Shown piece by piece: positions 1 through 64,000 of a DNA stretch of 64,000 nucleotides. Position 1 is the stretch's first letter. Each line of letters opens with the position of its first letter. Source of the stretch: an uncultured virus (IMG/VR IMGVR_UViG_3300047356_001345) (lineage: Duplodnaviria > Heunggongvirae > Uroviricota > Caudoviricetes); IMG/VR virus record IMGVR_UViG_3300047356_001345. One strand, 5' to 3'. A program made the position numbers and the translations under genes. The notes under the pieces were generated by a model. The model searched no databases, was not told the origin of the DNA, and saw nothing but the letters and a program-made list of their open reading frames with translations.

Positions 1-3000
1 ATAGTCTATGTAAACAATATTGTAAAAAAACAAGGCGTTGATTTTAATTTTGCCACTGATGCAAATAACAGAATAAATGTACAGTTTTTTACTGACTTAA
101 ATGTAGATGATATTTTAATAATTAAAGCTCATTCAAAAACAGCAAATAAAACAAGTAAAGGATATTATGAAACTGCTCATAATTTTGAAAGAAATCCTTT
201 AAACGAAGACATTACACAATTTACTTTAGGTGAAGTCAGCGACCACGTGGATAGCGTTGCAGAAGAAGTACCTAACTTTGTAGGAACACAACCTGGCGCA
301 AACAATTTGCGTGATCTAGGAAATGTAAAAAAATACGGTAGAAAATTTGTACAACATAGTGGACCGATTAATTTGCCATTATTTACTATCAGTAACAAAG
401 AAAATAATTTAGTTGCTGCACTAAACTTTGCCAAAAATGAATATAGTAAATTTAAAAGGGCGTTTGTACAAGAAGCTGAAAATTTAAATTTAGACGGATC
501 AATAAAAGAACAAGTAGATCAAGTTTTATTATCATTAGTAAAAGATAAAAAATCAAGTATGCCTTTTTATCATTCAGATATGACAGGTATTGGCGCAAAT
601 AAAAAAATAGAACACAAAGTTTTAGACCCTGATATTAAATTCTATGCATTATCAAATGTGTTTACTCTAGATACATTAAGTGAAAAAGCTGTAAACGTTT
701 ATGTAAATGGTGAGCAAGTTTGTGTAAATTTAGATTATGTTTTTACTAGTGAAGGCTTTGTGCAATTCACTACAGAGTTTAATTTAGTGCTAAACGATAT
801 GATTGAGATATACGAATATGAAACTACTAATGGTAGCTATATTCCTCAAACACCTACAAAATTAGGATTGTATCCTGCATACAAGCCAGAAGTATTTTCC
901 GACACAACATATCAAGAAGCGCAAACAGCGATCAGAGGACACGACGGAAGTATAATAATTGGTTATAACGATTATAGAGATAATTTGTTATTAGAATTAG
1001 AAAAAAGATTTTACAATAACATAAAAGTTTCGTATGACAAGAGTATATTTGATATTTGGGATTATGTAAGTGGTGAATACAGAAATAGTAAAGTAAAAGT
1101 TGGTGATTTAAATAAAATTCTTATTAGTGATTTTGTAAACTGGTTAACAAAAGCAGGTAATGCTGATTATACTGATAATAGTTTTGTATCTGAAACACAA
1201 ACATTTACATATAATTACGGTTTTGGAAGCAATAAAAATAATTTACCGTTAGCAGGATTTTGGAGAGGCATTTATATTAATGCTTATGATACTGATTCGC
1301 CAAACTTACGTCCTTGGGAAATGCTTGGATTAAGTGTAAAGCCTTCGTGGTGGGAAAGCAAATACGGCCCTGCACCTTATACACAAAATAATCTAGTACT
1401 GTGGAATGATTTAGAAAAAGGTATAATTAGATCTAGCAACCTAATACGTACTGATAAAAGATTTATTCGCCCTGGATTAACAAAACATATTCCTGTAGAC
1501 CAAAACGGTAATGTACGTAGTCCTTTAAACAGTGGTTATGTAAATGAATTTAGTTTTTCAGTGCAAAATGGCCAAACATTTAAATTTGGTGATCATACAC
1601 CTACTGAAACTGCTTGGAGACGTAGTAGCGAATATCCTTTTGCATTATTAAAAGCAATTATGATTAATAGACCGGCACAAGTATTAGGTGTTGGGTTTGA
1701 TAGATCAAGAATTAGCAGAAATTTAACAGGGCAACTTGTATACAACGGAGAAACTAGCCAAAGAATAAAATTATCTAACTTATTGTGTACCAACACACAA
1801 AAAGATGGAGAACAAATTTTGACTGCAGGCTTTAGTAACTACATTTACGATTATATGGCAAGTGACGTAACTAGTCAATATGAAAATTTTACAAAAAAGT
1901 TAAAAAATCTTAAACACAAGATTGCATTCAAGTTAGGCGGGTTTGGTGAAAAACAAAAATTAAAACTTGTATTAGATAGCAAAAATCCTTCTAATAAAGG
2001 AAATGTTTTTGTTCCATTTGAAAATTATAAGATAGATTTGGTACAAAGTTCTCCACTTACAACTGTAACATATAGCGGTGTTATTATCGAAAAACGAACA
2101 AACGGATTCAAAATATCTGGATATGACAAAGAAAATCCTGTATTTACTTATAGCACTCCGATTTTATCTAGTAATGATATTGCGATTAATGTAGGGGGCA
2201 TAAGTGAAAGCTTTTTATATTGGACAGAAGATAAACAATATATTGCAGGTAAAATTGTAAGATATGAAAATACATATTATAGAGTAAATGTAAACCATAC
2301 AACAACTGATCAATTTGATCCAAGTTTCTATAGTCCGTTACGTAATTTGCCTATTATCGGAGGAGCAACTGCAACTCTTAGAAAAAACTTTGGCAACGAT
2401 ACTAATACAATTAATTACGGTGCAGTATTAGCAACTGCACAAGAAGTTGTAGATTTTATACAGGGTTATGAAGATTACTTAAAAAAGCAAGGATTTGTTT
2501 TTGACTTTTTTAACCGTGAAACTGAAGCCGTTGAAGACTGGACATTAAGCATAAAAGAGTTTCTATTCTATACAACACAAAACTGGAGTGTAGGAACAAT
2601 AATTACACTAAGTCCGTGTGCAAATAGTTTGACTTTTGGAAAAGATTATTTTGTTATAGATAATGTTAAGGAAAATATATTTGGTTATAAAATACTTAAT
2701 TTAGACGGAACTGCGGTCAAAGATTATAGTGTTAATATTAGTAGAGATACCGGTAATAGTGTTACTATTTTGCCAAACACTGCTGACAATGCAATTTACT
2801 TTTGCAAGTTAGGTTTGATACAAAAAGATCATTCGGTAATTATAGATAATAAAACAGTGTTCAATGATACAATATATAATCCATCAAGTGGGTATAGACA
2901 AGAACGTATAAAAGTTGTAGGTTATAGAACAGATAATTGGAATGGTAATTTAAATATTCCAGGATTTATTTACGATCAAGCAAATATTACAGAATGGGAA

Positions 3001-6000
3001 CAGTGGCAGGATTATGCACTTGGCGATTTAGTAAAATATAAAGAATTTTATTATTCAGCCAATATATTTATAAGTGGAGATTCTGTATTTGACAGCAGTT
3101 TATGGAATAGATTAGACGATAGACCAGAAAGCGGTCTCAAAGCAAACTTTGATTACAAAGTAAATCAGTTTGCAGATTTTTATGATTTAGATACAGATAA
3201 TTTTGATACTGAACAGCAACGCCTTGCGCAGCATTTGATTGGTTATCAGAAAAGAGAATATCTTGATAATATAATTGAAGATGATATTAGCCAATATAAA
3301 TTTTATCAAGGATTTATCCAAGAAAAAGGAACACTGAATAGTTTAACTAAATTCTTTGATAAATTAGGAAGTACAGATCAAGAAAGTTTAGAGTTTTATG
3401 AAGAATGGGCAATAAGAAATGCTCAATACGGCGCAACTGATACATTTGATGAACTTGAATATAAACTAGACGAAACAAAATTTAGAATTGAACCTCAATT
3501 AATTGAACTTGTTGATGCTGTGGACACAAACAGAACAGACTTAGTTTATGAAATTCCTGAATCAAAAGTTTATATAAAACCGCAAAACTATACCAAAAAT
3601 CCATTTCCTTACAAATATAGCACAGATGAATATTCTAAAACTGCTGGCTATGTTAGTTTAGATCAAATAGACTTTCTTGCTAAAACACCAAATGATATTT
3701 TGGAATTAGATATAGCCAATGTCCCGATAGATAATATAATTTGGGTAACGTCAGAAAAAAATAGCTGGAACATATATCAACACACTCTTATTTCAAACAG
3801 AGTTGAAACATATACTAAAACAACTACAGGATTTGATTTAAAATTTGATAGTATTCCTGATTTAGCTATAGGTGAAATATTTGGTGTACAATTTATTGAC
3901 GATAATATCGACGGATTTTATAAAATAAACAATATTTCTGGTACTGTTGTCAGTGTAGTAGCTGATATTACTTTTAATGAAGAATTTTTAGACTTGAATG
4001 ATAGTACTACTGGTATTATTACTAAATTACTTTCAAAACGTTACGATACTCCTAGTAATGTAAATGCAGATATTAATAAATTTGGATTAAATGAAAACAA
4101 TACTATCTGGATAGATAATGTTGCAAATGACAAATTTGGTGTATTTAAAAACAACAAAATTTTCTCAGGAAAACAAGAATTGTTTAACATAGAAAACGGA
4201 GACGGCGGATACGGATCTAGTTTTGCTGTAAACGACTTTAATAGTATATTTGCAGTCGGTAGGCCAATAGATGGCAAGGTTTATGTTTATACTAGGTCAA
4301 GCGAAACACAAACGTTAAACTTTATACAAGAAATAATTGTACCTACAAATTTACATAATAGTGCAAGTGCATTTGGCCAAAAAATTAAATTTTCCGGAGA
4401 TGGTCAGTTTATGTTCGTAGCAGCGCCTCTTGCAAGTAATGTTAAAACACGATACAGGGGCGAAGCTGAATCATCATTCAACATTTTAAAAGATGATATT
4501 GTAAGCGATAGAGGCACGTTATGGAGAGCAAAAAGGGCTACAGATGATGATAGTAGTAGCATTAATACAAACAGTAGAGATTGGGAACAAGTCTACAAAA
4601 TTCCTGCAGACGATGAAGGATATGCAAGTGGATTAACCAACCAAGGTATTGTTTATGTATATAAGAAAAATCTAGATAACTCATATTACTTGTTAGAACA
4701 ATTTGTTTCAAATGAACCTACTGGCGATGAAAAATTTGGTATTGGCTTGGAAACTGCATTTACTACAGATGAAACATATAAACTTTATGTACGCAGTGAA
4801 GGCAATAACGGTAGAGTTTATCTTTACGACACAACTTATTCTATAATGGAAATGAGAGGAACAATAGATGTTACATTTAGAGGAGACTGGGATAACTTCC
4901 ATTCATATGTAACTGGTGCTATTGTTCAAGAAAATGGACAACTGTATAAAGCAAAAGTCGATATTCCAAAAGGCGGTAACGGCCCAACAGATATTGCGTT
5001 ATGGGAAAGTGTTGATAATAATGTAGACAGATTTGGTTATTTGCCTTACAGTTCAACAATTCAAGGCGATAATGACAGCACTGCATTTAACAATACGAAT
5101 CAAGCAGGAAAAAATATTGATGTAAGCACAAACGGTGAAGTTTTAACATTTACTGCTTTTAATACTAGTACAGATGAATTTCAAGTAAATGTATATAGAT
5201 TACAAGAAGGACGCTATGCTTTTTATGAAGCTATCACTACGCCAAATACAGATATCTTATGGGGAACAAGTGTAGCATTAAGTGACGATGGAAATTATAT
5301 AGCAGTAGGTGCTAATTCAGCAGATATAGAAACAAATACCGATACCGGTATAGATAAAGGACTTGTCTATATTTACAAATATAATTCATCTTCGCTTGCT
5401 TTTGAAAACACACAGACGTTACAAGCTCCTGCTTCTAGTAAAAATGAAAGATTCGGATATAAGGTTGAATTTAGTAATAATAAATTATGTGTAATTGGTA
5501 TTAATGGTTTAAATATTGGTGGTACACAATTTGATTCAAATGCTACTTCCTTTGATAATAATAGTACAAAGTTATATGATTTTTCAAGTAGAAGACCGCA
5601 AGCATATACTTACGAACTTTTGAATGAAATTTACACTGTAAGTGAAGTTATTGATTACGAATCATATTATATAGACAACGGCCTGACATTACAAAGAGAC
5701 TTGTCAACTGCCGATGATGTAGAAATATTATATCAAAATAATCACTTGTATCTAGGATTTGAAGGATTAGACACAGGTGATAGTAAATTTGGTTTAATTT
5801 TTGATTTACGTCACGACAAAGATATTACAAACTGGAACACGCTTGGCGAAGCAACAGATTTTATTAATTATGATAAAATGCGTGGAGCCTTTTTATACGA
5901 TAGTGTAACAAGTGATTTAATTACATATATAGATTTGATAGATCCTATCCAAGGTAAAATTGCTAATGCTGCTGAAAGAGAAATAAATTATAAACTTTAT

Positions 6001-9000
6001 TATGATCCAGCAGTGTATAATATTGGTAATACAAATACCGGAGTAGTTAATCCTTGGGGCGAAGAACGTGTTGGCGAGTTGCTGTGGGATTTGAATGCAG
6101 TCAAATGGTATAATCCATACCAAAAAAATGCTGATTATAGTTCTAATGTTTGGAACAAAATTATACCTGGTTACAGTATTGATATCTATGAATGGGTATC
6201 TTCAACATTATTACCAGACGAATGGGACGCTATTGCAGATACCACAGAAGGTTTAGCAGATGGTGTAAGTGGTGTATCTAGATACGGCAATCAACGATAT
6301 GTAAGAAAAAATGTTTACGATCCAATTACTGGTTTGTTTTCGGCAAAATATTACTATTGGGTAAAAAACTCAAAAGTTTTACCAACAATTACAAACAGAA
6401 CTATTACTGCTAATGCTGTTGCATCGTTAATTGAGGATCCTGCTGCTAACGGATATAGATTCTTAGGTATGTTTGGAAGAAATAATTTTGCAATATACAA
6501 TTGTACAAATTTAGTAAAAGACACTGACACTGTTTTGCATTTTGAATATTATAATACTGAAGAAGTAAAAATTAATAATATACATAGAGAATACAACCTT
6601 CTTACAGAAGGTCTTGCTACAAGTCAGCCCAATGATAGAGTTGTAAGTAAATGGATAGATAGTTTAGTAGGATACGATAAACAAAGAACATTGTTACCTG
6701 TAACAACTTTAAGTCCGGCTAGAAGATATGGAATTTTGGATGATCCTTTACAAACAATGTTTGTAAACCGTACAGAAGCATTAAAGCAAGTTATCGAAAG
6801 AATAAATCTTGTTTTATCAAAAAAATTAATTGTAGATGAATTTGATATAAGTGGACTATCTTCTAAAGATCCACAACCTACTAATGTCTCAAGAGAATAC
6901 GATACTGTTGTAGAGAATGAAACATTGTTACGTTTTATCGGTACATCTAAATTAGACCAAGCACAATTAAGTGTTGATATTGTAGATGGCAGATTGACAA
7001 AAGTCACTATTACAAATGCAGGTAGAGGCTATATTGATCCTGCATTTAACAGTGCAACTGATACTAAACGTAGAGGTCCAAAAGTTACAATTACAGGTTC
7101 TGGCATAGGAGCTGAAATTGAAACTGTTATTAATAATCTTGGTCAAGTTATAGAAGCAAATATTATAAATGAAGGTAAAAATTATAATTCAACAACTACG
7201 ACTGTTACTGTAAGGCCATTTACTGCATTAATTACAACTGATACTACATTGTTAGGTTTTTGGGCAACTTATATCTGGAATTCAACCGAAAAAGAATGGA
7301 TACGTATTAATAATCAAAGTTATGATGCCAGCCTTTATTGGAAATACATAGATTGGTATGCAGAAGGCTACAGTAAAGAAACAAATATTGATTACTTAGT
7401 ACCAGGAAGTTATGCTCTCGGTGGGCTAAAAGACAATTTAGGCGATATTATAAAAATAGAAACTATTGGCTCTGGTGGTTGGTTATTATTGAAAAAAATA
7501 GATAATCAATTAGAAGTAGATTATACTGTAAACTATGAAACAATAGGAAGACAAAACGGAACTATAGAATTTAGTAGATTGTTATTTAACAACGAACGTT
7601 TTGGATTCGACAAAGCAGTTTACGATAGCGCATTGTATGACAGAGATGCAGGCGAAGAAGTAAGAATAATTTTAAACACAATTAATCAAACTATATTTGT
7701 AGACGAATTGAAAGTAGAGTGGAATAAACTTTTCTTTAGTAGTGTGAGATATGCACTTGCTGAACAACCGACCATAGATTGGATATTCAAAACTGCATTT
7801 ATAAAAGCAAAACATAACGTAGGTGGATTAGATCAAAAAACAACATACAAGAGTGATAGTTTAGAAAGCTACAACGACTATGTAAATGAAGTAAAACCTT
7901 ATAGCACAAAAATTAGAGAATTTGTTAGTGCTTATGAAAATATTGATCCTACACAAACAAACGTAACTGATTTTGATTTACCTCCACGATATGATTTAAA
8001 TGCTGAAAAAATTGTATCAGAAACTGCACAAGTCTTAGATAGTCAAATTAGAAATTACAGTGAGTTTGTAACAACTTATCCTCAAAAAAATTGGTTTGAC
8101 AATGTAGGATTTGAAGTAAAAGAAGTTGTATTGACAGATGGCGGAACTGGCTGGACAAATGCACCTAGATTAGTTATGAGCGGTGGCGGCGGCCCAACAG
8201 TAATTGGTTCTACCACTATCAACGAAGGCAAAGTTACAGGTATTGTAATTGATTTTGCAAACTTAAAATATATAACAGCTCCTACTTTAACATTTGAAGG
8301 TGATCAAGAAGATTATAGTACAGCCAAGCCAGCTAGAGCAACTGCTATCATTGGCAATTCTCCGGTTAGATCAACACATATGTTAATAAAGTTTGATAGG
8401 ATTACAGGAAGTTATTTTGTTACTGATTTGGATGTTACGCAAACATTTACAGGTACAGGATCACAAATTGATTTTATCTTAAAATGGCCAATTGATGTTA
8501 GGCCTTCTAAGATTACAGTCACAGTAGACGGAGTTGAACAACTAGCAACAGATTACAGTATTAGTAATATACTAGATAAAACTGTAACCTATCCAAGATA
8601 TTATGGTGTAGTGAGTTTTGCAAATGCACCATCAAATAACAAAACTATCGTAATTGAATACGACAAAGATGTGAATTATCTAAGTGCATCAGATAGAATT
8701 AATTTTTACTATAATCCAACAACTGGTCAGTTTGGTAAAGAATTATCTCAACTTATGGATGGCGTAGACTATGGCGGTGTGCAAATTGATACAGCAAGCT
8801 TTGGAGCATCACAAGGTTTTAACAACGGAGATTTATTTGGTTCTACACCATTTGATAGATTTAGTGGGAACCTAGAAGATGAAGTATTTGTGCTTGATGG
8901 TAGTACAGGATCAATAACTGTTAGTGTGCCATTTGAAGCAGGTGTAAAATATAATGTATATTATAAGGCTGCAACAGCAGGTATTAATGATAATCCTGTA

Positions 9001-11610
9001 AGAATTGATAGTGAAGCTTACGGAACATCAGAAGCACCAGAAGATTCAATAATGTTGACTATTACAGGTGACGGAATAACAAGCACATTTATACTAGATG
9101 AAGATCAACTAGTAACTAGAGACGGCGATACGATAATTGTTAGAAAAGAAACAAGCGATGGTGCAGTTACACCAAGTGGCGTAATCTTTGATACACAAAT
9201 AAATGGCGGCGATTTAACAAATGTTGCAGGACAGTTTAGTACAGCAACAGGCATTGACGCAGGCAATATTGTAATTGACGGTGATGATTTTGTAAGTCCA
9301 ACAACAAGTAAAGGTACCGAAGAACAAGTACCTGGACAAATTTTAGATACACTAGATCTACAAGTTTACGAGCGTGTAAATGACGGACAAGGCGTAATTA
9401 CTGTACAAAATTTTAGAACAGATGGCGGCAGTGCTGAATACTATTTAGAAAATTTACCAGCTACACAAGATAGTGTAATTGTAAAATTAGATAATGTTGT
9501 TTTAGATCCTGCACAGTATGAAATAGATTATTCAGAAAAACTACTTAGGATTTCGGATAGTAGTTTATTACCAGTTGGAAAGCATCTTTCTTTCTTGACA
9601 ATTGGTACAAATGGGTCTAACATAATAGAAAGTGATACGTTTACTGGTGACGGTAACACTGCTAACTTTGTAACGTTTTATAAGTTTGAACAAAACGTAA
9701 CGGCAGTAGTAAGTGTTAACGGAGTCATAAGTACATCTTTTGGATTAGATGCATCAGGACCTGAATATGGCGATAATGCAAATAAGGTTATGCTTGTATT
9801 TGGTGAAGTGCCACCGGCTAATAGCATTATAACATATACTCTTTATAAAGGTACAGGAAAGCAATACAGTCAACTTGCAATAGATGATACGTTTGATAGA
9901 ACTGTATCTACACAAAGATCACACACTTTTGGATCAAATGGTGCAGTACCACTGCCGTTTAACAAAAAACCAATTAGTCATAATATCCTAGTTAAAGTAG
10001 GCGATAAATTTTTAGATGCTGGATATGTCAAAAAGCACACTATGACAGTTGATAGAGCATATGAAATAGACAATTGGCAATTATTAGATCAAACTAAAAT
10101 TTCTCAATTAGATATTTTAGTTTATATAAATGATCAATTAGTTGATCCTATAAATTATATATACAGTACTACAAACGGCAGAATAGAATTTACAACCAGA
10201 GAAATTGGAAAATCTGGAGATATACTTAGAGTATATTTAATAGACAATGCAGAATACTTTTTTGTAGATACAGTAATTAAATTAAGCAATGCAGGCACGT
10301 TAGTTGATTACGCTCCATTAGATCAAATTAATTTTACACTCAATGATAGCACTAATGTAATTGGTACTGTACAGGAATATACAAAGACTGGACAAGAAGT
10401 TACAATTAAGTTACAAGGATATGTTAGGGATCTAATAGCACTTGCTGCTAAAGACGATACGCCGTCGTTATACTTTGACGATAGCACTGATTTTAAAATT
10501 GATAGTATCAGAGTTGTAGATAGTGAAAGATTAAGTTTAAAAGATATTCCTACACAAGATGTAAAAATTTATGTATTTTCAAATCACGATACAAATGAAT
10601 TTGAAAGACTAAGTTTACGTGTTTCATATGAGGATACAAATGCAGCAGAAGGATCTGCTAATTATCTTACAAGAAACTTACTTAGCAGAGGTGAAATAAA
10701 ACTAGACAAGAAAATACCCGGTCCTGAATATGCTTGGGTATTTCTAAATGGCAAGTTTTTAACTTCGCAAGCAGATTATACATTATCTGATAATAGACAA
10801 TCAATTATTTTAAGTGAGCGCCCAATAAAAAATGATAGAATTGAAATATTATATTTTACTGCTGATGTAAGTAAGCAGAAATTTGCATATAGAATATTCA
10901 AAGACGTTCTCAATAGATATCATTATAAGAGAATTAACAGCGGAATGGAATATGATTTAGCAGTTGATTTAAATTGGTATGATCTAAGTATTAACTTAAA
11001 AAGTTCAGATGGTTTAGATGAACCTAATAAAGAGCTTGCAATTCCTGGTATAATTTTTATAAACGGTGAAAGAATTGAATATTTTGTAAAACAAGGAAAT
11101 GTATTAAGACAATTAAGAAGAGGAACACTAGGAACTGGTGTAAAAGATGTGCATTCAGCTAATAGCAGAGTTTTCCATCAAGGTGTAAGCGAGACTATTC
11201 CTTACCAAGATACTACATATACACAACTATTTACAGGTGATGGTGCAGCAAAAACATTTAATTTAAATTGGACACCAACAAGTGTTAATGAATTTGATGT
11301 TTTTGTAGCTGGTACAAGATTAAGAAAAGCTACACCAATTGATCCAAATAATTCTACTGCTGATACTAATTATTATCAGTACAACGAAGCATTAGATCAA
11401 GATAGTCCAGGAGGAGATGTAGTAGTTCCAGCAGAATTTACTGTTGAAAATAATATTTTAACATTAGTTACTGCACCTCTTGCTGATACTGAAATTAGAA
11501 TAATTAGAAAAACTGGTAAAATTTGGAATGATGACGGAATAAGTCTTGCAAGCAGTAAGAACACTATAAGCAGATTCCTAACAGATAGCACATATAAGCT
11601 CGCCCGATAA
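1..11610 (+). CDS. Giant virion structural protein, probably baseplate wedge/hub-associated; 5' end lies upstream of the window (>3,869 aa)
   Basis: Frame 1 is open from base 1 (IVYVNNIVKKQGVDF...), so the track start at 247 is not the true start. Has FG-GAP-like propeller blades (FGQKIKFSGDGQFMFVAAP, WGTSVALSDDGNYIAVGA), W-x5-Y-x2-G-x2-V small carbohydrate-binding-like repeats and F-T-G-D-G Ig-like repeats. Sits directly upstream of tail-fibre genes. Confidence 0.75.
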   Translation: MVYVNNIVKKQGVDFNFATDANNRINVQFFTDLNVDDILIIKAHSKTANKTSKGYYETAHNFERNPLNEDITQFTLGEVSDHVDSVAEEVPNFVGTQPGANNLRDLGNVKKYGRKFVQHSGPINLPLFTISNKENNLVAALNFAKNEYSKFKRAFVQEAENLNLDGSIKEQVDQVLLSLVKDKKSSMPFYHSDMTGIGANKKIEHKVLDPDIKFYALSNVFTLDTLSEKAVNVYVNGEQVCVNLDYVFTSEGFVQFTTEFNLVLNDMIEIYEYETTNGSYIPQTPTKLGLYPAYKPEVFSDTTYQEAQTAIRGHDGSIIIGYNDYRDNLLLELEKRFYNNIKVSYDKSIFDIWDYVSGEYRNSKVKVGDLNKILISDFVNWLTKAGNADYTDNSFVSETQTFTYNYGFGSNKNNLPLAGFWRGIYINAYDTDSPNLRPWEMLGLSVKPSWWESKYGPAPYTQNNLVLWNDLEKGIIRSSNLIRTDKRFIRPGLTKHIPVDQNGNVRSPLNSGYVNEFSFSVQNGQTFKFGDHTPTETAWRRSSEYPFALLKAIMINRPAQVLGVGFDRSRISRNLTGQLVYNGETSQRIKLSNLLCTNTQKDGEQILTAGFSNYIYDYMASDVTSQYENFTKKLKNLKHKIAFKLGGFGEKQKLKLVLDSKNPSNKGNVFVPFENYKIDLVQSSPLTTVTYSGVIIEKRTNGFKISGYDKENPVFTYSTPILSSNDIAINVGGISESFLYWTEDKQYIAGKIVRYENTYYRVNVNHTTTDQFDPSFYSPLRNLPIIGGATATLRKNFGNDTNTINYGAVLATAQEVVDFIQGYEDYLKKQGFVFDFFNRETEAVEDWTLSIKEFLFYTTQNWSVGTIITLSPCANSLTFGKDYFVIDNVKENIFGYKILNLDGTAVKDYSVNISRDTGNSVTILPNTADNAIYFCKLGLIQKDHSVIIDNKTVFNDTIYNPSSGYRQERIKVVGYRTDNWNGNLNIPGFIYDQANITEWEQWQDYALGDLVKYKEFYYSANIFISGDSVFDSSLWNRLDDRPESGLKANFDYKVNQFADFYDLDTDNFDTEQQRLAQHLIGYQKREYLDNIIEDDISQYKFYQGFIQEKGTLNSLTKFFDKLGSTDQESLEFYEEWAIRNAQYGATDTFDELEYKLDETKFRIEPQLIELVDAVDTNRTDLVYEIPESKVYIKPQNYTKNPFPYKYSTDEYSKTAGYVSLDQIDFLAKTPNDILELDIANVPIDNIIWVTSEKNSWNIYQHTLISNRVETYTKTTTGFDLKFDSIPDLAIGEIFGVQFIDDNIDGFYKINNISGTVVSVVADITFNEEFLDLNDSTTGIITKLLSKRYDTPSNVNADINKFGLNENNTIWIDNVANDKFGVFKNNKIFSGKQELFNIENGDGGYGSSFAVNDFNSIFAVGRPIDGKVYVYTRSSETQTLNFIQEIIVPTNLHNSASAFGQKIKFSGDGQFMFVAAPLASNVKTRYRGEAESSFNILKDDIVSDRGTLWRAKRATDDDSSSINTNSRDWEQVYKIPADDEGYASGLTNQGIVYVYKKNLDNSYYLLEQFVSNEPTGDEKFGIGLETAFTTDETYKLYVRSEGNNGRVYLYDTTYSIMEMRGTIDVTFRGDWDNFHSYVTGAIVQENGQLYKAKVDIPKGGNGPTDIALWESVDNNVDRFGYLPYSSTIQGDNDSTAFNNTNQAGKNIDVSTNGEVLTFTAFNTSTDEFQVNVYRLQEGRYAFYEAITTPNTDILWGTSVALSDDGNYIAVGANSADIETNTDTGIDKGLVYIYKYNSSSLAFENTQTLQAPASSKNERFGYKVEFSNNKLCVIGINGLNIGGTQFDSNATSFDNNSTKLYDFSSRRPQAYTYELLNEIYTVSEVIDYESYYIDNGLTLQRDLSTADDVEILYQNNHLYLGFEGLDTGDSKFGLIFDLRHDKDITNWNTLGEATDFINYDKMRGAFLYDSVTSDLITYIDLIDPIQGKIANAAEREINYKLYYDPAVYNIGNTNTGVVNPWGEERVGELLWDLNAVKWYNPYQKNADYSSNVWNKIIPGYSIDIYEWVSSTLLPDEWDAIADTTEGLADGVSGVSRYGNQRYVRKNVYDPITGLFSAKYYYWVKNSKVLPTITNRTITANAVASLIEDPAANGYRFLGMFGRNNFAIYNCTNLVKDTDTVLHFEYYNTEEVKINNIHREYNLLTEGLATSQPNDRVVSKWIDSLVGYDKQRTLLPVTTLSPARRYGILDDPLQTMFVNRTEALKQVIERINLVLSKKLIVDEFDISGLSSKDPQPTNVSREYDTVVENETLLRFIGTSKLDQAQLSVDIVDGRLTKVTITNAGRGYIDPAFNSATDTKRRGPKVTITGSGIGAEIETVINNLGQVIEANIINEGKNYNSTTTTVTVRPFTALITTDTTLLGFWATYIWNSTEKEWIRINNQSYDASLYWKYIDWYAEGYSKETNIDYLVPGSYALGGLKDNLGDIIKIETIGSGGWLLLKKIDNQLEVDYTVNYETIGRQNGTIEFSRLLFNNERFGFDKAVYDSALYDRDAGEEVRIILNTINQTIFVDELKVEWNKLFFSSVRYALAEQPTIDWIFKTAFIKAKHNVGGLDQKTTYKSDSLESYNDYVNEVKPYSTKIREFVSAYENIDPTQTNVTDFDLPPRYDLNAEKIVSETAQVLDSQIRNYSEFVTTYPQKNWFDNVGFEVKEVVLTDGGTGWTNAPRLVMSGGGGPTVIGSTTINEGKVTGIVIDFANLKYITAPTLTFEGDQEDYSTAKPARATAIIGNSPVRSTHMLIKFDRITGSYFVTDLDVTQTFTGTGSQIDFILKWPIDVRPSKITVTVDGVEQLATDYSISNILDKTVTYPRYYGVVSFANAPSNNKTIVIEYDKDVNYLSASDRINFYYNPTTGQFGKELSQLMDGVDYGGVQIDTASFGASQGFNNGDLFGSTPFDRFSGNLEDEVFVLDGSTGSITVSVPFEAGVKYNVYYKAATAGINDNPVRIDSEAYGTSEAPEDSIMLTITGDGITSTFILDEDQLVTRDGDTIIVRKETSDGAVTPSGVIFDTQINGGDLTNVAGQFSTATGIDAGNIVIDGDDFVSPTTSKGTEEQVPGQILDTLDLQVYERVNDGQGVITVQNFRTDGGSAEYYLENLPATQDSVIVKLDNVVLDPAQYEIDYSEKLLRISDSSLLPVGKHLSFLTIGTNGSNIIESDTFTGDGNTANFVTFYKFEQNVTAVVSVNGVISTSFGLDASGPEYGDNANKVMLVFGEVPPANSIITYTLYKGTGKQYSQLAIDDTFDRTVSTQRSHTFGSNGAVPLPFNKKPISHNILVKVGDKFLDAGYVKKHTMTVDRAYEIDNWQLLDQTKISQLDILVYINDQLVDPINYIYSTTNGRIEFTTREIGKSGDILRVYLIDNAEYFFVDTVIKLSNAGTLVDYAPLDQINFTLNDSTNVIGTVQEYTKTGQEVTIKLQGYVRDLIALAAKDDTPSLYFDDSTDFKIDSIRVVDSERLSLKDIPTQDVKIYVFSNHDTNEFERLSLRVSYEDTNAAEGSANYLTRNLLSRGEIKLDKKIPGPEYAWVFLNGKFLTSQADYTLSDNRQSIILSERPIKNDRIEILYFTADVSKQKFAYRIFKDVLNRYHYKRINSGMEYDLAVDLNWYDLSINLKSSDGLDEPNKELAIPGIIFINGERIEYFVKQGNVLRQLRRGTLGTGVKDVHSANSRVFHQGVSETIPYQDTTYTQLFTGDGAAKTFNLNWTPTSVNEFDVFVAGTRLRKATPIDPNNSTADTNYYQYNEALDQDSPGGDVVVPAEFTVENNILTLVTAPLADTEIRIIRKTGKIWNDDGISLASSKNTISRFLTDSTYKLAR

Positions 11611-11613
11611 ATA
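11607..11613 (+). promoter_or_regulatory. T4-late-like promoter motif ATAAATA
   Basis: Overlaps the stop of the giant gene, upstream of SD and ATG 11630; similar to T4 late TATAAATA. Confidence 0.5.
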
Positions 11614-11629
11614 CAATAAGGATAGTATT

Positions 11630-12235
11630 ATGATAGAAAAAGAACATAACGGTGTACACATAGAGGGTCATATTAAAATATATAACCCTGAATCAGGTTT
11701 TGTGTTTGTAGACAAACGCAATGCAATTCATTATGAAAATATGAGTATCAGTCTTGCTGAAAGTTTAGGCAATATTGGACAAGGTTTTATTAGTGAAATG
11801 AGTTTTGGTAATGGAGGAACAATAGTCGATCCAACTGGAATCATAACATATCTTACTCCTAACAGCACTGGTACAAACGCAAGCTTATATAATCAAACCT
11901 ACACCAAAGTTATAGATAGCAACAATGTAAATAATACTGATCCTACAAGAAATAAAATCGAAACCAGACACGTAAGCGGAACAAATTATACAGATGTAGT
12001 CGTGAGTGCTCTACTTGATTACGGCGAACCAGATGGACAAGATGCATTTGACACAGCAGCAGATACAGAACAACAATTTGTATTTGACGAACTAGGTTTA
12101 AGAGGATATAGTTCAAGTGGAACGGGTAGACTTATTACACACGTAATTTTTCATCCTGTGCAAAAATCATTAAACAGACTTATCCAAATAGACTATACTG
12201 TAAGAGTTCAGAGCCTTAGCGGAGGTAATAGCTAA
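11630..12235 (+). CDS. Virion baseplate/tail-fibre attachment protein (201 aa)
   Basis: Preceded by TAAATA and AAGGA. C-terminal pattern FDELGL...LITHVIFHPVQKSLNRLIQIDYTVRV resembles phage fibre-anchor domains. Structural context. Confidence 0.55.
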   Translation: MIEKEHNGVHIEGHIKIYNPESGFVFVDKRNAIHYENMSISLAESLGNIGQGFISEMSFGNGGTIVDPTGIITYLTPNSTGTNASLYNQTYTKVIDSNNVNNTDPTRNKIETRHVSGTNYTDVVVSALLDYGEPDGQDAFDTAADTEQQFVFDELGLRGYSSSGTGRLITHVIFHPVQKSLNRLIQIDYTVRVQSLSGGNS

Positions 12236-14262
12236 TGGCATATGAAATTCCATTTACAGATGAGGCAAACAAAGGTACCATCACTGTAGAAGATAGTAGT
12301 ATTAATACTGATACAAGTTTACAACTTATAGGAAGAAATTTAACTGACTATGGAAGTAGTGTTAATACAAACTTCTTAAATATGTTAGAAAATTTTGCTA
12401 ATCCAAATCCTCCAGGTAATCCTGTTGAAGGACAGTTATGGTATGATACAACTGCCGGTATAGACCAATTAAAAATTTATGACGGCACCCAATGGGTTGC
12501 TGCAGGCGGCGTTAAAAAATCAGCAGTACAACCTGCCGTTGATAATAGTACAGTGGGCGATATTTGGGTAGATACTGAAAATAGTCAAATGTATATCTAC
12601 ACAGGTAGCGGGTATGTGTTAGTAGGACCAAGTTACAGTAGTGCAGCTATAACCGGCGCTTTATCGATCTCAATTGATAGAGCCGACGACACTCCTGCAA
12701 AACAAGTTACAGCAATTTATAGTGAAAATGTGATTGTTGCATTAATAAGCGATGAAGAATTTGCACCAAAAAGTAACATTGCTGGCTATACTTCATCTTA
12801 TCCACTGAAAATTGGTATTAATTTAAATAGATCTTTAACAAGTGTTCTAAATGGTACAGCCGAACAAGCTAATAATCTTGTTATAAACAACTTGCCAGTG
12901 TCTGGAACAAGTTTTGTAAGGAACGATGCAGAAGCAGGAAAACAAACTATCAATGCTCCTATTAGAGTAAGCGATAACAGAGGTATAGAATTTGGTCAAA
13001 CAAAAACATTAAGTGTTTTTGTAGAGGATTCAGATAGCGTATTAGAACATTTTGGAACAGGTACACTTGATATTAGATCAACTGTTACACAAACACCTGC
13101 TATCAGAGTGAAGCCAACCGAAAGTGTAAACACAGTTGGTATTAACAATGCGAGTCCTACTGAAGCATTAGATGTTACTGGAAACTTATTAGTAAGTGGA
13201 ACAATTAAAACTGCTGATACAACAAATTCAACTAGTAGTATTACAGGATCGATTACAACACCCGGTGGTATTGGCGTAGCATTAGATGCACACGTCGGCG
13301 GTACACTCACAGTAGCAAGTAATATTACAGCAGAAAACATTATTCCAGAAAACAATAATACACATAATTTAGGTACTTCGGCACTTTATTACGACAATCT
13401 TTACGCCAATAGACTTAATACAACATCTATTCAGCCTAAAGCAGGTAGTAGTTTAAGTATAACAGGAACGCTAACTGGATCTGCAACTAGTGCAGGAAAA
13501 TTAAATAGTGCAACAACATTTAGACTTGAAGGTGAAGTTTCGGCAGATAGCTTTTCGTTTGATGGACAAACTGGCGGATTAACAAAAACACTAGCAAACA
13601 GTGTTATTGATCCTACATTTGTAACAAACAAAGGCGCTTTACCTAGTGCTATTGTTGGATCAGACGAATTTTTAGTTGCTAGAGGAAGTAATTTATATAA
13701 AACAACACAAAGTGATATTATTGGAAGCATACAAACAATTCCAATTGGCACAGTTACACCATATGCTGGAACAACTGCTCCTTCGGGATGGTTAATATGT
13801 AATGGTGATTCGTATATTACAACTACATATAATTTATTATTTGATGTTATTGGCACAACATATGGCGATGCAGGCGGAGGAACATTTAGAGTTCCTGATT
13901 TAGCAGGTAGACATCCTGTAGGTTTACTCGGAAGTCCATCAAATAATAATAATAGAATTACTTCAGGTACAGGCACAATAGGTGGTGTAAGTGGTAATCC
14001 TACTTCAACTATTGCAGAATCTAACTTACCAGATCACACTCACTCACTAGACAGTGACACAGGCGATCAATTTTATGCAACTACAACTATTGCATCACAG
14101 ACAGGTTCGAATACAAGCGCAGGCGGCGGTGCAGCTGATGGTGCAAACGGTACTAAAATATCAACTACAGGTAGTATACCAGGTGCAACTAATACTCCGT
14201 TAAACACAACTGATCCATTTGTAGCAATGAATTATATTATATATACGGGGCAGATTATATGA
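12235..14262 (+). CDS. Tail fibre protein with tail-collar domain (short-fibre-like)
   Basis: Collar motif IPIGTVTPYAGTTAPSGWLICNG...LFDVIGTTYG...FRVPDLAGR at ~13738-13923; C-terminal PFVAMNYII; N-terminus shared with the next two genes. Confidence 0.85.
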   Translation: MAYEIPFTDEANKGTITVEDSSINTDTSLQLIGRNLTDYGSSVNTNFLNMLENFANPNPPGNPVEGQLWYDTTAGIDQLKIYDGTQWVAAGGVKKSAVQPAVDNSTVGDIWVDTENSQMYIYTGSGYVLVGPSYSSAAITGALSISIDRADDTPAKQVTAIYSENVIVALISDEEFAPKSNIAGYTSSYPLKIGINLNRSLTSVLNGTAEQANNLVINNLPVSGTSFVRNDAEAGKQTINAPIRVSDNRGIEFGQTKTLSVFVEDSDSVLEHFGTGTLDIRSTVTQTPAIRVKPTESVNTVGINNASPTEALDVTGNLLVSGTIKTADTTNSTSSITGSITTPGGIGVALDAHVGGTLTVASNITAENIIPENNNTHNLGTSALYYDNLYANRLNTTSIQPKAGSSLSITGTLTGSATSAGKLNSATTFRLEGEVSADSFSFDGQTGGLTKTLANSVIDPTFVTNKGALPSAIVGSDEFLVARGSNLYKTTQSDIIGSIQTIPIGTVTPYAGTTAPSGWLICNGDSYITTTYNLLFDVIGTTYGDAGGGTFRVPDLAGRHPVGLLGSPSNNNNRITSGTGTIGGVSGNPTSTIAESNLPDHTHSLDSDTGDQFYATTTIASQTGSNTSAGGGAADGANGTKISTTGSIPGATNTPLNTTDPFVAMNYIIYTGQII

Positions 14263-16232
14263 GCTATAGATTAAACAAAACCGACGGTACATTATTAACA
14301 GAATTAATTGATGGTAAAATTGATAATACAACGACTGATTTAACTTTTATAGGTAAAAATTATCAAGGATTTGGTGAATTAATAAACGAAAACTTTATTA
14401 AATTATTAGAAAGTTTTGCAAATGTTTCTGCACCTGCAAAGCCTATAAAAGGACAAGTTTGGTTTGACACTGTTACTGATAGATTAAAAGTATACGATGG
14501 ATCTACATTTAGAAGCACGGATAGCAGCGTTGTAAGCGGCACTGCACCGTTGGAAAAAGTTGTAGGCGATATTTGGATAAACAGTGCAAATAATCAAGTC
14601 TATTTTTGGGACGGAACCGACTGGATATTAATAGGCCCTCAATATACAAAGACACAGGGATTGAGTGGAATAAAAGTTGATACTATAAAAGACTCATTTA
14701 GTTTAGATAAAACAATTGTACTTTTTTACGTAGCAGGAACACCATTAGCAGTATTAGCAAGAGAATCATTTACCCCAGGGCTCGAACTTGCAGGTTTTCC
14801 TAATTTAAGAATGGGATTAAATATTAACAACTCGTATAGCTCATTTATATTTGATGGTGTTGCTGATAAAGCTCTTGCAATTACTGACGAATTTGGTACT
14901 TCTTTTACGGTTGATAGTTTTGTAAGTGCTACCGATACTAATGGCGATACAATGGTAGGCCCGTTACTTATAAACAATGTTGAGGGATTAAAAGTAGGTA
15001 CTGTTTCATCAGGACAAAATATACAAATTAAAGCAGCAGGCACTGGTTCAGAAATTATAAATTTACGAAACGGCGGCGATTTAGAAGTAAAGCTTTCTAA
15101 AGTAGCAAGCACATACTATTCAGCATTAAAATTTGATGCTACAAATAATAGATTAGGAATATTTAACAATGCTCCTGATCCAACAATATCAAGAATAGAC
15201 AGTGAAGGCGATCCAGTAGCTGCAATTACACAAGGTGTTGTAATTGGTACTAACGGAGATCAACACAATCTAATAGTAAATGGAGATTTGCGTGTTGCTG
15301 GCGAACTACGTGTTGGCACACAAACAACAGAAGATGTTAAATCCTTAAGAATAGCAGATAAAAATATTCAACTTGCTATTCCAGAGGATAGTACACTGTT
15401 AGATAGTTCTAGCGAATTTATTGATGATGCAGGGTTGTTAATCGAAACTACAGGTGGCAGTATAAAGTGGACATATAGAATTGGCACACTAGCCTGGACA
15501 ACTGAAGATAATATCGATATTGCAGATATAAATGGTGCTTATATGATGGACGGTACACCATTATTAACTAGAACTGCACTTGCTGCAACTGTCACAGATG
15601 CACCCGGACTTGTTAACATTGGTACATTAGGAAGTATCACAGTTGATAATATTGGTATTGATTCAAACAGAATTACAAACACAGCAGCAAGTATTGAATT
15701 AGCATCCAACGGACCAATTGAAGTGGTAGGCACACCAGTTGAAATAAAAGGTGTAAAAACTCCAATAAGTCCGAGAGCTGTTGCAGAAAACCCGGCACTT
15801 ACAGAATCAGACGCTGATGCGGTAGCAACAAAACAATATGTTGAAACTGAAATTGGTGCTAAAACACTTGTTTTTGGTCTTGATCTTACTGGACTAACAA
15901 TAGCAATTAACAATGGCGCAGGTGTAAACAATGATGTATTATTAATTTTAACTTCATTAGTTGATCCTTCAACAATACCTAATGGTACGCAAGCTGCAAT
16001 ACACGGTAGTAGTATAGCACCATCAGGAACTGATACTGCGGATGTGAATGCAGAATTAAATAAAAGTTTTACGGCTGTGGATAGCGGCGGTACACAAAAC
16101 GTTAGTGTATTACAAGACTTCAACATTAGTCCTGTACCGATAGCGCCAACATTTACTGTCACAAGGTATACTATTAAATTTAAAGTAGTTGCCGGAACTT
16201 GGGAACACGTATCAACAGTAGCGTATCCATAA
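14259..16232 (+). CDS. Tail fibre protein, paralogue 2
   Basis: Shared N-terminal module (TTDLTFIGKNYQGFGELINENFIKLLESFA...PIKGQVWFD); ATKQYVE fibre motif; G/T/S-rich. Confidence 0.75.
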   Translation: MSYRLNKTDGTLLTELIDGKIDNTTTDLTFIGKNYQGFGELINENFIKLLESFANVSAPAKPIKGQVWFDTVTDRLKVYDGSTFRSTDSSVVSGTAPLEKVVGDIWINSANNQVYFWDGTDWILIGPQYTKTQGLSGIKVDTIKDSFSLDKTIVLFYVAGTPLAVLARESFTPGLELAGFPNLRMGLNINNSYSSFIFDGVADKALAITDEFGTSFTVDSFVSATDTNGDTMVGPLLINNVEGLKVGTVSSGQNIQIKAAGTGSEIINLRNGGDLEVKLSKVASTYYSALKFDATNNRLGIFNNAPDPTISRIDSEGDPVAAITQGVVIGTNGDQHNLIVNGDLRVAGELRVGTQTTEDVKSLRIADKNIQLAIPEDSTLLDSSSEFIDDAGLLIETTGGSIKWTYRIGTLAWTTEDNIDIADINGAYMMDGTPLLTRTALAATVTDAPGLVNIGTLGSITVDNIGIDSNRITNTAASIELASNGPIEVVGTPVEIKGVKTPISPRAVAENPALTESDADAVATKQYVETEIGAKTLVFGLDLTGLTIAINNGAGVNNDVLLILTSLVDPSTIPNGTQAAIHGSSIAPSGTDTADVNAELNKSFTAVDSGGTQNVSVLQDFNISPVPIAPTFTVTRYTIKFKVVAGTWEHVSTVAYP

Positions 16233-16237
16233 AACAA

Positions 16238-16244
16238 ATAAATA
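16238..16244 (+). promoter_or_regulatory. T4-late-like promoter motif ATAAATA
   Basis: In the short intergenic gap before GAGGA and ATG 16264. Confidence 0.5.
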
Positions 16245-16263
16245 TACTATATGAGGAACAAAG

Positions 16264-17769
16264 ATGGCATACATAATTAACAGATTTAGCGGAGAGCAAT
16301 TACTATCGCTTGAAGACGGCACAGTTGATAATACAACTGACTTAAAATTAATTGGTAAAAACTATAGTGGTTATGGAGAGGCGCAAAACGAAAACTTTTT
16401 ATTTTTACTAGAAAGTTTTGCAGGTTCGACCAGTCCAAGCAAAGCACTTAGCGGACAAGTTTGGTTTGACAGTTCAACAAACAAACTAAAATATTACACA
16501 GGAACAACTTGGAAAACAGCAGGTGGAGCAGAAGTAAGTTCTTCACAACCAGCAGGCCTTGTTGAAGGGGACCTATGGTATAATAGTAATACAAATCAAT
16601 TATTTGCAAGAACAAGTGCAAATGAATTTATTTTAGTAGGACCTCAAGCAGCAGGATCAGGAACAACACAATTATTAAGTACAAATGTTGCATCAGCGCC
16701 ATCAGATGTAACTGTGCCAGTTATAATTGCATTAATCGATAACAATCCAGTTTATATGATTAGTGATGCAGCATTTACACCTAGTAGCAATCAACCAGCA
16801 TCATTAGATGATTATGATATTCCGGGACATTTTCCGGTAGTAAAAAAAGGTATTACATTAATTAGAACACCTAGTACAGGTATTACAGGTGTAGACGATG
16901 ACACAGTTTTGCCTTACTTTTGGGGATCAGCAAGTAATGCTCTCAAATTTGATGGTTTAGATTCTAGTGAATTTATTAGATCTGCAGGCGCAGGCACAGC
17001 CGTTAATTTTCAAGACGATGCAGGTATAAAAATTGGAGATAGTTTAGACTTCCAAGTACACGTAACTAACGGCAATGAAGCAACATTATCTAATTTAATT
17101 GGCGATGAAATAAAATTTCAAACATACACATCAGGTACTGGCTTACTAGAAATTGCTAGATTTACAAATGGAACAGATATTGCACTAATCCCAGGTATTG
17201 ACAATGCTTATACAATTGGAACATCTAGCGCACGTTGGAATACAGTACACGCAACTACATTTAATGGCACAGCTACAAAAGCCAGTGCATTAGTTGTAGA
17301 TGGTGTTGATAGAACTGGCTCTATAAACGCAGATGCTAATACAGTAGCAGTCAGAGATGCAAACGGTAACTTAGTTGCAAATATTTTTACTGGTACTGCT
17401 ACTCGTGCTAGATATGCTGACCTTGCAGAGAAATATACCACTGCTGAAGAATTGCCAGCAGGTACAGCAGTTGCAGTATGCGGACATCCAGATCACGAAG
17501 TAGAACCAGCAAAAGCAAGTGATATGTGTATTGGTGTAGTATCTACAGATCCAGCTGTAATGATGAACAGTGATGCAGACGGTCAATACATTGGTTTAAA
17601 AGGAAGACTTCCTGTAAGAGTTAAAGGTCCTATTGCAAAAGGTCAGGCAGTATATGCTTGGGAAGATGGTGTTTGCGGCACTATACAAACAACCGCACTT
17701 GTTGGAGTAGCATTAGAATCTAATGACAGTGAAGACGAGAAATTAGTTGAGTGTGTTTTGAAAACATAA
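16264..17769 (+). CDS. Tail fibre protein, paralogue 3, with C-terminal Peptidase_G2-type autoproteolytic chaperone domain
   Basis: Same N-terminal module; C-terminal YADLAEKY...GVVSTDP...LKGRLPVRVKGPIAKG...GVALE. Confidence 0.8.
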   Translation: MAYIINRFSGEQLLSLEDGTVDNTTDLKLIGKNYSGYGEAQNENFLFLLESFAGSTSPSKALSGQVWFDSSTNKLKYYTGTTWKTAGGAEVSSSQPAGLVEGDLWYNSNTNQLFARTSANEFILVGPQAAGSGTTQLLSTNVASAPSDVTVPVIIALIDNNPVYMISDAAFTPSSNQPASLDDYDIPGHFPVVKKGITLIRTPSTGITGVDDDTVLPYFWGSASNALKFDGLDSSEFIRSAGAGTAVNFQDDAGIKIGDSLDFQVHVTNGNEATLSNLIGDEIKFQTYTSGTGLLEIARFTNGTDIALIPGIDNAYTIGTSSARWNTVHATTFNGTATKASALVVDGVDRTGSINADANTVAVRDANGNLVANIFTGTATRARYADLAEKYTTAEELPAGTAVAVCGHPDHEVEPAKASDMCIGVVSTDPAVMMNSDADGQYIGLKGRLPVRVKGPIAKGQAVYAWEDGVCGTIQTTALVGVALESNDSEDEKLVECVLKT

Positions 17770-17790
17770 GTATATAAAAGGTGAAAGTAT

Positions 17791-18972
17791 ATGGTAAATC
17801 AAATAATTTCTGCTGCAAGGTACAATTTTTTACAATCAAGAATTGGTAATCTTTTAGGAGTAGGCGTTGGAACTAGCGGATATAATCAAGCAGTTAGTTC
17901 ATCTCAAGTTCCTCAAGAAAATGTGGTATTAGCAACTGAAATGAATGCATTATATGCAGACCTTATAAAAATTAGAACTCATCAAATTGGTACCGAACCG
18001 ACATCATTAATTAAGCAAGTTAAGGATAATACCACACAAATTAGTATCGCAAATGCATCCATTAACACAAGTAACTCTAATGTTGTAACAATACAAACAA
18101 ACGAAGCACATCTTCTTATTGAAGGAATATGGGTAGACTATATTATTGGTGTGCAAGGAATGACACAACTTAATGGTGTCTCAGGCTATGCAAAAGTTTT
18201 AAGTGCAACTGAATTTGAATTATATGATGCATATGACCGAACATCAGGTACCCCATTAACATCTCCAATAGGCGATCCTAGTTGGGGAGCATACATAAGC
18301 GGAGGTGCGTTTTTGCATACAATTGGTGAAGAATCATATCAAACTTATGAATCATTAACCACAATATGTGAAAATGCGAAATTTAATGTAGATGCTACAC
18401 AAGCCGATCCGGCCATCAAAGACACAGCAACAAGAACAGATTTATGGGGCGGAACAGCAACACCTCAGCAAGTTATACACGAATTTCAAGTTACATTTGC
18501 TGATAGTAATGCACGTAGAGGATTTTTTAACGCAGGTGGCGAATTAAGATTTACAAGTAGTTTAACAGGACTTCCTAACAGCGGTACAGTGAATTATCAA
18601 AAATCAGTAGATTGGGCTGCTATGCTTTCAAATATGGGAACTATAAAATTTAATTTTGCTGATACAACAAGTTCTAATAATAATGGAACAGGCAGCACTA
18701 TTGGTAATTATGAGTTGACAAGCACATATCAAGTAGTGTATACTAAAACAGGTAGCGGAGTGTACATCGAAAATGATTATATTATATACGCTAAAGAAAA
18801 TAGTTCAAAACAAATACAGTTTAAGATTGAATTTACTGATGATGCAAACGGTTCTGGCGGAGCAGATGAAAGAGTAGAAGGCGAGTTGAGCAGTGTAATC
18901 TCTGAATATCGTTCAACAGGTCCATATGTTGAAAATTCATCTCCTACAATTACAAGAATACAAATGTTATAA
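17791..18972 (+). CDS. Virion structural protein with an inserted E1-FCCH-like beta domain
   Basis: Shares NARRGFFNAGGELRF...DW...MG core with the next gene; insertion AHLLIEG...GVQGMTQLNG...FELYD. Confidence 0.6.
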   Translation: MVNQIISAARYNFLQSRIGNLLGVGVGTSGYNQAVSSSQVPQENVVLATEMNALYADLIKIRTHQIGTEPTSLIKQVKDNTTQISIANASINTSNSNVVTIQTNEAHLLIEGIWVDYIIGVQGMTQLNGVSGYAKVLSATEFELYDAYDRTSGTPLTSPIGDPSWGAYISGGAFLHTIGEESYQTYESLTTICENAKFNVDATQADPAIKDTATRTDLWGGTATPQQVIHEFQVTFADSNARRGFFNAGGELRFTSSLTGLPNSGTVNYQKSVDWAAMLSNMGTIKFNFADTTSSNNNGTGSTIGNYELTSTYQVVYTKTGSGVYIENDYIIYAKENSSKQIQFKIEFTDDANGSGGADERVEGELSSVISEYRSTGPYVENSSPTITRIQML

Positions 18973-18981
18973 GGAATACAA

Positions 18982-20067
18982 ATGGCAGTCGGAACACCAA
19001 TATTAGCATCAGACTATAACGGCATCCATAATCTGATGTCGCCGATTGTTGGTCCTACTACTAGTAATGTTGATTTAGGATATGGACGTACACTTTTAAG
19101 TGATTTAGTTGTCGGCGGCAGTACCCCTGGCGTTAGCGATGTAATTACAAGTTTACAACAATACGATTTATGGAAAGATTTGCAAGCGGGACATATACAT
19201 CAATTTGCTACTGATAATACAAGAATAGCATTGAATAGGGTTGATGTTGGCGATATAATTCAGTGGGCCAATATAACAGATTTTACTTTGTTTGTCAATG
19301 ATGTAATATCTTTCAACAGAGATACAACAGAATTTCCTTCTGCAAATTTTGACGAAGCAGGTATGCTAACCAGTAGTTCTACAACTGTAACAAGCACAAG
19401 ATCAACTGCTTGGGGCACAGGCGGAACTTATAGAATCGGACATAGAGTTACTGTAAGTTGGAGTAGTGCGAATGCACGTAATCATTTTTTTAATGCAGGT
19501 GGACAAATAAGATTTGATGCTAGTCTCACAGGAGGAACAACTGGTACTACAAATAGTAAAGATTGGGACTGGAATAGAATACTAGCAGAAATGGGTAAAA
19601 TACGTTTTTGGAAAAAAGCAACAAATTATTTTACAGAATCATTAGGAACAGGCGGAACTGGTAGCGAATATGCACTAGGTTCAATAAGCACAAACAGTGC
19701 AACTAGTGGTGGGTTTTTTAATAGTGCTACTAGGTTATATACAAAAGTAGGCGGCGGTGTCTCAGGAGGCAACACAGGAGCAATTCCTGTAGAACAAATT
19801 TATGATGATAACGAATATCAAATTAATTTAGTTATCCCAAACGACAGTCAAATGATATTTGAAATTATATTTGATGACAGTGATACAGGTACAGGTTATC
19901 AGGTAGAATCAGGCGAGCAAGGTTCGCCCACTGATGAACAAGTCGGCGGCACAGTGACAAGTAATCTTTATACTTTTACTCCTAATAGTACATTTAATAT
20001 CGGTGCAAGCACATTTAATGCTATTGTACAAACACCACCAACAGGTGCAGTAGATAGTTCACTTTAA
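18982..20067 (+). CDS. Virion structural protein, paralogue of 17791-18972
   Basis: NARNHFFNAGGQIRFDASL...KDWDWNRILAEMG; S/T/G-rich; AAGGA SD. Confidence 0.6.
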   Translation: MAVGTPILASDYNGIHNLMSPIVGPTTSNVDLGYGRTLLSDLVVGGSTPGVSDVITSLQQYDLWKDLQAGHIHQFATDNTRIALNRVDVGDIIQWANITDFTLFVNDVISFNRDTTEFPSANFDEAGMLTSSSTTVTSTRSTAWGTGGTYRIGHRVTVSWSSANARNHFFNAGGQIRFDASLTGGTTGTTNSKDWDWNRILAEMGKIRFWKKATNYFTESLGTGGTGSEYALGSISTNSATSGGFFNSATRLYTKVGGGVSGGNTGAIPVEQIYDDNEYQINLVIPNDSQMIFEIIFDDSDTGTGYQVESGEQGSPTDEQVGGTVTSNLYTFTPNSTFNIGASTFNAIVQTPPTGAVDSSL

Positions 20068-20070
20068 CCT

Positions 20071-20099
20071 TTGACATTTATCAAATTTTGTTATATACT
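20071..20099 (+). promoter_or_regulatory. Sigma70-type promoter at the start of the enzyme island
   Basis: TTGACA-17 nt-TATACT immediately after the last structural gene. Confidence 0.8.
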
Positions 20100-20125
20100 A
20101 TACTAGGTATAGTTAGGAGAAAATT

Positions 20126-20473
20126 ATGGACGAACGTCTTGAAAAAGCCCTTGAGATAAGCAATTATATGGTTACCTTGAATAATCAAACAAGAATCTTA
20201 AAAGAACAATACAAAGAAAATCTTGTTTTGTATTACAAAGGCGGTCAATTTTCCATTACTCGTGAACTTATAAGTTTTTGTCAAAGCTTACTTTCATTAA
20301 AACAAGAGTCAACTATTATTATTGATGATAATGATATACCTGTTGAATGCGAAGACTTACAAGAATTTACAAATGCAATTCTTAATAATTATCAATCATA
20401 TTCAAATAGATTCCTAACAGAATACAATAAACTTATGAATGAAAGATCTGTTGAAAGTATTATGAATTTATGA
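20126..20473 (+). CDS. Hypothetical protein (115 aa), first gene of the enzyme island
   Basis: Clean ORF with AGGAGA SD downstream of a sigma70-type promoter; function not recognisable. Confidence 0.6.
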   Translation: MDERLEKALEISNYMVTLNNQTRILKEQYKENLVLYYKGGQFSITRELISFCQSLLSLKQESTIIIDDNDIPVECEDLQEFTNAILNNYQSYSNRFLTEYNKLMNERSVESIMNL

Positions 20474-21288
20474 GTCAAGGTGTACTATTATTTGCATTTA
20501 ACAATGAAAGTATAAATTACGTAAACCAAGCTATTTTTTGTGCGAACCGCATACAAAAATATCTACAATTACCTGTGAGTTTAGTAACCAATGTTGACGT
20601 TGACAACAAGTGTTTTGATCAGATTATAAAAGTAGAAGATGGATTAACAAGCAGAAAAGCATACCGAGATGGTTCATTAAACAAACGTGTTCTTAATTTT
20701 AACAATTACGGCAGAGAGCATAGTTTCGACTTATCTCCTTATGAAGAAACTATTGTAATGGACACTGATTATATAATAGCAAATGATAAATTGTTAAATT
20801 GTTTTACACAGCAAAAAGATCTTTTGTTATACAAAGATGCAACACATTTAGGAATACACAATGGCACACCTGAATTTAAATCTATTAGTGACGGCGGCAT
20901 AGATTTTTATTGGGCTACTGTAATATATTTTAGAAAAAACAACACAAGTGAAGTTTTTTTTAATTTAGTTAAACATATAAAAGAAAATTATATACACTAT
21001 AGAGGTGTGTATCAATTTAAAAATACTGTGTACAGAAATGATTTTGCATTTAGTATAGCAGTGCATATACTATCTGGATACACAGAAAACAATTTTGTTG
21101 GTACAATACCTGGCAAAAAGTTTTATGCAATTGATAGAGACATACTTCTATCAATAAAAGACGATGCATTTGATTTACTAGTAGAAAAACGAGACAGACT
21201 TGGGGAATACACTTTTGTAAAATTTAAAGGCAGTAATTTACACGTTATGAATAAGTTTAGTTTAGCGAGAGTTATCAATGAGCAATAA
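20470..21288 (+). CDS. GT-A fold glycosyltransferase-like protein (GT8-like)
   Basis: SPYEETIVMDTDY DxD motif; YWATVIYF; RNDFAFS. Confidence 0.65.
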   Translation: MSQGVLLFAFNNESINYVNQAIFCANRIQKYLQLPVSLVTNVDVDNKCFDQIIKVEDGLTSRKAYRDGSLNKRVLNFNNYGREHSFDLSPYEETIVMDTDYIIANDKLLNCFTQQKDLLLYKDATHLGIHNGTPEFKSISDGGIDFYWATVIYFRKNNTSEVFFNLVKHIKENYIHYRGVYQFKNTVYRNDFAFSIAVHILSGYTENNFVGTIPGKKFYAIDRDILLSIKDDAFDLLVEKRDRLGEYTFVKFKGSNLHVMNKFSLARVINEQ

Positions 21289-22123
21289 CTTTACAATGCT
21301 TGCACAGAACACAGATGTTGATTATGTACAACAAGCATATTTAAATGCTATGAGTATTCGTGCTACTAACGAAAATGCAAAAATATGTTTAATAACCAAC
21401 GATACAGTGCAAGACAAATACAAACAAATTTTCGATGATATTGTAGAAATACCTTGGGGAGATCACGCTAAAGATAGTGATTGGAAAATAGAAAATAGAT
21501 GGAAAACATATCACGCAACTCCATATGACGAATCATTAGTTATGGATACTGATATGCTTGTTTTGCAAGATATTAGCAGTTGGTTTAACTTTTTAAAAAA
21601 CTATGATTTGTTTTTTACAAGTAATGTTTACACTTATAGAAACGAACTTGTAACAAATGATTACTATAGACACACATTTGCAAAAAACAAACTACCAAAT
21701 CTATACAGTGGATTACATTATTATAAAAAATCAGATACTGCACACGAGTTTTACACCTGGCTAGAAATGATAACAAATAATTGGCAACAATTTTATAGAC
21801 AACACACCGGCGGTAAAATGTATCAACGTAAATGCAGTATAGATTTATCAAGTGCTATTGCTGTAAAGATTATGGGCATAGAAAGTCAAGTAACAAACCC
21901 ACGTGCTAAATATCCTAGCTTTGTACATATGAAGCCAAGAATACAAAATTGGCAAAACAGTGTAGTTGATAAATGGCAAAATCGTGTAGGCACATATTTA
22001 GGTGAAGACTTGCAACTTAAAATAGGCAATTATACACAAGCTGGAGTTTTTCATTATACAGAAGATGACTTTGTAGTTGACCGTATAATTAACATATATG
22101 AAAAGTATTTAGGAATACAATGA
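21278..22123 (+). CDS. GT-A fold glycosyltransferase-like protein (GT8-like), paralogue of 20470
   Basis: TPYDESLVMDTDM DxD motif; LYSGLHYYKK; C-terminal FHY. Confidence 0.65.
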   Translation: MSNNFTMLAQNTDVDYVQQAYLNAMSIRATNENAKICLITNDTVQDKYKQIFDDIVEIPWGDHAKDSDWKIENRWKTYHATPYDESLVMDTDMLVLQDISSWFNFLKNYDLFFTSNVYTYRNELVTNDYYRHTFAKNKLPNLYSGLHYYKKSDTAHEFYTWLEMITNNWQQFYRQHTGGKMYQRKCSIDLSSAIAVKIMGIESQVTNPRAKYPSFVHMKPRIQNWQNSVVDKWQNRVGTYLGEDLQLKIGNYTQAGVFHYTEDDFVVDRIINIYEKYLGIQ

Positions 22124-22680
22124 GAATTACAATTAGCACTGATAGATACGTTTGTTTTGATGAAAACGGTGTAATTGATAAAGTTACACGCAACCCTGAT
22201 GAAAACTTTGAAAACTTATTAGTAGATTTTGAGCAAGTTCGTCATTTTGCAGAAGGCAAAGAATCACTTCGTGATTATAAAGTTGAATATGACTTTATTG
22301 AAAAAAGATATGTATTAAAAAGCAAACAGCAGTATAACGAAAGTTTTAATACACAAAATTTTGTTTACGAAATACCAAAAGAAATCAAAGACACTTACGA
22401 AGTTAAAATAAAACAAAATAACAAAAGTAAGTGCTGGGAATTAGAACTGAACAAAGACTTTGAAAATTATGTGCAATCTCAAAAAATCTCTATTAATCCT
22501 AGCAATCAGGTATACAGTGTAACAAAGTTATTCGATCCTAACGTTTTGTATAAAACATTAGATTTCTCTAAAACAAAAAAAATACCTTTTACCAGTAAGT
22601 TTGAAATTGACAATATTAACGTAAGCCTTTATACTATAAGAAAGTTTTCTACATACTACCACGAGGTTATAAATGGCTAA
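22120..22680 (+). CDS. Hypothetical protein (186 aa)
   Basis: ORF coupled to neighbours by overlap; no recognisable motif. Confidence 0.55.
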   Translation: MRITISTDRYVCFDENGVIDKVTRNPDENFENLLVDFEQVRHFAEGKESLRDYKVEYDFIEKRYVLKSKQQYNESFNTQNFVYEIPKEIKDTYEVKIKQNNKSKCWELELNKDFENYVQSQKISINPSNQVYSVTKLFDPNVLYKTLDFSKTKKIPFTSKFEIDNINVSLYTIRKFSTYYHEVING

Positions 22681-23596
22681 TACATTCCGTGTAATTGATT
22701 ATGATATTGTTTATCTTAGTTACGATGAACCAAATGCAGAAAAAAATTATGCAGATCTGTGCAAAAAAGTTCCGTGGGCAAAACGTGTACACGGTGTCGA
22801 AGGATCTGATGCAGCTCATAAGGCTTGTGCTGAATTAAGTGAAACTGATCGATTTATTACTATTGATGGCGATAATTGTATTAGAGATGATTTCCTTTCA
22901 CAAGCAATAGACTTTGATGAAAATTTAGATTTAACAGATAAAGTTATAAGTTGGACTGCAAAAAATGTTATAAATGGCTTGAGCTACGGTAATGGAGGAA
23001 TAAAATGTTGGCCAAAGCAATATGTTCTTGATATGCGTACACACGAAAATGCACCTGCAGATAATCAACACGCTCAAGTTGATTTTTGTTGGAATACACA
23101 ATATGTACAGATGAACGGAACTTTTAGCGATGTACATAATAATGCTACACCTCATCAAGCGTGGCGTGCTGGGTTCCGTGAAGGCGTTAAGATGGCACTA
23201 GATCAAGGACTACGTGTAACAGTTGACGAATTTAAAAATAATCATTGGAAAAACTTGCATCGTTTATACATCTGGCAAATGATTGGTGCAGATGTAGAAA
23301 ATGGACGTTGGGCTATTTACGGAGCAAGAGAAGGTTTATATAAAACTATGTGTACAGATTGGGACTTTGTAAATGTACGTGATTTTAAATGGCTAAACAA
23401 TTATTGGGACAACAAAGAGTTAGATGAAGATCAAATGGAACAGGACACAGTTGACCTTGGATATTCGTTAATAGATGAACTAGATTTGCCTATTGCTGCC
23501 GAACCATTTGATGGAAATCAAAGCAAGTTTTTTAAAACAGTATATCAAAACCCTGCACGTGACAACAGCAAACAATTCTTAGATAGAGAACAGTAA
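22673..23596 (+). CDS. Glycosyltransferase-like protein (GT-A fold)
   Basis: DIVYLSYDEPNA...RVHGVEGSDAAH...FITIDGDN (DxD); homologous to the C-terminal domain of 27057-28697. Confidence 0.55.
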   Translation: MANTFRVIDYDIVYLSYDEPNAEKNYADLCKKVPWAKRVHGVEGSDAAHKACAELSETDRFITIDGDNCIRDDFLSQAIDFDENLDLTDKVISWTAKNVINGLSYGNGGIKCWPKQYVLDMRTHENAPADNQHAQVDFCWNTQYVQMNGTFSDVHNNATPHQAWRAGFREGVKMALDQGLRVTVDEFKNNHWKNLHRLYIWQMIGADVENGRWAIYGAREGLYKTMCTDWDFVNVRDFKWLNNYWDNKELDEDQMEQDTVDLGYSLIDELDLPIAAEPFDGNQSKFFKTVYQNPARDNSKQFLDREQ

Positions 23597-24969
23597 TGGA
23601 ACGTAGCGAAAGCGAAGAAATCAAGCGTATCGATAAGATTACGCAGGAAATATCTCCAACGTTTTGTTTTGCTAAATGGTATCACGCAAACATATATTTT
23701 CAAACAGGTGAAACACACAGTTGTTATCATCCTGCTCCTCACAAGATTGATACAGCACCGCTACTGGAAAATCCTAGTGCTATACACAACACAGCACAAA
23801 AGAAAGCAGAACGTGCTGCTATGATGAAGGGCGAACAGCCCAGTGGATGCAACTATTGCTGGAAGATTGAAGCAATGGGTAAAGACTATGTTAGTGACAG
23901 AAAACAACGCAATCAAACTATTTTCTTTAAACATAGATTAAATGCTGTTAAAGAAGGTGGTGCAGAGTTTGATGTTAATCCAGAATACTTAGAAGTTTCG
24001 TTTGGCAACGAGTGCAACTTCCGTTGCGGATATTGTCATCCAAAAGCAAGTAGCAGATATTATCAAGAGATCAAGCAACACGGTCCTTATGATATGGTAA
24101 AAAATCATAGATGCGACATTGATTGGTTTCAAATATTTGAAGAAGAAAATAATCCATATTTGGATGCATTTTGGAAATGGTGGCCCGAACTTAGTAAAGA
24201 TTTACATATACTACGTATTACAGGTGGCGAACCGACTATCCAGCAAAGTACATATAGATTATTTGATATGCTTGATGCAGATCCGAAGCCAGAATTAGAA
24301 CTTAATTGTAACAGTAACTTAGGCGGCAAACCGAAACAATTAGCAAAATTTACAGATCGTGTAAACAACTTGTTAACAAATAATAAGATTAGACGTTTTA
24401 AAATGTTTACAAGTATTGATACTTGGGGCAAACGTGCAGAATATATTCGTGATGGATTAGACATTGAAGTGTTTGAACGCAACTTAGATTACTTTATGCG
24501 TAATTGCGAAGCACCGATGGTTTTAATGATTACATTTAATATTTTTAGTGTAACAACATTCCGTACACTGTTAGAAAAAATATTAGAATGGCGCAAAAAA
24601 TACAATAATGTCGATACACATAGATGGCAACGTTTGGGGTTTGATACTCCACATTTAAAAGAACCTTTACAATATGATATGAATATTTTGCCAAAAGAAT
24701 ATCTTAGTTATATGCGTGATCATTTGCAATTTATTAAAGAAAATGTAGACGACGAACGTAAAGATGCGTTTAGTACAATTGAGTATGAAAAGTTTAGACG
24801 TGTGGTTGACTATATGGAAAAAACAGAATATCCATTAGAAAAGATTATACAAGGAAGACAGGATTTTCATAAATTTTTTAAAGAACAAAATCGTCGACGC
24901 GGAGTAAATCATATTGAAGTTTTTCCTGAAATGGCAGATTTTTTTGATTTATGCGAAACTTATGTTTGA
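23596..24969 (+). CDS. Radical SAM enzyme with N-terminal Twitch/SPASM-like Cys domain
   Basis: CNFRCGYC, ITGGEPT; N-terminal FCFAKW...SCYH...GCNYCW. Confidence 0.9.
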   Translation: MERSESEEIKRIDKITQEISPTFCFAKWYHANIYFQTGETHSCYHPAPHKIDTAPLLENPSAIHNTAQKKAERAAMMKGEQPSGCNYCWKIEAMGKDYVSDRKQRNQTIFFKHRLNAVKEGGAEFDVNPEYLEVSFGNECNFRCGYCHPKASSRYYQEIKQHGPYDMVKNHRCDIDWFQIFEEENNPYLDAFWKWWPELSKDLHILRITGGEPTIQQSTYRLFDMLDADPKPELELNCNSNLGGKPKQLAKFTDRVNNLLTNNKIRRFKMFTSIDTWGKRAEYIRDGLDIEVFERNLDYFMRNCEAPMVLMITFNIFSVTTFRTLLEKILEWRKKYNNVDTHRWQRLGFDTPHLKEPLQYDMNILPKEYLSYMRDHLQFIKENVDDERKDAFSTIEYEKFRRVVDYMEKTEYPLEKIIQGRQDFHKFFKEQNRRRGVNHIEVFPEMADFFDLCETYV

Positions 24970-25564
24970 AGTAAAATTATACAATAACGATATAGACCTA
25001 ACTGATTTTTTTATTGAAGCACACAAGAAAAAATTCTATAATAACAGCAGCCAAGAAATGCTTATAGATTATATTAAAAAATACGAAGATGCAAAACTTT
25101 GGTTATTACTTTTTAATAATAGAGTTGTAGGAACAGTAGTTGCACATAAATTAGAAGAGTTAGGAATACTAGGAAAAAATGCATACCGTATCGGTGCAAG
25201 AACTTGTGTGTTAACTCATTTAATCGGAAAAGATAGAGTAAAGAGTCTTAAAGGGAAGACCGATATACATTATTCACACGCTTCGCAATTTTTGTTGCCT
25301 GCTTGTATTGAAGGCATCGGTAGAGATAAACCTTTATATCTTAGCACACACACCGGTGATGTCGGTAGTCAAAATAAAGTGCATAATTTTTGGGCAAAGT
25401 ATTTTCACAAAGCAGGTGTTCTTCAAAATCCTGTAGAGCTTGAATACAAAGGAACATTTCAAACTTTTTGGAAAATTAATGTTGATAAATTTTACGAAAC
25501 TTTATCTTCGACTAGGTGGCCAGAAGCCGAAGCAGTTATTCCTATCCTAAATCAACCCAACTAG
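24962..25564 (+). CDS. GNAT-like protein (likely start MFEVKLY at 24962)
   Basis: WLLLFNNRVVGTVVA...YRIGARTCVL...QFLLPACIE pattern, loosely like 55966-56625; ATG overlaps the upstream stop. Confidence 0.4.
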   Translation: MFEVKLYNNDIDLTDFFIEAHKKKFYNNSSQEMLIDYIKKYEDAKLWLLLFNNRVVGTVVAHKLEELGILGKNAYRIGARTCVLTHLIGKDRVKSLKGKTDIHYSHASQFLLPACIEGIGRDKPLYLSTHTGDVGSQNKVHNFWAKYFHKAGVLQNPVELEYKGTFQTFWKINVDKFYETLSSTRWPEAEAVIPILNQPN

Positions 25565-26990
25565 TTCCATTGTATCCTTGAAACTTTTTGGTTGATTTAT
25601 TAAATATAATCATACCTTCATCTGCATAATCAATATCAGTTTTTTCTGCTTCTGTAAAACCTTTTGACTTCATAATTGGCACTGCTAAAACACCCTTACC
25701 GTCAAAATTTAATCCTGTTGGATTATCCCAAAATGCACTAGGCAAATTTTTTCCATCGCTTAACGTAATTGCAAAATCTGTTGGATATATTTCTAAGTCT
25801 GGATCTGGTGTTACGTCTGTGTTTGCATAAAAACCAAAGCCGCCTCCGATTTTATATGACAATCCGTCCCAGGCGTGACAAGTGTTTACCATCAAATGAT
25901 CTCCAGGATTAAGTGGAAGCATATTTTCGTGGTCACCGTTGAAAGCAAAATAATTTACTTGTCCTAAATTAGAAGTGTTAACCGGGTTTGATTGAAGTTT
26001 ATAACTTATATTGTCAGCATATACTTGTATTGTTTCTGTGCTGTTGTAACCAATATTGATTTCACCTGTCGAACCGCCTTCGAGTCTAACTTGTCCTTCA
26101 TTTACAGTCAGCACTGGTGCTCTATTTTCATCAATTACTTGGCCCATTACACAACCATTAAATTCTGCAAGTATACTTGGTTTATCTGTACCATCATAAT
26201 CTAGCAATGTAAGTACAGGAGAATCATCATACCAATTTATGTTTCCTGTATACATAGTTTCTCTGTCAGTATTGCCTAATTTTAAAACAGATTTGTGCGA
26301 ATCAGGATGTTCTAATCCTGCTCTAATAACGTGATGTCTTAGTGTAGAATTCCACGTTAATACGTGTTCATCTGTGTCTGGAGTTAATATACCACCTTTT
26401 AAATTTCCATTTAAAGTACCGTTGGAGCCATTAAGCATAATGTTGCCTTCGCCGTCAACTACATCACCACGTAGATCACCTGTTACATTACCCATTACTT
26501 CGCCCGAGTGTGTACCATTACTTGATCCGATTAGATTGCCATTAACTGTTCCGCTAATAGATCCTACTAACTCAACTTCTCCGTGATGAGTTCCATATAA
26601 ATCTCCTACTATTCTATCTACAACCAACGTATTTGTTGACGCATCGTAAATCATATCGCCGTTAGTGTTAACTAAATTACCTTCAAAATTTCCTTTTAAC
26701 AAACTCCGTTGTACATCTACTACAACGTTATTGTTAGAATCTTTTAAATTACCGACAACATCCATATGAACTGTACGACTACTAGCATTTACTAGTACAT
26801 CACCTTCTTCATTCTCAACATTTCCTACCATAGGACCGTATAGCTTACCAAATGTTGTATCAACTTGAATAACGCCATCTCTGTTAACAACATTTGCTTT
26901 AATTTGGCTTAGCCAGCTATCAATAATTAATGTGCTATCAGCACCTACAATATCAATTCGATACGAATCTCCGGGTATAAAATCAGTCAT
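25542..26990 (-). CDS. Virion fibre-like structural protein inserted in reverse orientation
   Basis: G-x-L-x-G-x-V repeats; C-terminal GMIIFNKSTKKFQGYNGTSWVDL shared with 62293-64000; own TAAATA motif and GGAGA SD. Confidence 0.65.
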   Translation of the reverse strand: MTDFIPGDSYRIDIVGADSTLIIDSWLSQIKANVVNRDGVIQVDTTFGKLYGPMVGNVENEEGDVLVNASSRTVHMDVVGNLKDSNNNVVVDVQRSLLKGNFEGNLVNTNGDMIYDASTNTLVVDRIVGDLYGTHHGEVELVGSISGTVNGNLIGSSNGTHSGEVMGNVTGDLRGDVVDGEGNIMLNGSNGTLNGNLKGGILTPDTDEHVLTWNSTLRHHVIRAGLEHPDSHKSVLKLGNTDRETMYTGNINWYDDSPVLTLLDYDGTDKPSILAEFNGCVMGQVIDENRAPVLTVNEGQVRLEGGSTGEINIGYNSTETIQVYADNISYKLQSNPVNTSNLGQVNYFAFNGDHENMLPLNPGDHLMVNTCHAWDGLSYKIGGGFGFYANTDVTPDPDLEIYPTDFAITLSDGKNLPSAFWDNPTGLNFDGKGVLAVPIMKSKGFTEAEKTDIDYADEGMIIFNKSTKKFQGYNGTSWVDLG

Positions 26991-27007
26991 ACTTTTCTCC
27001 TACAATG

Positions 27008-27014
27008 TATTTAT
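27008..27014 (-). promoter_or_regulatory. T4-late-like promoter motif ATAAATA for the inverted fibre gene
   Basis: Minus strand reads gaATAAATAcattgtAGGAGAaaagtATG. Confidence 0.55.
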
Positions 27015-27021
27015 TCTAATG

Positions 27022-27050
27022 TTGACAAGATTAGTTTTTCTTAGTATAAT
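27022..27050 (+). promoter_or_regulatory. Consensus sigma70 promoter, leaderless spacing
   Basis: TTGACA-17 nt-TATAAT, 6 nt, then ATG 27057; no SD. Confidence 0.85.
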
Positions 27051-27056
27051 TAATGT

Positions 27057-28697
27057 ATGTACGATGTTTATCTAATTGCAAACAAAAATTTGTATCAAGC
27101 TGAGTTAAAAGCTCTAAAATCTAAGATACCGACCCTTAAATGTGCTGAAACAATAGAACAAGCACAGGCAAGTTGTATTACTAACTTCTTTTGGATAGTG
27201 TATCCTGACTTGGTTATAAATGATGACTTTCATTTTGATTATGAACCTGACGAATGGAGTCAAAAATATGTGCATATGTTTTTAAACGGCGATGATTACG
27301 ATGGCATAAGTCTTGTACCAAAAACATCAAAAATTTCACAAAAAGAAATTGATTATAGATTTTTTATTAATAAAAAATTTGTTGAAATTACTGCAAGTAC
27401 ACCAAAGTCATTTGATTATTTTGAAATAGATAGTTATGAAGAATATAGTGTTGCATTAGAAAAGTCTAAAACACAAATGTTTTGGATGAGTAGTAAAAAT
27501 ATACAAGCCACTAATCTAGTTAAAGACTTTTACATAACACATCATAAGTCAGATTTACGACAACAGAATCACGCATTTGTGCATCAAGTAAACGACAAAA
27601 AATTATATAATGGTTTATTTTTATGTAGTAAAAATCGGCCTTTAACAAAAAAAGAAGTTGATTACAGATTTCCTGTAGCACGTAAAGAATGGAGCCAAAC
27701 AGGTTCAGGTCCTGCAAAATATGAAATTTATTTTGTTGACAGTTATGAAGATTATTTACAAGCATTAGAAAAATCAGAAACAGAACTGTTTTATGTAGTT
27801 CCTGCCCATATTGAATTAGTTGATGATTATACTTTTGATGAATATTTTACATTTGATAATGAATATGATAGGAAAATTAATCACGTATATCTTAATGGTG
27901 AATATCACGACGGTGTTGTATTATGTAGTAAACATTGTAAAATTAGTCAAAGAGAATGGCAATTTATGTTCATAGCAAATAAAAAAGAACATAATAAAGT
28001 AATTAGTAATCCTAAGCCGTATGACGTTGTATTCATAAGTTATCAAGAACCAAATGCTGATGAAAATTATAGTCTTCTCAAAGAAAAGGTTCCTAATGCA
28101 AAGCGTGTACACGGTGTCAAAGGCATACACCAAGCACACATAGAAGCTGCAAAGCAGTGTACAACATCAATGTTTTATATCGTAGACGGTGATGCTAATA
28201 TAATTGAAGATTTTGATTTTAATTATCAAGTTCCTGTTTGGCAATGGGATCACGTTCACGTTTGGCGTAGTAGAAATCCCATTAACGGGCTAGTGTATGG
28301 ATACGGCGGAGTAAAATTATTCCCAAGGCAAGCAACAATTGATATGGATACTAGTAAGCCAGATATGACAACAAGCATTAGTTCTAAATTTAGAGCAATA
28401 CAACAAGTATCTAATATTACTGCGTTTAATACAGGAGAATTCGAAACTTGGAAAAGTGCCTTTAGAGAATGTTGTAAGCTAAGTAGTAAAGTAATTGATA
28501 GACAAAAAGATGTTGAAACTGATAGACGTCTTAAAATTTGGTCATCAATTGGGCGTGATAAACCATTTGGAGATTTTGCAATAAAAGGTGCAAAAGAAGG
28601 TACAATGTACGGAAGTGCTAACAAAGGAAATATTGAATTACTGAAAATGATAAACGACTTTGACTGGTTAAGAGAAAAGTTTAATGGAAATTTATAA
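27057..28697 (+). CDS. Multi-repeat glycosyltransferase-like protein (three degenerate units plus one intact GT-A-like domain)
   Basis: Three ~100-aa internal repeats, then YDVVFISYQEPNA...RVHGVKGIHQAH...IVDGDA. Confidence 0.6.
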   Translation: MYDVYLIANKNLYQAELKALKSKIPTLKCAETIEQAQASCITNFFWIVYPDLVINDDFHFDYEPDEWSQKYVHMFLNGDDYDGISLVPKTSKISQKEIDYRFFINKKFVEITASTPKSFDYFEIDSYEEYSVALEKSKTQMFWMSSKNIQATNLVKDFYITHHKSDLRQQNHAFVHQVNDKKLYNGLFLCSKNRPLTKKEVDYRFPVARKEWSQTGSGPAKYEIYFVDSYEDYLQALEKSETELFYVVPAHIELVDDYTFDEYFTFDNEYDRKINHVYLNGEYHDGVVLCSKHCKISQREWQFMFIANKKEHNKVISNPKPYDVVFISYQEPNADENYSLLKEKVPNAKRVHGVKGIHQAHIEAAKQCTTSMFYIVDGDANIIEDFDFNYQVPVWQWDHVHVWRSRNPINGLVYGYGGVKLFPRQATIDMDTSKPDMTTSISSKFRAIQQVSNITAFNTGEFETWKSAFRECCKLSSKVIDRQKDVETDRRLKIWSSIGRDKPFGDFAIKGAKEGTMYGSANKGNIELLKMINDFDWLREKFNGNL

Positions 28698-29730
28698 GTT
28701 ACTAGACAGATTTGAGCTATTGTACAAACACGATGAGCGTCTTTCAGATCTCCGCAGAGCATATATTGATCAAGATTTAACAAGCATATTTAAATTATCG
28801 GATTGTAATGAAGATTTGCGCAAAGCTGTAATGGAAGAAAATTGGCATAGTATATTTCGTGTAATTGATAATAAACGCATAATTGGAGAAACTGAAGATT
28901 TACGTAAAGCGGTACTTGAAGAAAACTTGCATAGCTTATTTAGATTATTACCTGGCACTGAAGATTTACGTAAAGCTGTACTTGACAAAAATATACACAG
29001 TATATTTAGGATTTTAAAAAGCAAAGATTTAAAAGGATTAGTGTTAAATGACAACTATTATGATTTATGGAGATTATTAGAACACTATACTAATAGTCAG
29101 TTTGTATATGCTTTTAAAACATTGCTGGAAAAAGAAATTAAGTTTGACGAAGATTGCTTTAGTAGAGGACAACTTGAAAGTAAGTTATGGTTAATAGACG
29201 AACTTAAAAAAACAAGTATGAGTTTAGGAACAGTTTTTTTGTGTGCAGGCTGGTATGGAACACTTGCAACAATGATGTTTGAAAACAATTTAGATGTTAT
29301 AAAAATTAGAAGTTTTGATGTTGATAATAGTTGTCCTACTATTGCAGAAATATTTAATAAAAAATGGGTAGTGGATGATTGGAAATTTAAAGCAAGTGTT
29401 CAAGATATACACGATATAAACTTCAATGACGATCACGTTTATCGTGTTTATAAATCAAACGGTGAAGAAGAATTATTATGGGACACGCCGGATACTATAA
29501 TCAATACAAGTTCCGAACATATACATAATTTTACAGAATGGTACAATAGAATACCAGATGGCAAATTAATTGTTGTACAAGGAAACGATTATTTTGAGAT
29601 TGAAGAACACGTCAATTGCAGCAAGGATTTAAAAGAGTTTAGTGATAAGTTACCAATGACAACTGTGTTATATGAAGGCGAATTAGAATTGCCAAAGTAC
29701 AAAAGGTTTATGAAAATTGGATTTAAGTAA
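28684..29730 (+). CDS. Class I SAM-dependent methyltransferase-like protein with N-terminal helical repeats
   Basis: VFLCAGWYG (motif I-like), IRSFDVD (motif II-like), DTIINTSSEH; five EDLRKAV-type repeats. Confidence 0.55.
   Translation: MEIYKLLDRFELLYKHDERLSDLRRAYIDQDLTSIFKLSDCNEDLRKAVMEENWHSIFRVIDNKRIIGETEDLRKAVLEENLHSLFRLLPGTEDLRKAVLDKNIHSIFRILKSKDLKGLVLNDNYYDLWRLLEHYTNSQFVYAFKTLLEKEIKFDEDCFSRGQLESKLWLIDELKKTSMSLGTVFLCAGWYGTLATMMFENNLDVIKIRSFDVDNSCPTIAEIFNKKWVVDDWKFKASVQDIHDINFNDDHVYRVYKSNGEEELLWDTPDTIINTSSEHIHNFTEWYNRIPDGKLIVVQGNDYFEIEEHVNCSKDLKEFSDKLPMTTVLYEGELELPKYKRFMKIGFK
28744..29082 (+). repeat. Five ~21-28 aa tandem repeats (consensus EDLRKAVLxxNxHSIFRxL)
   Basis: DNA copies actgaagatttacgtaaagcNgtacttga at 28891 and 28957 (66-nt period); a diverged copy at 28807. 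Confidence 0.9.
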
Positions 29731-29941
29731 TTTGACATTAAGAGAAATGCAGAAAGAAAGTGCTAGAGCTTTGAGTACTATGCAAGCAACAAATGATAAT
29801 ATTTGGCAGTTTAATAAAAAAGCGCATCACAATAGTCAAAAATGGTACATAGCTGTAATAGAATGGTATATTGAACAATATGGAGATTTACCAAGTAAAG
29901 TTGGCCCCGGTAAGGATATAAAATTAATTTATGAAAGATAA
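29717..29941 (+). CDS. Small hypothetical protein (74 aa)
   Basis: Overlaps both neighbours and fills the gap exactly; TTG start. Confidence 0.55.
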   Translation: MDLSNLTLREMQKESARALSTMQATNDNIWQFNKKAHHNSQKWYIAVIEWYIEQYGDLPSKVGPGKDIKLIYER

Positions 29942-31010
29942 AAATATTATTTTATTGTTTGACGAAGACCAAACAAGATATGCTCAACTAGATTTTACAG
30001 ATGATTACTTGAAGGAAGCTAATACAGAAATCGTTTATACAAAACGTGATGATGATTATCCAAAAATTATTCCTATTTTTTATATAAACAGCGAAGACCA
30101 GATATACATTGATAAATGGGAATTTGAAATCATTGGATTTTTAAATAGACATAAAGATTTTTTAGAGAAAGAAAAAAATAAAATTGTAATATGCGATTTA
30201 CTAGAATCAAATAAAACATTAATTGAAACTGTAAAACGCATAAGCAAATTTATTCAATCAAAAATTTATATTGTTTCCCCAGAAAAATGTAAAACAAACG
30301 ACCCGAACATAATTCATATTACTAATCCTATATTTTATAAATTTTTAGAGCCAGTAAAAAATGTAGTAAAGTATAAACCAAAAAAAATATATATGAATTT
30401 AAATAGAGCCTATAGATATCATAGAGCATCACTTATAGAAAAGATTTTTGAAAACAATCTAGCAAAATATGGATATACTACTTTTGCTGATGCTTATGAA
30501 CAAATGTATCAATATTATGAACAACATCCTGAAACAAATTTTAAAAATTTTAAATTCGACATTTTAGATGAACCGGATCTAAAAAATGTGAATCCTGTTT
30601 ATAAATTTCCAAAACAATGCAAATATAGTTTTTTATTTCTAAATACAGAAACTTGGGTTGATAATAATAAAATGTTTCTTACAGAAAAATCTTTTAAAGC
30701 TCCTGCAATAGGAATGCCCTTTATCAATTTAGGATGCCCTGGAACACTGGATAGGATGCGAGATTTAGGTTACTATACATTTGCTCCTTGGATTGACGAG
30801 TCGTATGATTTTGATTTGCCGTTACAAACAAGGATACAAATTATAGTTGATAATTTAAAAAGATTTTCTACATACGACGAAAAACATTTAATTAAAATTA
30901 GAAATCAAATGGCTGAACGTGTAAAACATAATTTCGAGTTATATAATGTTCTTTACAATAAAAATGCCACGTACGATAATTTTAATTTAATTACCAATGG
31001 AGCAGTTTAA
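29931..31010 (+). CDS. Glycosyltransferase-like protein (GT-B/GT10-like C-terminus)
   Basis: LNRAYRYHR...FLTEKSFK...PFINLGCPGTL...LGYYTF...IDESYD; paralogue of 56671. Confidence 0.5.
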   Translation: MKDKNIILLFDEDQTRYAQLDFTDDYLKEANTEIVYTKRDDDYPKIIPIFYINSEDQIYIDKWEFEIIGFLNRHKDFLEKEKNKIVICDLLESNKTLIETVKRISKFIQSKIYIVSPEKCKTNDPNIIHITNPIFYKFLEPVKNVVKYKPKKIYMNLNRAYRYHRASLIEKIFENNLAKYGYTTFADAYEQMYQYYEQHPETNFKNFKFDILDEPDLKNVNPVYKFPKQCKYSFLFLNTETWVDNNKMFLTEKSFKAPAIGMPFINLGCPGTLDRMRDLGYYTFAPWIDESYDFDLPLQTRIQIIVDNLKRFSTYDEKHLIKIRNQMAERVKHNFELYNVLYNKNATYDNFNLITNGAV

Positions 31011-32095
31011 TGAACGTTAGTTTTATAGGATTAGGAAAGTTAGGAATGCCTTGCGCAGAAGCAGCAGCTCAAAAAGGTCATTGTATTAACGGATACGATA
31101 AAATAAAAAAACATAGCAAGCATATAACGCTATGGCCTAATATACAAGGAGCTGTTTCCGGCGCAGAAATAGTTTTTATTTCAGTTGCTACACCTCATCA
31201 ATCCGAATATGACGGCAGTCTGCCTATTACACATCTGCCAGCAAAAGATTTTGATTACACTCAACTTAAAGAAGCAGTAATTGAATGCAATAAACATATG
31301 AATCGTAATCAAAGATTAGTTGTTATTAGTACAGTGCTTCCTGGTGTTATGCGTGAACAAATTTCACCTTTAGTAACAAATACCAATTTAAGTTATAATC
31401 CTTATTTAATTGCTATGGGAACAGTCGCAAATGATATGTTGAATCCAGAAATGATTATGATTGGCACAGAAAATGGCGAGCCGGATGTGTTGCTTGAAGA
31501 ATTCTACCAAAGTATTACAGAAAACGATTGTAGTATAGTTACCGGTACTTGGGACGAATGCGAATGTATTAAAGTATTTTATAACACCTTTATAAGCACA
31601 AAACTCGGTATTGTTAATATGATACAGGATGTGGCTGTAAAAAAAGGAAACATTAATGTGGATGTAGTAACAGATGCACTAGCAAACAGCACTAAAAGAA
31701 TTATGAGTAATGCTTATATGAAGGCCGGTATGGGAGACGGTGGTCCTTGTCATCCGAGAGATAATATAGCATTGCGTAAATTATCTGAAGATTTAAATTT
31801 AGGTTATGATTTATTTGGTGGCATAGCACTAGCAAGAGAAAAGCAAGCCGAAAATATGGCGGTGCATATTTTACGGTACGGCAACAAGATTAAATTTAGT
31901 AGTAATTCTTATAAATCAAACACAGATTTAACTGACGGAAGTTATAGTTTGTTAGTACAGTATTATGTAAAAAAACACGGAGGCTGGATAGTAGATGAAA
32001 ATCCTAGTGTTTATGTATTGGTTCATCCAGATGATCCTCCTATAGAAAAAGCCTATAATTTTAATCCTTGGCTAGATTATGGAAATAATAAATGA
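31010..32095 (+). CDS. UDP-glucose/GDP-mannose dehydrogenase family protein
   Basis: Rossmann IGLGKLG, ISTVLPG, YNPYL, KVFYNTF and catalytic GDGGPCHPRD; C-terminal domain short. Confidence 0.88.
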   Translation: MNVSFIGLGKLGMPCAEAAAQKGHCINGYDKIKKHSKHITLWPNIQGAVSGAEIVFISVATPHQSEYDGSLPITHLPAKDFDYTQLKEAVIECNKHMNRNQRLVVISTVLPGVMREQISPLVTNTNLSYNPYLIAMGTVANDMLNPEMIMIGTENGEPDVLLEEFYQSITENDCSIVTGTWDECECIKVFYNTFISTKLGIVNMIQDVAVKKGNINVDVVTDALANSTKRIMSNAYMKAGMGDGGPCHPRDNIALRKLSEDLNLGYDLFGGIALAREKQAENMAVHILRYGNKIKFSSNSYKSNTDLTDGSYSLLVQYYVKKHGGWIVDENPSVYVLVHPDDPPIEKAYNFNPWLDYGNNK

Positions 32096-32535
32096 AAACA
32101 GCGTTTGTAATAATAGATCCTTGGAAATATTGTGAAGATGAAGATGTAAAACAGTTTCCTGATCTTCTTAGTCAATGTTTTGCATTTTCTCATTACTTAA
32201 AATCAATGATTCCGGAATTAGAAAGATATGCTGATATTTTTGTTGATGGTAGTGGCAGAGAAATATCCGATTGGTTTCAAGGAATTAATTCCTGTGATTT
32301 ACAGGATTTGAAACATAAAAAAATATTGTTAGGAGGATTTCATTTTGGACGATGTATTCATAATAAAGCAAAAAAAGTTCTTGACAAATCAGTAGGAATA
32401 GTTAATAATTTAAGTATTGTATTCCCTGCAGATAAAATGCAATCTTTTCATAGAGAGATGAAAAAGTTTGATAACTATTATTTTACACCAGCAGGTGGTT
32501 TTGAGGAAATTGAATGTATAAGTATGAAGATGTAA
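32092..32535 (+). CDS. Isochorismatase/cysteine-hydrolase-like protein
   Basis: N-terminal TAFVIID and LLGGFHFGRCI, similar to the family G-x-x-x-x-x-C catalytic motif. Confidence 0.45.
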   Translation: MKTAFVIIDPWKYCEDEDVKQFPDLLSQCFAFSHYLKSMIPELERYADIFVDGSGREISDWFQGINSCDLQDLKHKKILLGGFHFGRCIHNKAKKVLDKSVGIVNNLSIVFPADKMQSFHREMKKFDNYYFTPAGGFEEIECISMKM

Positions 32536-33599
32536 AAGAAGTACATTTAGAAATAACACAAAAATGTCAAGCAGCCTGTCCTATGTGCGATAGGAATATG
32601 AATGGTGGTGACGACAATCCTCATTTAACAAATGCTGAAATAACTTTGCAAAAAGCAAAAAAAATTTTTAAACCTGATTTTATTAAACAATTAAAAACTA
32701 TGTATATGTGTGGAAACTTAGGTGATCCTATAGTTGCAAAAGATACATTAGAAATATTCAAATATTTTAGAGAACATAATCCTACAATGTGGCTTAGTAT
32801 GAATACCAATGCTGGCGCTAGAGATATGCCTTGGTGGATGGAACTTGCACAAGTTTTTGGCCGCAACGGTGCTGTAATTTTTAGTGTTGACGGACTAGAG
32901 GATACAAATCATTTATATAGACAAAATGTACAATGGGATAAAGTTGAAACAAATATGAAGGCTTTTATTGCAGCAGGCGGTAGAGCACGTTGGGATTATA
33001 TTATATTCCAACACAACGAGCATCAAGTAGAAGAAGCAGAACGTCTTGCAAACGAATGGGGTTGTGAAAAGTTTATAAAGAAAAAAACAGGACGTTTCTA
33101 CAGTACTAAGAAAATGACTGGTAAAGAAAAACATCAAGCTATAAATCGTAAAGGCGAAAAAACACAAACATTATCAAAGCCAAATGAAGTAAAGTTTGCA
33201 AATAAAGAACTTGCAAAACAAGAAACGATTGCTAAACAATACGGCACTATGATGGATTATTACAACGTAGCTAAAATAAAATGCAAAGTCAAAGACGCTG
33301 GAAATATTTTTATTACAGCAGAAGGGTTACTAATGCCTTGTTGTTGGACTGCTGGACGTATGTATAAATGGTGGCATAAAGATCCTAAAGTAGAACAAAT
33401 ATGGGATCATATTGATAAAGCAGGCGGCAAAGGCGGCATCAATGTAATAATGAATGATATGAAAAAAGTAATGGACGGACCTTTGTTAAAAAGCATCGAA
33501 GATAGTTGGAATGCACAATCAATTAAAGAAGGTAAATTAGGAGTTTGTAGTGAAAAATGCGGAGCAAAATTTGATCCATTTGCAGCTCAATTTTCATAA
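32514..33599 (+). CDS. Radical SAM enzyme with C-terminal Twitch/SPASM domain
   Basis: CQAACPMC; CGNLGDP; C-terminal KCK...LMPCCW...CSEKC. Confidence 0.9.
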   Translation: MYKYEDVKEVHLEITQKCQAACPMCDRNMNGGDDNPHLTNAEITLQKAKKIFKPDFIKQLKTMYMCGNLGDPIVAKDTLEIFKYFREHNPTMWLSMNTNAGARDMPWWMELAQVFGRNGAVIFSVDGLEDTNHLYRQNVQWDKVETNMKAFIAAGGRARWDYIIFQHNEHQVEEAERLANEWGCEKFIKKKTGRFYSTKKMTGKEKHQAINRKGEKTQTLSKPNEVKFANKELAKQETIAKQYGTMMDYYNVAKIKCKVKDAGNIFITAEGLLMPCCWTAGRMYKWWHKDPKVEQIWDHIDKAGGKGGINVIMNDMKKVMDGPLLKSIEDSWNAQSIKEGKLGVCSEKCGAKFDPFAAQFS

Positions 33600-34792
33600 A
33601 GACAACGCAGCTCTGGAAATGTTTCTACAAAATTAGTATTTCTAAGTAAGTCAAATTTAGTTATTGATTTTTTAAATCTATTATGTTGTTCTTCTATATC
33701 TTCCCATTTGATGTTTAAAAAGTTTCTAAGTTCTCTAGTATTCCACGCAATATTTTTACCACCTTTGGCTAATATCATTTGCATTTCGTTAAGTTGGTCA
33801 TTTGCTTTGTAAAGTATATCACTGTTAACTTGTGCTAGTGGAGCAGTAAACGGCTTAGGATTATACCAGGGACATAAACTTAAATCGCCTTTATGATTTA
33901 AATGTTTTGTATAGTAATCAAATAAATCGCACAAATGTAAACAATTAAAAATATTGTAACTTGTATGTATATTAATCATTATGTTTGCATCTGTAATACG
34001 TTGAAAATTTTCTTCCCATTTTTTAGTTACAAGTCCGTATCTAACATATTCGCCTTTGGCATAATGTAAATCGTGGCTTAAACTAATTTCGCAATTTTCT
34101 CCCCAATATTGTAAGTAGTCTTCTATAACATCAACGCCTTTATATTTTTTTACACTTCCGTTTGTATGTGACCATATTTTTATTTGTTTTTGTAAATTAT
34201 GTTTTTTTAGCACGTCTAAGATTTCGTGAACTTCTGTCTGCATAAATGGTTCACCACCGTTGAAATGTATAAGCCTAATACTATCTTTATATTTTAATAT
34301 ATAATCTACAATATCTGATTTATTGTGCCAATTTTTTCTTTCATAGGATTTATCAAAAACTAGATCATATGCGTCTGTGTATTTGTCTGCAATAGTACTG
34401 CTAAGTGTAGGATCACACCCCATACAAGCAAAATTACATTTATTACTGAACAGTAAATCTAAAAACACAGGAGTTTGTTTTATTAAAGTTCCGTCTGATG
34501 CAGTATTATTTAAAAAATCTGTATTGTCTACTAAGCGATTACTAAATTTCCTTACACTTGCAATATCTCCTGTTTGTTTTTCAACATCTGCACAAGCAGA
34601 ACATTCAGGCGGAAATTCGTTGTTCATTAACGTTTTACGCACACGTTTTGCAGTGGTTGAATTCATAATGTTTTCAAATGTGTCTTTATTGCTATTACCT
34701 ATCGGGTCATACATAGCACAGCAGCTAGTCACTTTATGATTAGAGCCTGTATAAAAAGATATAAAAGGTGCAGCACACAATTTGTTATTCAT
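33587..34792 (-). CDS. Radical SAM enzyme with N-terminal Twitch domain (inverted gene)
   Basis: CNFACMGC, FNGGEPF; N-terminal CAAPF...SCC...ECSAC. Confidence 0.9.
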   Translation of the reverse strand: MNNKLCAAPFISFYTGSNHKVTSCCAMYDPIGNSNKDTFENIMNSTTAKRVRKTLMNNEFPPECSACADVEKQTGDIASVRKFSNRLVDNTDFLNNTASDGTLIKQTPVFLDLLFSNKCNFACMGCDPTLSSTIADKYTDAYDLVFDKSYERKNWHNKSDIVDYILKYKDSIRLIHFNGGEPFMQTEVHEILDVLKKHNLQKQIKIWSHTNGSVKKYKGVDVIEDYLQYWGENCEISLSHDLHYAKGEYVRYGLVTKKWEENFQRITDANIMINIHTSYNIFNCLHLCDLFDYYTKHLNHKGDLSLCPWYNPKPFTAPLAQVNSDILYKANDQLNEMQMILAKGGKNIAWNTRELRNFLNIKWEDIEEQHNRFKKSITKFDLLRNTNFVETFPELRCLYEN

Positions 34793-34797
34793 AAATA

Positions 34798-34811
34798 TAT
34801 TTAGCTAAGTA
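34798..34811. promoter_or_regulatory. Back-to-back late-like motifs TAAATA (-) and TAAGTA (+) between divergent radical SAM genes
   Basis: tatttagctaagta within a 32-nt divergent gap. Confidence 0.45.
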
Positions 34812-34824
34812 AAGTGCGCATATT

Positions 34825-35919
34825 ATGAAAATTAAAAAAGTAGAATTAGAAATCACAAGTGATTGTAATGCAGCCTGTCCGGGGTGTGCTAGAACACTTA
34901 ACAAAGATCTATTGACTATACAAAGTTTTACATTTGAGGATATAAAACGTATATTTCCACCTGATGATTATACTGGAGTAGAATTTAAGTTTTGCGGTGT
35001 ACTAGGAGATCCTGCACTGCATATCGAATGTGTTGATATGGTTGATTACCTATCAAGTATGGGAGGATACTGCGAACTTAGTACCAACGGAGGAATACAA
35101 AAAGCTGAATGGTGGGCAAGGCTAGGTAAAATCGCAGCCGAAAGACCTGGACTAGTGTTTATACATTTTTGCGTAGACGGCCACGAGCAAACTAATCACA
35201 TATATAGAGTAAACACAAAATTTAATATTGTATCACGTAATATGCAAGCATATAGTTTTTATGCTCCTACAGGAAGTGCAAGTTGGATTTATATTATATT
35301 TGACCATAATGAACACGAAGTTGATAAAGCAAAAATACACGCTGAAAGTTTAGGATTTACTTTTGCTACAAGAACCGGTATGCGTAACAGCTATCACGAC
35401 TGGATAGCAAAAATTTCTAAAAAAGACAAGGAAATTAAAAAAGTTGTAGTTGAAGAAAAGAAAATTACTACTACAGGGTCTAAGGAACATAGTAAGAAAA
35501 AAGATGTAAAAGATTTAGATAAATTTATTGCCCAATACAAAGCAAAAAAACAAAATAAAGATTTTGAAACAAAAAAACAAGAAATTTTAAAAACAGTTGT
35601 GTGCAAATACATTCACGAAGGTGAAATATTTATTGCAAGCGATTTAACATTATGGCCTTGTTGTTTTCTTTGGGATAGTGCTTTCAAAAATAAGGAAGGC
35701 ATACTAGATAAGTTAAATAAATTTGAACCAAATTGGAATAGTTTACGGCACCATAGTAAAGAAGAAATTTTAGAACACACTTGGTATAAAAAGTTATTGT
35801 ATGCAAGTTGGGATCCGGAACACGAAATGCATTTAAGTAGATGTATTAGAACTTGTGCAAAAAACAAAGCATATCATAATGAAATAAACTACATAGATAA
35901 TAACATAAGTACAGTATGA
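34825..35919 (+). CDS. Radical SAM enzyme with C-terminal Twitch/SPASM domain, paralogue of 32514
   Basis: CNAACPGC; CGVLGDP; VCK...LWPCCF...CIRTC. Confidence 0.9.
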   Translation: MKIKKVELEITSDCNAACPGCARTLNKDLLTIQSFTFEDIKRIFPPDDYTGVEFKFCGVLGDPALHIECVDMVDYLSSMGGYCELSTNGGIQKAEWWARLGKIAAERPGLVFIHFCVDGHEQTNHIYRVNTKFNIVSRNMQAYSFYAPTGSASWIYIIFDHNEHEVDKAKIHAESLGFTFATRTGMRNSYHDWIAKISKKDKEIKKVVVEEKKITTTGSKEHSKKKDVKDLDKFIAQYKAKKQNKDFETKKQEILKTVVCKYIHEGEIFIASDLTLWPCCFLWDSAFKNKEGILDKLNKFEPNWNSLRHHSKEEILEHTWYKKLLYASWDPEHEMHLSRCIRTCAKNKAYHNEINYIDNNISTV

Positions 35920-37322
35920 ATAAAGTAAGTGACACGTTTTGTATCCTTCCTTGGGTACATCTTAGCACAAGACCAGACGGTAGTATGAGAGTTTGTTGCA
36001 CAGCAAATGCAAGTTCGGTTGGTCCTACAAATGATAAAGAGCACGGTGGACAAGTTGGTATTCTTAAAACCGATGACGGCAAACCTAATAATCTTAACGT
36101 AACAGATTTTCAAACTGCTTGGAATAGCGAGTATATGAAAAATGTGCGTAAGCAAATGATGAATGGCGAAAAGCCACCTAGTTGTTTGAAGTGTTATAGA
36201 GAAGAAGCAGCAGGACACAATAGTAAGCGTATGTGGGAAACTGAATATTGGAGTCAACGCACTAATGTAGATGAACTAATTGCTAATACTACTGAAGATG
36301 GAGAAGTACCTCCACAGTTGGCATACATTGATTTACGTTTTGGTACTAAATGTCAACTTGCTTGTGTAATGTGTTCACCACACGATAGTTCAGGGTGGAT
36401 TAAAGATTATAAAAAAATATTTCCTGCTGTACAAAACAAAAGCCTTAAAGAAACAATGCAATGGCAGGATAAGGGCAGTACAAACGGCAGTAGTTATAAT
36501 TGGCATAAACAAAATCCTGTGTTTTGGAAACAGTTTTATGACCAGATGCCTAATATGCAACAAATTTACTTTGCAGGTGGCGAAAGTTTAATAATTGAAG
36601 AACATTATGAGATTCTTGAAGAAGCAATACGACAGGGTATCGCAAAGGATTTAGAACTACGCTATAATTCAAATGGTGTAGAGTGGCGCGAAGATTTATT
36701 TGACTTGTGGAAACAGTTCAAGCTAGTACGTTTTCATTATAGTGTTGATAGTATTCACGAAATGAATGATTATATACGCTATCCTAGCAAATGGAAGCGC
36801 ACAGAAGAAGTATTTCATATATTAGATAAACAAACAAGTGTAAATGTTGAAATTACAGTTGCTTGTGCAGTTCAAGCATTAAACATTTATTACTTGCCTG
36901 ACTTTATAAAATGGAAGTTAGAACAAGGATTTCAAAAAGTAAATATGTGGCCATTTGGTGCAGGAGGAATAAATTATCATTTTGTATATCACCCTCCTCA
37001 TTTAAATGTAAAAGTTTTGCCTAAATGGTTTAAGGCAGAAGTACGCAAAAAATATGAAGAGTTTTATCCTTGGTGGGAAGATAATTGGGAAAAGGGAGTA
37101 CCTATATGGTACAAGCACGGTAAAAAAGCTGTCACATACGATCAATGGCGAGATGCAGGATATGGTATCAAACGTTTACAAGGTATGGTAAATTTTATGG
37201 AAAGTGAAGATTGGAGTAGACGACTACCCGAAATGAAAGAATTTTTATCCTTGTGTGATCGACAACGTGGAATAACATTTGAAGAAACATTTCCAGAAAT
37301 GAAGGATATATTTAATGAGTAA
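35916..37322 (+). CDS. Radical SAM enzyme with N-terminal Twitch domain
   Basis: CQLACVMC, FAGGES; N-terminal FCILPW...VCC...SCLKC. Confidence 0.9.
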   Translation: MNKVSDTFCILPWVHLSTRPDGSMRVCCTANASSVGPTNDKEHGGQVGILKTDDGKPNNLNVTDFQTAWNSEYMKNVRKQMMNGEKPPSCLKCYREEAAGHNSKRMWETEYWSQRTNVDELIANTTEDGEVPPQLAYIDLRFGTKCQLACVMCSPHDSSGWIKDYKKIFPAVQNKSLKETMQWQDKGSTNGSSYNWHKQNPVFWKQFYDQMPNMQQIYFAGGESLIIEEHYEILEEAIRQGIAKDLELRYNSNGVEWREDLFDLWKQFKLVRFHYSVDSIHEMNDYIRYPSKWKRTEEVFHILDKQTSVNVEITVACAVQALNIYYLPDFIKWKLEQGFQKVNMWPFGAGGINYHFVYHPPHLNVKVLPKWFKAEVRKKYEEFYPWWEDNWEKGVPIWYKHGKKAVTYDQWRDAGYGIKRLQGMVNFMESEDWSRRLPEMKEFLSLCDRQRGITFEETFPEMKDIFNE

Positions 37323-38580
37323 GCCTTGTTATTATGCATTAGGTGGTTTAAATTTGAAACAACAATTTGCTACAAGTTGTCCACAGCAATCTGACAGATT
37401 ACAATGGTTAGCAAAAGGACATTTACCTAGTCAGTATTTTAACAATGACGCATTTAAAAAACACAGACTAGATTTACTCCAAGGTAACTGGCCTAGAGGC
37501 TGTGATATGTGTCAAGTCGTTGAAGAACAAAATGCCGGTATTAGTATGAGACAGGAATCTCCGCCTGATACAAGCTACACTGATTATGGCACAGGTGCTA
37601 CTAAATTTGAAGGCCTTAAAACTATCGAAATACGTTTTAGTAATGCTTGTAATATGGCTTGTCTACATTGTAGTGCAGCTTTTAGTAGTGGATGGATGAC
37701 AAAACTAAAACGTTATCAGCCTGATGAAATTGATCGTGAACATAATTTACTACAACTTACACAAGATATGCATAGAGAACACATTGACGAAGATCTACGC
37801 ATCGAGTTAAATACCGAAATGGCACTAGAAGTAGTTGATGATCTTATCGAAAACTTTCCAAATCTAGAAAGAGTAGACTTTGCAGGCGGCGAAGTATTAT
37901 ATCAAAAGCCATTCTTACCAACACTGAAAAGACTTGCAGAACATCCAAATGCAAAAAATATGTTTGTGATGTTTCATACAAATTTTAATGCACCTTTTGA
38001 TCCAATAGCTCTTAGTGATTGTTTAGATAAGTTTGGTAGCAGTGAAGTCAAAATAAGTATTGATTGTAGCCCAGGAATGTATCAATATTTTAGAGGCGGC
38101 GATTGGGATACATTAGCAAAAAATATTGCAACTTTTAAATCTGTACGAAGTAAAAAAACAAAAATTGCACTAATATGTACAACTGGTGTATATCAGCTTA
38201 TGCAGTTTAAAGATATTATTAAAGGGTTTATAGAATTAGAATGTGATTTTATTAACATTAGTATTATATACACACCTGACTACCTAAATCCTGCTCTTAT
38301 GATGTTGCATTTCAAAGACGAAACCGAAAGAGAACTTAATAGTGCTATTGCATACCTAACAAAATTTACATCAAAAGATAGAAGTGATTGTTTTATTGCA
38401 TATCAAGGCATTAAAAACATCTGGGAATATATTCATAATCATAAAGTAGAAGAAAAACATTGGACAGCATTTAAAGAATATATTAAAAAAACTGATGTTA
38501 TATGGAAACAAGAATTTAACGACCATTTTACAAATTATCAATTTGATAAAAACACAAATAGGATTTATAGAAATGTTTGA
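37315..38580 (+). CDS. Radical SAM enzyme with N-terminal Twitch-like domain
   Basis: CNMACLHC, FAGGEV; N-terminal PCYY...TSCP...GCDMC. Confidence 0.9.
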   Translation: MSKPCYYALGGLNLKQQFATSCPQQSDRLQWLAKGHLPSQYFNNDAFKKHRLDLLQGNWPRGCDMCQVVEEQNAGISMRQESPPDTSYTDYGTGATKFEGLKTIEIRFSNACNMACLHCSAAFSSGWMTKLKRYQPDEIDREHNLLQLTQDMHREHIDEDLRIELNTEMALEVVDDLIENFPNLERVDFAGGEVLYQKPFLPTLKRLAEHPNAKNMFVMFHTNFNAPFDPIALSDCLDKFGSSEVKISIDCSPGMYQYFRGGDWDTLAKNIATFKSVRSKKTKIALICTTGVYQLMQFKDIIKGFIELECDFINISIIYTPDYLNPALMMLHFKDETERELNSAIAYLTKFTSKDRSDCFIAYQGIKNIWEYIHNHKVEEKHWTAFKEYIKKTDVIWKQEFNDHFTNYQFDKNTNRIYRNV

Positions 38581-39397
38581 AGCAAGCAACAAATTGTATG
38601 AAAAACTAAGTGACGAATTTATAATAACAAAAGTAAACCATTTAGATATACTGTTTAGTAAAAAGTGGAAACGTATTGGTGTAAATTTAAGTGGAGGTGC
38701 AGACAGCGCATTGTTATGTTACTTGCTAGGCAAGATTATAACAGATAATCAATTAGATTGTAAAATAGATGTTATTACATATCAGCGTTGTTGGGAAACA
38801 AGACCGTGGCAAGGATGGTGGAGTATACAAGTTTTCAATAAATTAAAAAGTCTTTATCCAGAAATTATTGAAAATAGGCATACAACATTTATTCCTCCTG
38901 CATTAGAACACGGAGTAAGTGGTCCTATAATAAATGGCAGAAGCGGAGATCAAATTATTGTTGGAGATTTTAACAAATTTGCAAGTTGGGAATATAATTT
39001 AGATGCTGTATTCAATGCTACAAGTAAGAATCCAGACGATTCACGTGAAGACCGTATGAAAAACAGAGACGGAAATGCCGAAGATGCTAAATTAATAGAT
39101 GTTCTTTATTATAGCCCAAAATTAAAGGCACATTTTTGTCATCCTTTTAGATATGTAAAAAAAGATTGGATTGTTGCACAATATTATCTTTACAATGTGG
39201 AGGATTTATATTATACTACACGTAGCTGTGAAGGAGATATTAATCATAATCACGTTGTATCAGATGTTGTCAAGGATTTTACCAAGTACACACCTGGTAT
39301 GGATGTACCTATATGCAATGAATGCTGGTGGTGTGACGAAAGACAGTGGGCAGAACAAAGAGTGCCTGAAATGATAAAGGAAATTAATGAGTTTTGA
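38573..39397 (+). CDS. QueC-like PP-loop ATPase (adenine nucleotide alpha hydrolase superfamily); likely start 38573
   Basis: PP-loop LSGGADSA; C-terminal TRSC...CNECWWCDER matching the QueC-type zinc-binding cysteine pattern. Confidence 0.7.
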   Translation: MFEASNKLYEKLSDEFIITKVNHLDILFSKKWKRIGVNLSGGADSALLCYLLGKIITDNQLDCKIDVITYQRCWETRPWQGWWSIQVFNKLKSLYPEIIENRHTTFIPPALEHGVSGPIINGRSGDQIIVGDFNKFASWEYNLDAVFNATSKNPDDSREDRMKNRDGNAEDAKLIDVLYYSPKLKAHFCHPFRYVKKDWIVAQYYLYNVEDLYYTTRSCEGDINHNHVVSDVVKDFTKYTPGMDVPICNECWWCDERQWAEQRVPEMIKEINEF

Positions 39398-40565
39398 TAC
39401 TATAGACCTACTTACAGGTCACGTCTTTCAGGTTACTTGGGATACTGGACGCAGATGCAATTATGATTGTAGCTATTGTCCAGTACATAGGCACGATAAT
39501 TTTTCAGCACACGCAACACTTGAAGAATTAAAAAATAATGTAGATTTTTTATACGAATATATCGATATACATCTTGAATACAGAAAAAGTAAAATAGCAA
39601 ATATTGGATTTACAGGAGGAGAACCGACAGTAAATCCTAATTTTATTCCATTTGCTCAATATCTTAGAACAGAATATGATACAAAATATAAAGATAAATG
39701 GGAATGTGGATTTGCTCTAACAACCAACGGTGCAATGGGCGAAAAAATGGGTGTTGCGGTTATGCAAAACTTTGATCACGCCACTGTTAGTTATCATAGT
39801 GAAAGCGACCAAAAACTTAAACAACAAGTTAAGGATAGAATATTACAATTTCATTATCAAGGTCAAAATCATAATTTTACTGTAAGTGTAAACGTAATGT
39901 TCCACGCTGAATACTTTGACGAGTGTAAAGAATTATGTAATTTCTTGGAACAGCACCAAGTTGACTATGTTCCGAGAGTGATCGGCGAAGAACCGGATAG
40001 TCGTCCTAGTTTTGCACACAAGTATAATGATGAACAACTTGCTTGGTTTAAAGATTATTGGCGTGTAAAAAATGAAAAGAAAAATGATGAAAAAGAAATA
40101 AGCAAAGTTTTGAGTGCAGCCGGTGAAAAGAAAAATGAAAAGAAAAAACTTGGCAACAGTATTGGACGTCCTTGTTGCGGCAGCAGAGATATGTTGTTAC
40201 ACGCAGGTGCAAAAAGTCGCAAAAGTAATTTTGTAGACTTTAGAGAGTTTAAAGGCTGGAGTTGTAGTGTTAATTGGTTTTTCTTACATATCGAACAACA
40301 AACTGATAGTGTTTATCATCATCAAACTTGCCAAGCAAAATTTGAACACGGTAAACGTGGGCGTATTGGAAAACTTAGTGAAGGCAAAAAAATTATTGAA
40401 GATTTAAAACAAAAAATGAAAACTAACACTATGCCAACTATTATTTGTCCTAAAATGACTTGCGGTTGCGGATTGTGTGCTCCTAAGAGTATGCATAAAG
40501 ATAGATATTTAGAAGTTCTTGGTAACCATTTACAAACAGAGGTACTAGATGATTATAACGGGTAA
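39387..40565 (+). CDS. Radical SAM enzyme with Cys-rich C-terminus
   Basis: CNYDCSYC, FTGGEPT; FKGWSC...CQ...CPKMTCGCGLC. Confidence 0.9.
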   Translation: MSFDTIDLLTGHVFQVTWDTGRRCNYDCSYCPVHRHDNFSAHATLEELKNNVDFLYEYIDIHLEYRKSKIANIGFTGGEPTVNPNFIPFAQYLRTEYDTKYKDKWECGFALTTNGAMGEKMGVAVMQNFDHATVSYHSESDQKLKQQVKDRILQFHYQGQNHNFTVSVNVMFHAEYFDECKELCNFLEQHQVDYVPRVIGEEPDSRPSFAHKYNDEQLAWFKDYWRVKNEKKNDEKEISKVLSAAGEKKNEKKKLGNSIGRPCCGSRDMLLHAGAKSRKSNFVDFREFKGWSCSVNWFFLHIEQQTDSVYHHQTCQAKFEHGKRGRIGKLSEGKKIIEDLKQKMKTNTMPTIICPKMTCGCGLCAPKSMHKDRYLEVLGNHLQTEVLDDYNG

Positions 40566-41103
40566 CAAAGAAACAGGCATTTCTCAAGCCTTACACAAAT
40601 TGTATCCGGATGCAGAATTTTGCAGCCAAACCACAGGATATGATTTAGCACGTAAACTAGATCAAGAAAGATTAGCAGAACGTGTATGTGAACACGATGT
40701 TTTTATAAATTGCAGTGCGTTATTTAAGTTTCATCAAACCACTTTATTGAATATCGTTTATCATAAATGTATGTTGGAAAAGCATTGGTGTCACATTATT
40801 AATGTTGGTAGTACAACTGACAGAGTAAAAAAAGGCGGCAGCTGGTTATACAATGCAGAAAAGAAAGCATTAAGAGATTATTCAAACACTTTAGGATTAA
40901 ATGGTGTTTGGCACAGTGGACCTAAAATTAGTTATATAAGTTTTGGAACATTGAGTAATAATCAAGAAAAGCATCCTAACAGGACTGTTATAGACATTGA
41001 CGAAGCTACAAAATATATTAAATGGGTTATTGATCAGCCTAAACAGTTATGTATTAATGAAATTAGTATAGACCCAATGCAACCGGATCATTGGAAAAGC
41101 TAA
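40549..41103 (+). CDS. Minimal short-chain dehydrogenase/reductase
   Basis: ITGNKETGIS, VFINCS, INVGS, catalytic YNAEK. Confidence 0.75.
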   Translation: MIITGNKETGISQALHKLYPDAEFCSQTTGYDLARKLDQERLAERVCEHDVFINCSALFKFHQTTLLNIVYHKCMLEKHWCHIINVGSTTDRVKKGGSWLYNAEKKALRDYSNTLGLNGVWHSGPKISYISFGTLSNNQEKHPNRTVIDIDEATKYIKWVIDQPKQLCINEISIDPMQPDHWKS

Positions 41104-42311
41104 TGTCGGATTTGCCAAAGTATGCGTGTCAACTTCCTATGCACCATATGGCCATTCGTCCAGACGGTCGTGTTATGCCCTGTTGTTATTTTAGACACGA
41201 ACACGTTCCAACAGATTTAAATTTATCTTTAGAGGATCCTTTTAACCATCCTTTTATGCAACAAAATAGAGAAAGTGTTTTAAATGATGAAATGATTCCT
41301 GGATGCAGTAAATGTTACGAAGATGAAAAAACATCTGGTAATAGTATGCGTACAGACATTTATAACTCTCCATATAATTTTTTAAATTTACCTACAGATG
41401 ATACAAGAGGTAAAGTTGCTAAACTTACAAACATTGATGTAACATTTAGTAATGTTTGTAATAATAAATGTAGAATGTGTGGACCTGAATTAAGCACACA
41501 ATGGTACAGTGATGCAAAGAAGATGGGATATCCATTTGAAAAGCGTGGTATTATTGCCGAAAACAAATGGATCGAAACAGCTGACGTGAGTGATTTAACA
41601 TTTATTAAGTTCCTAGGCGGCGAACCTTTGATGGAACAGGAAAAAATGATACAGCTATTACAAAAGTGTAATAGAGAAAAATTAGTTGTGCATATTACTA
41701 CAAATGGAACTTTATTACCAAATGAAATATTGCATCAATTGTTAAAAGAATGTGAAGGCGTTTACCTGACAGCAAGCGTTGATCAGTTTGGTAAATTTAA
41801 TGATTTTTTACGTAAAGGAAGCGAATGGAATACTACATTAAGTAATATGATTACAATGAAAGAACATTATGGTAAACACACAACTACTGTGCATAGTGTT
41901 ACATCTATATATAATGTAAATCTGTGCTATCAACTAATTGACTTTTGCATCAAAGAACAGTTTTATCAAAAAAATGCTATTGTTGATGGTCCTAATTGGA
42001 TGATGCCACGTAACTTACCTTTTGATGTAAAGCTCAAATTAATTGATTTGCTAAAAGTTAAAATTGCTAATGTTAAAATGCCTAAACATTTGTCATACTT
42101 ATACGATGCAAAATCTCACTATGAGCTGTTAATTAAAGAATTAGAGCAAGATGGCGATTTTGGAATGTTTTTACGCAATGATACTCGTATGAATATTATA
42201 CGTAATGAACATTGGAAAGAACATAACCCTTGGTTGTTCAATGAAATTCAGCCATACTTTGAAGATACACAACTAGAACCTGGACAACTAGATTACTTAC
42301 GTAACCTCTGA
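41103..42311 (+). CDS. Radical SAM enzyme with N-terminal Twitch domain (likely start 41103, TAATG overlap)
   Basis: CNNKCRMC, FLGGEPL; N-terminal CQLP...PCC...GCSKC. Confidence 0.9.
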   Translation: MSDLPKYACQLPMHHMAIRPDGRVMPCCYFRHEHVPTDLNLSLEDPFNHPFMQQNRESVLNDEMIPGCSKCYEDEKTSGNSMRTDIYNSPYNFLNLPTDDTRGKVAKLTNIDVTFSNVCNNKCRMCGPELSTQWYSDAKKMGYPFEKRGIIAENKWIETADVSDLTFIKFLGGEPLMEQEKMIQLLQKCNREKLVVHITTNGTLLPNEILHQLLKECEGVYLTASVDQFGKFNDFLRKGSEWNTTLSNMITMKEHYGKHTTTVHSVTSIYNVNLCYQLIDFCIKEQFYQKNAIVDGPNWMMPRNLPFDVKLKLIDLLKVKIANVKMPKHLSYLYDAKSHYELLIKELEQDGDFGMFLRNDTRMNIIRNEHWKEHNPWLFNEIQPYFEDTQLEPGQLDYLRNL

Positions 42312-42338
42312 TAAATATATAAAACTATTGAGGATAAA

Positions 42339-42833
42339 ATGTTCTACACAAAAAACATAAACTACAAAATGTTGAGTAAAGATTCTTTGGATGCTGTAAG
42401 AAAATTTGTCACAACAGAAAATCATCTTTTTGATAAGGGAATCTCGTATTTGCCACACAACCCTAAGAATCAAAGTCATAGATGGAAACCTTATACAAAT
42501 TTACTTAGACCTATTACAAATTATCTGAAAGAAAAAGATTTAAACATTACCATACTAGGGTCAAATAGAATTGAAGGAAATACAAAAAGAAACTCATTTA
42601 AAACGGCAAATAAAGTTAACGGCTCTAATACAACTATTTTCATACCGTTGTTTGATTATTCAAGAGAACAAAAAATATTACATTTTGCCAACACTAATTG
42701 TGCATTAAATTCTACATTAGTGTTTGATAATTCTTTATATAGACGTTGGGTTAATGAATCTAACATAAAGTTTTGTTTTTTAGTCTATGGAGTGAGCGAG
42801 TCTATTAGTATAGTTACCGAAAGGTTGTCATAA
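42339..42833 (+). CDS. Hypothetical protein, possibly a degenerate cupin/2OG-oxygenase fold
   Basis: TAAATA and GAGGA upstream; TTIFIPL and LVFDNS strands resemble neighbouring oxygenases, but the His ligands are absent. Confidence 0.4.
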   Translation: MFYTKNINYKMLSKDSLDAVRKFVTTENHLFDKGISYLPHNPKNQSHRWKPYTNLLRPITNYLKEKDLNITILGSNRIEGNTKRNSFKTANKVNGSNTTIFIPLFDYSREQKILHFANTNCALNSTLVFDNSLYRRWVNESNIKFCFLVYGVSESISIVTERLS

Positions 42834-42834
42834 T

Positions 42835-43431
42835 TTGCAAATCGTATATGGAGAACCGAGGACAGGTTCTCATTTTTTAGCAAGGCATATTGCTAATAAA
42901 AATAATATGTTATTTTTGGGAGAATATTTTAAAACTCCAATACCTAATGCACAAGTAAATATTGAAGATAAAATAAAATCTATTCCGGAAAACTCTGTAA
43001 TAATAATTCATCCAGATTTATCATATGGCTATTACACAGATACTTTTTACGATTGGTTATTTTCTAATCCATTAATAGTTACAGAAACAAACGATCGCTG
43101 GCGACAAGTTATAAGCTGGGGTATAGCAGCTAAAACAACAAATTATCATAGTTTTAATATTTCAAAGCAACTCGATCAATATATAATTTATAAAAGAGAA
43201 TTTTTTGATATGTTAAAATATTCTATACAAAAGTTTGAAAGTACTAAACATCTTATTAATTACAAAGAAAGATATACTTTACAAGACCTTGATAAAATAT
43301 CTTTTGTAAATGGAAAATATAATCCTACCAAAAAAACCTACAAGCAAAATACTCAACAATTAAGTTTAATGTACGAAAATATTGAAGAAGTAAAAGAATG
43401 GTATCAGGAAATAAGAATTAATAAAAATTAA
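42835..43431 (+). CDS. Sulfotransferase-like (P-loop) protein
   Basis: N-terminal GEPRTGSHFL (5'-PSB-like loop), LGEYF, RQVISW (3'-PB-like); TTG start. Confidence 0.55.
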   Translation: MQIVYGEPRTGSHFLARHIANKNNMLFLGEYFKTPIPNAQVNIEDKIKSIPENSVIIIHPDLSYGYYTDTFYDWLFSNPLIVTETNDRWRQVISWGIAAKTTNYHSFNISKQLDQYIIYKREFFDMLKYSIQKFESTKHLINYKERYTLQDLDKISFVNGKYNPTKKTYKQNTQQLSLMYENIEEVKEWYQEIRINKN

Positions 43432-43438
43432 ATAAATA
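43432..43438 (+). promoter_or_regulatory. T4-late-like motif ATAAATA before nitroreductase 1
   Basis: ATAAATA...AGGAG...ATG 43461; the same arrangement occurs before nitroreductase 2. Confidence 0.5.
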
Positions 43439-43460
43439 CGTTTGTATACAGGAGACTACA

Positions 43461-44111
43461 ATGGATCATAAACAAATTGAAAAAGCAGTCATTAGAAGCC
43501 AACACTGTCAGCGTAACTGGGATTTATCAAAGCAAATACCGCAAGAAGATTTAGATCTTATTCAACACGCTATAACACAATGTCCTAGCAAACAAAATGT
43601 TGCATTTTACAAAGCACATATGATTACCGATAGAAACTTAATTGAAGCAATCCACAGTAAGACAGAAGGTTTCACAACCAACTTTGTAACAATGGAAGGT
43701 GAAACAAACAGCCAAACTTTAGCTAATTTGTTAATTGTCTTTGAGGCATATAACGGGCATCTAAATAGAGATAAGAGTGTATTTAGAAATGACGAAATAT
43801 TAAAGATGGATTTAGGAAAAGAACTTTCCGAATCAGAGAAAGAAACATTTAAAAGAGATCAGCAAATGGCTGTAGGTATTGCAGCAGGATACGCAAATGT
43901 TACTAGTGCTATGATGGGCTATGGTACTGGTTGTTGTGCTTGTTTCGATGGCGATGCTATTGAAAAACTTTTAGAGTTAAATGGTCCTGTTTTGCTTATG
44001 ATGGGAATAGGTTACAAAGATGTAACTCGTAATAGAAGAGAGCATCACGAAACTGGTTTTATGTTTCCAACAAAGCCAAAACAAAAGATCAAAGTTAAAA
44101 AGCATTACTAA
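43461..44111 (+). CDS. Nitroreductase-family (FMN) protein 1
   Basis: RSQHCQRNWD, CPSKQN, AAGYA...MGYGTGCCACFD, MMGIGY. Confidence 0.75.
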   Translation: MDHKQIEKAVIRSQHCQRNWDLSKQIPQEDLDLIQHAITQCPSKQNVAFYKAHMITDRNLIEAIHSKTEGFTTNFVTMEGETNSQTLANLLIVFEAYNGHLNRDKSVFRNDEILKMDLGKELSESEKETFKRDQQMAVGIAAGYANVTSAMMGYGTGCCACFDGDAIEKLLELNGPVLLMMGIGYKDVTRNRREHHETGFMFPTKPKQKIKVKKHY

Positions 44112-44130
44112 TATTTCTATTAAATAATAG

Positions 44131-45459
44131 ATGAAAGACACCTTCTGTCCAATTCCTTGGAATTTTCAAGCTGTAAGAAACAATGGCGATATTCGTATAT
44201 GTTGTCAAGCAAACGTAACAGAAAATCAGGGAGTAATTAGACACAGCAACGGAACTCCTTATAATGCACAACGTGATTCTTTAGAAGATGCACGTAATGC
44301 AGACCTTATGAAAACTGTAAGAAAGAATATGCTCAATGGCGTATGGAGCAAAGAATGTGGAAGATGTCAACAAGAAGAAGAAGCAGGATTAAACAGCAGG
44401 CGTCAATACGAACAACAAAACTGGCCTACTTTTACAATAGATAAAGCAAGAGATGCTACTGACGAAGATGGTTCAATAAGTGAAATACCTGTAACATATT
44501 ATGATTTACGTTTTGGTAATTTATGCAATCTTGCTTGTAGAATGTGTGGTCCAACTGATAGCCATACTTGGTTTGAACAATGGGTAGATTATCATAAAAC
44601 AAATGATTATATTGATACACACGGTACTGTAACATTAGAACGTAATTCAAAAGGAAGACTATTTACTAATGATTATGATTGGCACGGCAGTGATGTATTT
44701 TGGAATAGTATTGAAAAAAATATTCCTAACATCAAACACGTTTATATGGCCGGCGGTGAACCAATGATGATCGAAAGGCATTACGAATTTTTACAAAAAT
44801 GTATCGATAGCGGTTATTCAAAAAAAATTATTATAGAATATAATACAAATATGACAAGTTTGCCTCCTCGTGTCTTAAAAATGTGGGAACATTTTGGACA
44901 AGTTAGAATAGGCGCAAGTATTGATGGTTTTGGCGATATGGTAGAATACCAGCGTTGGCCTTTAAAATGGAGTCAAGCATATAAAAATTTACAAAAGTTA
45001 GATGAATTATGCATTGAAAATAAAAATATATTTGCTTGGCTTGCTTGCACTGTTACTGCATACAATGTTTTTCATATACCAGAATTTATGTGGTGGAAGC
45101 TTAAAGAAAGCGGATTTAAAAAAATTAATAGTTCAAAAAAACGTCCAATAATTACACACCACGTTGCACACGGACCAAAAAGAACAAATATAAAATTGCT
45201 AAGTACAGAACTAAAGCAAGAATTATTTCTCCATTATAAATTATGGGAAGATAAAATTATAAAAGACAACGAAATTGATCCTTTAGTAAAAGAAAAAGCA
45301 GTAAATATTTTAGATAGTATTTTAAAATTTGCCAACAAAGAAGATTATGCTAAAGATTACTTACAAGAATTTGTAAATTTTACTAACTATCTTGATAAAG
45401 CAAGAAATCAAAATATACTTGATGTTGCACCACAATACAGTAAAATATTTGACAAATAA
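44131..45459 (+). CDS. Radical SAM enzyme with N-terminal Twitch domain
   Basis: CNLACRMC, MAGGEPM; N-terminal FCPIPW...ICC...ECGRC. Confidence 0.9.
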   Translation: MKDTFCPIPWNFQAVRNNGDIRICCQANVTENQGVIRHSNGTPYNAQRDSLEDARNADLMKTVRKNMLNGVWSKECGRCQQEEEAGLNSRRQYEQQNWPTFTIDKARDATDEDGSISEIPVTYYDLRFGNLCNLACRMCGPTDSHTWFEQWVDYHKTNDYIDTHGTVTLERNSKGRLFTNDYDWHGSDVFWNSIEKNIPNIKHVYMAGGEPMMIERHYEFLQKCIDSGYSKKIIIEYNTNMTSLPPRVLKMWEHFGQVRIGASIDGFGDMVEYQRWPLKWSQAYKNLQKLDELCIENKNIFAWLACTVTAYNVFHIPEFMWWKLKESGFKKINSSKKRPIITHHVAHGPKRTNIKLLSTELKQELFLHYKLWEDKIIKDNEIDPLVKEKAVNILDSILKFANKEDYAKDYLQEFVNFTNYLDKARNQNILDVAPQYSKIFDK

Positions 45460-45477
45460 ATTAAGGAGTGTTATAAT
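45449..45477 (+). promoter_or_regulatory. Consensus sigma70 promoter with extended -10, leaderless spacing
   Basis: TTGACA-17 nt-TATAAT with TGn, 5 nt, then ATG 45483. Confidence 0.85.
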
Positions 45478-45482
45478 AAGTT

Positions 45483-46604
45483 ATGACTGAAGACTTAAAG
45501 TGGAGTAACTATGATTTTACTAAGATACCTTTTGACGACATTGTTAGTGTCGGTCAGCGTACCCTGTTGTATCGTGACATATTCACTGTTAGTTGGCTCC
45601 TCGGAAGATTCTGCAACTACAGATGTAGTTATTGTTGGCCTTATGCCCGCAGTGACCGTAAAGACCACCGTCCTACAGAACTATGCTTACGGACCATAGA
45701 TGAGATAAAGAGGCAAGCACGTGAAAACGGATTTAATAGTTATCATTTTAGTCTTAGTGGTGGTGAGCCTACTTTTCACCCTGGCTACTTGGACATTTTA
45801 CAACATCTGGCTGATGACGTAGACAACACAAACTACACCAGTGTACATATGACAAGTAACTGTTCACGTCCAATGAAGTGGTTTGAAACATATGTTGAAT
45901 ATGCTAAAGCTTTTCACAGAGCAAGTATAACAGCAAGTCTGCACACAGAACACGTTAATAGCAAAGAGAAGATGCAAGAATTTGCAGACAAGTTAATTTT
46001 TTGTCAGGAGCACGATGTACAAGTTACAATTAATCAAGTTATGGTACCAGAATGGTTTGAACGTGATTGGGAGAATGCTCTCTTCTTTCACAACCAAGGA
46101 ATCAACGTTACCCTTAAACCGCAATCCGATCCTACTGCGAGCAAGGTGGTTGAAGGATACAAAGAAAAAGACCTAAAACGTTTGTGGAACGGAATGCCAC
46201 AGCGAGCCTACACAGAATCTAAAAGAAAATTTGTAGACAGACCTAAGCCCAAATTTGAAATACCTAAGGATAGTATGTATAAGCCCGATGCTAGTGTGCC
46301 TTGGCATATGCAAGTAGAATTTAGAGATTCAAAAGGACAAGCTTGGTATATGGATCAAGCTGAACGTTTTAATGCTTTCAACTTCAACAAATTTAAAGGC
46401 TGGAGTTGCAATGCTGGATACCAAGGTATAATCATACGTGAACCAGATGGCAGTGTTAAACGTAGTTACTCTTGCCACGATGTTCCGCTTGGCAACATAG
46501 AAACAGGATTTAAGTTATTTGATAAACCAATGCCTTGTATGACAGAAAGTTGTGTAAGTAGTGCAGATAGCAAAATTCCTAAAAGAAAATCAGATGCATT
46601 ATAA
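45483..46604 (+). CDS. Radical SAM enzyme, paralogue of 39387
   Basis: CNYRCSYC, LSGGEPT; FKGWSCNAG...SYSC...PCMTESC. Confidence 0.9.
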   Translation: MTEDLKWSNYDFTKIPFDDIVSVGQRTLLYRDIFTVSWLLGRFCNYRCSYCWPYARSDRKDHRPTELCLRTIDEIKRQARENGFNSYHFSLSGGEPTFHPGYLDILQHLADDVDNTNYTSVHMTSNCSRPMKWFETYVEYAKAFHRASITASLHTEHVNSKEKMQEFADKLIFCQEHDVQVTINQVMVPEWFERDWENALFFHNQGINVTLKPQSDPTASKVVEGYKEKDLKRLWNGMPQRAYTESKRKFVDRPKPKFEIPKDSMYKPDASVPWHMQVEFRDSKGQAWYMDQAERFNAFNFNKFKGWSCNAGYQGIIIREPDGSVKRSYSCHDVPLGNIETGFKLFDKPMPCMTESCVSSADSKIPKRKSDAL

Positions 46605-47271
46605 GATTTACGAAGATGTTTTTGATCAAACTAGAATAGATACTATAGTTGAATTTTACAATAATAGATTTGCAGATACACATTTAACAAATGGAATGTA
46701 CAAAATTGAAGATCCTTGGAATTTATCTATTGTACAAGAGAATATAAAACCTGTTTTATCAAATTACTTCAATACCAATTTAGAGAATATAGGCGATAAT
46801 ATTTACAAACACAATGATCCATATTTTCCACATTGTGATACAAGTATAGATTATCCTTGTTTTAATGTTCTTATTCCTTTAAAAGTACACAATGATTTAG
46901 AACAAAAGTTTTGTATATTTGATCAATATATAAATGATTTTAGCAGTGGTGCAACTTGGATGGGCAAATGGTATGCTGCTGCATCAGAGTTTGAACATAA
47001 TAAAAAACGTAGATTTCCGTTTAAAGATAGCATAGTAGAAAATAAAACTGATGTTGATATAGATGAAGAAATGTTTACTAGGTGTTTGGAAGCACGTGGT
47101 CGAGATAGATTATTGTTTAAAAATTTATCAGGTATTGCTGTTGATTTTACTCCTGGTAGTTTAATAATTTTTGATAGCAAACATATTCATTGTACTGGTA
47201 GAATGGATTGTGATTGGAAAATGGGCTTGAGTCTAAGATTTAAAGGCGAGTTTGACAAGGAAGTAAAATGA
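46594..47271 (+). CDS. 2OG-Fe(II) oxygenase-like protein (likely start 46594)
   Basis: PHCD...NVLIPL...IFDSKHIHCT...LSLRF (HxD...H); paralogue of 49787. Confidence 0.65.
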   Translation: MHYKIYEDVFDQTRIDTIVEFYNNRFADTHLTNGMYKIEDPWNLSIVQENIKPVLSNYFNTNLENIGDNIYKHNDPYFPHCDTSIDYPCFNVLIPLKVHNDLEQKFCIFDQYINDFSSGATWMGKWYAAASEFEHNKKRRFPFKDSIVENKTDVDIDEEMFTRCLEARGRDRLLFKNLSGIAVDFTPGSLIIFDSKHIHCTGRMDCDWKMGLSLRFKGEFDKEVK

Positions 47272-47807
47272 AATATGCAATCACAGGACATACGTCAGGT
47301 ATAGGCAAAGCTTTTAGTGAATTGCCCGAAGTAAAAGATAATTTTATAGGGTTTAGTAGGACCACAGGTTATAATATAAAATTAGCAGAGGACCGCAGAC
47401 GTATTATAAAAGACAGCGAAGAGTGCGATGTGTTTATCAACAATGCATATAATCTTTATTATCAAACTGATATGCTGTATGAATTACATCGAAAGTGGAA
47501 AAATAAAACAAAAGTAATTGTTAATTTAGGTAGCAATACCACTGACGGTATGAAAGACTTTCCGCATCCGTATACAGCTCACAAAGCAAGCTTAGAAGCA
47601 GCAAGTTTACAATTAAGTAGTATCAAGTGCCACTGTTCCACTGTGTTACTAAAATTTGGGTATGTAGGATCTGAAAAAATACTTAAATTTTTACAACCAC
47701 AATACTATATTCCCTGCCAAGAAGCAGCACAAATTATTTTTCAGGCATCAGAGTTGGCTAATAAATATAATGTAAAAACAATGACAATTTTACCGAGAGA
47801 GCAATGA
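47268..47807 (+). CDS. Minimal short-chain dehydrogenase/reductase
   Basis: ITGHTSGIG, FINNA, VNLGS, YTAHK. Confidence 0.8.
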   Translation: MKYAITGHTSGIGKAFSELPEVKDNFIGFSRTTGYNIKLAEDRRRIIKDSEECDVFINNAYNLYYQTDMLYELHRKWKNKTKVIVNLGSNTTDGMKDFPHPYTAHKASLEAASLQLSSIKCHCSTVLLKFGYVGSEKILKFLQPQYYIPCQEAAQIIFQASELANKYNVKTMTILPREQ

Positions 47808-48373
47808 GTTATTATACAGAATTAGATTTACCTATTCTTGAATTATATGATGAATTTAATAAGTTAATGGATAACGGAACCATACATTGGTTTCGAGACG
47901 ATTGTCAGGATCAAATTTGTTTGAACAGCACCAAAAAAGATCCAGATAATTTTTTATTAGGCAGGGCAAGTTTGTGGTATGATTGGGATAAATCATACGA
48001 AGAAGATGGTAAAATAATTACTCCTTTACGTAAACCACCGTTACGTGAACAACAGTTTACTACACTTTGCACAGCATTTAAAGGCACATTGTTTGAAGAA
48101 GTTTACAATGCTCTTACAAAAAAATTCAATGTTGGCAGAGTAAGAATAATGAATAGTCAGCCAAAGACTTGTTTAACCTGGCATAATGATAATACAACTA
48201 GGATACATTATCCAATGAAAACACAAGATGGCTGTTTTATGATTATTGGAGACGAAGTAAAACATTTAGAAAAAAATAAATGGTATCATACAGATACAAG
48301 ATACGAGCATACTGCTATGAATGCCAGTAAAGAAAATAGAATACACTTAGTAGGCTGTATCCTTGATAGTTGA
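47804..48373 (+). CDS. Asp/Asn beta-hydroxylase-like 2OG-Fe(II) oxygenase
   Basis: RVRIM...WHND...RIHYP...HTAMN...RIHLV. Confidence 0.75.
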   Translation: MSYYTELDLPILELYDEFNKLMDNGTIHWFRDDCQDQICLNSTKKDPDNFLLGRASLWYDWDKSYEEDGKIITPLRKPPLREQQFTTLCTAFKGTLFEEVYNALTKKFNVGRVRIMNSQPKTCLTWHNDNTTRIHYPMKTQDGCFMIIGDEVKHLEKNKWYHTDTRYEHTAMNASKENRIHLVGCILDS

Positions 48374-49121
48374 TTTACATCATAAATTAGTAGATGCAGA
48401 ATCTGCTCCGGCTTTTGATAAATCCTGTCATCCTAGATGTGAAAGCAATAGAGCAAAAAATTCACTGGCTAAAAAATTATTATATGTGCCACATTTTAAA
48501 TTATGCGATTTAGAGTTAAATCAAAACAAGATAAGTCAAGAAATATCTGCATTAGAAAATTGGCAAGGTTACAACAACGATGTAAAAAGCATACGAGGCG
48601 CAGGTATTAGTAATTATTGGAGTGCAAAGTTTTTAAGAAATTTCAGCAATGATCCAGATTTTGGATTTGGAGAAACATTAGACTTTATGGAAATATTAGG
48701 TAAGCAGCACTTAATTGAAAATGGCAGGGTTCCTCCTGAGCATCTAGTTGACACAACTTTATGTGACACTATTCCTTATATTAAAAGTATCATTGAAGAA
48801 ATGTTTACTTGGACTATGTGCGATCGTATAATGATATCGAAAATAGATAATAAACAAAGAATAAATTGGCACAGTCATAATTATTATGAAACAGAATACA
48901 CTCACGCATATGTGCATATTCCTTTAATCACAAATAAGGATGCTACTAGTATGTTAGTATATTTAGACGGAGAAATACACGAGCAACACTATGGTTTTAA
49001 TGAAGCCTGGATAATCAATACACAACACAATCACGCAGTAAATAATAAAAACGGTGACGACAGATATCATATTTTAGCTCTAGTTAATTTTAATGATCCT
49101 AAATTGCATAAATATATTTAA
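48363..49121 (+). CDS. Asp/Asn beta-hydroxylase-like oxygenase, HxH variant
   Basis: RIMIS...WHSH...VHIPL...HAVNN...RYHIL; TTG start. Confidence 0.65.
   Translation: MIVDLHHKLVDAESAPAFDKSCHPRCESNRAKNSLAKKLLYVPHFKLCDLELNQNKISQEISALENWQGYNNDVKSIRGAGISNYWSAKFLRNFSNDPDFGFGETLDFMEILGKQHLIENGRVPPEHLVDTTLCDTIPYIKSIIEEMFTWTMCDRIMISKIDNKQRINWHSHNYYETEYTHAYVHIPLITNKDATSMLVYLDGEIHEQHYGFNEAWIINTQHNHAVNNKNGDDRYHILALVNFNDPKLHKYI
49108..49114 (+). promoter_or_regulatory. T4-late-like motif ATAAATA before nitroreductase 2
   Basis: ATAAATA...AAGGAG...ATG 49133. Confidence 0.5.
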
Positions 49122-49132
49122 GGAGATGTATT

Positions 49133-49783
49133 ATGCAATTAGAACACAAAGATATTAAAAAGACTATTATTCGTAGTCAGCATTGTCAACGTAACTGGGA
49201 TTTAGAGCAAACTATTCCTGACGAAGATATAGAATTGTTTGTACACGCAGTTAAGAACTGTCCTAGCAAACAAAACGTTGCTTTTTACAAAGTACACTTT
49301 GTAACAAATAGAAGCATTATCGAAAATATACACAAACATACAGCAGGATTCAAACGCCCAGAAGACGGTGTTGAAGAAACAAATAGTCAAACACTAGCAA
49401 ATCTTTTAGTAGTTTTTGAATCAGTTGATCCAGCAACAAAAACTAATCCTAATGAATATGCAAATGACGAGTTGTATAATATTGAAAATAACAAAGATAT
49501 TACTGCTTCTAAAAATGTACTAAAAAGAGATGAAAATATGGCAATTGGCATTGCTGCGGGATATCTTAATTTATTAGCAAGTATGTTAGGTTATGGTACT
49601 GGGTGTTGTGCGTGTTTTGACGACACAGAAGTTTCTAAAATTGTAAAAAATGAAAATCCTATTGCATTAATGATGGGTATTGGATTTAAAGACAGCACAA
49701 AAAATAGAAGAGAACATCATCAAACTGGATTTATGTTTCCTTCCAAAATCAAGCAGGATATAGAAGTTGATGTCATAAAATAA
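49133..49783 (+). CDS. Nitroreductase-family protein 2, close paralogue of 43461
   Basis: RSQHCQRNWD, CPSKQNVAFYK, GYGTGCCACFD, NRREHH. Confidence 0.75.
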   Translation: MQLEHKDIKKTIIRSQHCQRNWDLEQTIPDEDIELFVHAVKNCPSKQNVAFYKVHFVTNRSIIENIHKHTAGFKRPEDGVEETNSQTLANLLVVFESVDPATKTNPNEYANDELYNIENNKDITASKNVLKRDENMAIGIAAGYLNLLASMLGYGTGCCACFDDTEVSKIVKNENPIALMMGIGFKDSTKNRREHHQTGFMFPSKIKQDIEVDVIK

Positions 49784-49786
49784 TAT

Positions 49787-50446
49787 ATGCACTATAAAGA
49801 ATACGAAGATGTTATACCTCTTGGAATAAGAAAAGAAATTTTAAATTTTTTTTACGAAAACCAAAATCTTGTTGTAAATTCTAATTATATGGAAAAGATA
49901 AACAATCCGTGGGAATTTGAAGTAGTGCGACAACTTGAAAGTATATTAACTGAATTTAACATAGACACTTCTTATAACTTAGGTGATAATATTTACAAGC
50001 ATTCGTATGCATATTTTCCTCATACTGATGCAGATAGAATTCACGATACAATAAATGTTCTAATACCGTTATTTGTAGAAGGCGATAACTATCAACCTTT
50101 TGTAGTTTTTGATCAATGGTGCAGTGACAAACAAGCTAGAACTTGGATGCTAAATGATACCGATACAGAGTTTCATAAAAACAAAAGTATAAAAACATCA
50201 ATAAACGATGACATTACTGTACAAGGATGTACCAATTGTGAAATAGACGATAATTTGTATTGCACGTCTTTAGAAAATAATTTTCGTCCAAAGGAATTGT
50301 TTTTTGGATTAACTGGTCAAGCCTTAAATTATAAACCTGGAAACTTATTAATTTTTAATAGTAAGTATATACACGCTACAGGAAAAATGTTAGCAAAATA
50401 TAAAATTGGTTTATCTTTAAGATTTAAAGGAAAGGTAAACCAATAA
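49787..50446 (+). CDS. 2OG-Fe(II) oxygenase-like protein, paralogue of 46594
   Basis: GDNIYKH...YFPHTD...NVLIPL...IFNSKYIHATG...LSLRFKG. Confidence 0.65.
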   Translation: MHYKEYEDVIPLGIRKEILNFFYENQNLVVNSNYMEKINNPWEFEVVRQLESILTEFNIDTSYNLGDNIYKHSYAYFPHTDADRIHDTINVLIPLFVEGDNYQPFVVFDQWCSDKQARTWMLNDTDTEFHKNKSIKTSINDDITVQGCTNCEIDDNLYCTSLENNFRPKELFFGLTGQALNYKPGNLLIFNSKYIHATGKMLAKYKIGLSLRFKGKVNQ

Positions 50447-50994
50447 TGCAGGCTTTTAAAGAAATAAAAGAAATTAATCATAAATTAATAGCAAAAGAAT
50501 GCAATAATATTATTGACCTAGTAGGATGGAATAATTGTCAAATTTGTTTACAATATTCTTCTAAAATATCTTGGCACGACGATGTAGATGCATATGGCAA
50601 AACTAGAATAGAACACAAATGTATTAATTTTCACCCTCACTTAGAAGGTACCTATTTAAAACAGGTCTTAACAACTTTAGACTTTACTGTAGCAAGTGCA
50701 AGACTTATGTTTCTACACGAACGAAGTTGTTACAGCACACACGTTGATTTGTACACTAGATATCATATTCCTATAATAAATAATTCTAAATTATCGTTTA
50801 TGGTTTTTCCTGACATTCCATTTGTTGCCTATATGCCCAAAGGAAAAATATATTGGACAGATACTCACCAATTGCACAATTTTGTAAATGGCGATCACGA
50901 ACCACGAATACATCTTATTTTTAACAATGCTAACGAAAGAGAAAATTATAGTAATCCGTATTTGAAGGAATTACACGGTGATAGATTCGAATAA
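50446..50994 (+). CDS. Asp/Asn beta-hydroxylase-like oxygenase
   Basis: ARLM...THVD...RYHIP...HNFVN...RIHLI. Confidence 0.75.
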   Translation: MQAFKEIKEINHKLIAKECNNIIDLVGWNNCQICLQYSSKISWHDDVDAYGKTRIEHKCINFHPHLEGTYLKQVLTTLDFTVASARLMFLHERSCYSTHVDLYTRYHIPIINNSKLSFMVFPDIPFVAYMPKGKIYWTDTHQLHNFVNGDHEPRIHLIFNNANERENYSNPYLKELHGDRFE

Positions 50995-51469
50995 ACAGCA
51001 CACTGGGTTTTGTTATTTTAATAGTGATACAGCAGTAAAAGAAAGTCCTGTCCACGGGTTGTGTCGTTATGCTACAAACCAAATTGAAAAAGGAGATATT
51101 ATCTTTGTAATAGGAGGTATGGCTAGACGTCCTAGCGAGCAAGGATGGTATAAAGGATTGCTAATAGATAAAGATCTTGTTATTGATTTACCACAAGGAA
51201 ATGAGTACGAAGCATATATAAATCACAGTTGTGATCCAAATTTGTATATTGACGGTCAAGTGGTTTTTAGAGCTTTGAGAAATATAGAGCAAGGAGAATT
51301 TGTAACAGTTGATTATGGTACATTTATGCTTACTAAGAAAGATTATATTCCTGAATGTAAATGCGGTAGTAGTAACTGCCGAGGAAAAGTAACAGGCGAA
51401 GATTACAAATTTTTAAAATTGCCATTGAGTTGGTATGCACAAAAAAGGAAATCCGATGAAGTTATTTGA
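50978..51469 (+). CDS. SET-domain protein-lysine methyltransferase with post-SET Cys motif
   Basis: SPVHGL, YINHSCDPN, IEQGEFVTVDY, CKCGSSNCRG. Confidence 0.88.
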   Translation: MIDSNKQHTGFCYFNSDTAVKESPVHGLCRYATNQIEKGDIIFVIGGMARRPSEQGWYKGLLIDKDLVIDLPQGNEYEAYINHSCDPNLYIDGQVVFRALRNIEQGEFVTVDYGTFMLTKKDYIPECKCGSSNCRGKVTGEDYKFLKLPLSWYAQKRKSDEVI

Positions 51470-51902
51470 ATTATCTAATTTTATACCATCAATTCCTAAA
51501 AATTTAGTAATTACAGATATAGAGGAGTTGTATAAAAGACCTAATGCTTTCGATGATAGCGGTGAATGGGATTGGTGGTATTTTTCAACCAAAGTAGATA
51601 ATGAATTACAAGATTTTTTACAACCTTATTTTAATTATCCTGTAGAAGTATATTACCAACTTTCAGGCAGGCAACTTACTCCCCATATTGATCAAGGCAG
51701 AACGTTTTGCTATAATTACACACTTTTATCTGGAGGACCGGATGTCAAAACAAGATGGTATGACGACAATATGGAAAATATTATATATGAAATTACAGCA
51801 CCAATATCCACTTGGCATCGTCTTCAAGTTGATGTACCGCACGATATTAGTGAAATTGAATCTCATAGATTAAGTCTAACAATACAGGCAGCAAAACAAT
51901 GA
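51456..51902 (+). CDS. 2OG-Fe(II) oxygenase-like protein (likely start 51456)
   Basis: PHID...NY...WHRL...PHDI...RLSL; AAGGA SD before 51456. Confidence 0.6.
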   Translation: MKLFELSNFIPSIPKNLVITDIEELYKRPNAFDDSGEWDWWYFSTKVDNELQDFLQPYFNYPVEVYYQLSGRQLTPHIDQGRTFCYNYTLLSGGPDVKTRWYDDNMENIIYEITAPISTWHRLQVDVPHDISEIESHRLSLTIQAAKQ

Positions 51903-52462
51903 AAATTTTAACCACAGGAAATGCCGAATATGGATTAGCAAGTGCTATAAAAAATACCAGTTATGCAAGTAGAACTAATAATTACGATTTATCAACTGAT
52001 GAAGGAATGATAAAATTTTGTCACGTTGCAATTCACTATGATGTGATAATACTAAATTGTTACACAGAAAAAATGAATAATTATAGTCAAGTTAGATTAT
52101 TACATATGTTGTATGAATTATTTGAAGCTAATAAAAAGACTGTGCATTTAATTTGTATAGGTAGTATAAGTGATCACATTAATAAAGAGCAACCTTGGTT
52201 AAAATATATTAGTTATGGTGCTGAAAAATTAGCATTACAAAGATTATGTGAAACAATTAATCACAATAGAGAAGATATCACTCCTAATGTAAAATGTACA
52301 TATATCAGTTTAGGACATATGCATACTCCTTTAGTAGATAGATATCATCCTGACGAAGTTAAATTAAATACAGAATATGTTGCCGATGTTATACAATGGA
52401 TTATTGATGCACCAGAATGTATAGAAAGTATTACTTTAACAAAGGATAAAACTAATGGATGA
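51899..52462 (+). CDS. Minimal short-chain dehydrogenase/reductase
   Basis: TTGNAEYGLA, ICIGS, YGAEK. Confidence 0.7.
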   Translation: MKILTTGNAEYGLASAIKNTSYASRTNNYDLSTDEGMIKFCHVAIHYDVIILNCYTEKMNNYSQVRLLHMLYELFEANKKTVHLICIGSISDHINKEQPWLKYISYGAEKLALQRLCETINHNREDITPNVKCTYISLGHMHTPLVDRYHPDEVKLNTEYVADVIQWIIDAPECIESITLTKDKTNG

Positions 52463-53216
52463 TTACATTGTCACAGTTGATATTGAATATAACAAAGAAT
52501 ATTTGCACGAATGTTGTCAAAGCATAACCCACTGGCCTTTATACTCAAATGATAGAGGTAAAACTTTATTCAGTGAACACAAAGATATAGTATTTCCTTT
52601 AAATGTAGAAGCAATAAAAATAAAAAATAAATTATTACACACAAGCACATACAGCTTTAGTTATATACCACCGGGGCACGAAACAGGATGGCACAGTGAT
52701 TTTACTAGGGGCGCCACATTAATCTTACCAATAGATCCTAATCCGCACTTGATTAAATTTAAAATTGACGAGAAAGAAGTAGATTATTATTATAGTACAC
52801 CGGTTATCACAAATGCAGACAGTATACACAACGGTGTAAATTATACCGATCAACCTAGGTACAATTTGTTGTTTCATATTGACAGGACTTATAGCGATAT
52901 GATAGATATAATTAGCAACGATGATTTGATATCAAAGTGGAAACAAGATTATAATATTGGACAAGATTATAATAATGATATGGTGCAAAAGTTTTTTGAC
53001 ACACACGATAATTTAGACGATGCTACTATAATTATTACAGACAAAAATCACATTGCTGATTTGCATAGAGATAAATTTATAATCTTTATTGGCAATAATG
53101 AAAATTACACCTGTATTGACTTGAAACAAAATGTCAACGATAAAGATATTGTAAACGCAATAAAATATATTTTAGATAGTACGTGTAATATTAAAAAAAT
53201 GGTATTAGGAAAATGA
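52455..53216 (+). CDS. 2OG-Fe(II) oxygenase-like protein with extra C-terminal domain
   Basis: WHSD...LILP...IHNGVN...RYNL; C-terminal DIVNAIKYILD resembles the last helix of the neighbouring SDRs. Confidence 0.6.
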   Translation: MDDYIVTVDIEYNKEYLHECCQSITHWPLYSNDRGKTLFSEHKDIVFPLNVEAIKIKNKLLHTSTYSFSYIPPGHETGWHSDFTRGATLILPIDPNPHLIKFKIDEKEVDYYYSTPVITNADSIHNGVNYTDQPRYNLLFHIDRTYSDMIDIISNDDLISKWKQDYNIGQDYNNDMVQKFFDTHDNLDDATIIITDKNHIADLHRDKFIIFIGNNENYTCIDLKQNVNDKDIVNAIKYILDSTCNIKKMVLGK

Positions 53217-53755
53217 GTAATTATGTTTTCTTAAAAGAACTATATGTGGACTATGATGAGATTAAAGCCGTGGTTGATGACAAGTCAGGATGGGTAGAAA
53301 TAGCACCAGAAGAAGAAAATAGAGGATATGTACAGTATTACAAGCAATATGAACCTCAATGGTTAAAAGATCAATTATTGCCAATCTGGAGTTATATGGG
53401 ATTATTAGTTGCCTGTAGAGCAGGAGAGTATTTGCCACCTCACGTTGACAATGGCAGAACCTGTGCAATTTTAATTCCTTGCAGCGAAAGTTATAAAAAC
53501 AATACACTGGATTTTTATCATATGCCAGATTGGAAAGGATCTGAAGGTGACTGGCAAGACTGGAAACAAAAACACAATGGTTCTATTATTGAAAGTGTAA
53601 TGTACAAAGATCCTATTCTTTTTAAAAATATTCCTCACGGGGTGGATAATACAAAAAGCAAACATCCTAGAATAAATTTTAGTGTGTGTTTTATGCCTCC
53701 TTACACTTTTGACGTAGTAAAAGATTTGTATGATAAAGGAAATTTAATTGTATAA
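53213..53755 (+). CDS. 2OG-Fe(II) oxygenase-like protein
   Basis: PPHVD...AILIP...PHGVDN...RINFS. Confidence 0.65.
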   Translation: MSNYVFLKELYVDYDEIKAVVDDKSGWVEIAPEEENRGYVQYYKQYEPQWLKDQLLPIWSYMGLLVACRAGEYLPPHVDNGRTCAILIPCSESYKNNTLDFYHMPDWKGSEGDWQDWKQKHNGSIIESVMYKDPILFKNIPHGVDNTKSKHPRINFSVCFMPPYTFDVVKDLYDKGNLIV

Positions 53756-54506
53756 ATTACTTAACGGTCCTCTTGCTGAAAATTATAATAGAAATTTACT
53801 TCCTGATTATCTTAGTATTCAAGAAAGAACTGATTATGAGAAAAATAAAACACAATTAGGATCACAATGGAATTATTATGATAAAGAAGTTTCTTACAAG
53901 TTAAATTCTAACTTTTATAGAGATGCCGAATGGAATGACATAAATTGGGAAGACTCTATTGTGATTTTTGGTTGTAGTCAAGTCTTTGGAGAAGCTTTAG
54001 CTATTGAAGAAACTATTTGCCAGCAATTGAGTGATATTGTAAAAAGACCTGTAATAAATCTTGGACAAAGCGGCACCAGCACAATTTTTAGTTGGCATAA
54101 TAGTCTTAAATTTTTTGAAAATTTTGGAATTCCGCATACTGTGATACAATTATGGACAGATTATGGTAGATTATTATATTACGCCGATGATAAAATTAAT
54201 CGTATAGGACCTTGGTCTGGCAGTCATTGGGATAATTACAACAATGATATGAAAGTTTTGTATAAAATATGGAATAAAAATCTTGTTCATTCTCAACAAT
54301 TTTTTAAATTTGAAGCATTAGCTTGTGAACACTTTTGGAGTTCTAAAACAAATTATTATCAAGCAAGTTATTTTGAAGAAACTGCAAATCTTTTAAAGTG
54401 TGATTTTTTTCCTAAATTAGATGATGCAAGAGATTTTTTACATTTTGGAAAGTTAACACACAAAAATGCAGCAGAGGTTATAAATGAAAATTGCAATTTA
54501 CGGTGA
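53748..54506 (+). CDS. SGNH/GDSL-like hydrolase or acyltransferase
   Basis: IFGCSQVFG (block I), INLGQSG (block II), DFLH (block V, DxxH). Confidence 0.6.
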   Translation: MYKLLNGPLAENYNRNLLPDYLSIQERTDYEKNKTQLGSQWNYYDKEVSYKLNSNFYRDAEWNDINWEDSIVIFGCSQVFGEALAIEETICQQLSDIVKRPVINLGQSGTSTIFSWHNSLKFFENFGIPHTVIQLWTDYGRLLYYADDKINRIGPWSGSHWDNYNNDMKVLYKIWNKNLVHSQQFFKFEALACEHFWSSKTNYYQASYFEETANLLKCDFFPKLDDARDFLHFGKLTHKNAAEVINENCNLR

Positions 54507-55167
54507 TAGTTTTGGTGCAAACCCTATAGGTGTAAAAGACTATTCACAATATCCTTTTGTAAAGCAAAGTTGGTGGGAATTACTTTCTGAAAAATATGAC
54601 ATAACAAACTTTTGTGAATGGAGTGCTAGTCTTTTATTTTCTGCAGAACAGTTTACAAAAACACACGAGAGATTTGATAAAATTATTTTTTTAGTCACGC
54701 ATCCTAGAAGAATAACAATTAAAGATACTAATAAGACTAGACACTTTGTAAACTATGAGTATAGCACATTTTGGAAAGAAGATGCTGCAAAACAAGGATG
54801 GAATGATATATTAGATGCTGCTTTATATTATTACAAGTATATTGAAAACACAGAATATTCAAATTTCCAACACATTTCATATCTCAACTACATAAAAAAC
54901 TTACGTAAAGATATTTTGTATATTCCGGGTTTTAAAGACAGTTTTGATAACAATTTTTGCTTGTGTGATGTTTTTGACAAAGAACAAAAATATTGGAAAA
55001 CAGATTATAATATAGGAAAACTAGATCTAAGAAAAGGACACTTTACAAATTCAAACCATAAAATTATGTACAACATATTGGATAATTATATAGAATATAA
55101 TAAATTTGATATAGATTTGTCTATGTTTGTTAATCCTGATTTGCCAAAAAGAAAGTATATAATATGA
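54484..55167 (+). CDS. SGNH/GDSL-like protein
   Basis: IAIYGDSFG, C-terminal GHFTNSNH. Confidence 0.55.
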   Translation: MKIAIYGDSFGANPIGVKDYSQYPFVKQSWWELLSEKYDITNFCEWSASLLFSAEQFTKTHERFDKIIFLVTHPRRITIKDTNKTRHFVNYEYSTFWKEDAAKQGWNDILDAALYYYKYIENTEYSNFQHISYLNYIKNLRKDILYIPGFKDSFDNNFCLCDVFDKEQKYWKTDYNIGKLDLRKGHFTNSNHKIMYNILDNYIEYNKFDIDLSMFVNPDLPKRKYII

Positions 55168-56000
55168 CGGTGTACAGTTTTTGTCCTAAACCAATAAAAG
55201 ACGAATTAAAAAAAATTAATCTTGTTAATAAAGGTTCTGGTACAGACGTTTCTTTATATAAAAAACATTGGATGGACTGGATAAAAAATTTTAGTGGCTG
55301 CGAAAATAAAAAAGAGTGGGCAATGTGTAATGGTATACACGAGGCACTAACTCATCAATGTGCTCACATACACAGTAAATATGATCAATTTTATTATTTT
55401 GATACAGATTATAAATTTTATTACAGTATACTAGATCCATATAAAAACTATTGTATATCTCCAACTGATATAGATAATATCTTGCCAAATAGTTACATAT
55501 TAGTAAGTCAGCCTAATCACGAAGGCGGTATTACTAATTGGTTTAGTAATTTAATAAATCATTGTATAACTAATAATTGTAAAATATTTTTAGATTGTGC
55601 TTTTTATGGATGCACACTTGATACTTTAGATACTAGTTTAGATGTGTTTGATGCAGTTGCATTTAGTTTAAGTAAAAATTTCTTAATGGCCGGTTTTAGA
55701 GCAGGTATTGTATTTTCCGATAGCCTTCCACAAACTCTAACTTTACCAATAGGGCAATACTATAGTTACAATTATTTTAATACAACAGCATCAGAAGTTG
55801 TAAAAACTATACTTCCTAAGTTTCGTGCAACATACATTACAGAAATAGCAAAACCCTTACAAGAAAAATATTGTAATGATAACAATTTAATACCTGCTGA
55901 TATTTGGATGTGGGCATTTAATAGCGTAGGTGAAAAAATTTGTATAACAGATTACATTAAGGATTCTATAGAACAGCAGCTTTTACTGAATCGTCTATAG
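55164..56000 (+). CDS. PLP-dependent fold-type-I enzyme (aminotransferase/decarboxylase-like)
   Basis: SQPN, LDCAFYG, FSLSKNF (Schiff-base Lys), RAG. Confidence 0.7.
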   Translation: MTVYSFCPKPIKDELKKINLVNKGSGTDVSLYKKHWMDWIKNFSGCENKKEWAMCNGIHEALTHQCAHIHSKYDQFYYFDTDYKFYYSILDPYKNYCISPTDIDNILPNSYILVSQPNHEGGITNWFSNLINHCITNNCKIFLDCAFYGCTLDTLDTSLDVFDAVAFSLSKNFLMAGFRAGIVFSDSLPQTLTLPIGQYYSYNYFNTTASEVVKTILPKFRATYITEIAKPLQEKYCNDNNLIPADIWMWAFNSVGEKICITDYIKDSIEQQLLLNRL

Positions 56001-56625
56001 TGCCATTATGCATACAGTACAAAATAGTTTTGTAATCTGGTCGCCATACATAATTTTCATCTAATATGTTTGCATATACATATTGTAAAAAGTTAGATTT
56101 TTCACTTACTTTAAAAATCATATCAGGTTGTAATTTAAATGCACGGTAAGTATCGGTCATAAAATACGGAACAGATTCGCCTCGCATACCCATACGTTTT
56201 TTACCTTGATACATTGCATTTAATGCTTTGTTGTTTACATCGTGTGTCCAGTATAATACTTTTAGTCCATTGTCCTTTGCCCATTGTACTTGATTTGGCA
56301 ACATACGAAACCCAGCATTACTATGCCTAAACTTTTTTAAAATATGATATCTACAAATACGTCCTGCAATTTTTGGATCTCCTGTGTAATGACTACGTTC
56401 GACGACACTTACACTTGCAAGCTCGTCCTCTACAAATGTCATCCAAGTTTGTCCATTTACTGTGTCAGGGTCGTATTTGTCGCCGGCAAGTGCTTCATTG
56501 CCGTCACGTTTAGCTAACATCCTAAATTTTTCAATTATATCTCTATCAGATGGATTGTATTCTCTAACGTTTATGTTTTCGTACACTTTTATTTCCAAAT
56601 TTACATCTGTTTCTACATTTGACAT
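55966..56625 (-). CDS. GNAT-family acetyltransferase-like protein (likely start MSNVETD at 56625)
   Basis: RYHILKKFRHSNAG (motif A-like), NKALNAMY (motif B-like); a promoter places +1 at about 56625. Confidence 0.6.
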   Translation of the reverse strand: MSNVETDVNLEIKVYENINVREYNPSDRDIIEKFRMLAKRDGNEALAGDKYDPDTVNGQTWMTFVEDELASVSVVERSHYTGDPKIAGRICRYHILKKFRHSNAGFRMLPNQVQWAKDNGLKVLYWTHDVNNKALNAMYQGKKRMGMRGESVPYFMTDTYRAFKLQPDMIFKVSEKSNFLQYVYANILDENYVWRPDYKTILYCMHNGTIDDSVKAAVL

Positions 56626-56630
56626 ATGCC

Positions 56631-56659
56631 ATAATAACATATATTTAACCAAACGTCAA
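56631..56659 (-). promoter_or_regulatory. Sigma70-type promoter with extended -10, leaderless spacing
   Basis: TTGACG-17 nt-TATTAT with TGn, 5 nt, then ATG 56625. Confidence 0.7.
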
Positions 56660-56670
56660 CTAAATATTTT

Positions 56671-57732
56671 ATGAATTATCCTATTCCTGATACCATATTA
56701 GCAGATGGTTTGAGTTATAACCGAGATTGGTTAGACAGTTTACAGTTTTTAAAAAAATATGTTTGTAAATCTCTTAATGATTTTTGGGAACACGATGGTG
56801 ATATGTTTTGTGAATTAACATCAGATGAATTAAAAAGAGCCAAAGAAACTAAATTAATTTTAGATTGTAGTTGGATAAGTTTTGGCATAGAAAAACTATA
56901 TGAAATAATTCATAACGACTGTATAAAGTATGAGGTGCCTGAATTAAATGTTATACTTTTAACGGCAAATCTAAATAAAGAATACGAAAATTATACTAAT
57001 TGGTTTAACCGTAACTTGTATAAAAACAAAATTAAAACTTATCCATTTCCTGTTTTTATACAAATGGCGCAATCTATCAATAGCAGTGTTGTTGTATCAA
57101 AAATTAAGTATGATAAATTTGCTACTTTTAGTAGGTTTCCAAGAGAGTATCGTAATGTTATGAATTACGAATTAGTTTCTAGGCAACTTCCTGTAGATTT
57201 AAGTCAATCTAAAATTGACGATATAACTATGCAAGAACAATGTAAAAAATACAAAATAGATTATACACATAATGTGTTAAACAAAGATTTTGTAATGGAT
57301 AGAAAAGATTTTACAAATCATAGCCAAGCAATAAAATGGACAGAAAGTTCTAGTAATTTTTTGTCTGAATATAAATTTATTTTAGTACAAGATACTAGCA
57401 TTGATGATTTTGGTTTTTATATTACAGAAAAAGTATGGAAAAGTATGTTATATGAACGTCCTATAATAATTTGGGGGCAGCCTGGTGTTAATCACTACTT
57501 AAAAGAAATGGGATTTAAATTGTATGACAAATATTTTGATTTGCAATTTGACATTGAAAAAGATCACAGTGTAAGATTACAATTACTACTAAAAGAAATA
57601 ACAAGTGCTTGCGAAAGGATGAAACAAAATAATTGGATAGAGTTGGATGTAGATACATTGAGATATAATAAAGAATACTTACTATCTAAAAAATCACTAT
57701 ACAAATGGATAGAGCCTTTAAAATTTATTTAA
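56671..57732 (+). CDS. Glycosyltransferase-like protein, paralogue of 29931
   Basis: FSRFPREYR...YITEKVWK...PIIIWGQPG...MGFKLY...FD. Confidence 0.5.
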   Translation: MNYPIPDTILADGLSYNRDWLDSLQFLKKYVCKSLNDFWEHDGDMFCELTSDELKRAKETKLILDCSWISFGIEKLYEIIHNDCIKYEVPELNVILLTANLNKEYENYTNWFNRNLYKNKIKTYPFPVFIQMAQSINSSVVVSKIKYDKFATFSRFPREYRNVMNYELVSRQLPVDLSQSKIDDITMQEQCKKYKIDYTHNVLNKDFVMDRKDFTNHSQAIKWTESSSNFLSEYKFILVQDTSIDDFGFYITEKVWKSMLYERPIIIWGQPGVNHYLKEMGFKLYDKYFDLQFDIEKDHSVRLQLLLKEITSACERMKQNNWIELDVDTLRYNKEYLLSKKSLYKWIEPLKFI

Positions 57733-58356
57733 ATAATAATTGTAGCCTTTCCACGTGCCTATATCTATCATTTTTCCTTTAGTTACTGTTTGAAACTTTT
57801 GTTCATTTAGCCAACAACCTATTTCTTTTGTTATTTTATTTTGTAAAGATGTTTTGGTAAATTTAATTGTACCCCAACCTGTATTACTATTTGTTTGCTT
57901 TTTTAAAGCTTTAACATCAAACTCTCCGTTATTCAAAAGACGGTCGGCCTTTGTAAAGTTTGGAATGTCATACATTCCGCAAACCACAATATCTTTTATT
58001 AGTAAATCTTTATAATGTGTAGCGGTGGTAATAGTATCAGGTAAGCAAAAAATAAAATCTTTGGCAGGAAAATTTTCAAATACATTATTAATAAATCTAT
58101 TACCGCCGTCACTAGGACCTTTTTGTTCTAATAAATGACAAAAAATATTATTTTGATAATATGCAAGTATATCTTGTTTAAAGACACAACCGTGTCCAAA
58201 AATAATTTTATCTACACCAGTATTGATTAAATTTTGGACACAATGATTTATCACAGGATTGTAGTAATCAAACCCTTTTTGTGGAAGCATTGCTTTACTG
58301 TAAGGAATGTTTAATCTAGTTGCATCACCGCCAACAGGCACAAGTCCAATTATCAT
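57718..58356 (-). CDS. Sugar-phosphate nucleotidyltransferase-like protein
   Basis: LVPVGGDATRL...SKAMLP (GGxGTRL...PK-like), LPD, IDIGT. Confidence 0.7.
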   Translation of the reverse strand: MIIGLVPVGGDATRLNIPYSKAMLPQKGFDYYNPVINHCVQNLINTGVDKIIFGHGCVFKQDILAYYQNNIFCHLLEQKGPSDGGNRFINNVFENFPAKDFIFCLPDTITTATHYKDLLIKDIVVCGMYDIPNFTKADRLLNNGEFDVKALKKQTNSNTGWGTIKFTKTSLQNKITKEIGCWLNEQKFQTVTKGKMIDIGTWKGYNYYLNKF

Positions 58357-58964
58357 AAATGTTCTAAATCGCCAGTTCCGTCTAAACTAAACATTAATGC
58401 AATACGAGGCTTATCGCTGTTATTGTAAACAGCGTGAGGATAACCAATGTTTAAAAAGTATGCATTACCTGCTTCTAACACGTATTCTTCTACTTCGCCA
58501 TTACGTTTAAATTTATTAATTACCATATTATCACTATAAATGGGGCATATGCAGCGCACAGCGTACCCTACATCGTAGTCTACGTGAAAAGGTATCTCTT
58601 TACCCGGAGCAAGTTTAGTGATGCGTACACGGCTTGCAGGCGCTTTACATTGTTCTACAATAGTTTGGATATAACTGTCATTGTAAGCATCTGTTGGTAC
58701 ATTGTACAAGTGTTCTTCTCTACGCTGTAAACGCTTTTTAATACTAGGTTCATACGGCAGTATTTCACTTGGTTCTGTAAGATTAATTTGTTCAAAGTTG
58801 TCATAAACATCTTTAACTAATTCTTCGTGATTCATACAAAGCATAGGGTTAGCACTTCTTACATCAATAAACTTTTCTGCAAGGTTATCACATTCCATTT
58901 GCAATCTCGGCAAATCAATATCCAAACCTAAATTGGCAATTGTCGGTAAATCGTGTTTCTTCAT
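58353..58964 (-). CDS. Asp/Asn beta-hydroxylase-like oxygenase (likely start 58964, ATGA overlap)
   Basis: RVRITKLAPG...FHVD...PHAVYN...RIALM. Confidence 0.78.
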   Translation of the reverse strand: MKKHDLPTIANLGLDIDLPRLQMECDNLAEKFIDVRSANPMLCMNHEELVKDVYDNFEQINLTEPSEILPYEPSIKKRLQRREEHLYNVPTDAYNDSYIQTIVEQCKAPASRVRITKLAPGKEIPFHVDYDVGYAVRCICPIYSDNMVINKFKRNGEVEEYVLEAGNAYFLNIGYPHAVYNNSDKPRIALMFSLDGTGDLEHL

Positions 58965-59716
58965 TTTATACTTTCTGCAAGGCATATTCTTGCTGTTTTT
59001 CCATCACGCATAAATTTTGCGTATTCTTTATTTTTAGTTGTAGCAAGCCACACACTATCGCTTGGTACAAAATCTAATTCTTCACAAATTGCTTTTTGTT
59101 TATTATATAACTTACTATGTATATAGTCAATATCAAAATTACTTATTACATTTTCTGCTATATTGTGCGCATAATAATTATAATATTTTGCACTGTGTGT
59201 TAATGATTCTAATCTTTCATCCGGAGTTTTTGTAAATATCCAACCTGTTCGGACATTGCGTAAACCGAACGCTTTTGACAAACTAAAGAAAACATACTCA
59301 ACATTGTCTAATTTGCGTATATGTTGTATCTTAGTGCTTCCAACATACGCTATATCTAGTGCTATTGGAACATCAATTGGTAATTCTCTATAATTTCCGT
59401 TAATTGCACTAGGGACGCTCAAGTATACTATCTTGCCATATCGATCGGTCGGTTTAATCCACTGATAATCACCTTGTTCCATATGTACACCTCTGTACTC
59501 CTGATTATACCACCAGTTCAGTCCTTCTGTACATCCGTTCATAGGATATACACTATATCCTTCTAAATTTATAATGGGACGTAACCATTTGATTATATCT
59601 GTTTTGTAAGGAGAGATACTGTGTAAATCCAAAGTAACAGAATTCACAACTTTTTCTACTTCTGGCAGGACTGGAGTTCTAATTGCTAAACTTTGTTTAA
59701 GTAAAAAATCTTTCAA
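58961..59716 (-). CDS. PLP-dependent fold-type-I enzyme, paralogue of 55164
   Basis: NGCTEG, LDIAYVG, FSLSKAFG...RTG. Confidence 0.7.
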   Translation of the reverse strand: MKDFLLKQSLAIRTPVLPEVEKVVNSVTLDLHSISPYKTDIIKWLRPIINLEGYSVYPMNGCTEGLNWWYNQEYRGVHMEQGDYQWIKPTDRYGKIVYLSVPSAINGNYRELPIDVPIALDIAYVGSTKIQHIRKLDNVEYVFFSLSKAFGLRNVRTGWIFTKTPDERLESLTHSAKYYNYYAHNIAENVISNFDIDYIHSKLYNKQKAICEELDFVPSDSVWLATTKNKEYAKFMRDGKTARICLAESIK

Positions 59717-60314
59717 TAACTACTCCTGCTATATCGTATTTGTGTAATTTATATGATTTCGGTTGCTTATGATGGTTTAAATGCCATCCTTCGCCTGGTG
59801 CAATTAAATTAAGCACAGGAATATTTTGCGGTTCTCCGTCTTTGTGGGCAAAATAATTCAACATTCCGAAGCCCAGCCAAGATAAAACAAACGGAACAAA
59901 AACAATTACAAAAAATAATTTTACACTTATAATAATTGTAATAAGTGTAATTAATAAGTGTAAATATTTTCCGTTTTTATGAAACCAAACTATACGTGGA
60001 TTTTTTAATAAATTAGTAATATATTTACGAGGTATATATTCTACTTTCCAATTACTAGTCAAAACTTTCCAAGCACCTTGATATTTTGGGCTATGCGGAT
60101 CTAGCAAAGTATCTGATTTTGCGTGATGCATTCGATGAACAGCAGCCCAAGTTAATGCACTACGACCGCCGCAGATTAATCCTAAAACTAACATTATTAT
60201 TTCTACAATACTATTTGTTTTAAATGTATTGTGTGTAAAGTATCTATGATATCCTATACTTATTCCTACTAACGCCGCAAACAAATACCATATATATCCG
60301 TAAATAAAGACCAT
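59697..60314 (-). CDS. Membrane fatty-acid desaturase (delta-9 type)
   Basis: Three His boxes HRYFTH, HRMHH and HLNHH, plus DPHSP and hydrophobic segments. Confidence 0.88.
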   Translation of the reverse strand: MVFIYGYIWYLFAALVGISIGYHRYFTHNTFKTNSIVEIIMLVLGLICGGRSALTWAAVHRMHHAKSDTLLDPHSPKYQGAWKVLTSNWKVEYIPRKYITNLLKNPRIVWFHKNGKYLHLLITLITIIISVKLFFVIVFVPFVLSWLGFGMLNYFAHKDGEPQNIPVLNLIAPGEGWHLNHHKQPKSYKLHKYDIAGVVIERFFT

Positions 60315-60319
60315 AATAA

Positions 60320-60348
60320 ATTATAACACTATTTTAGTTATATGTCAA
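60320..60348 (-). promoter_or_regulatory. Consensus sigma70 promoter with extended -10, leaderless spacing
   Basis: TTGACA-17 nt-TATAAT with TGn, 5 nt, then ATG 60314. Confidence 0.85.
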
Positions 60349-62283
60349 CTATATACCAAAGTTTCCTGAAATATTACTTGTAAAAGGCTTACCGTCATTC
60401 CAAAGCGGACTATGTAAAACTCTACTTGGGCCATCCCAAATGCTATCTTGATTATCAAAATTTATTTCTGGAGCAACAGTGATAGTTCCTTGCATAGAAC
60501 TATGGCTGCCACAAATATAATAATAAGTTCCTGGTAATGTCGGTGTCCATTGTACACCATTACCGCCATAAGATCCTTGACCTGTTGCAGCTGGCGTACT
60601 AACTTGATCGCCTGTGCCTGTAGTTGCAGCGTCTTTTATGTATAATGGATGTGAAACACCGGCATTATTAGTTATAGTCAATGTATCGCCTACCTGTATT
60701 GCTATACTATCATTATTACCTGATACACTACCATTTCTATCTGTTCCACTCATCACATATGCACTTGCTCCACTGTTTGTAGCAGTGATTGCATAAGAAG
60801 CAATAGTAGTTTTATCAGTGTTAATTAAATCTTGTTTAGCGTTTGCTTCTATATATGATTTAAATTGTGCAGGAGTCATTCCGGGATTAGCTTCTGCTAG
60901 ACAGGCAATCATACCTGCTACTTGAGGAGCTGCCATACTTGTACCTGATATTTTCATTAATTTGTAATTGCTATCTAATGGTGAATCTGGTCCGCCATAT
61001 GTACTATATTTTGCACTTGTACCACCGTTATCCGTTGAACCTATACTAATTATTTCTGTACCTGGAGCATATATGTTGACGCCAGGTCCTGCACAACTAG
61101 ATTCTGCTTTTTGCTCTAAGTTATTAGTATATGTAACATCCATATTGCCTACTATAAATGCGTCTTCGCTAAATGGAGAACTACCTCTAAATATTGCTTC
61201 TTGACCGCTACCAAAGTCACAAGTATCATCATAATGTGGACCAGTAGCAATATCAATGTAATAGTAACTGTTTCCTGATGCTACACAAAAAACTATGCCT
61301 TCATCTATACATTCTTGTATATCTGCATCTACACTAGCAACCCGTACATTTATACGTCTTGTTAACCCTAGTACAGGAACAACACCAACGTTAGCCCAGG
61401 CATTGTTACTACTGCTACCATAGTCTGCCCAACTCCAGCTGTTACCTAAATACACACCGCCTGTCGGGGTACTAGATCTATTTCCGCCATACCCCCAACT
61501 TGCATTCACAATTGTTGGACGCTTATATCCAGTCTTCGGGTCGATTGGTTTATTTCTATGCCATAACTTAATGGTATCAAAACAATCACTTACACTAATT
61601 CCAGTTCCGCTGTCGCCTGTGCCTTCTAATCCGTTAACTTTCATAGAATAAATTTGAGCATCTCTTGCCCATCCTTGTGTGCGTCCTGCGACTGTTCCGC
61701 CACAATGCGAACCGTGACCGTCATAATCTCTGTTAAAATTTGCATTTTGAGTGCCAGCAAGTCCGCTTTCTGTGTACCAATTAATTTGGTTTACTCTGCT
61801 TAAACCTGCACTGTCAGTAAACTCGGGATGGTCAACTTGTAAGCCGCTGTCTTGTATTACAACATCTACACCTTTTCCTGTTAATGTATATTTAAAATCA
61901 CCGGTAATAGTACCTGTTTGATTAAAGATATCAGTTGGGTTTGCACATCTAATAAGGCCCCAATTCAAGTCTGCTGACGCACCTGAACTTGTGCTTTTGG
62001 TCCAATTAGTACTATTTTGTACTGCATTTAATCCTATATCAATATCGTCTCTATCTTGGGGAGGAATTTGCACATCAACAACTCTATTATCACTACGTAG
62101 TGTTGTTGCTTCTGCATCTGTTAATGCGTAATGTGTATTTCTTTGGCTACCCGGTCTTGCATTTGCAACATCTACTGTCCTGTTTGGTATATCACCTGAT
62201 CCGGTATTGGCAACCATTTCTGTATTGAATGCAGCATAATCTACACCCGATTTTAGTGTTACAATATACTCTTTCTCGCTCAT
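60349..62283 (-). CDS. Subtilisin-like (S8) serine protease with N-terminal prodomain and a cupredoxin-like domain near the C-terminus
   Basis: Catalytic triad VIQDSG / DGHGSHCGG / SGTSMAAP, oxyanion ASGN; HPLYI...GTYYYICGSHSSMQG. Confidence 0.88.
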   Translation of the reverse strand: MSEKEYIVTLKSGVDYAAFNTEMVANTGSGDIPNRTVDVANARPGSQRNTHYALTDAEATTLRSDNRVVDVQIPPQDRDDIDIGLNAVQNSTNWTKSTSSGASADLNWGLIRCANPTDIFNQTGTITGDFKYTLTGKGVDVVIQDSGLQVDHPEFTDSAGLSRVNQINWYTESGLAGTQNANFNRDYDGHGSHCGGTVAGRTQGWARDAQIYSMKVNGLEGTGDSGTGISVSDCFDTIKLWHRNKPIDPKTGYKRPTIVNASWGYGGNRSSTPTGGVYLGNSWSWADYGSSSNNAWANVGVVPVLGLTRRINVRVASVDADIQECIDEGIVFCVASGNSYYYIDIATGPHYDDTCDFGSGQEAIFRGSSPFSEDAFIVGNMDVTYTNNLEQKAESSCAGPGVNIYAPGTEIISIGSTDNGGTSAKYSTYGGPDSPLDSNYKLMKISGTSMAAPQVAGMIACLAEANPGMTPAQFKSYIEANAKQDLINTDKTTIASYAITATNSGASAYVMSGTDRNGSVSGNNDSIAIQVGDTLTITNNAGVSHPLYIKDAATTGTGDQVSTPAATGQGSYGGNGVQWTPTLPGTYYYICGSHSSMQGTITVAPEINFDNQDSIWDGPSRVLHSPLWNDGKPFTSNISGNFGI

Positions 62284-62292
62284 TGAGGCTCC

Positions 62293-64000
62293 TTAGTGTA
62301 AGTCTACCCAAGCACCGTTTGCATATCCTTGGAATTTATTAGTAGTTGTATTGTATAACATATCACCGTTTTGGGAAGCCAGTGCATCACGTTCTGCTGT
62401 TGTAAACGTTGCAAATCTAACTGGCGATTGTGTTATAACAACTGCATTACCTGCAGTCAAGTTAAGGTTTGTTGCCGCTGTAATTTCTGGCGTACCAGTA
62501 CTAGTGCTCTCAAATCTGTCTGCTACTACTTTATTTGTTACAATTAAATCGTTTTCAACTGTAACATCGCTACTAAACACTGTAGATGGTGTTACTGTAA
62601 TAGCACCTGAATCATTTGAGTCTAGCACACTTGCTGTAAAAGTAAAGTTTCCTAATTCAGTTCCAATAACAACATCATCTGTAATACCGTATCCTGATAG
62701 TGTAGTTGGAGTAGATGTAACACCGCTCCAAGCAACTCCTCCTGCTGTACCACTTACATTACCAGTTACATCTCCTGTAAGATTTCCTGTAATTGCACCA
62801 GTAATAGTTATACCGTTTGTTGTTGTTTGCAGTTTTGAACTACCATTGTAATATAGTCTGACACCGGCGTCTTCTGTGGCATCGATTTGTATTTCGTTAT
62901 TTGCTGCATTTTTAACTTCTAATAAATTAGTTAAAATTTGTATTCCGCCGTCGCCGTTGTCACTAATTACACTTGCTGTTCCTGTATGGTAAATTTGTAA
63001 ATCGTCACCTGCACCAAATACTAAAGTGTCGTCTGTGCCTGGAATACCTGAATCACCAAATTTGAGATTAAAACCTCCTGAATCCATATTACCGCCAAGC
63101 ACTGGAGTAGTATCAGATGAAACTTCTGTAGTACCTGTAACAGTAATATTACCTTCTGCGTCACTTGCAGTTGTTATTGTACCAGCGCCTTTAATTAAGA
63201 AACTTTCTCCGCTGTTTATTAATCTTACAGTACTATCGTCGGCACCAACACCAATGTTACCTATACCGCCGCCACCGCCGGAACCAGCAACATCTACATC
63301 ATTTACCCACGCACTACCGTTGTATTTTAATACTTGTCCTGCTTGTGGAGTTGCAATAGTAACGTTACCTAAATCTGTAATATCGTTTGGTGCTAGGTTA
63401 ACTTTACCTGCTACGCCATCTACTAGTATAGTTGAATCATCAGCTACAAATGTACCTTTAAATGCTGTTGCTTGTACTTGTCCGGAAAATAGCCCACCAC
63501 CTGCAACATCTAAAGTTGCTGCTGGAGTGTATGTACCAATACCTAAACGACCAGTATTAGTGTGTGTTAGATATTCGGATTCTATATCAAAATTACCATT
63601 TGAACTTGTGCAAATTAATGTTTTGTCAGTACCAAAAGCAATAGAGTTATGAAAATATTCGCCATTTGTATCATCACGTCCGCCAAATATTGCCGATTCG
63701 TAATAAGTAGCACTGATATCTGAGGTTGCTGTTTTAATAAGAAATACCTTAGAAACATCATTATTGCCCTTTACTTTTAAGTTGAAATTACTGTTAGGAT
63801 TTGTGGCATTTAAATCAAAGCCTTGTAACACGTTATATACTGTGTCACCGGAGTTTGTAATGTTTCCTGTACTATCGAAAGATAAATTACCAATTGTTGC
63901 CGATGATGCATTAATAGTATTGTTATTACCATCTACTATTACAGTTGAATCGTCACCGAATACACTACCAGATAAATCGCCATCAAAACTACCATTAAAC
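62293..64000 (-). CDS. Virion fibre-like structural protein; 5' end lies beyond the window
   Basis: Frame stays open to the window end (FNGSFDGDLSGSVFGDDSTVIVDG...); GRLGIGT..P.ATLDV, GQVLKYNGSAWVN and PTTLSGYGITD fibre motifs. Confidence 0.75.
   Translation of the reverse strand, partial: FNGSFDGDLSGSVFGDDSTVIVDGNNNTINASSATIGNLSFDSTGNITNSGDTVYNVLQGFDLNATNPNSNFNLKVKGNNDVSKVFLIKTATSDISATYYESAIFGGRDDTNGEYFHNSIAFGTDKTLICTSSNGNFDIESEYLTHTNTGRLGIGTYTPAATLDVAGGGLFSGQVQATAFKGTFVADDSTILVDGVAGKVNLAPNDITDLGNVTIATPQAGQVLKYNGSAWVNDVDVAGSGGGGGIGNIGVGADDSTVRLINSGESFLIKGAGTITTASDAEGNITVTGTTEVSSDTTPVLGGNMDSGGFNLKFGDSGIPGTDDTLVFGAGDDLQIYHTGTASVISDNGDGGIQILTNLLEVKNAANNEIQIDATEDAGVRLYYNGSSKLQTTTNGITITGAITGNLTGDVTGNVSGTAGGVAWSGVTSTPTTLSGYGITDDVVIGTELGNFTFTASVLDSNDSGAITVTPSTVFSSDVTVENDLIVTNKVVADRFESTSTGTPEITAATNLNLTAGNAVVITQSPVRFATFTTAERDALASQNGDMLYNTTTNKFQGYANGAWVDLH

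Follow-up and report, generated by a model that had tools for sequence, protein, structure and literature searches.

Organization of the island and its flanks

The sequence analysed here, a 64,000-nt window of a 136.9-kb record, originates from an uncultured T4-like giant marine phage and carries, in its host-recognition region, an island of 49 close-packed ORFs (20126-60314) that for the most part encode enzymes. This number comprises 48 ORFs from the first ORF listing and one additional 74-aa ORF (29717-29941); 42 are located on the plus strand and 7 on the minus strand, and the widest intergenic gap is 66 nt, in line with the initial annotation of about 45 tightly coupled genes, nearly all enzymes. 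The proposal that they constitute one 40-kb pathway was not upheld: conservation and synteny with relatives extend only over about 20126-47800, and the island is a composite of three parts, namely a fibre-linked glycosyltransferase cassette, a conserved radical SAM/PP-loop/methyltransferase core, and a variable right third with oxygenase, SET, nitroreductase and desaturase genes (Table 1).

On its left, the host-recognition region is bounded by a VrlC-like giant protein, of which the window holds the C-terminal 3869 aa (4592 aa at full length, as given by the longer record). It is followed by a fibre module that is located directly upstream of the cassette in every related locus compared. Fibre or baseplate genes had been annotated on both sides of the island; this holds for the left side, based on tail-collar and tail-fibre PHROG matches, while the right side was found to encode an S8 subtilase (PF00082, 100.3 bits; PF00127, 28.2 bits) with a cupredoxin-like, fibre-connector-like C-terminus, and a structural-like protein of 689 aa, whose gene has an ATAAATA motif 37 nt upstream. 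This flank matches phrog_677 and phrog_15006.

Table 1. Features of the 64,000-nt window, from left to right
Feature	Position	Strand	Evidence or remark
Giant virion protein, VrlC-like	1..11610	+	phrog_10938 virion structural protein, E 4.5e-242
Fibre module	11630..20067	+	tail-collar Pfam, tail-fibre PHROGs
Conserved 201-aa protein	11630	+	fibre module; ATAAATA upstream
Tail-collar domain protein	12235	+	PF07484 Collar, 67.6 bits
Fibre paralogues	14259, 16264	+	tail-fibre PHROGs; ATAAATA upstream of 16264
Fibre-associated paralogues, candidate acceptors	17791, 18982	+	paralogy by sequence comparison
Cassette, first half	20126..23596	+	colinear in RsoM2USA and 60 viral loci
Small 115-aa protein	20126	+	cassette synteny
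GT8-like pair	20470, 21278	+	weak glycogenin profile matches, E 0.005-0.11; invariant DxD
Protein without assigned family	22120	+	cassette position
GT-A-like	22673	+	homologous to GT-A domain of 27057, E 7e-34
N-twitch radical SAM enzyme number 1	23596..24969	+	NF033640, 300.8 bits (cut-off 170)
216-aa protein	24914..25564	+	present in 28/80 related loci
Gly-rich, repeat-rich 482-aa protein, putative fibre	25542..26990	-	composition and context only
Three-domain protein, C-terminal GT-A fold	27057..28697	+	AF2 model, Foldseek, VIA
Class I SAM methyltransferase, N-terminal helical-repeat domain	28684..29730	+	AF2 model, pLDDT 92
74-aa protein	29717..29941	+	in 64/80 loci, median 78% identity
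Protein with GT10-like lead only	29931	+	atlas lead 0.82
UDP-glucose/GDP-mannose dehydrogenase family	31010	+	PF03721 and PF00984 over cut-off; phrog_9148, E 3e-79
Protein without assigned family	32092	+	block 29931..32535
Conserved radical SAM core	32514..47807		family profiles, motifs, synteny
Radical SAM genes of core	32514, 33587(-), 34825, 35916, 37315, 39387, 41091, 44131, 45483		family profiles, CxxxCxxC
PP-loop protein with Cys cluster	38495		core
Short SDR-like genes	40549, 47268		core; scores at or below cut-off
Proteins without assigned family	42339, 42835		core
Nitroreductase	43461		core; over Pfam cut-off
2OG-like	46561		core; paralogue of 49787
Variable right part	47804..57732		weak/strong family matches, paralogy
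AspH-type	47804, 48363, 50446, 52455		52455 just under cut-off
Nitroreductase	49133		over Pfam cut-off
2OG-like	49787		weak Tet_JBP match, E 0.042, far below cut-off; HxD...H motifs
SET	50978		over Pfam cut-off
SDR-like	51899		score at or below cut-off
PLP-like	55164		score at or below cut-off
GNAT	55966	-	over Pfam cut-off
Paralogue of 29931	56671		GT10-like lead only, 0.82
Minus-strand block	57718..60314	-	57718, 58353, 58961, 59697
AspH-type	58353	-	movable trio
PLP-like	58961	-	movable trio
Membrane desaturase-family protein	59697	-	movable trio; predicted TM segments
Right flank	60349..63999	-	S8 subtilase gene, then 689-aa structural-like protein

Gene content of the three parts

All 19 profile matches of the GT8-like proteins 20470 and 21278 in the cassette are to glycogenin, which is a protein-glycosylating GT8 enzyme. 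The GT-A nucleotide-sugar transferase domain of 27057 comprises residues 320-480 (AF2 model, pLDDT 82); the model resembles GT2 enzymes (Foldseek E 3e-5; VIA Z 9.3-11.4), and the alignment displays an invariant DGD motif (D377-G378-D379). The methyltransferase model of 28684 matches NRMT2, NodS and DnrK (Foldseek E about 1e-6). The first radical SAM enzyme, 23596, has a CNFRCGYC motif and 35% identity to ORF349 of the Ralstonia phage RsoM2USA. No family matches were obtained for the 216-aa protein 24914 in several profile searches, nor for 29717, which has 34 invariant columns, is conserved over its whole length and contains no Cys. An ATAAATA motif lies 23 nt ahead of the gene for the Gly-rich protein 25542(-), which in relatives is likewise kept before 27057. 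The 136.9-kb record also encodes a second NDP-sugar set, made up of phosphomannomutase (PMM), cytidylyltransferase, epimerase, GT1 and dehydrogenase; NDP-sugar genes additional to 31010 adjoin the DNA polymerase gene.

The radical SAM ORFs of the island, ten in number, are all intact and all carry CxxxCxxC. Six of them belong to family NF033640; seven pass the protein-level Pfam cut-off, and the other three are supported by NF033640 or phrog_21308. The whole record yields ten PF04055 matches, every one inside the window. None of the ten proteins shows more than a generic likeness to any sugar-acting enzyme that has been characterised. Orthologues of 35916 are present in all 80 kept loci, with 76-100% identity.

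Most genes of 47804..57732 were matched in none of the 80 related loci within 10-kb flanks, and several further genes of this part have no family label. The AspH/PLP-like/desaturase trio of the minus-strand block recurs, in the same order, in relative G001 (342 kb, 92% complete), where it sits at 128.9-131.0 kb among metabolic genes in a region unrelated to the island. A membrane desaturase-family protein is also recurrent in related islands and in the bacterial version described below.

Compared with the initial annotation, the ten radical SAM genes and the methyltransferase were corroborated, and Pfam cut-offs were exceeded by the UDP-sugar dehydrogenase (31010), both nitroreductases (43461 and 49133), the SET protein (50978) and the desaturase-family protein (59697(-)). 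Among six GT-like genes, the GT-A fold stands for 27057 (by model) and 22673 (by homology); 20470 and 21278 have weak glycogenin profiles, and 29931 and 56671 have only the GT10 lead (score 0.82). From nine 2OG/AspH genes, four AspH proteins score over the cut-off and one just under it, and the 2OG paralogues 46561 and 49787 show only a weak Tet_JBP match and HxD...H motifs. One of two GNAT-like genes, 55966(-), passes its Pfam cut-off; the three SDR-like and two PLP-like genes are present, yet score at or below theirs. The QueC-like gene 38495 indeed encodes a PP-loop protein with a Cys cluster, but not a member of the QueC HMM. Other assignments were lost: neither SGNH gene had a match anywhere in the window, the sulfotransferase-like 42835 rested on a motif seen by eye and has no Pfam or PDB match, the nucleotidyltransferase 57718(-) reaches only E 0.031 with no PDB match, and the embedded fibre gene 25542(-) is a Gly-rich protein with neither a family nor a GenBank-phage match.

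Synteny with related phages and bacteria

Among non-identical related viral loci with 2.5 kb or more of sequence ahead of the cassette, 50 of 50 have a fibre-like gene immediately before it in the same orientation; since many of these loci come from close relatives, they do not count as independent samples. The cassette is also colinear, at 35-46% identity, with that of the cultured Ralstonia phage RsoM2USA, the shared order being fibre, 20126, two GT8, one further gene, GT-A, N-twitch radical SAM, GT-A and methyltransferase. According to the description in PMC8504454, the RsoM2USA cassette comes after genes for a giant structural protein and a GDP-mannose 4,6-dehydratase and for a virion protein that MS has confirmed. 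Relative G001 carries the island at the equivalent position. Relatives contribute genes for a NodU-type carbamoyltransferase, an Asn-synthase-like amidotransferase, GDSL esterases and an AMP-binding enzyme, a content that is compatible with sugar tailoring.

No fewer than 175 viral contigs, together with three Bdellovibrionales MAGs, carry the radical SAM/PP-loop/methyltransferase core. The Bdellovibrionales chromosomal version has a core of radical SAM, GT-A and methyltransferase genes and includes a SIS sugar-phosphate isomerase domain. No homologues of the window's fibre genes were detected in Bdellovibrionales chromosomes at E 1e-6; for the core, therefore, a fibre acceptor is not obligatory.

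Late-promoter motif

The motif ATAAATA, which is the core of the T4-type late promoter, is depleted in the window (11 sites observed vs 54 expected). Eight of the 11 sites are located 10-60 nt upstream of same-strand starts, of fibre and island genes alike, including 11630 and 16264 in the fibre module and 34825, 42339 and 43461 in the radical SAM core. Of the 18 sites in the full record, 13 stand ahead of genes, baseplate genes among them, and the record encodes a gp55-like late sigma factor. The TAAATA motif noted earlier as common to structural and island genes is thereby sharpened to ATAAATA. Judged by this motif, fibre and island genes appear to be expressed late.

Proposed function

The reading we favour, with a probability of roughly 0.45, is a late pathway, located in the cytoplasm, in which a glycan is built on the phage's own fibres and edited by radical chemistry. 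The enzyme families, folds, motifs, synteny, promoter motif and lack of membrane segments (57 of the 58 window proteins have none predicted, the sole exception being the desaturase 59697(-)) are results of the analysis; that the radical SAM enzymes act on sugars, which protein is the acceptor and in what order the steps follow are inferred. What stands of the pathway on virion proteins proposed initially is its physical and transcriptional tie to fibre genes and its genuine sugar-transferring and sugar-nucleotide enzymes. The label 'undescribed' holds in part: radical SAM islands in host-recognition regions are already in print (PMC7029224, PMC5332604, PMC2853527), though with no function assigned to them. 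Such arrays have been on record since 2010, and the accounts that mention them leave them unexplained.

Remodelling of the host envelope is unlikely. The target would then be the host's LPS core, lipid A or another glycolipid, modified from the cytoplasmic side by the soluble GT8-like and GT-A enzymes, the AspH/LpxO-type hydroxylases and the membrane desaturase, and the change could stop superinfection or keep progeny off cell debris; the late-promoter motif suits superinfection exclusion poorly. GT8 enzymes are best known from LPS core synthesis and also build LPS cores at the cytoplasmic membrane face, and LPS-core glycosyltransferases work without Wzx/Wzy, so that neither the lack of anything similar to Wzx, Wzy or an initiating transferase among the 58 window proteins nor the membrane-segment result conflicts with an envelope target. 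Genes of the AspH and desaturase families are found repeatedly in the island and also in the bacterial version, and an envelope role is proposed in PMC7029224 for glycosyltransferases of the same genomic region in pelagimyophages. However, host-specific LPS acceptors would hardly fit strict linkage to one fibre gene across phages with widely differing hosts, namely marine phages and the Ralstonia phage RsoM2USA, at 35-46% identity, and family profile searches found no lipid A or Kdo enzymes in the window. A free small molecule is rather unlikely: the core would yield a soluble and extensively tailored sugar-derived or nucleoside-like metabolite, resembling aminoglycoside or nucleoside antibiotics, which phage and predatory Bdellovibrionales would use against competitors or for host control. 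The cassette is strictly fibre-linked, expression as late as just before lysis would give a metabolite little time to take effect, and family searches and TM prediction revealed neither a transporter or export gene nor a scaffold-forming cyclase or synthase in the window; yet the core is portable, occurring in bacterial chromosomes without fibre genes, and the mix of radical SAM, carbamoyltransferase, amidotransferase, PP-loop, SDR, PLP, methyltransferase and glycosyltransferase genes is typical of aminoglycoside and nucleoside pathways. Radical SAM genes are paired with amidinotransferases in other T4-like phages, as mentioned in PMC2853527 and PMC12801897.

Direct modification of fibre or virion residues by the radical SAM (SPASM/twitch-like), AspH, SET and nitroreductase enzymes, with cross-links, epimerisation, hydroxylation or methylation as possible outcomes and glycosylation as just one step, is quite improbable: the AspH and SET genes belong to the non-conserved part, bacteria carry the core without fibre genes, and family profile searches of the window, with its gaps of at most 66 nt, found no PqqD/RRE domain or variable precursor peptide, the Cys-free, end-to-end conserved 29717 being unlike a RiPP precursor. 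AspH, SET and SPASM-like domains are typical of protein-modifying enzymes, SPASM/twitch radical SAM and AspH enzymes commonly act on peptides or proteins, SET is a protein lysine methyltransferase fold, and the tail-collar fibre 12235 adjoins the island. Some phage DNA modifications involve GT-A enzymes and 2OG oxygenases; decoration of the phage's bases, e.g. by glycosylation or as 7-deazaguanine derivatives, is very improbable here. GTP cyclohydrolase I, a QueE-like radical SAM enzyme and a phosphoribosyltransferase are encoded in the record outside the island, and the island itself has the QueC-like PP-loop enzyme and the Tet_JBP match of 49787 (E 0.042). That match is far below the cut-off, however, PF01702 (TGT/DpdA) is found in 0 of 5 related records, one of them 92% complete, no base kinase, pyrophosphorylase or DNA methyltransferase families were found in the window by family profile searches, and the island bears the late structural-gene motif and adjoins fibre rather than replication genes, leaving the DNA alternative of the initial annotation with little support. 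For protein modification there is a further parallel, in that bacterial AspH/sulfotransferase/acetyltransferase operons are predicted by Iyer et al. 2010 (PMC2938197) to modify co-encoded tail-collar or collagen-like proteins.

In the favoured pathway on the phage's own fibres, the products of 20126-47800 would be soluble cytoplasmic enzymes of a late-transcribed island. Activated sugars would be supplied by the 31010-type dehydrogenase and the NDP-sugar genes adjoining the DNA polymerase gene, transferred by the two GT8-like and two GT-A-fold enzymes and methylated, after which the ten radical SAM enzymes would edit unactivated sugar carbons, presumably helped by the PP-loop protein as a carboxylate-activating enzyme and the short SDR-like reductases. 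The right third (47804-60314) is variable cargo, which may tailor the product further or act on another target; its membrane desaturase is without an obvious place in a glycoprotein pathway. The likeliest acceptor would be the fibre-associated protein just upstream (17791/18982 type), perhaps also 25542; the resulting product, an extensively tailored glycan, would sit on the host-recognition apparatus of the phage.

Phage genome and layout of the island

The window corresponds to the minus strand of G000:C1:25888-89887, part of a 136,876 bp IMG/VR record that is 38% complete (CheckV). PHROG scans of the entire record identified a T4-like myovirus with a major head protein, portal, prohead protease and baseplate hub and wedge, as well as a gp55-like late sigma factor and a DNA polymerase. 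The record has two very large structural genes, one encoding the VrlC-like giant protein that opens the window and the other a 2830-aa fibre-like protein located outside it. The giant protein is followed by a fibre module comprising a 201-aa protein, a tail-collar fibre, two paralogous fibres and the paralogous fibre-associated proteins 17791 and 18982 (genes are named by their start coordinate in the window). Comparison of the fibre region with GenBank phages by blastn returned zero matches. Protein 17791 is a candidate acceptor; its C-terminal domain (residues 226-379) has counterparts with 32% identity, annotated as hypothetical, in PA5oct-group jumbo phages of Pseudomonas, and it also occurs at a second site in the Ralstonia jumbo phage RsoM2USA.

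The island (20126-60314) contains 49 ORFs, 42 on the plus and 7 on the minus strand, separated by internal gaps of at most 66 nt. Its G+C content ranges from 0.29 to 0.36, compared with 0.36-0.38 in the fibre genes, and changes without a sharp break. On the right flank, the best relatives of the S8 protease are proteins of Synechococcus and Prochlorococcus phages (29-39% identity), mostly annotated as hypothetical. The Gly-rich ORF 25542, taken by the initial annotation for a fibre gene embedded in the island, gave no match among GenBank phages, and this label was not confirmed. A second sugar-nucleotide cluster is found outside the window, adjoining the DNA polymerase gene.

Coordinates, profile matches and conservation of the features discussed. 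Loci: window proteins were compared by tblastn with the best 80 of 175 loci related to 35916, many of them cut by contig ends; median identity in brackets. Cut-offs: NF033640, 170 bits (curated); PF05118, 22.6 bits. Late motif: ATAAATA 10-60 nt upstream of the start, same strand.
Feature	Position	Strand	Match or content	Loci	Identity to RsoM2USA	Late motif
VrlC-like giant virion protein, C-terminal part	1-11610	+	phrog_10938, E 4.5e-242; 4592 aa in record			
Gene after giant protein	11630					yes
Fibre module gene	12235				38% (fibre N-terminus)	
Fibre	16264					yes
Fibre-associated protein	17791-18972	+			33% (C-terminus of same fibre)	
Cassette gene	20126				35%	
GT8-like	20470				39%	
GT8-like	21278				36%	
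GT-A domain protein	22673				46%	
N-twitch radical SAM	23596	+	NF033640, 300.8 bits		35%	
Gly-rich ORF	25542	-				yes
Three-domain GT-A protein	27057			48/80 (58%)	44% (C-domain)	
Methyltransferase	28684-29730	+		72/80 (57%)	30% (C-domain)	
Small ORF	29717-29941	+		64/80 (78%)		
Radical SAM	32514			75/80 (67%)		
N-twitch radical SAM	33587	-	NF033640, 250.4 bits; N-terminal PF13186 SPASM			
Radical SAM	34825			79/80 (62%)		yes
N-twitch radical SAM	35916	+	NF033640, 424.4 bits; N-terminal PF13186 SPASM	80/80 (88%)		
N-twitch radical SAM	37315	+	NF033640, 209.2 bits			
PP-loop protein	38495			53/80 (60%)		
Radical SAM	39387			50/80 (70%)		
Island gene	40549			41/80 (74%)		
N-twitch radical SAM	41091	+	NF033640, 240.0 bits; N-terminal PF13186 SPASM			
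Island gene	42339					yes
Island gene	43461					yes
N-twitch radical SAM	44131	+	NF033640, 366.5 bits; weak N-terminal PF13186 SPASM			
Radical SAM	45483			52/80 (73%)		
AspH	47804		PF05118, 47.1 bits			yes
AspH	48363		PF05118, 30.9 bits			
Island gene	49133					yes
AspH	50446		PF05118, 24.6 bits			
SET-domain protein	50978-51469	+	43.5 bits			
AspH-like	52455		PF05118, 21.1 bits			
AspH	58353	-	PF05118, 29.5 bits			
S8 subtilase + cupredoxin (plastocyanin-like) fusion	60349-62283	-	C-terminus matches tail-fibre/baseplate-connector PHROGs			
Second sugar-nucleotide cluster	G000:C1:5367-13444		cupin mannose-6-P isomerase-like, cytidylyltransferase-like, phosphomannomutase, UDP-Glc/GDP-Man dehydrogenase, GT1, NAD-dependent epimerase/dehydratase			
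Deazaguanine gene group	G000:C1:14264-16947		QueE-like radical SAM enzyme, GTP cyclohydrolase I, phosphoribosyltransferase			
PutA, with neighbours	G001:C1:113951-116800		950 aa, full length			

Glycosyltransferase-like proteins and methyltransferase

Structure prediction divided 27057 into three domains, of which the C-terminal one (residues 320-480) has a GT-A fold (Foldseek E 3e-5, probability about 1.0; VIA Z 9.3-11.4), with fold matches that include Mimivirus R699 and a chlorovirus hyaluronan synthase, and a DGD motif invariant among 11 sequences. ORF 22673 is homologous to this domain (E 7e-34). Fold and DxD motif make both proteins candidate GT-A enzymes; since nucleotidyltransferases such as IspD have the same fold, sugar transfer itself is what we infer. 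Profiles of 27057 and of the methyltransferase 28684 retrieved nothing useful from the PDB, and in an atlas search the 27057 C-terminal domain and 29931 retrieved clusters that are unnamed and exclusively viral, the GT2 and GT10 leads scoring below 0.9. For the GT8-like pair 20470/21278, which is without a Pfam match, an 18-sequence profile matched glycogenin (a GT8 enzyme) alone and weakly (E 0.005-0.11), and residues D98 and D100 are invariant.

Protein 28684 is predicted to have a class I methyltransferase fold with helical repeats. Its residues 1-150 consist of three to four tandem helical repeats of about 20 residues (consensus near EDLRKAV.E.NLHS.FRLL), and its homologues in the Ralstonia phage and in bacteria align to the catalytic C-terminal half alone. 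The end of this gene is overlapped by the start of 29717, which encodes a 74-aa protein lacking Cys, with 66-91% identity and 34 invariant positions across 14 relatives; no homologue was detected in the RsoM2USA locus or in the Bdellovibrionales loci described below.

Linkage to fibre genes

Scanning viral contigs with 20470 recovered 60 loci (38-100% identity). After four window-identical loci were dropped, 50 of those remaining had at least 2.5 kb of upstream sequence. The initial annotation had asked whether related islands abut fibre genes, and for the GT8-like cassette this held in 50/50 loci, each having a fibre-like gene (16264, 17791 or 18982 type) on the same strand within 2.5 kb upstream, these loci being mutually related and so not independent events. 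Loci with enough sequence showed the complete series of giant protein, 11630, 12235, 14259, 16264, 17791, 20126, 20470, 21278 and 22673. The shortest loci define a minimal island of four glycosyltransferase-like genes (two GT8-like, two GT-A), one methyltransferase and four radical SAM genes (45483 type, 32514 type, 39387 type and an N-twitch enzyme).

Among 50,697 GenBank phage records, close relatives of the GT-A domain were found in RsoM2USA only, and the locus of this phage is colinear with the window cassette. It starts with a fibre that combines a 12235-type N-terminus with a 17791-type C-terminus, and includes, between the counterparts of 21278 and 22673, a 184-aa ORF for which no window match was detected. 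According to the accessible text of the genome report, the block follows a baseplate wedge, a 2541-aa structural protein, tail sheath and GDP-mannose 4,6-dehydratase, has a 194-aa structural protein, detected by mass spectrometry, ahead of it as well, and consists of ORFs annotated as hypothetical (PMC8504454).

Radical SAM genes

The ten radical SAM genes counted in the initial annotation were borne out, as all ten PF04055 matches of the record fall inside the window. At the protein level seven of the ten exceed the Pfam cut-off, and the three under it are supported by NF033640 or by a phage radical SAM PHROG. The CxxxCxxC motif is intact in 10/10 ORFs, and together with the PF04055 matches it assigns all of them to the radical SAM superfamily. 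Six belong to NF033640 (N_Twi_rSAM, twitch domain-containing radical SAM protein), and in these N-twitch proteins the motif (6/6) is preceded by a SPASM/twitch-like Cys-rich domain with conserved N-terminal Cys. Since their pairwise identity is only 21-35%, the six genes are old paralogues. The four radical SAM genes outside NF033640 form two pairs, 32514/34825 and 39387/45483. Searches of the PDB with the radical SAM profiles gave generic weak matches only, to anSME, viperin, ChlB and NifB. We know of no assayed member of NF033640, so that membership conveys no function. As in the BtrN-type twitch enzymes, the radical SAM core of the window proteins is joined to a single auxiliary-cluster domain, and a carbohydrate context is plausible, but this domain is N-terminal here and C-terminal in BtrN, and no specific sequence similarity was found.

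The 342-kb, 92%-complete relative G001 has 14 open frames over the NF033640 cut-off, and four other large relatives have 17-21 matches apiece at E <=1e-5, so that, in a lineage where this family has expanded greatly, the window has a comparatively small set. The orthologue of 35916 was represented in 2192 protein clusters at E <=1e-10.

PP-loop enzyme and deazaguanine genes

The label QueC-like given initially to 38495 holds for its layout, not for family membership. An invariant SGGxDS motif and four-Cys cluster place this protein in the PP-loop superfamily, in which it would be QueC/TtuA-like in layout and not QueC: G000 has no PF06508 match, PF01171 was reached at E 0.057 only, and the 38495 profile matched only TtuA and AsnB in the PDB, both weakly. 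Outside the window, a single gene group encodes a QueE-like enzyme, GTP cyclohydrolase I and a phosphoribosyltransferase. GTP cyclohydrolase I was found in 5/5 related records searched and PTPS/QueD in two of the five (G001 and the further relative G002), while PF06508 QueC was found in neither G000 nor G001. By gene content the lineage is predicted to have an orphan 7-carboxy-7-deazaguanine pathway, composed of GTP cyclohydrolase I, QueD and a QueE-like enzyme, with no recognisable QueC or TGT/DpdA. Speculatively, the substrate activated by the PP-loop enzymes of the island may be a carboxylate (a uronic acid or 7-carboxy-7-deazaguanine).

Other tailoring enzymes

A UDP-Glc/GDP-Man dehydrogenase family protein, two nitroreductases, a SET protein, a GNAT protein and a fatty-acid-desaturase family protein exceed their Pfam cut-offs. 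The numbers of 2OG, SDR and PLP enzymes listed initially are in part unconfirmed; what stands are four AspH-type proteins over the cut-off and one just under it, their metal-ligand motifs having been examined by loose pattern only. PDB searches lent no support to a nucleotidyltransferase (57718, minus strand) or a sulfotransferase-like protein (42835), and the two SGNH genes that had been listed were not found. Islands of relatives encode further tailoring families, among them carbamoyltransferase, amidotransferase, GDSL esterase and AMP-binding proteins; the window has no homologue of four families known from these relatives (GDSL, AMP-binding, TauD, Asn-synthase).

Composite anatomy and occurrence outside phages

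With the single N-twitch protein 35916 as query, a scan of viral contigs recovered 175 relatives, the best 80 of which are 76-100% identical. Ten window genes between 27057 and 45483 recur in 41 to 80 of these 80 loci (see table), and no match was found within their 10-kb flanks for 48363, 50978 (the SET-domain protein), 51435, 52455, 53213, or the minus-strand genes 55966, 57718 and 60349. In its gene content the island is a composite of a syntenic core and other parts. The overall gene order of G001 is the same, namely head/baseplate genes, giant protein, fibre, 20126-22673 and radical SAM island; the latter runs over the record ends and is followed by DUF2201/AAA, QueE-like, GTP cyclohydrolase I and DNA polymerase genes. 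The trio of AspH 58353 (76% identity), PLP-like 58961 (54%) and desaturase sits elsewhere in G001, at 128.9-131.0 kb, with PutA, dCMP deaminase, MazG and ornithine decarboxylase as neighbours, so the right end of the interval first delimited is a separate movable cassette. Of the single 40-kb island originally proposed, the dense enzyme array stands and the unity does not. The PutA of G001 comprises proline dehydrogenase and aldehyde dehydrogenase, and near it an ornithine/arginine decarboxylase and a Glu/Leu dehydrogenase-like protein are encoded, metabolic genes that are unusual in phage.

In a prokaryote scan (one genome per species), three Bdellovibrionales MAG contigs of 804, 161 and 36 kb carried a 35916 orthologue with 59-61% identity; a fourth match (82%) was on a MAG contig whose length of 2.9 kb does not allow a judgement. 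Near the matches on the three long contigs we found homologues of the 27057 C-terminal domain, 28684, 32514, 45483 (65%), 44131 and 39387, and one contig adds 40549 and two 38495-like genes. Neighbouring bacterial genes include those for desaturase, GNAT, methyltransferase and AspH-fusion proteins and one encoding a SIS sugar-phosphate isomerase domain. No homologues of the window fibre genes were found around these loci at E 1e-6, and the core is therefore a portable unit, one that does not require a phage fibre as its acceptor.

Late promoter motif and distribution

ATAAATA is the core of the T4 late promoter. It is avoided in the window, with 11 sites compared with 54 expected (a depletion of about five-fold), and 8/11 sites lie 10-60 nt upstream of same-strand starts (see table). 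Record-wide, 13/18 sites precede genes, including baseplate hub and wedge genes and a 689-aa structural-like gene. Since the full T4 late-promoter octamer, TATAAATA, was found once only and on the wrong strand, ATAAATA was taken as the working motif. On this motif evidence the island would be expressed late, and ATAAATA could serve to map late transcription units in the lineage. In four RNA libraries (two oligo-dT libraries from one study, two doubtful), the exact fragments of 33600-43500 were short (151-237 nt, depth 2-5), and DNA carry-over may account for them. Of the words sampled from the same interval, 99% or more were present in each of 16 seawater/marine metagenome runs from 14 studies (2017-2025); the window genotype appears widespread, and each of the 16 runs may be the source of the record.

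Nature of the product

We give a probability of about 0.45 to a late, cytoplasmic pathway that would build and edit a glycan on the fibre apparatus. In its favour are the presence of sugar enzymes, a late motif, tailoring families in relatives and a linkage to fibres that is strict even though the hosts differ widely. The soluble character of the proteins also fits, membrane segments being found in 1/58 window proteins, the desaturase (Kyte-Doolittle scan); Pfam and membrane-segment scans of the window proteins found no flippase, polymerase, initiating transferase or transporter, and the predicted proteins do not make up a Wzx/Wzy or ABC-type polysaccharide export pathway. Four other products are kept alive by the bacterial core, the recurring desaturase and AspH, the protein-modifying SET, AspH and SPASM-like domains, and radical SAM enzymes that have no characterised relative. 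Remodelling of the host envelope is unlikely, although it leads these four. A free metabolite, to which no fibre would be needed as acceptor, ranks after it as a rather unlikely product, the fibre adjacency of the phage loci standing beside bacterial loci at which no homologue of the window fibre genes was found.

Direct modification of a protein, to which the SET, AspH and SPASM-like domains would point, comes next and is doubtful. With respect to RiPP hallmarks, no PqqD match was found among the window proteins, the gaps are at most 66 nt, and no variable-core precursor was found among non-overlapping small ORFs; the sole small ORF, 29717, is conserved along its full length and without Cys, as opposed to what is expected of a RiPP precursor. 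DNA modification is very improbable: despite the deazaguanine genes, PF01702 TGT was matched in 0/5 related records at E <=0.01, including the 92%-complete G001 (a divergent phage DpdA could escape this model), and the DpdA/TGT component of Dpd-type 7-deazaguanine DNA modification was not recognised among the predicted genes. Within the favoured fibre-glycan pathway, it is conceivable, if improbable, that the N-twitch enzymes are a new class of radical carbohydrate editors acting on the protein-bound fibre glycan, and that QueC-like PP-loop ligation of carboxylates (uronic acids or the phage's own 7-carboxy-7-deazaguanine) would add to it. The virion glycan would then be radically edited and carry a deazapurine; we know of no virus with this class of compound.

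Comparison with known systems

Virus-encoded virion glycosylation is known from chlorovirus PBCV-1 A064R (GT-GT-methyltransferase), the fibril glycans of Mimivirus and the capsid/tail glycosylation of mycobacteriophages. These systems resemble the window in having soluble GT-A and methyltransferase enzymes and their own NDP-sugar genes beside structural genes; to our knowledge they have no radical SAM, PP-loop or AspH-array enzymes.

The closest published island type was described by Zaragoza-Solas et al. (2020, PMC7029224) in marine T4-like pelagimyophages and cyanomyophages as the host recognition cluster (HRC), likewise a large hypervariable island that lies in the structural region, directly after a VrlC-like giant protein, and in the accessible text contains tail fibres, glycosyltransferases, UDP-glucose dehydrogenase and "cassettes related to radical SAM proteins". 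The island type is therefore already in print. The window island sits, as an HRC does, right after the VrlC-like protein and with tail fibres, in the same order in G001 and 60 loci; at the far boundary, which is the neck protein gp14 in the HRC, no gp14-like match was noted in the PHROG results of this 38%-complete record. In the accessible text of that paper, however, the enzymes are treated as host O-chain modifiers and the radical SAM genes are not analysed, and the lineage of the window phage has larger genomes (up to 342 kb among relatives) and at least ten radical SAM genes.

Clustered radical SAM genes in an interchangeable T4-like module also occur in Campylobacter phages CP220/CPt10 (11-12 genes; PMC2853527, 2010) and in a TARA T4-like genome (12 genes; PMC5332604, 2017), but the available text of these reports reads them as metabolic helpers or Fe-S related and draws no fibre or glycosyltransferase link. 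In the window, 41091 has weak matches to KVP40-like vibriophage genes. Tandem dioxygenases of cyanophage Syn9 and bacterial AspH/sulfotransferase/tail-collar operons, described in the accessible part of Iyer et al. (2010, PMC2938197), similarly place AspH-type and other 2OG oxygenases near a tail-collar fibre, together with an acetyltransferase, whereas in the window such oxygenases make up the variable portion of a more extensive radical SAM/glycosyltransferase island that has no halogenase and whose sulfotransferase is unconfirmed. In the open-access literature searched, we found no paper assigning a function or product to phage radical SAM arrays, and the accessible text of PMC7029224, PMC2853527, PMC5332604 and PMC2938197 assigns none.

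Significance

Virus-encoded glycan tailoring beside structural genes is a known kind of system, of which the window chemistry could prove categorically new. Added here are the composite anatomy with its movable trio, the promoter statistics, the 50/50 fibre adjacency, the minimal island and the orphan deazaguanine genes. Such phages are common at sea, and this enzyme set, located exactly where host range is decided, can take up as much as about 60 kb in a genome of 342 kb. The existence of a minimal island and of a colinear cassette in the cultured phage RsoM2USA makes the question experimentally approachable. If the product is a tailored fibre glycan, it would represent a new layer of phage-host recognition and virion protection, provide the first function for a large catalogued radical SAM family, and be a source of new C-H functionalising sugar chemistry.
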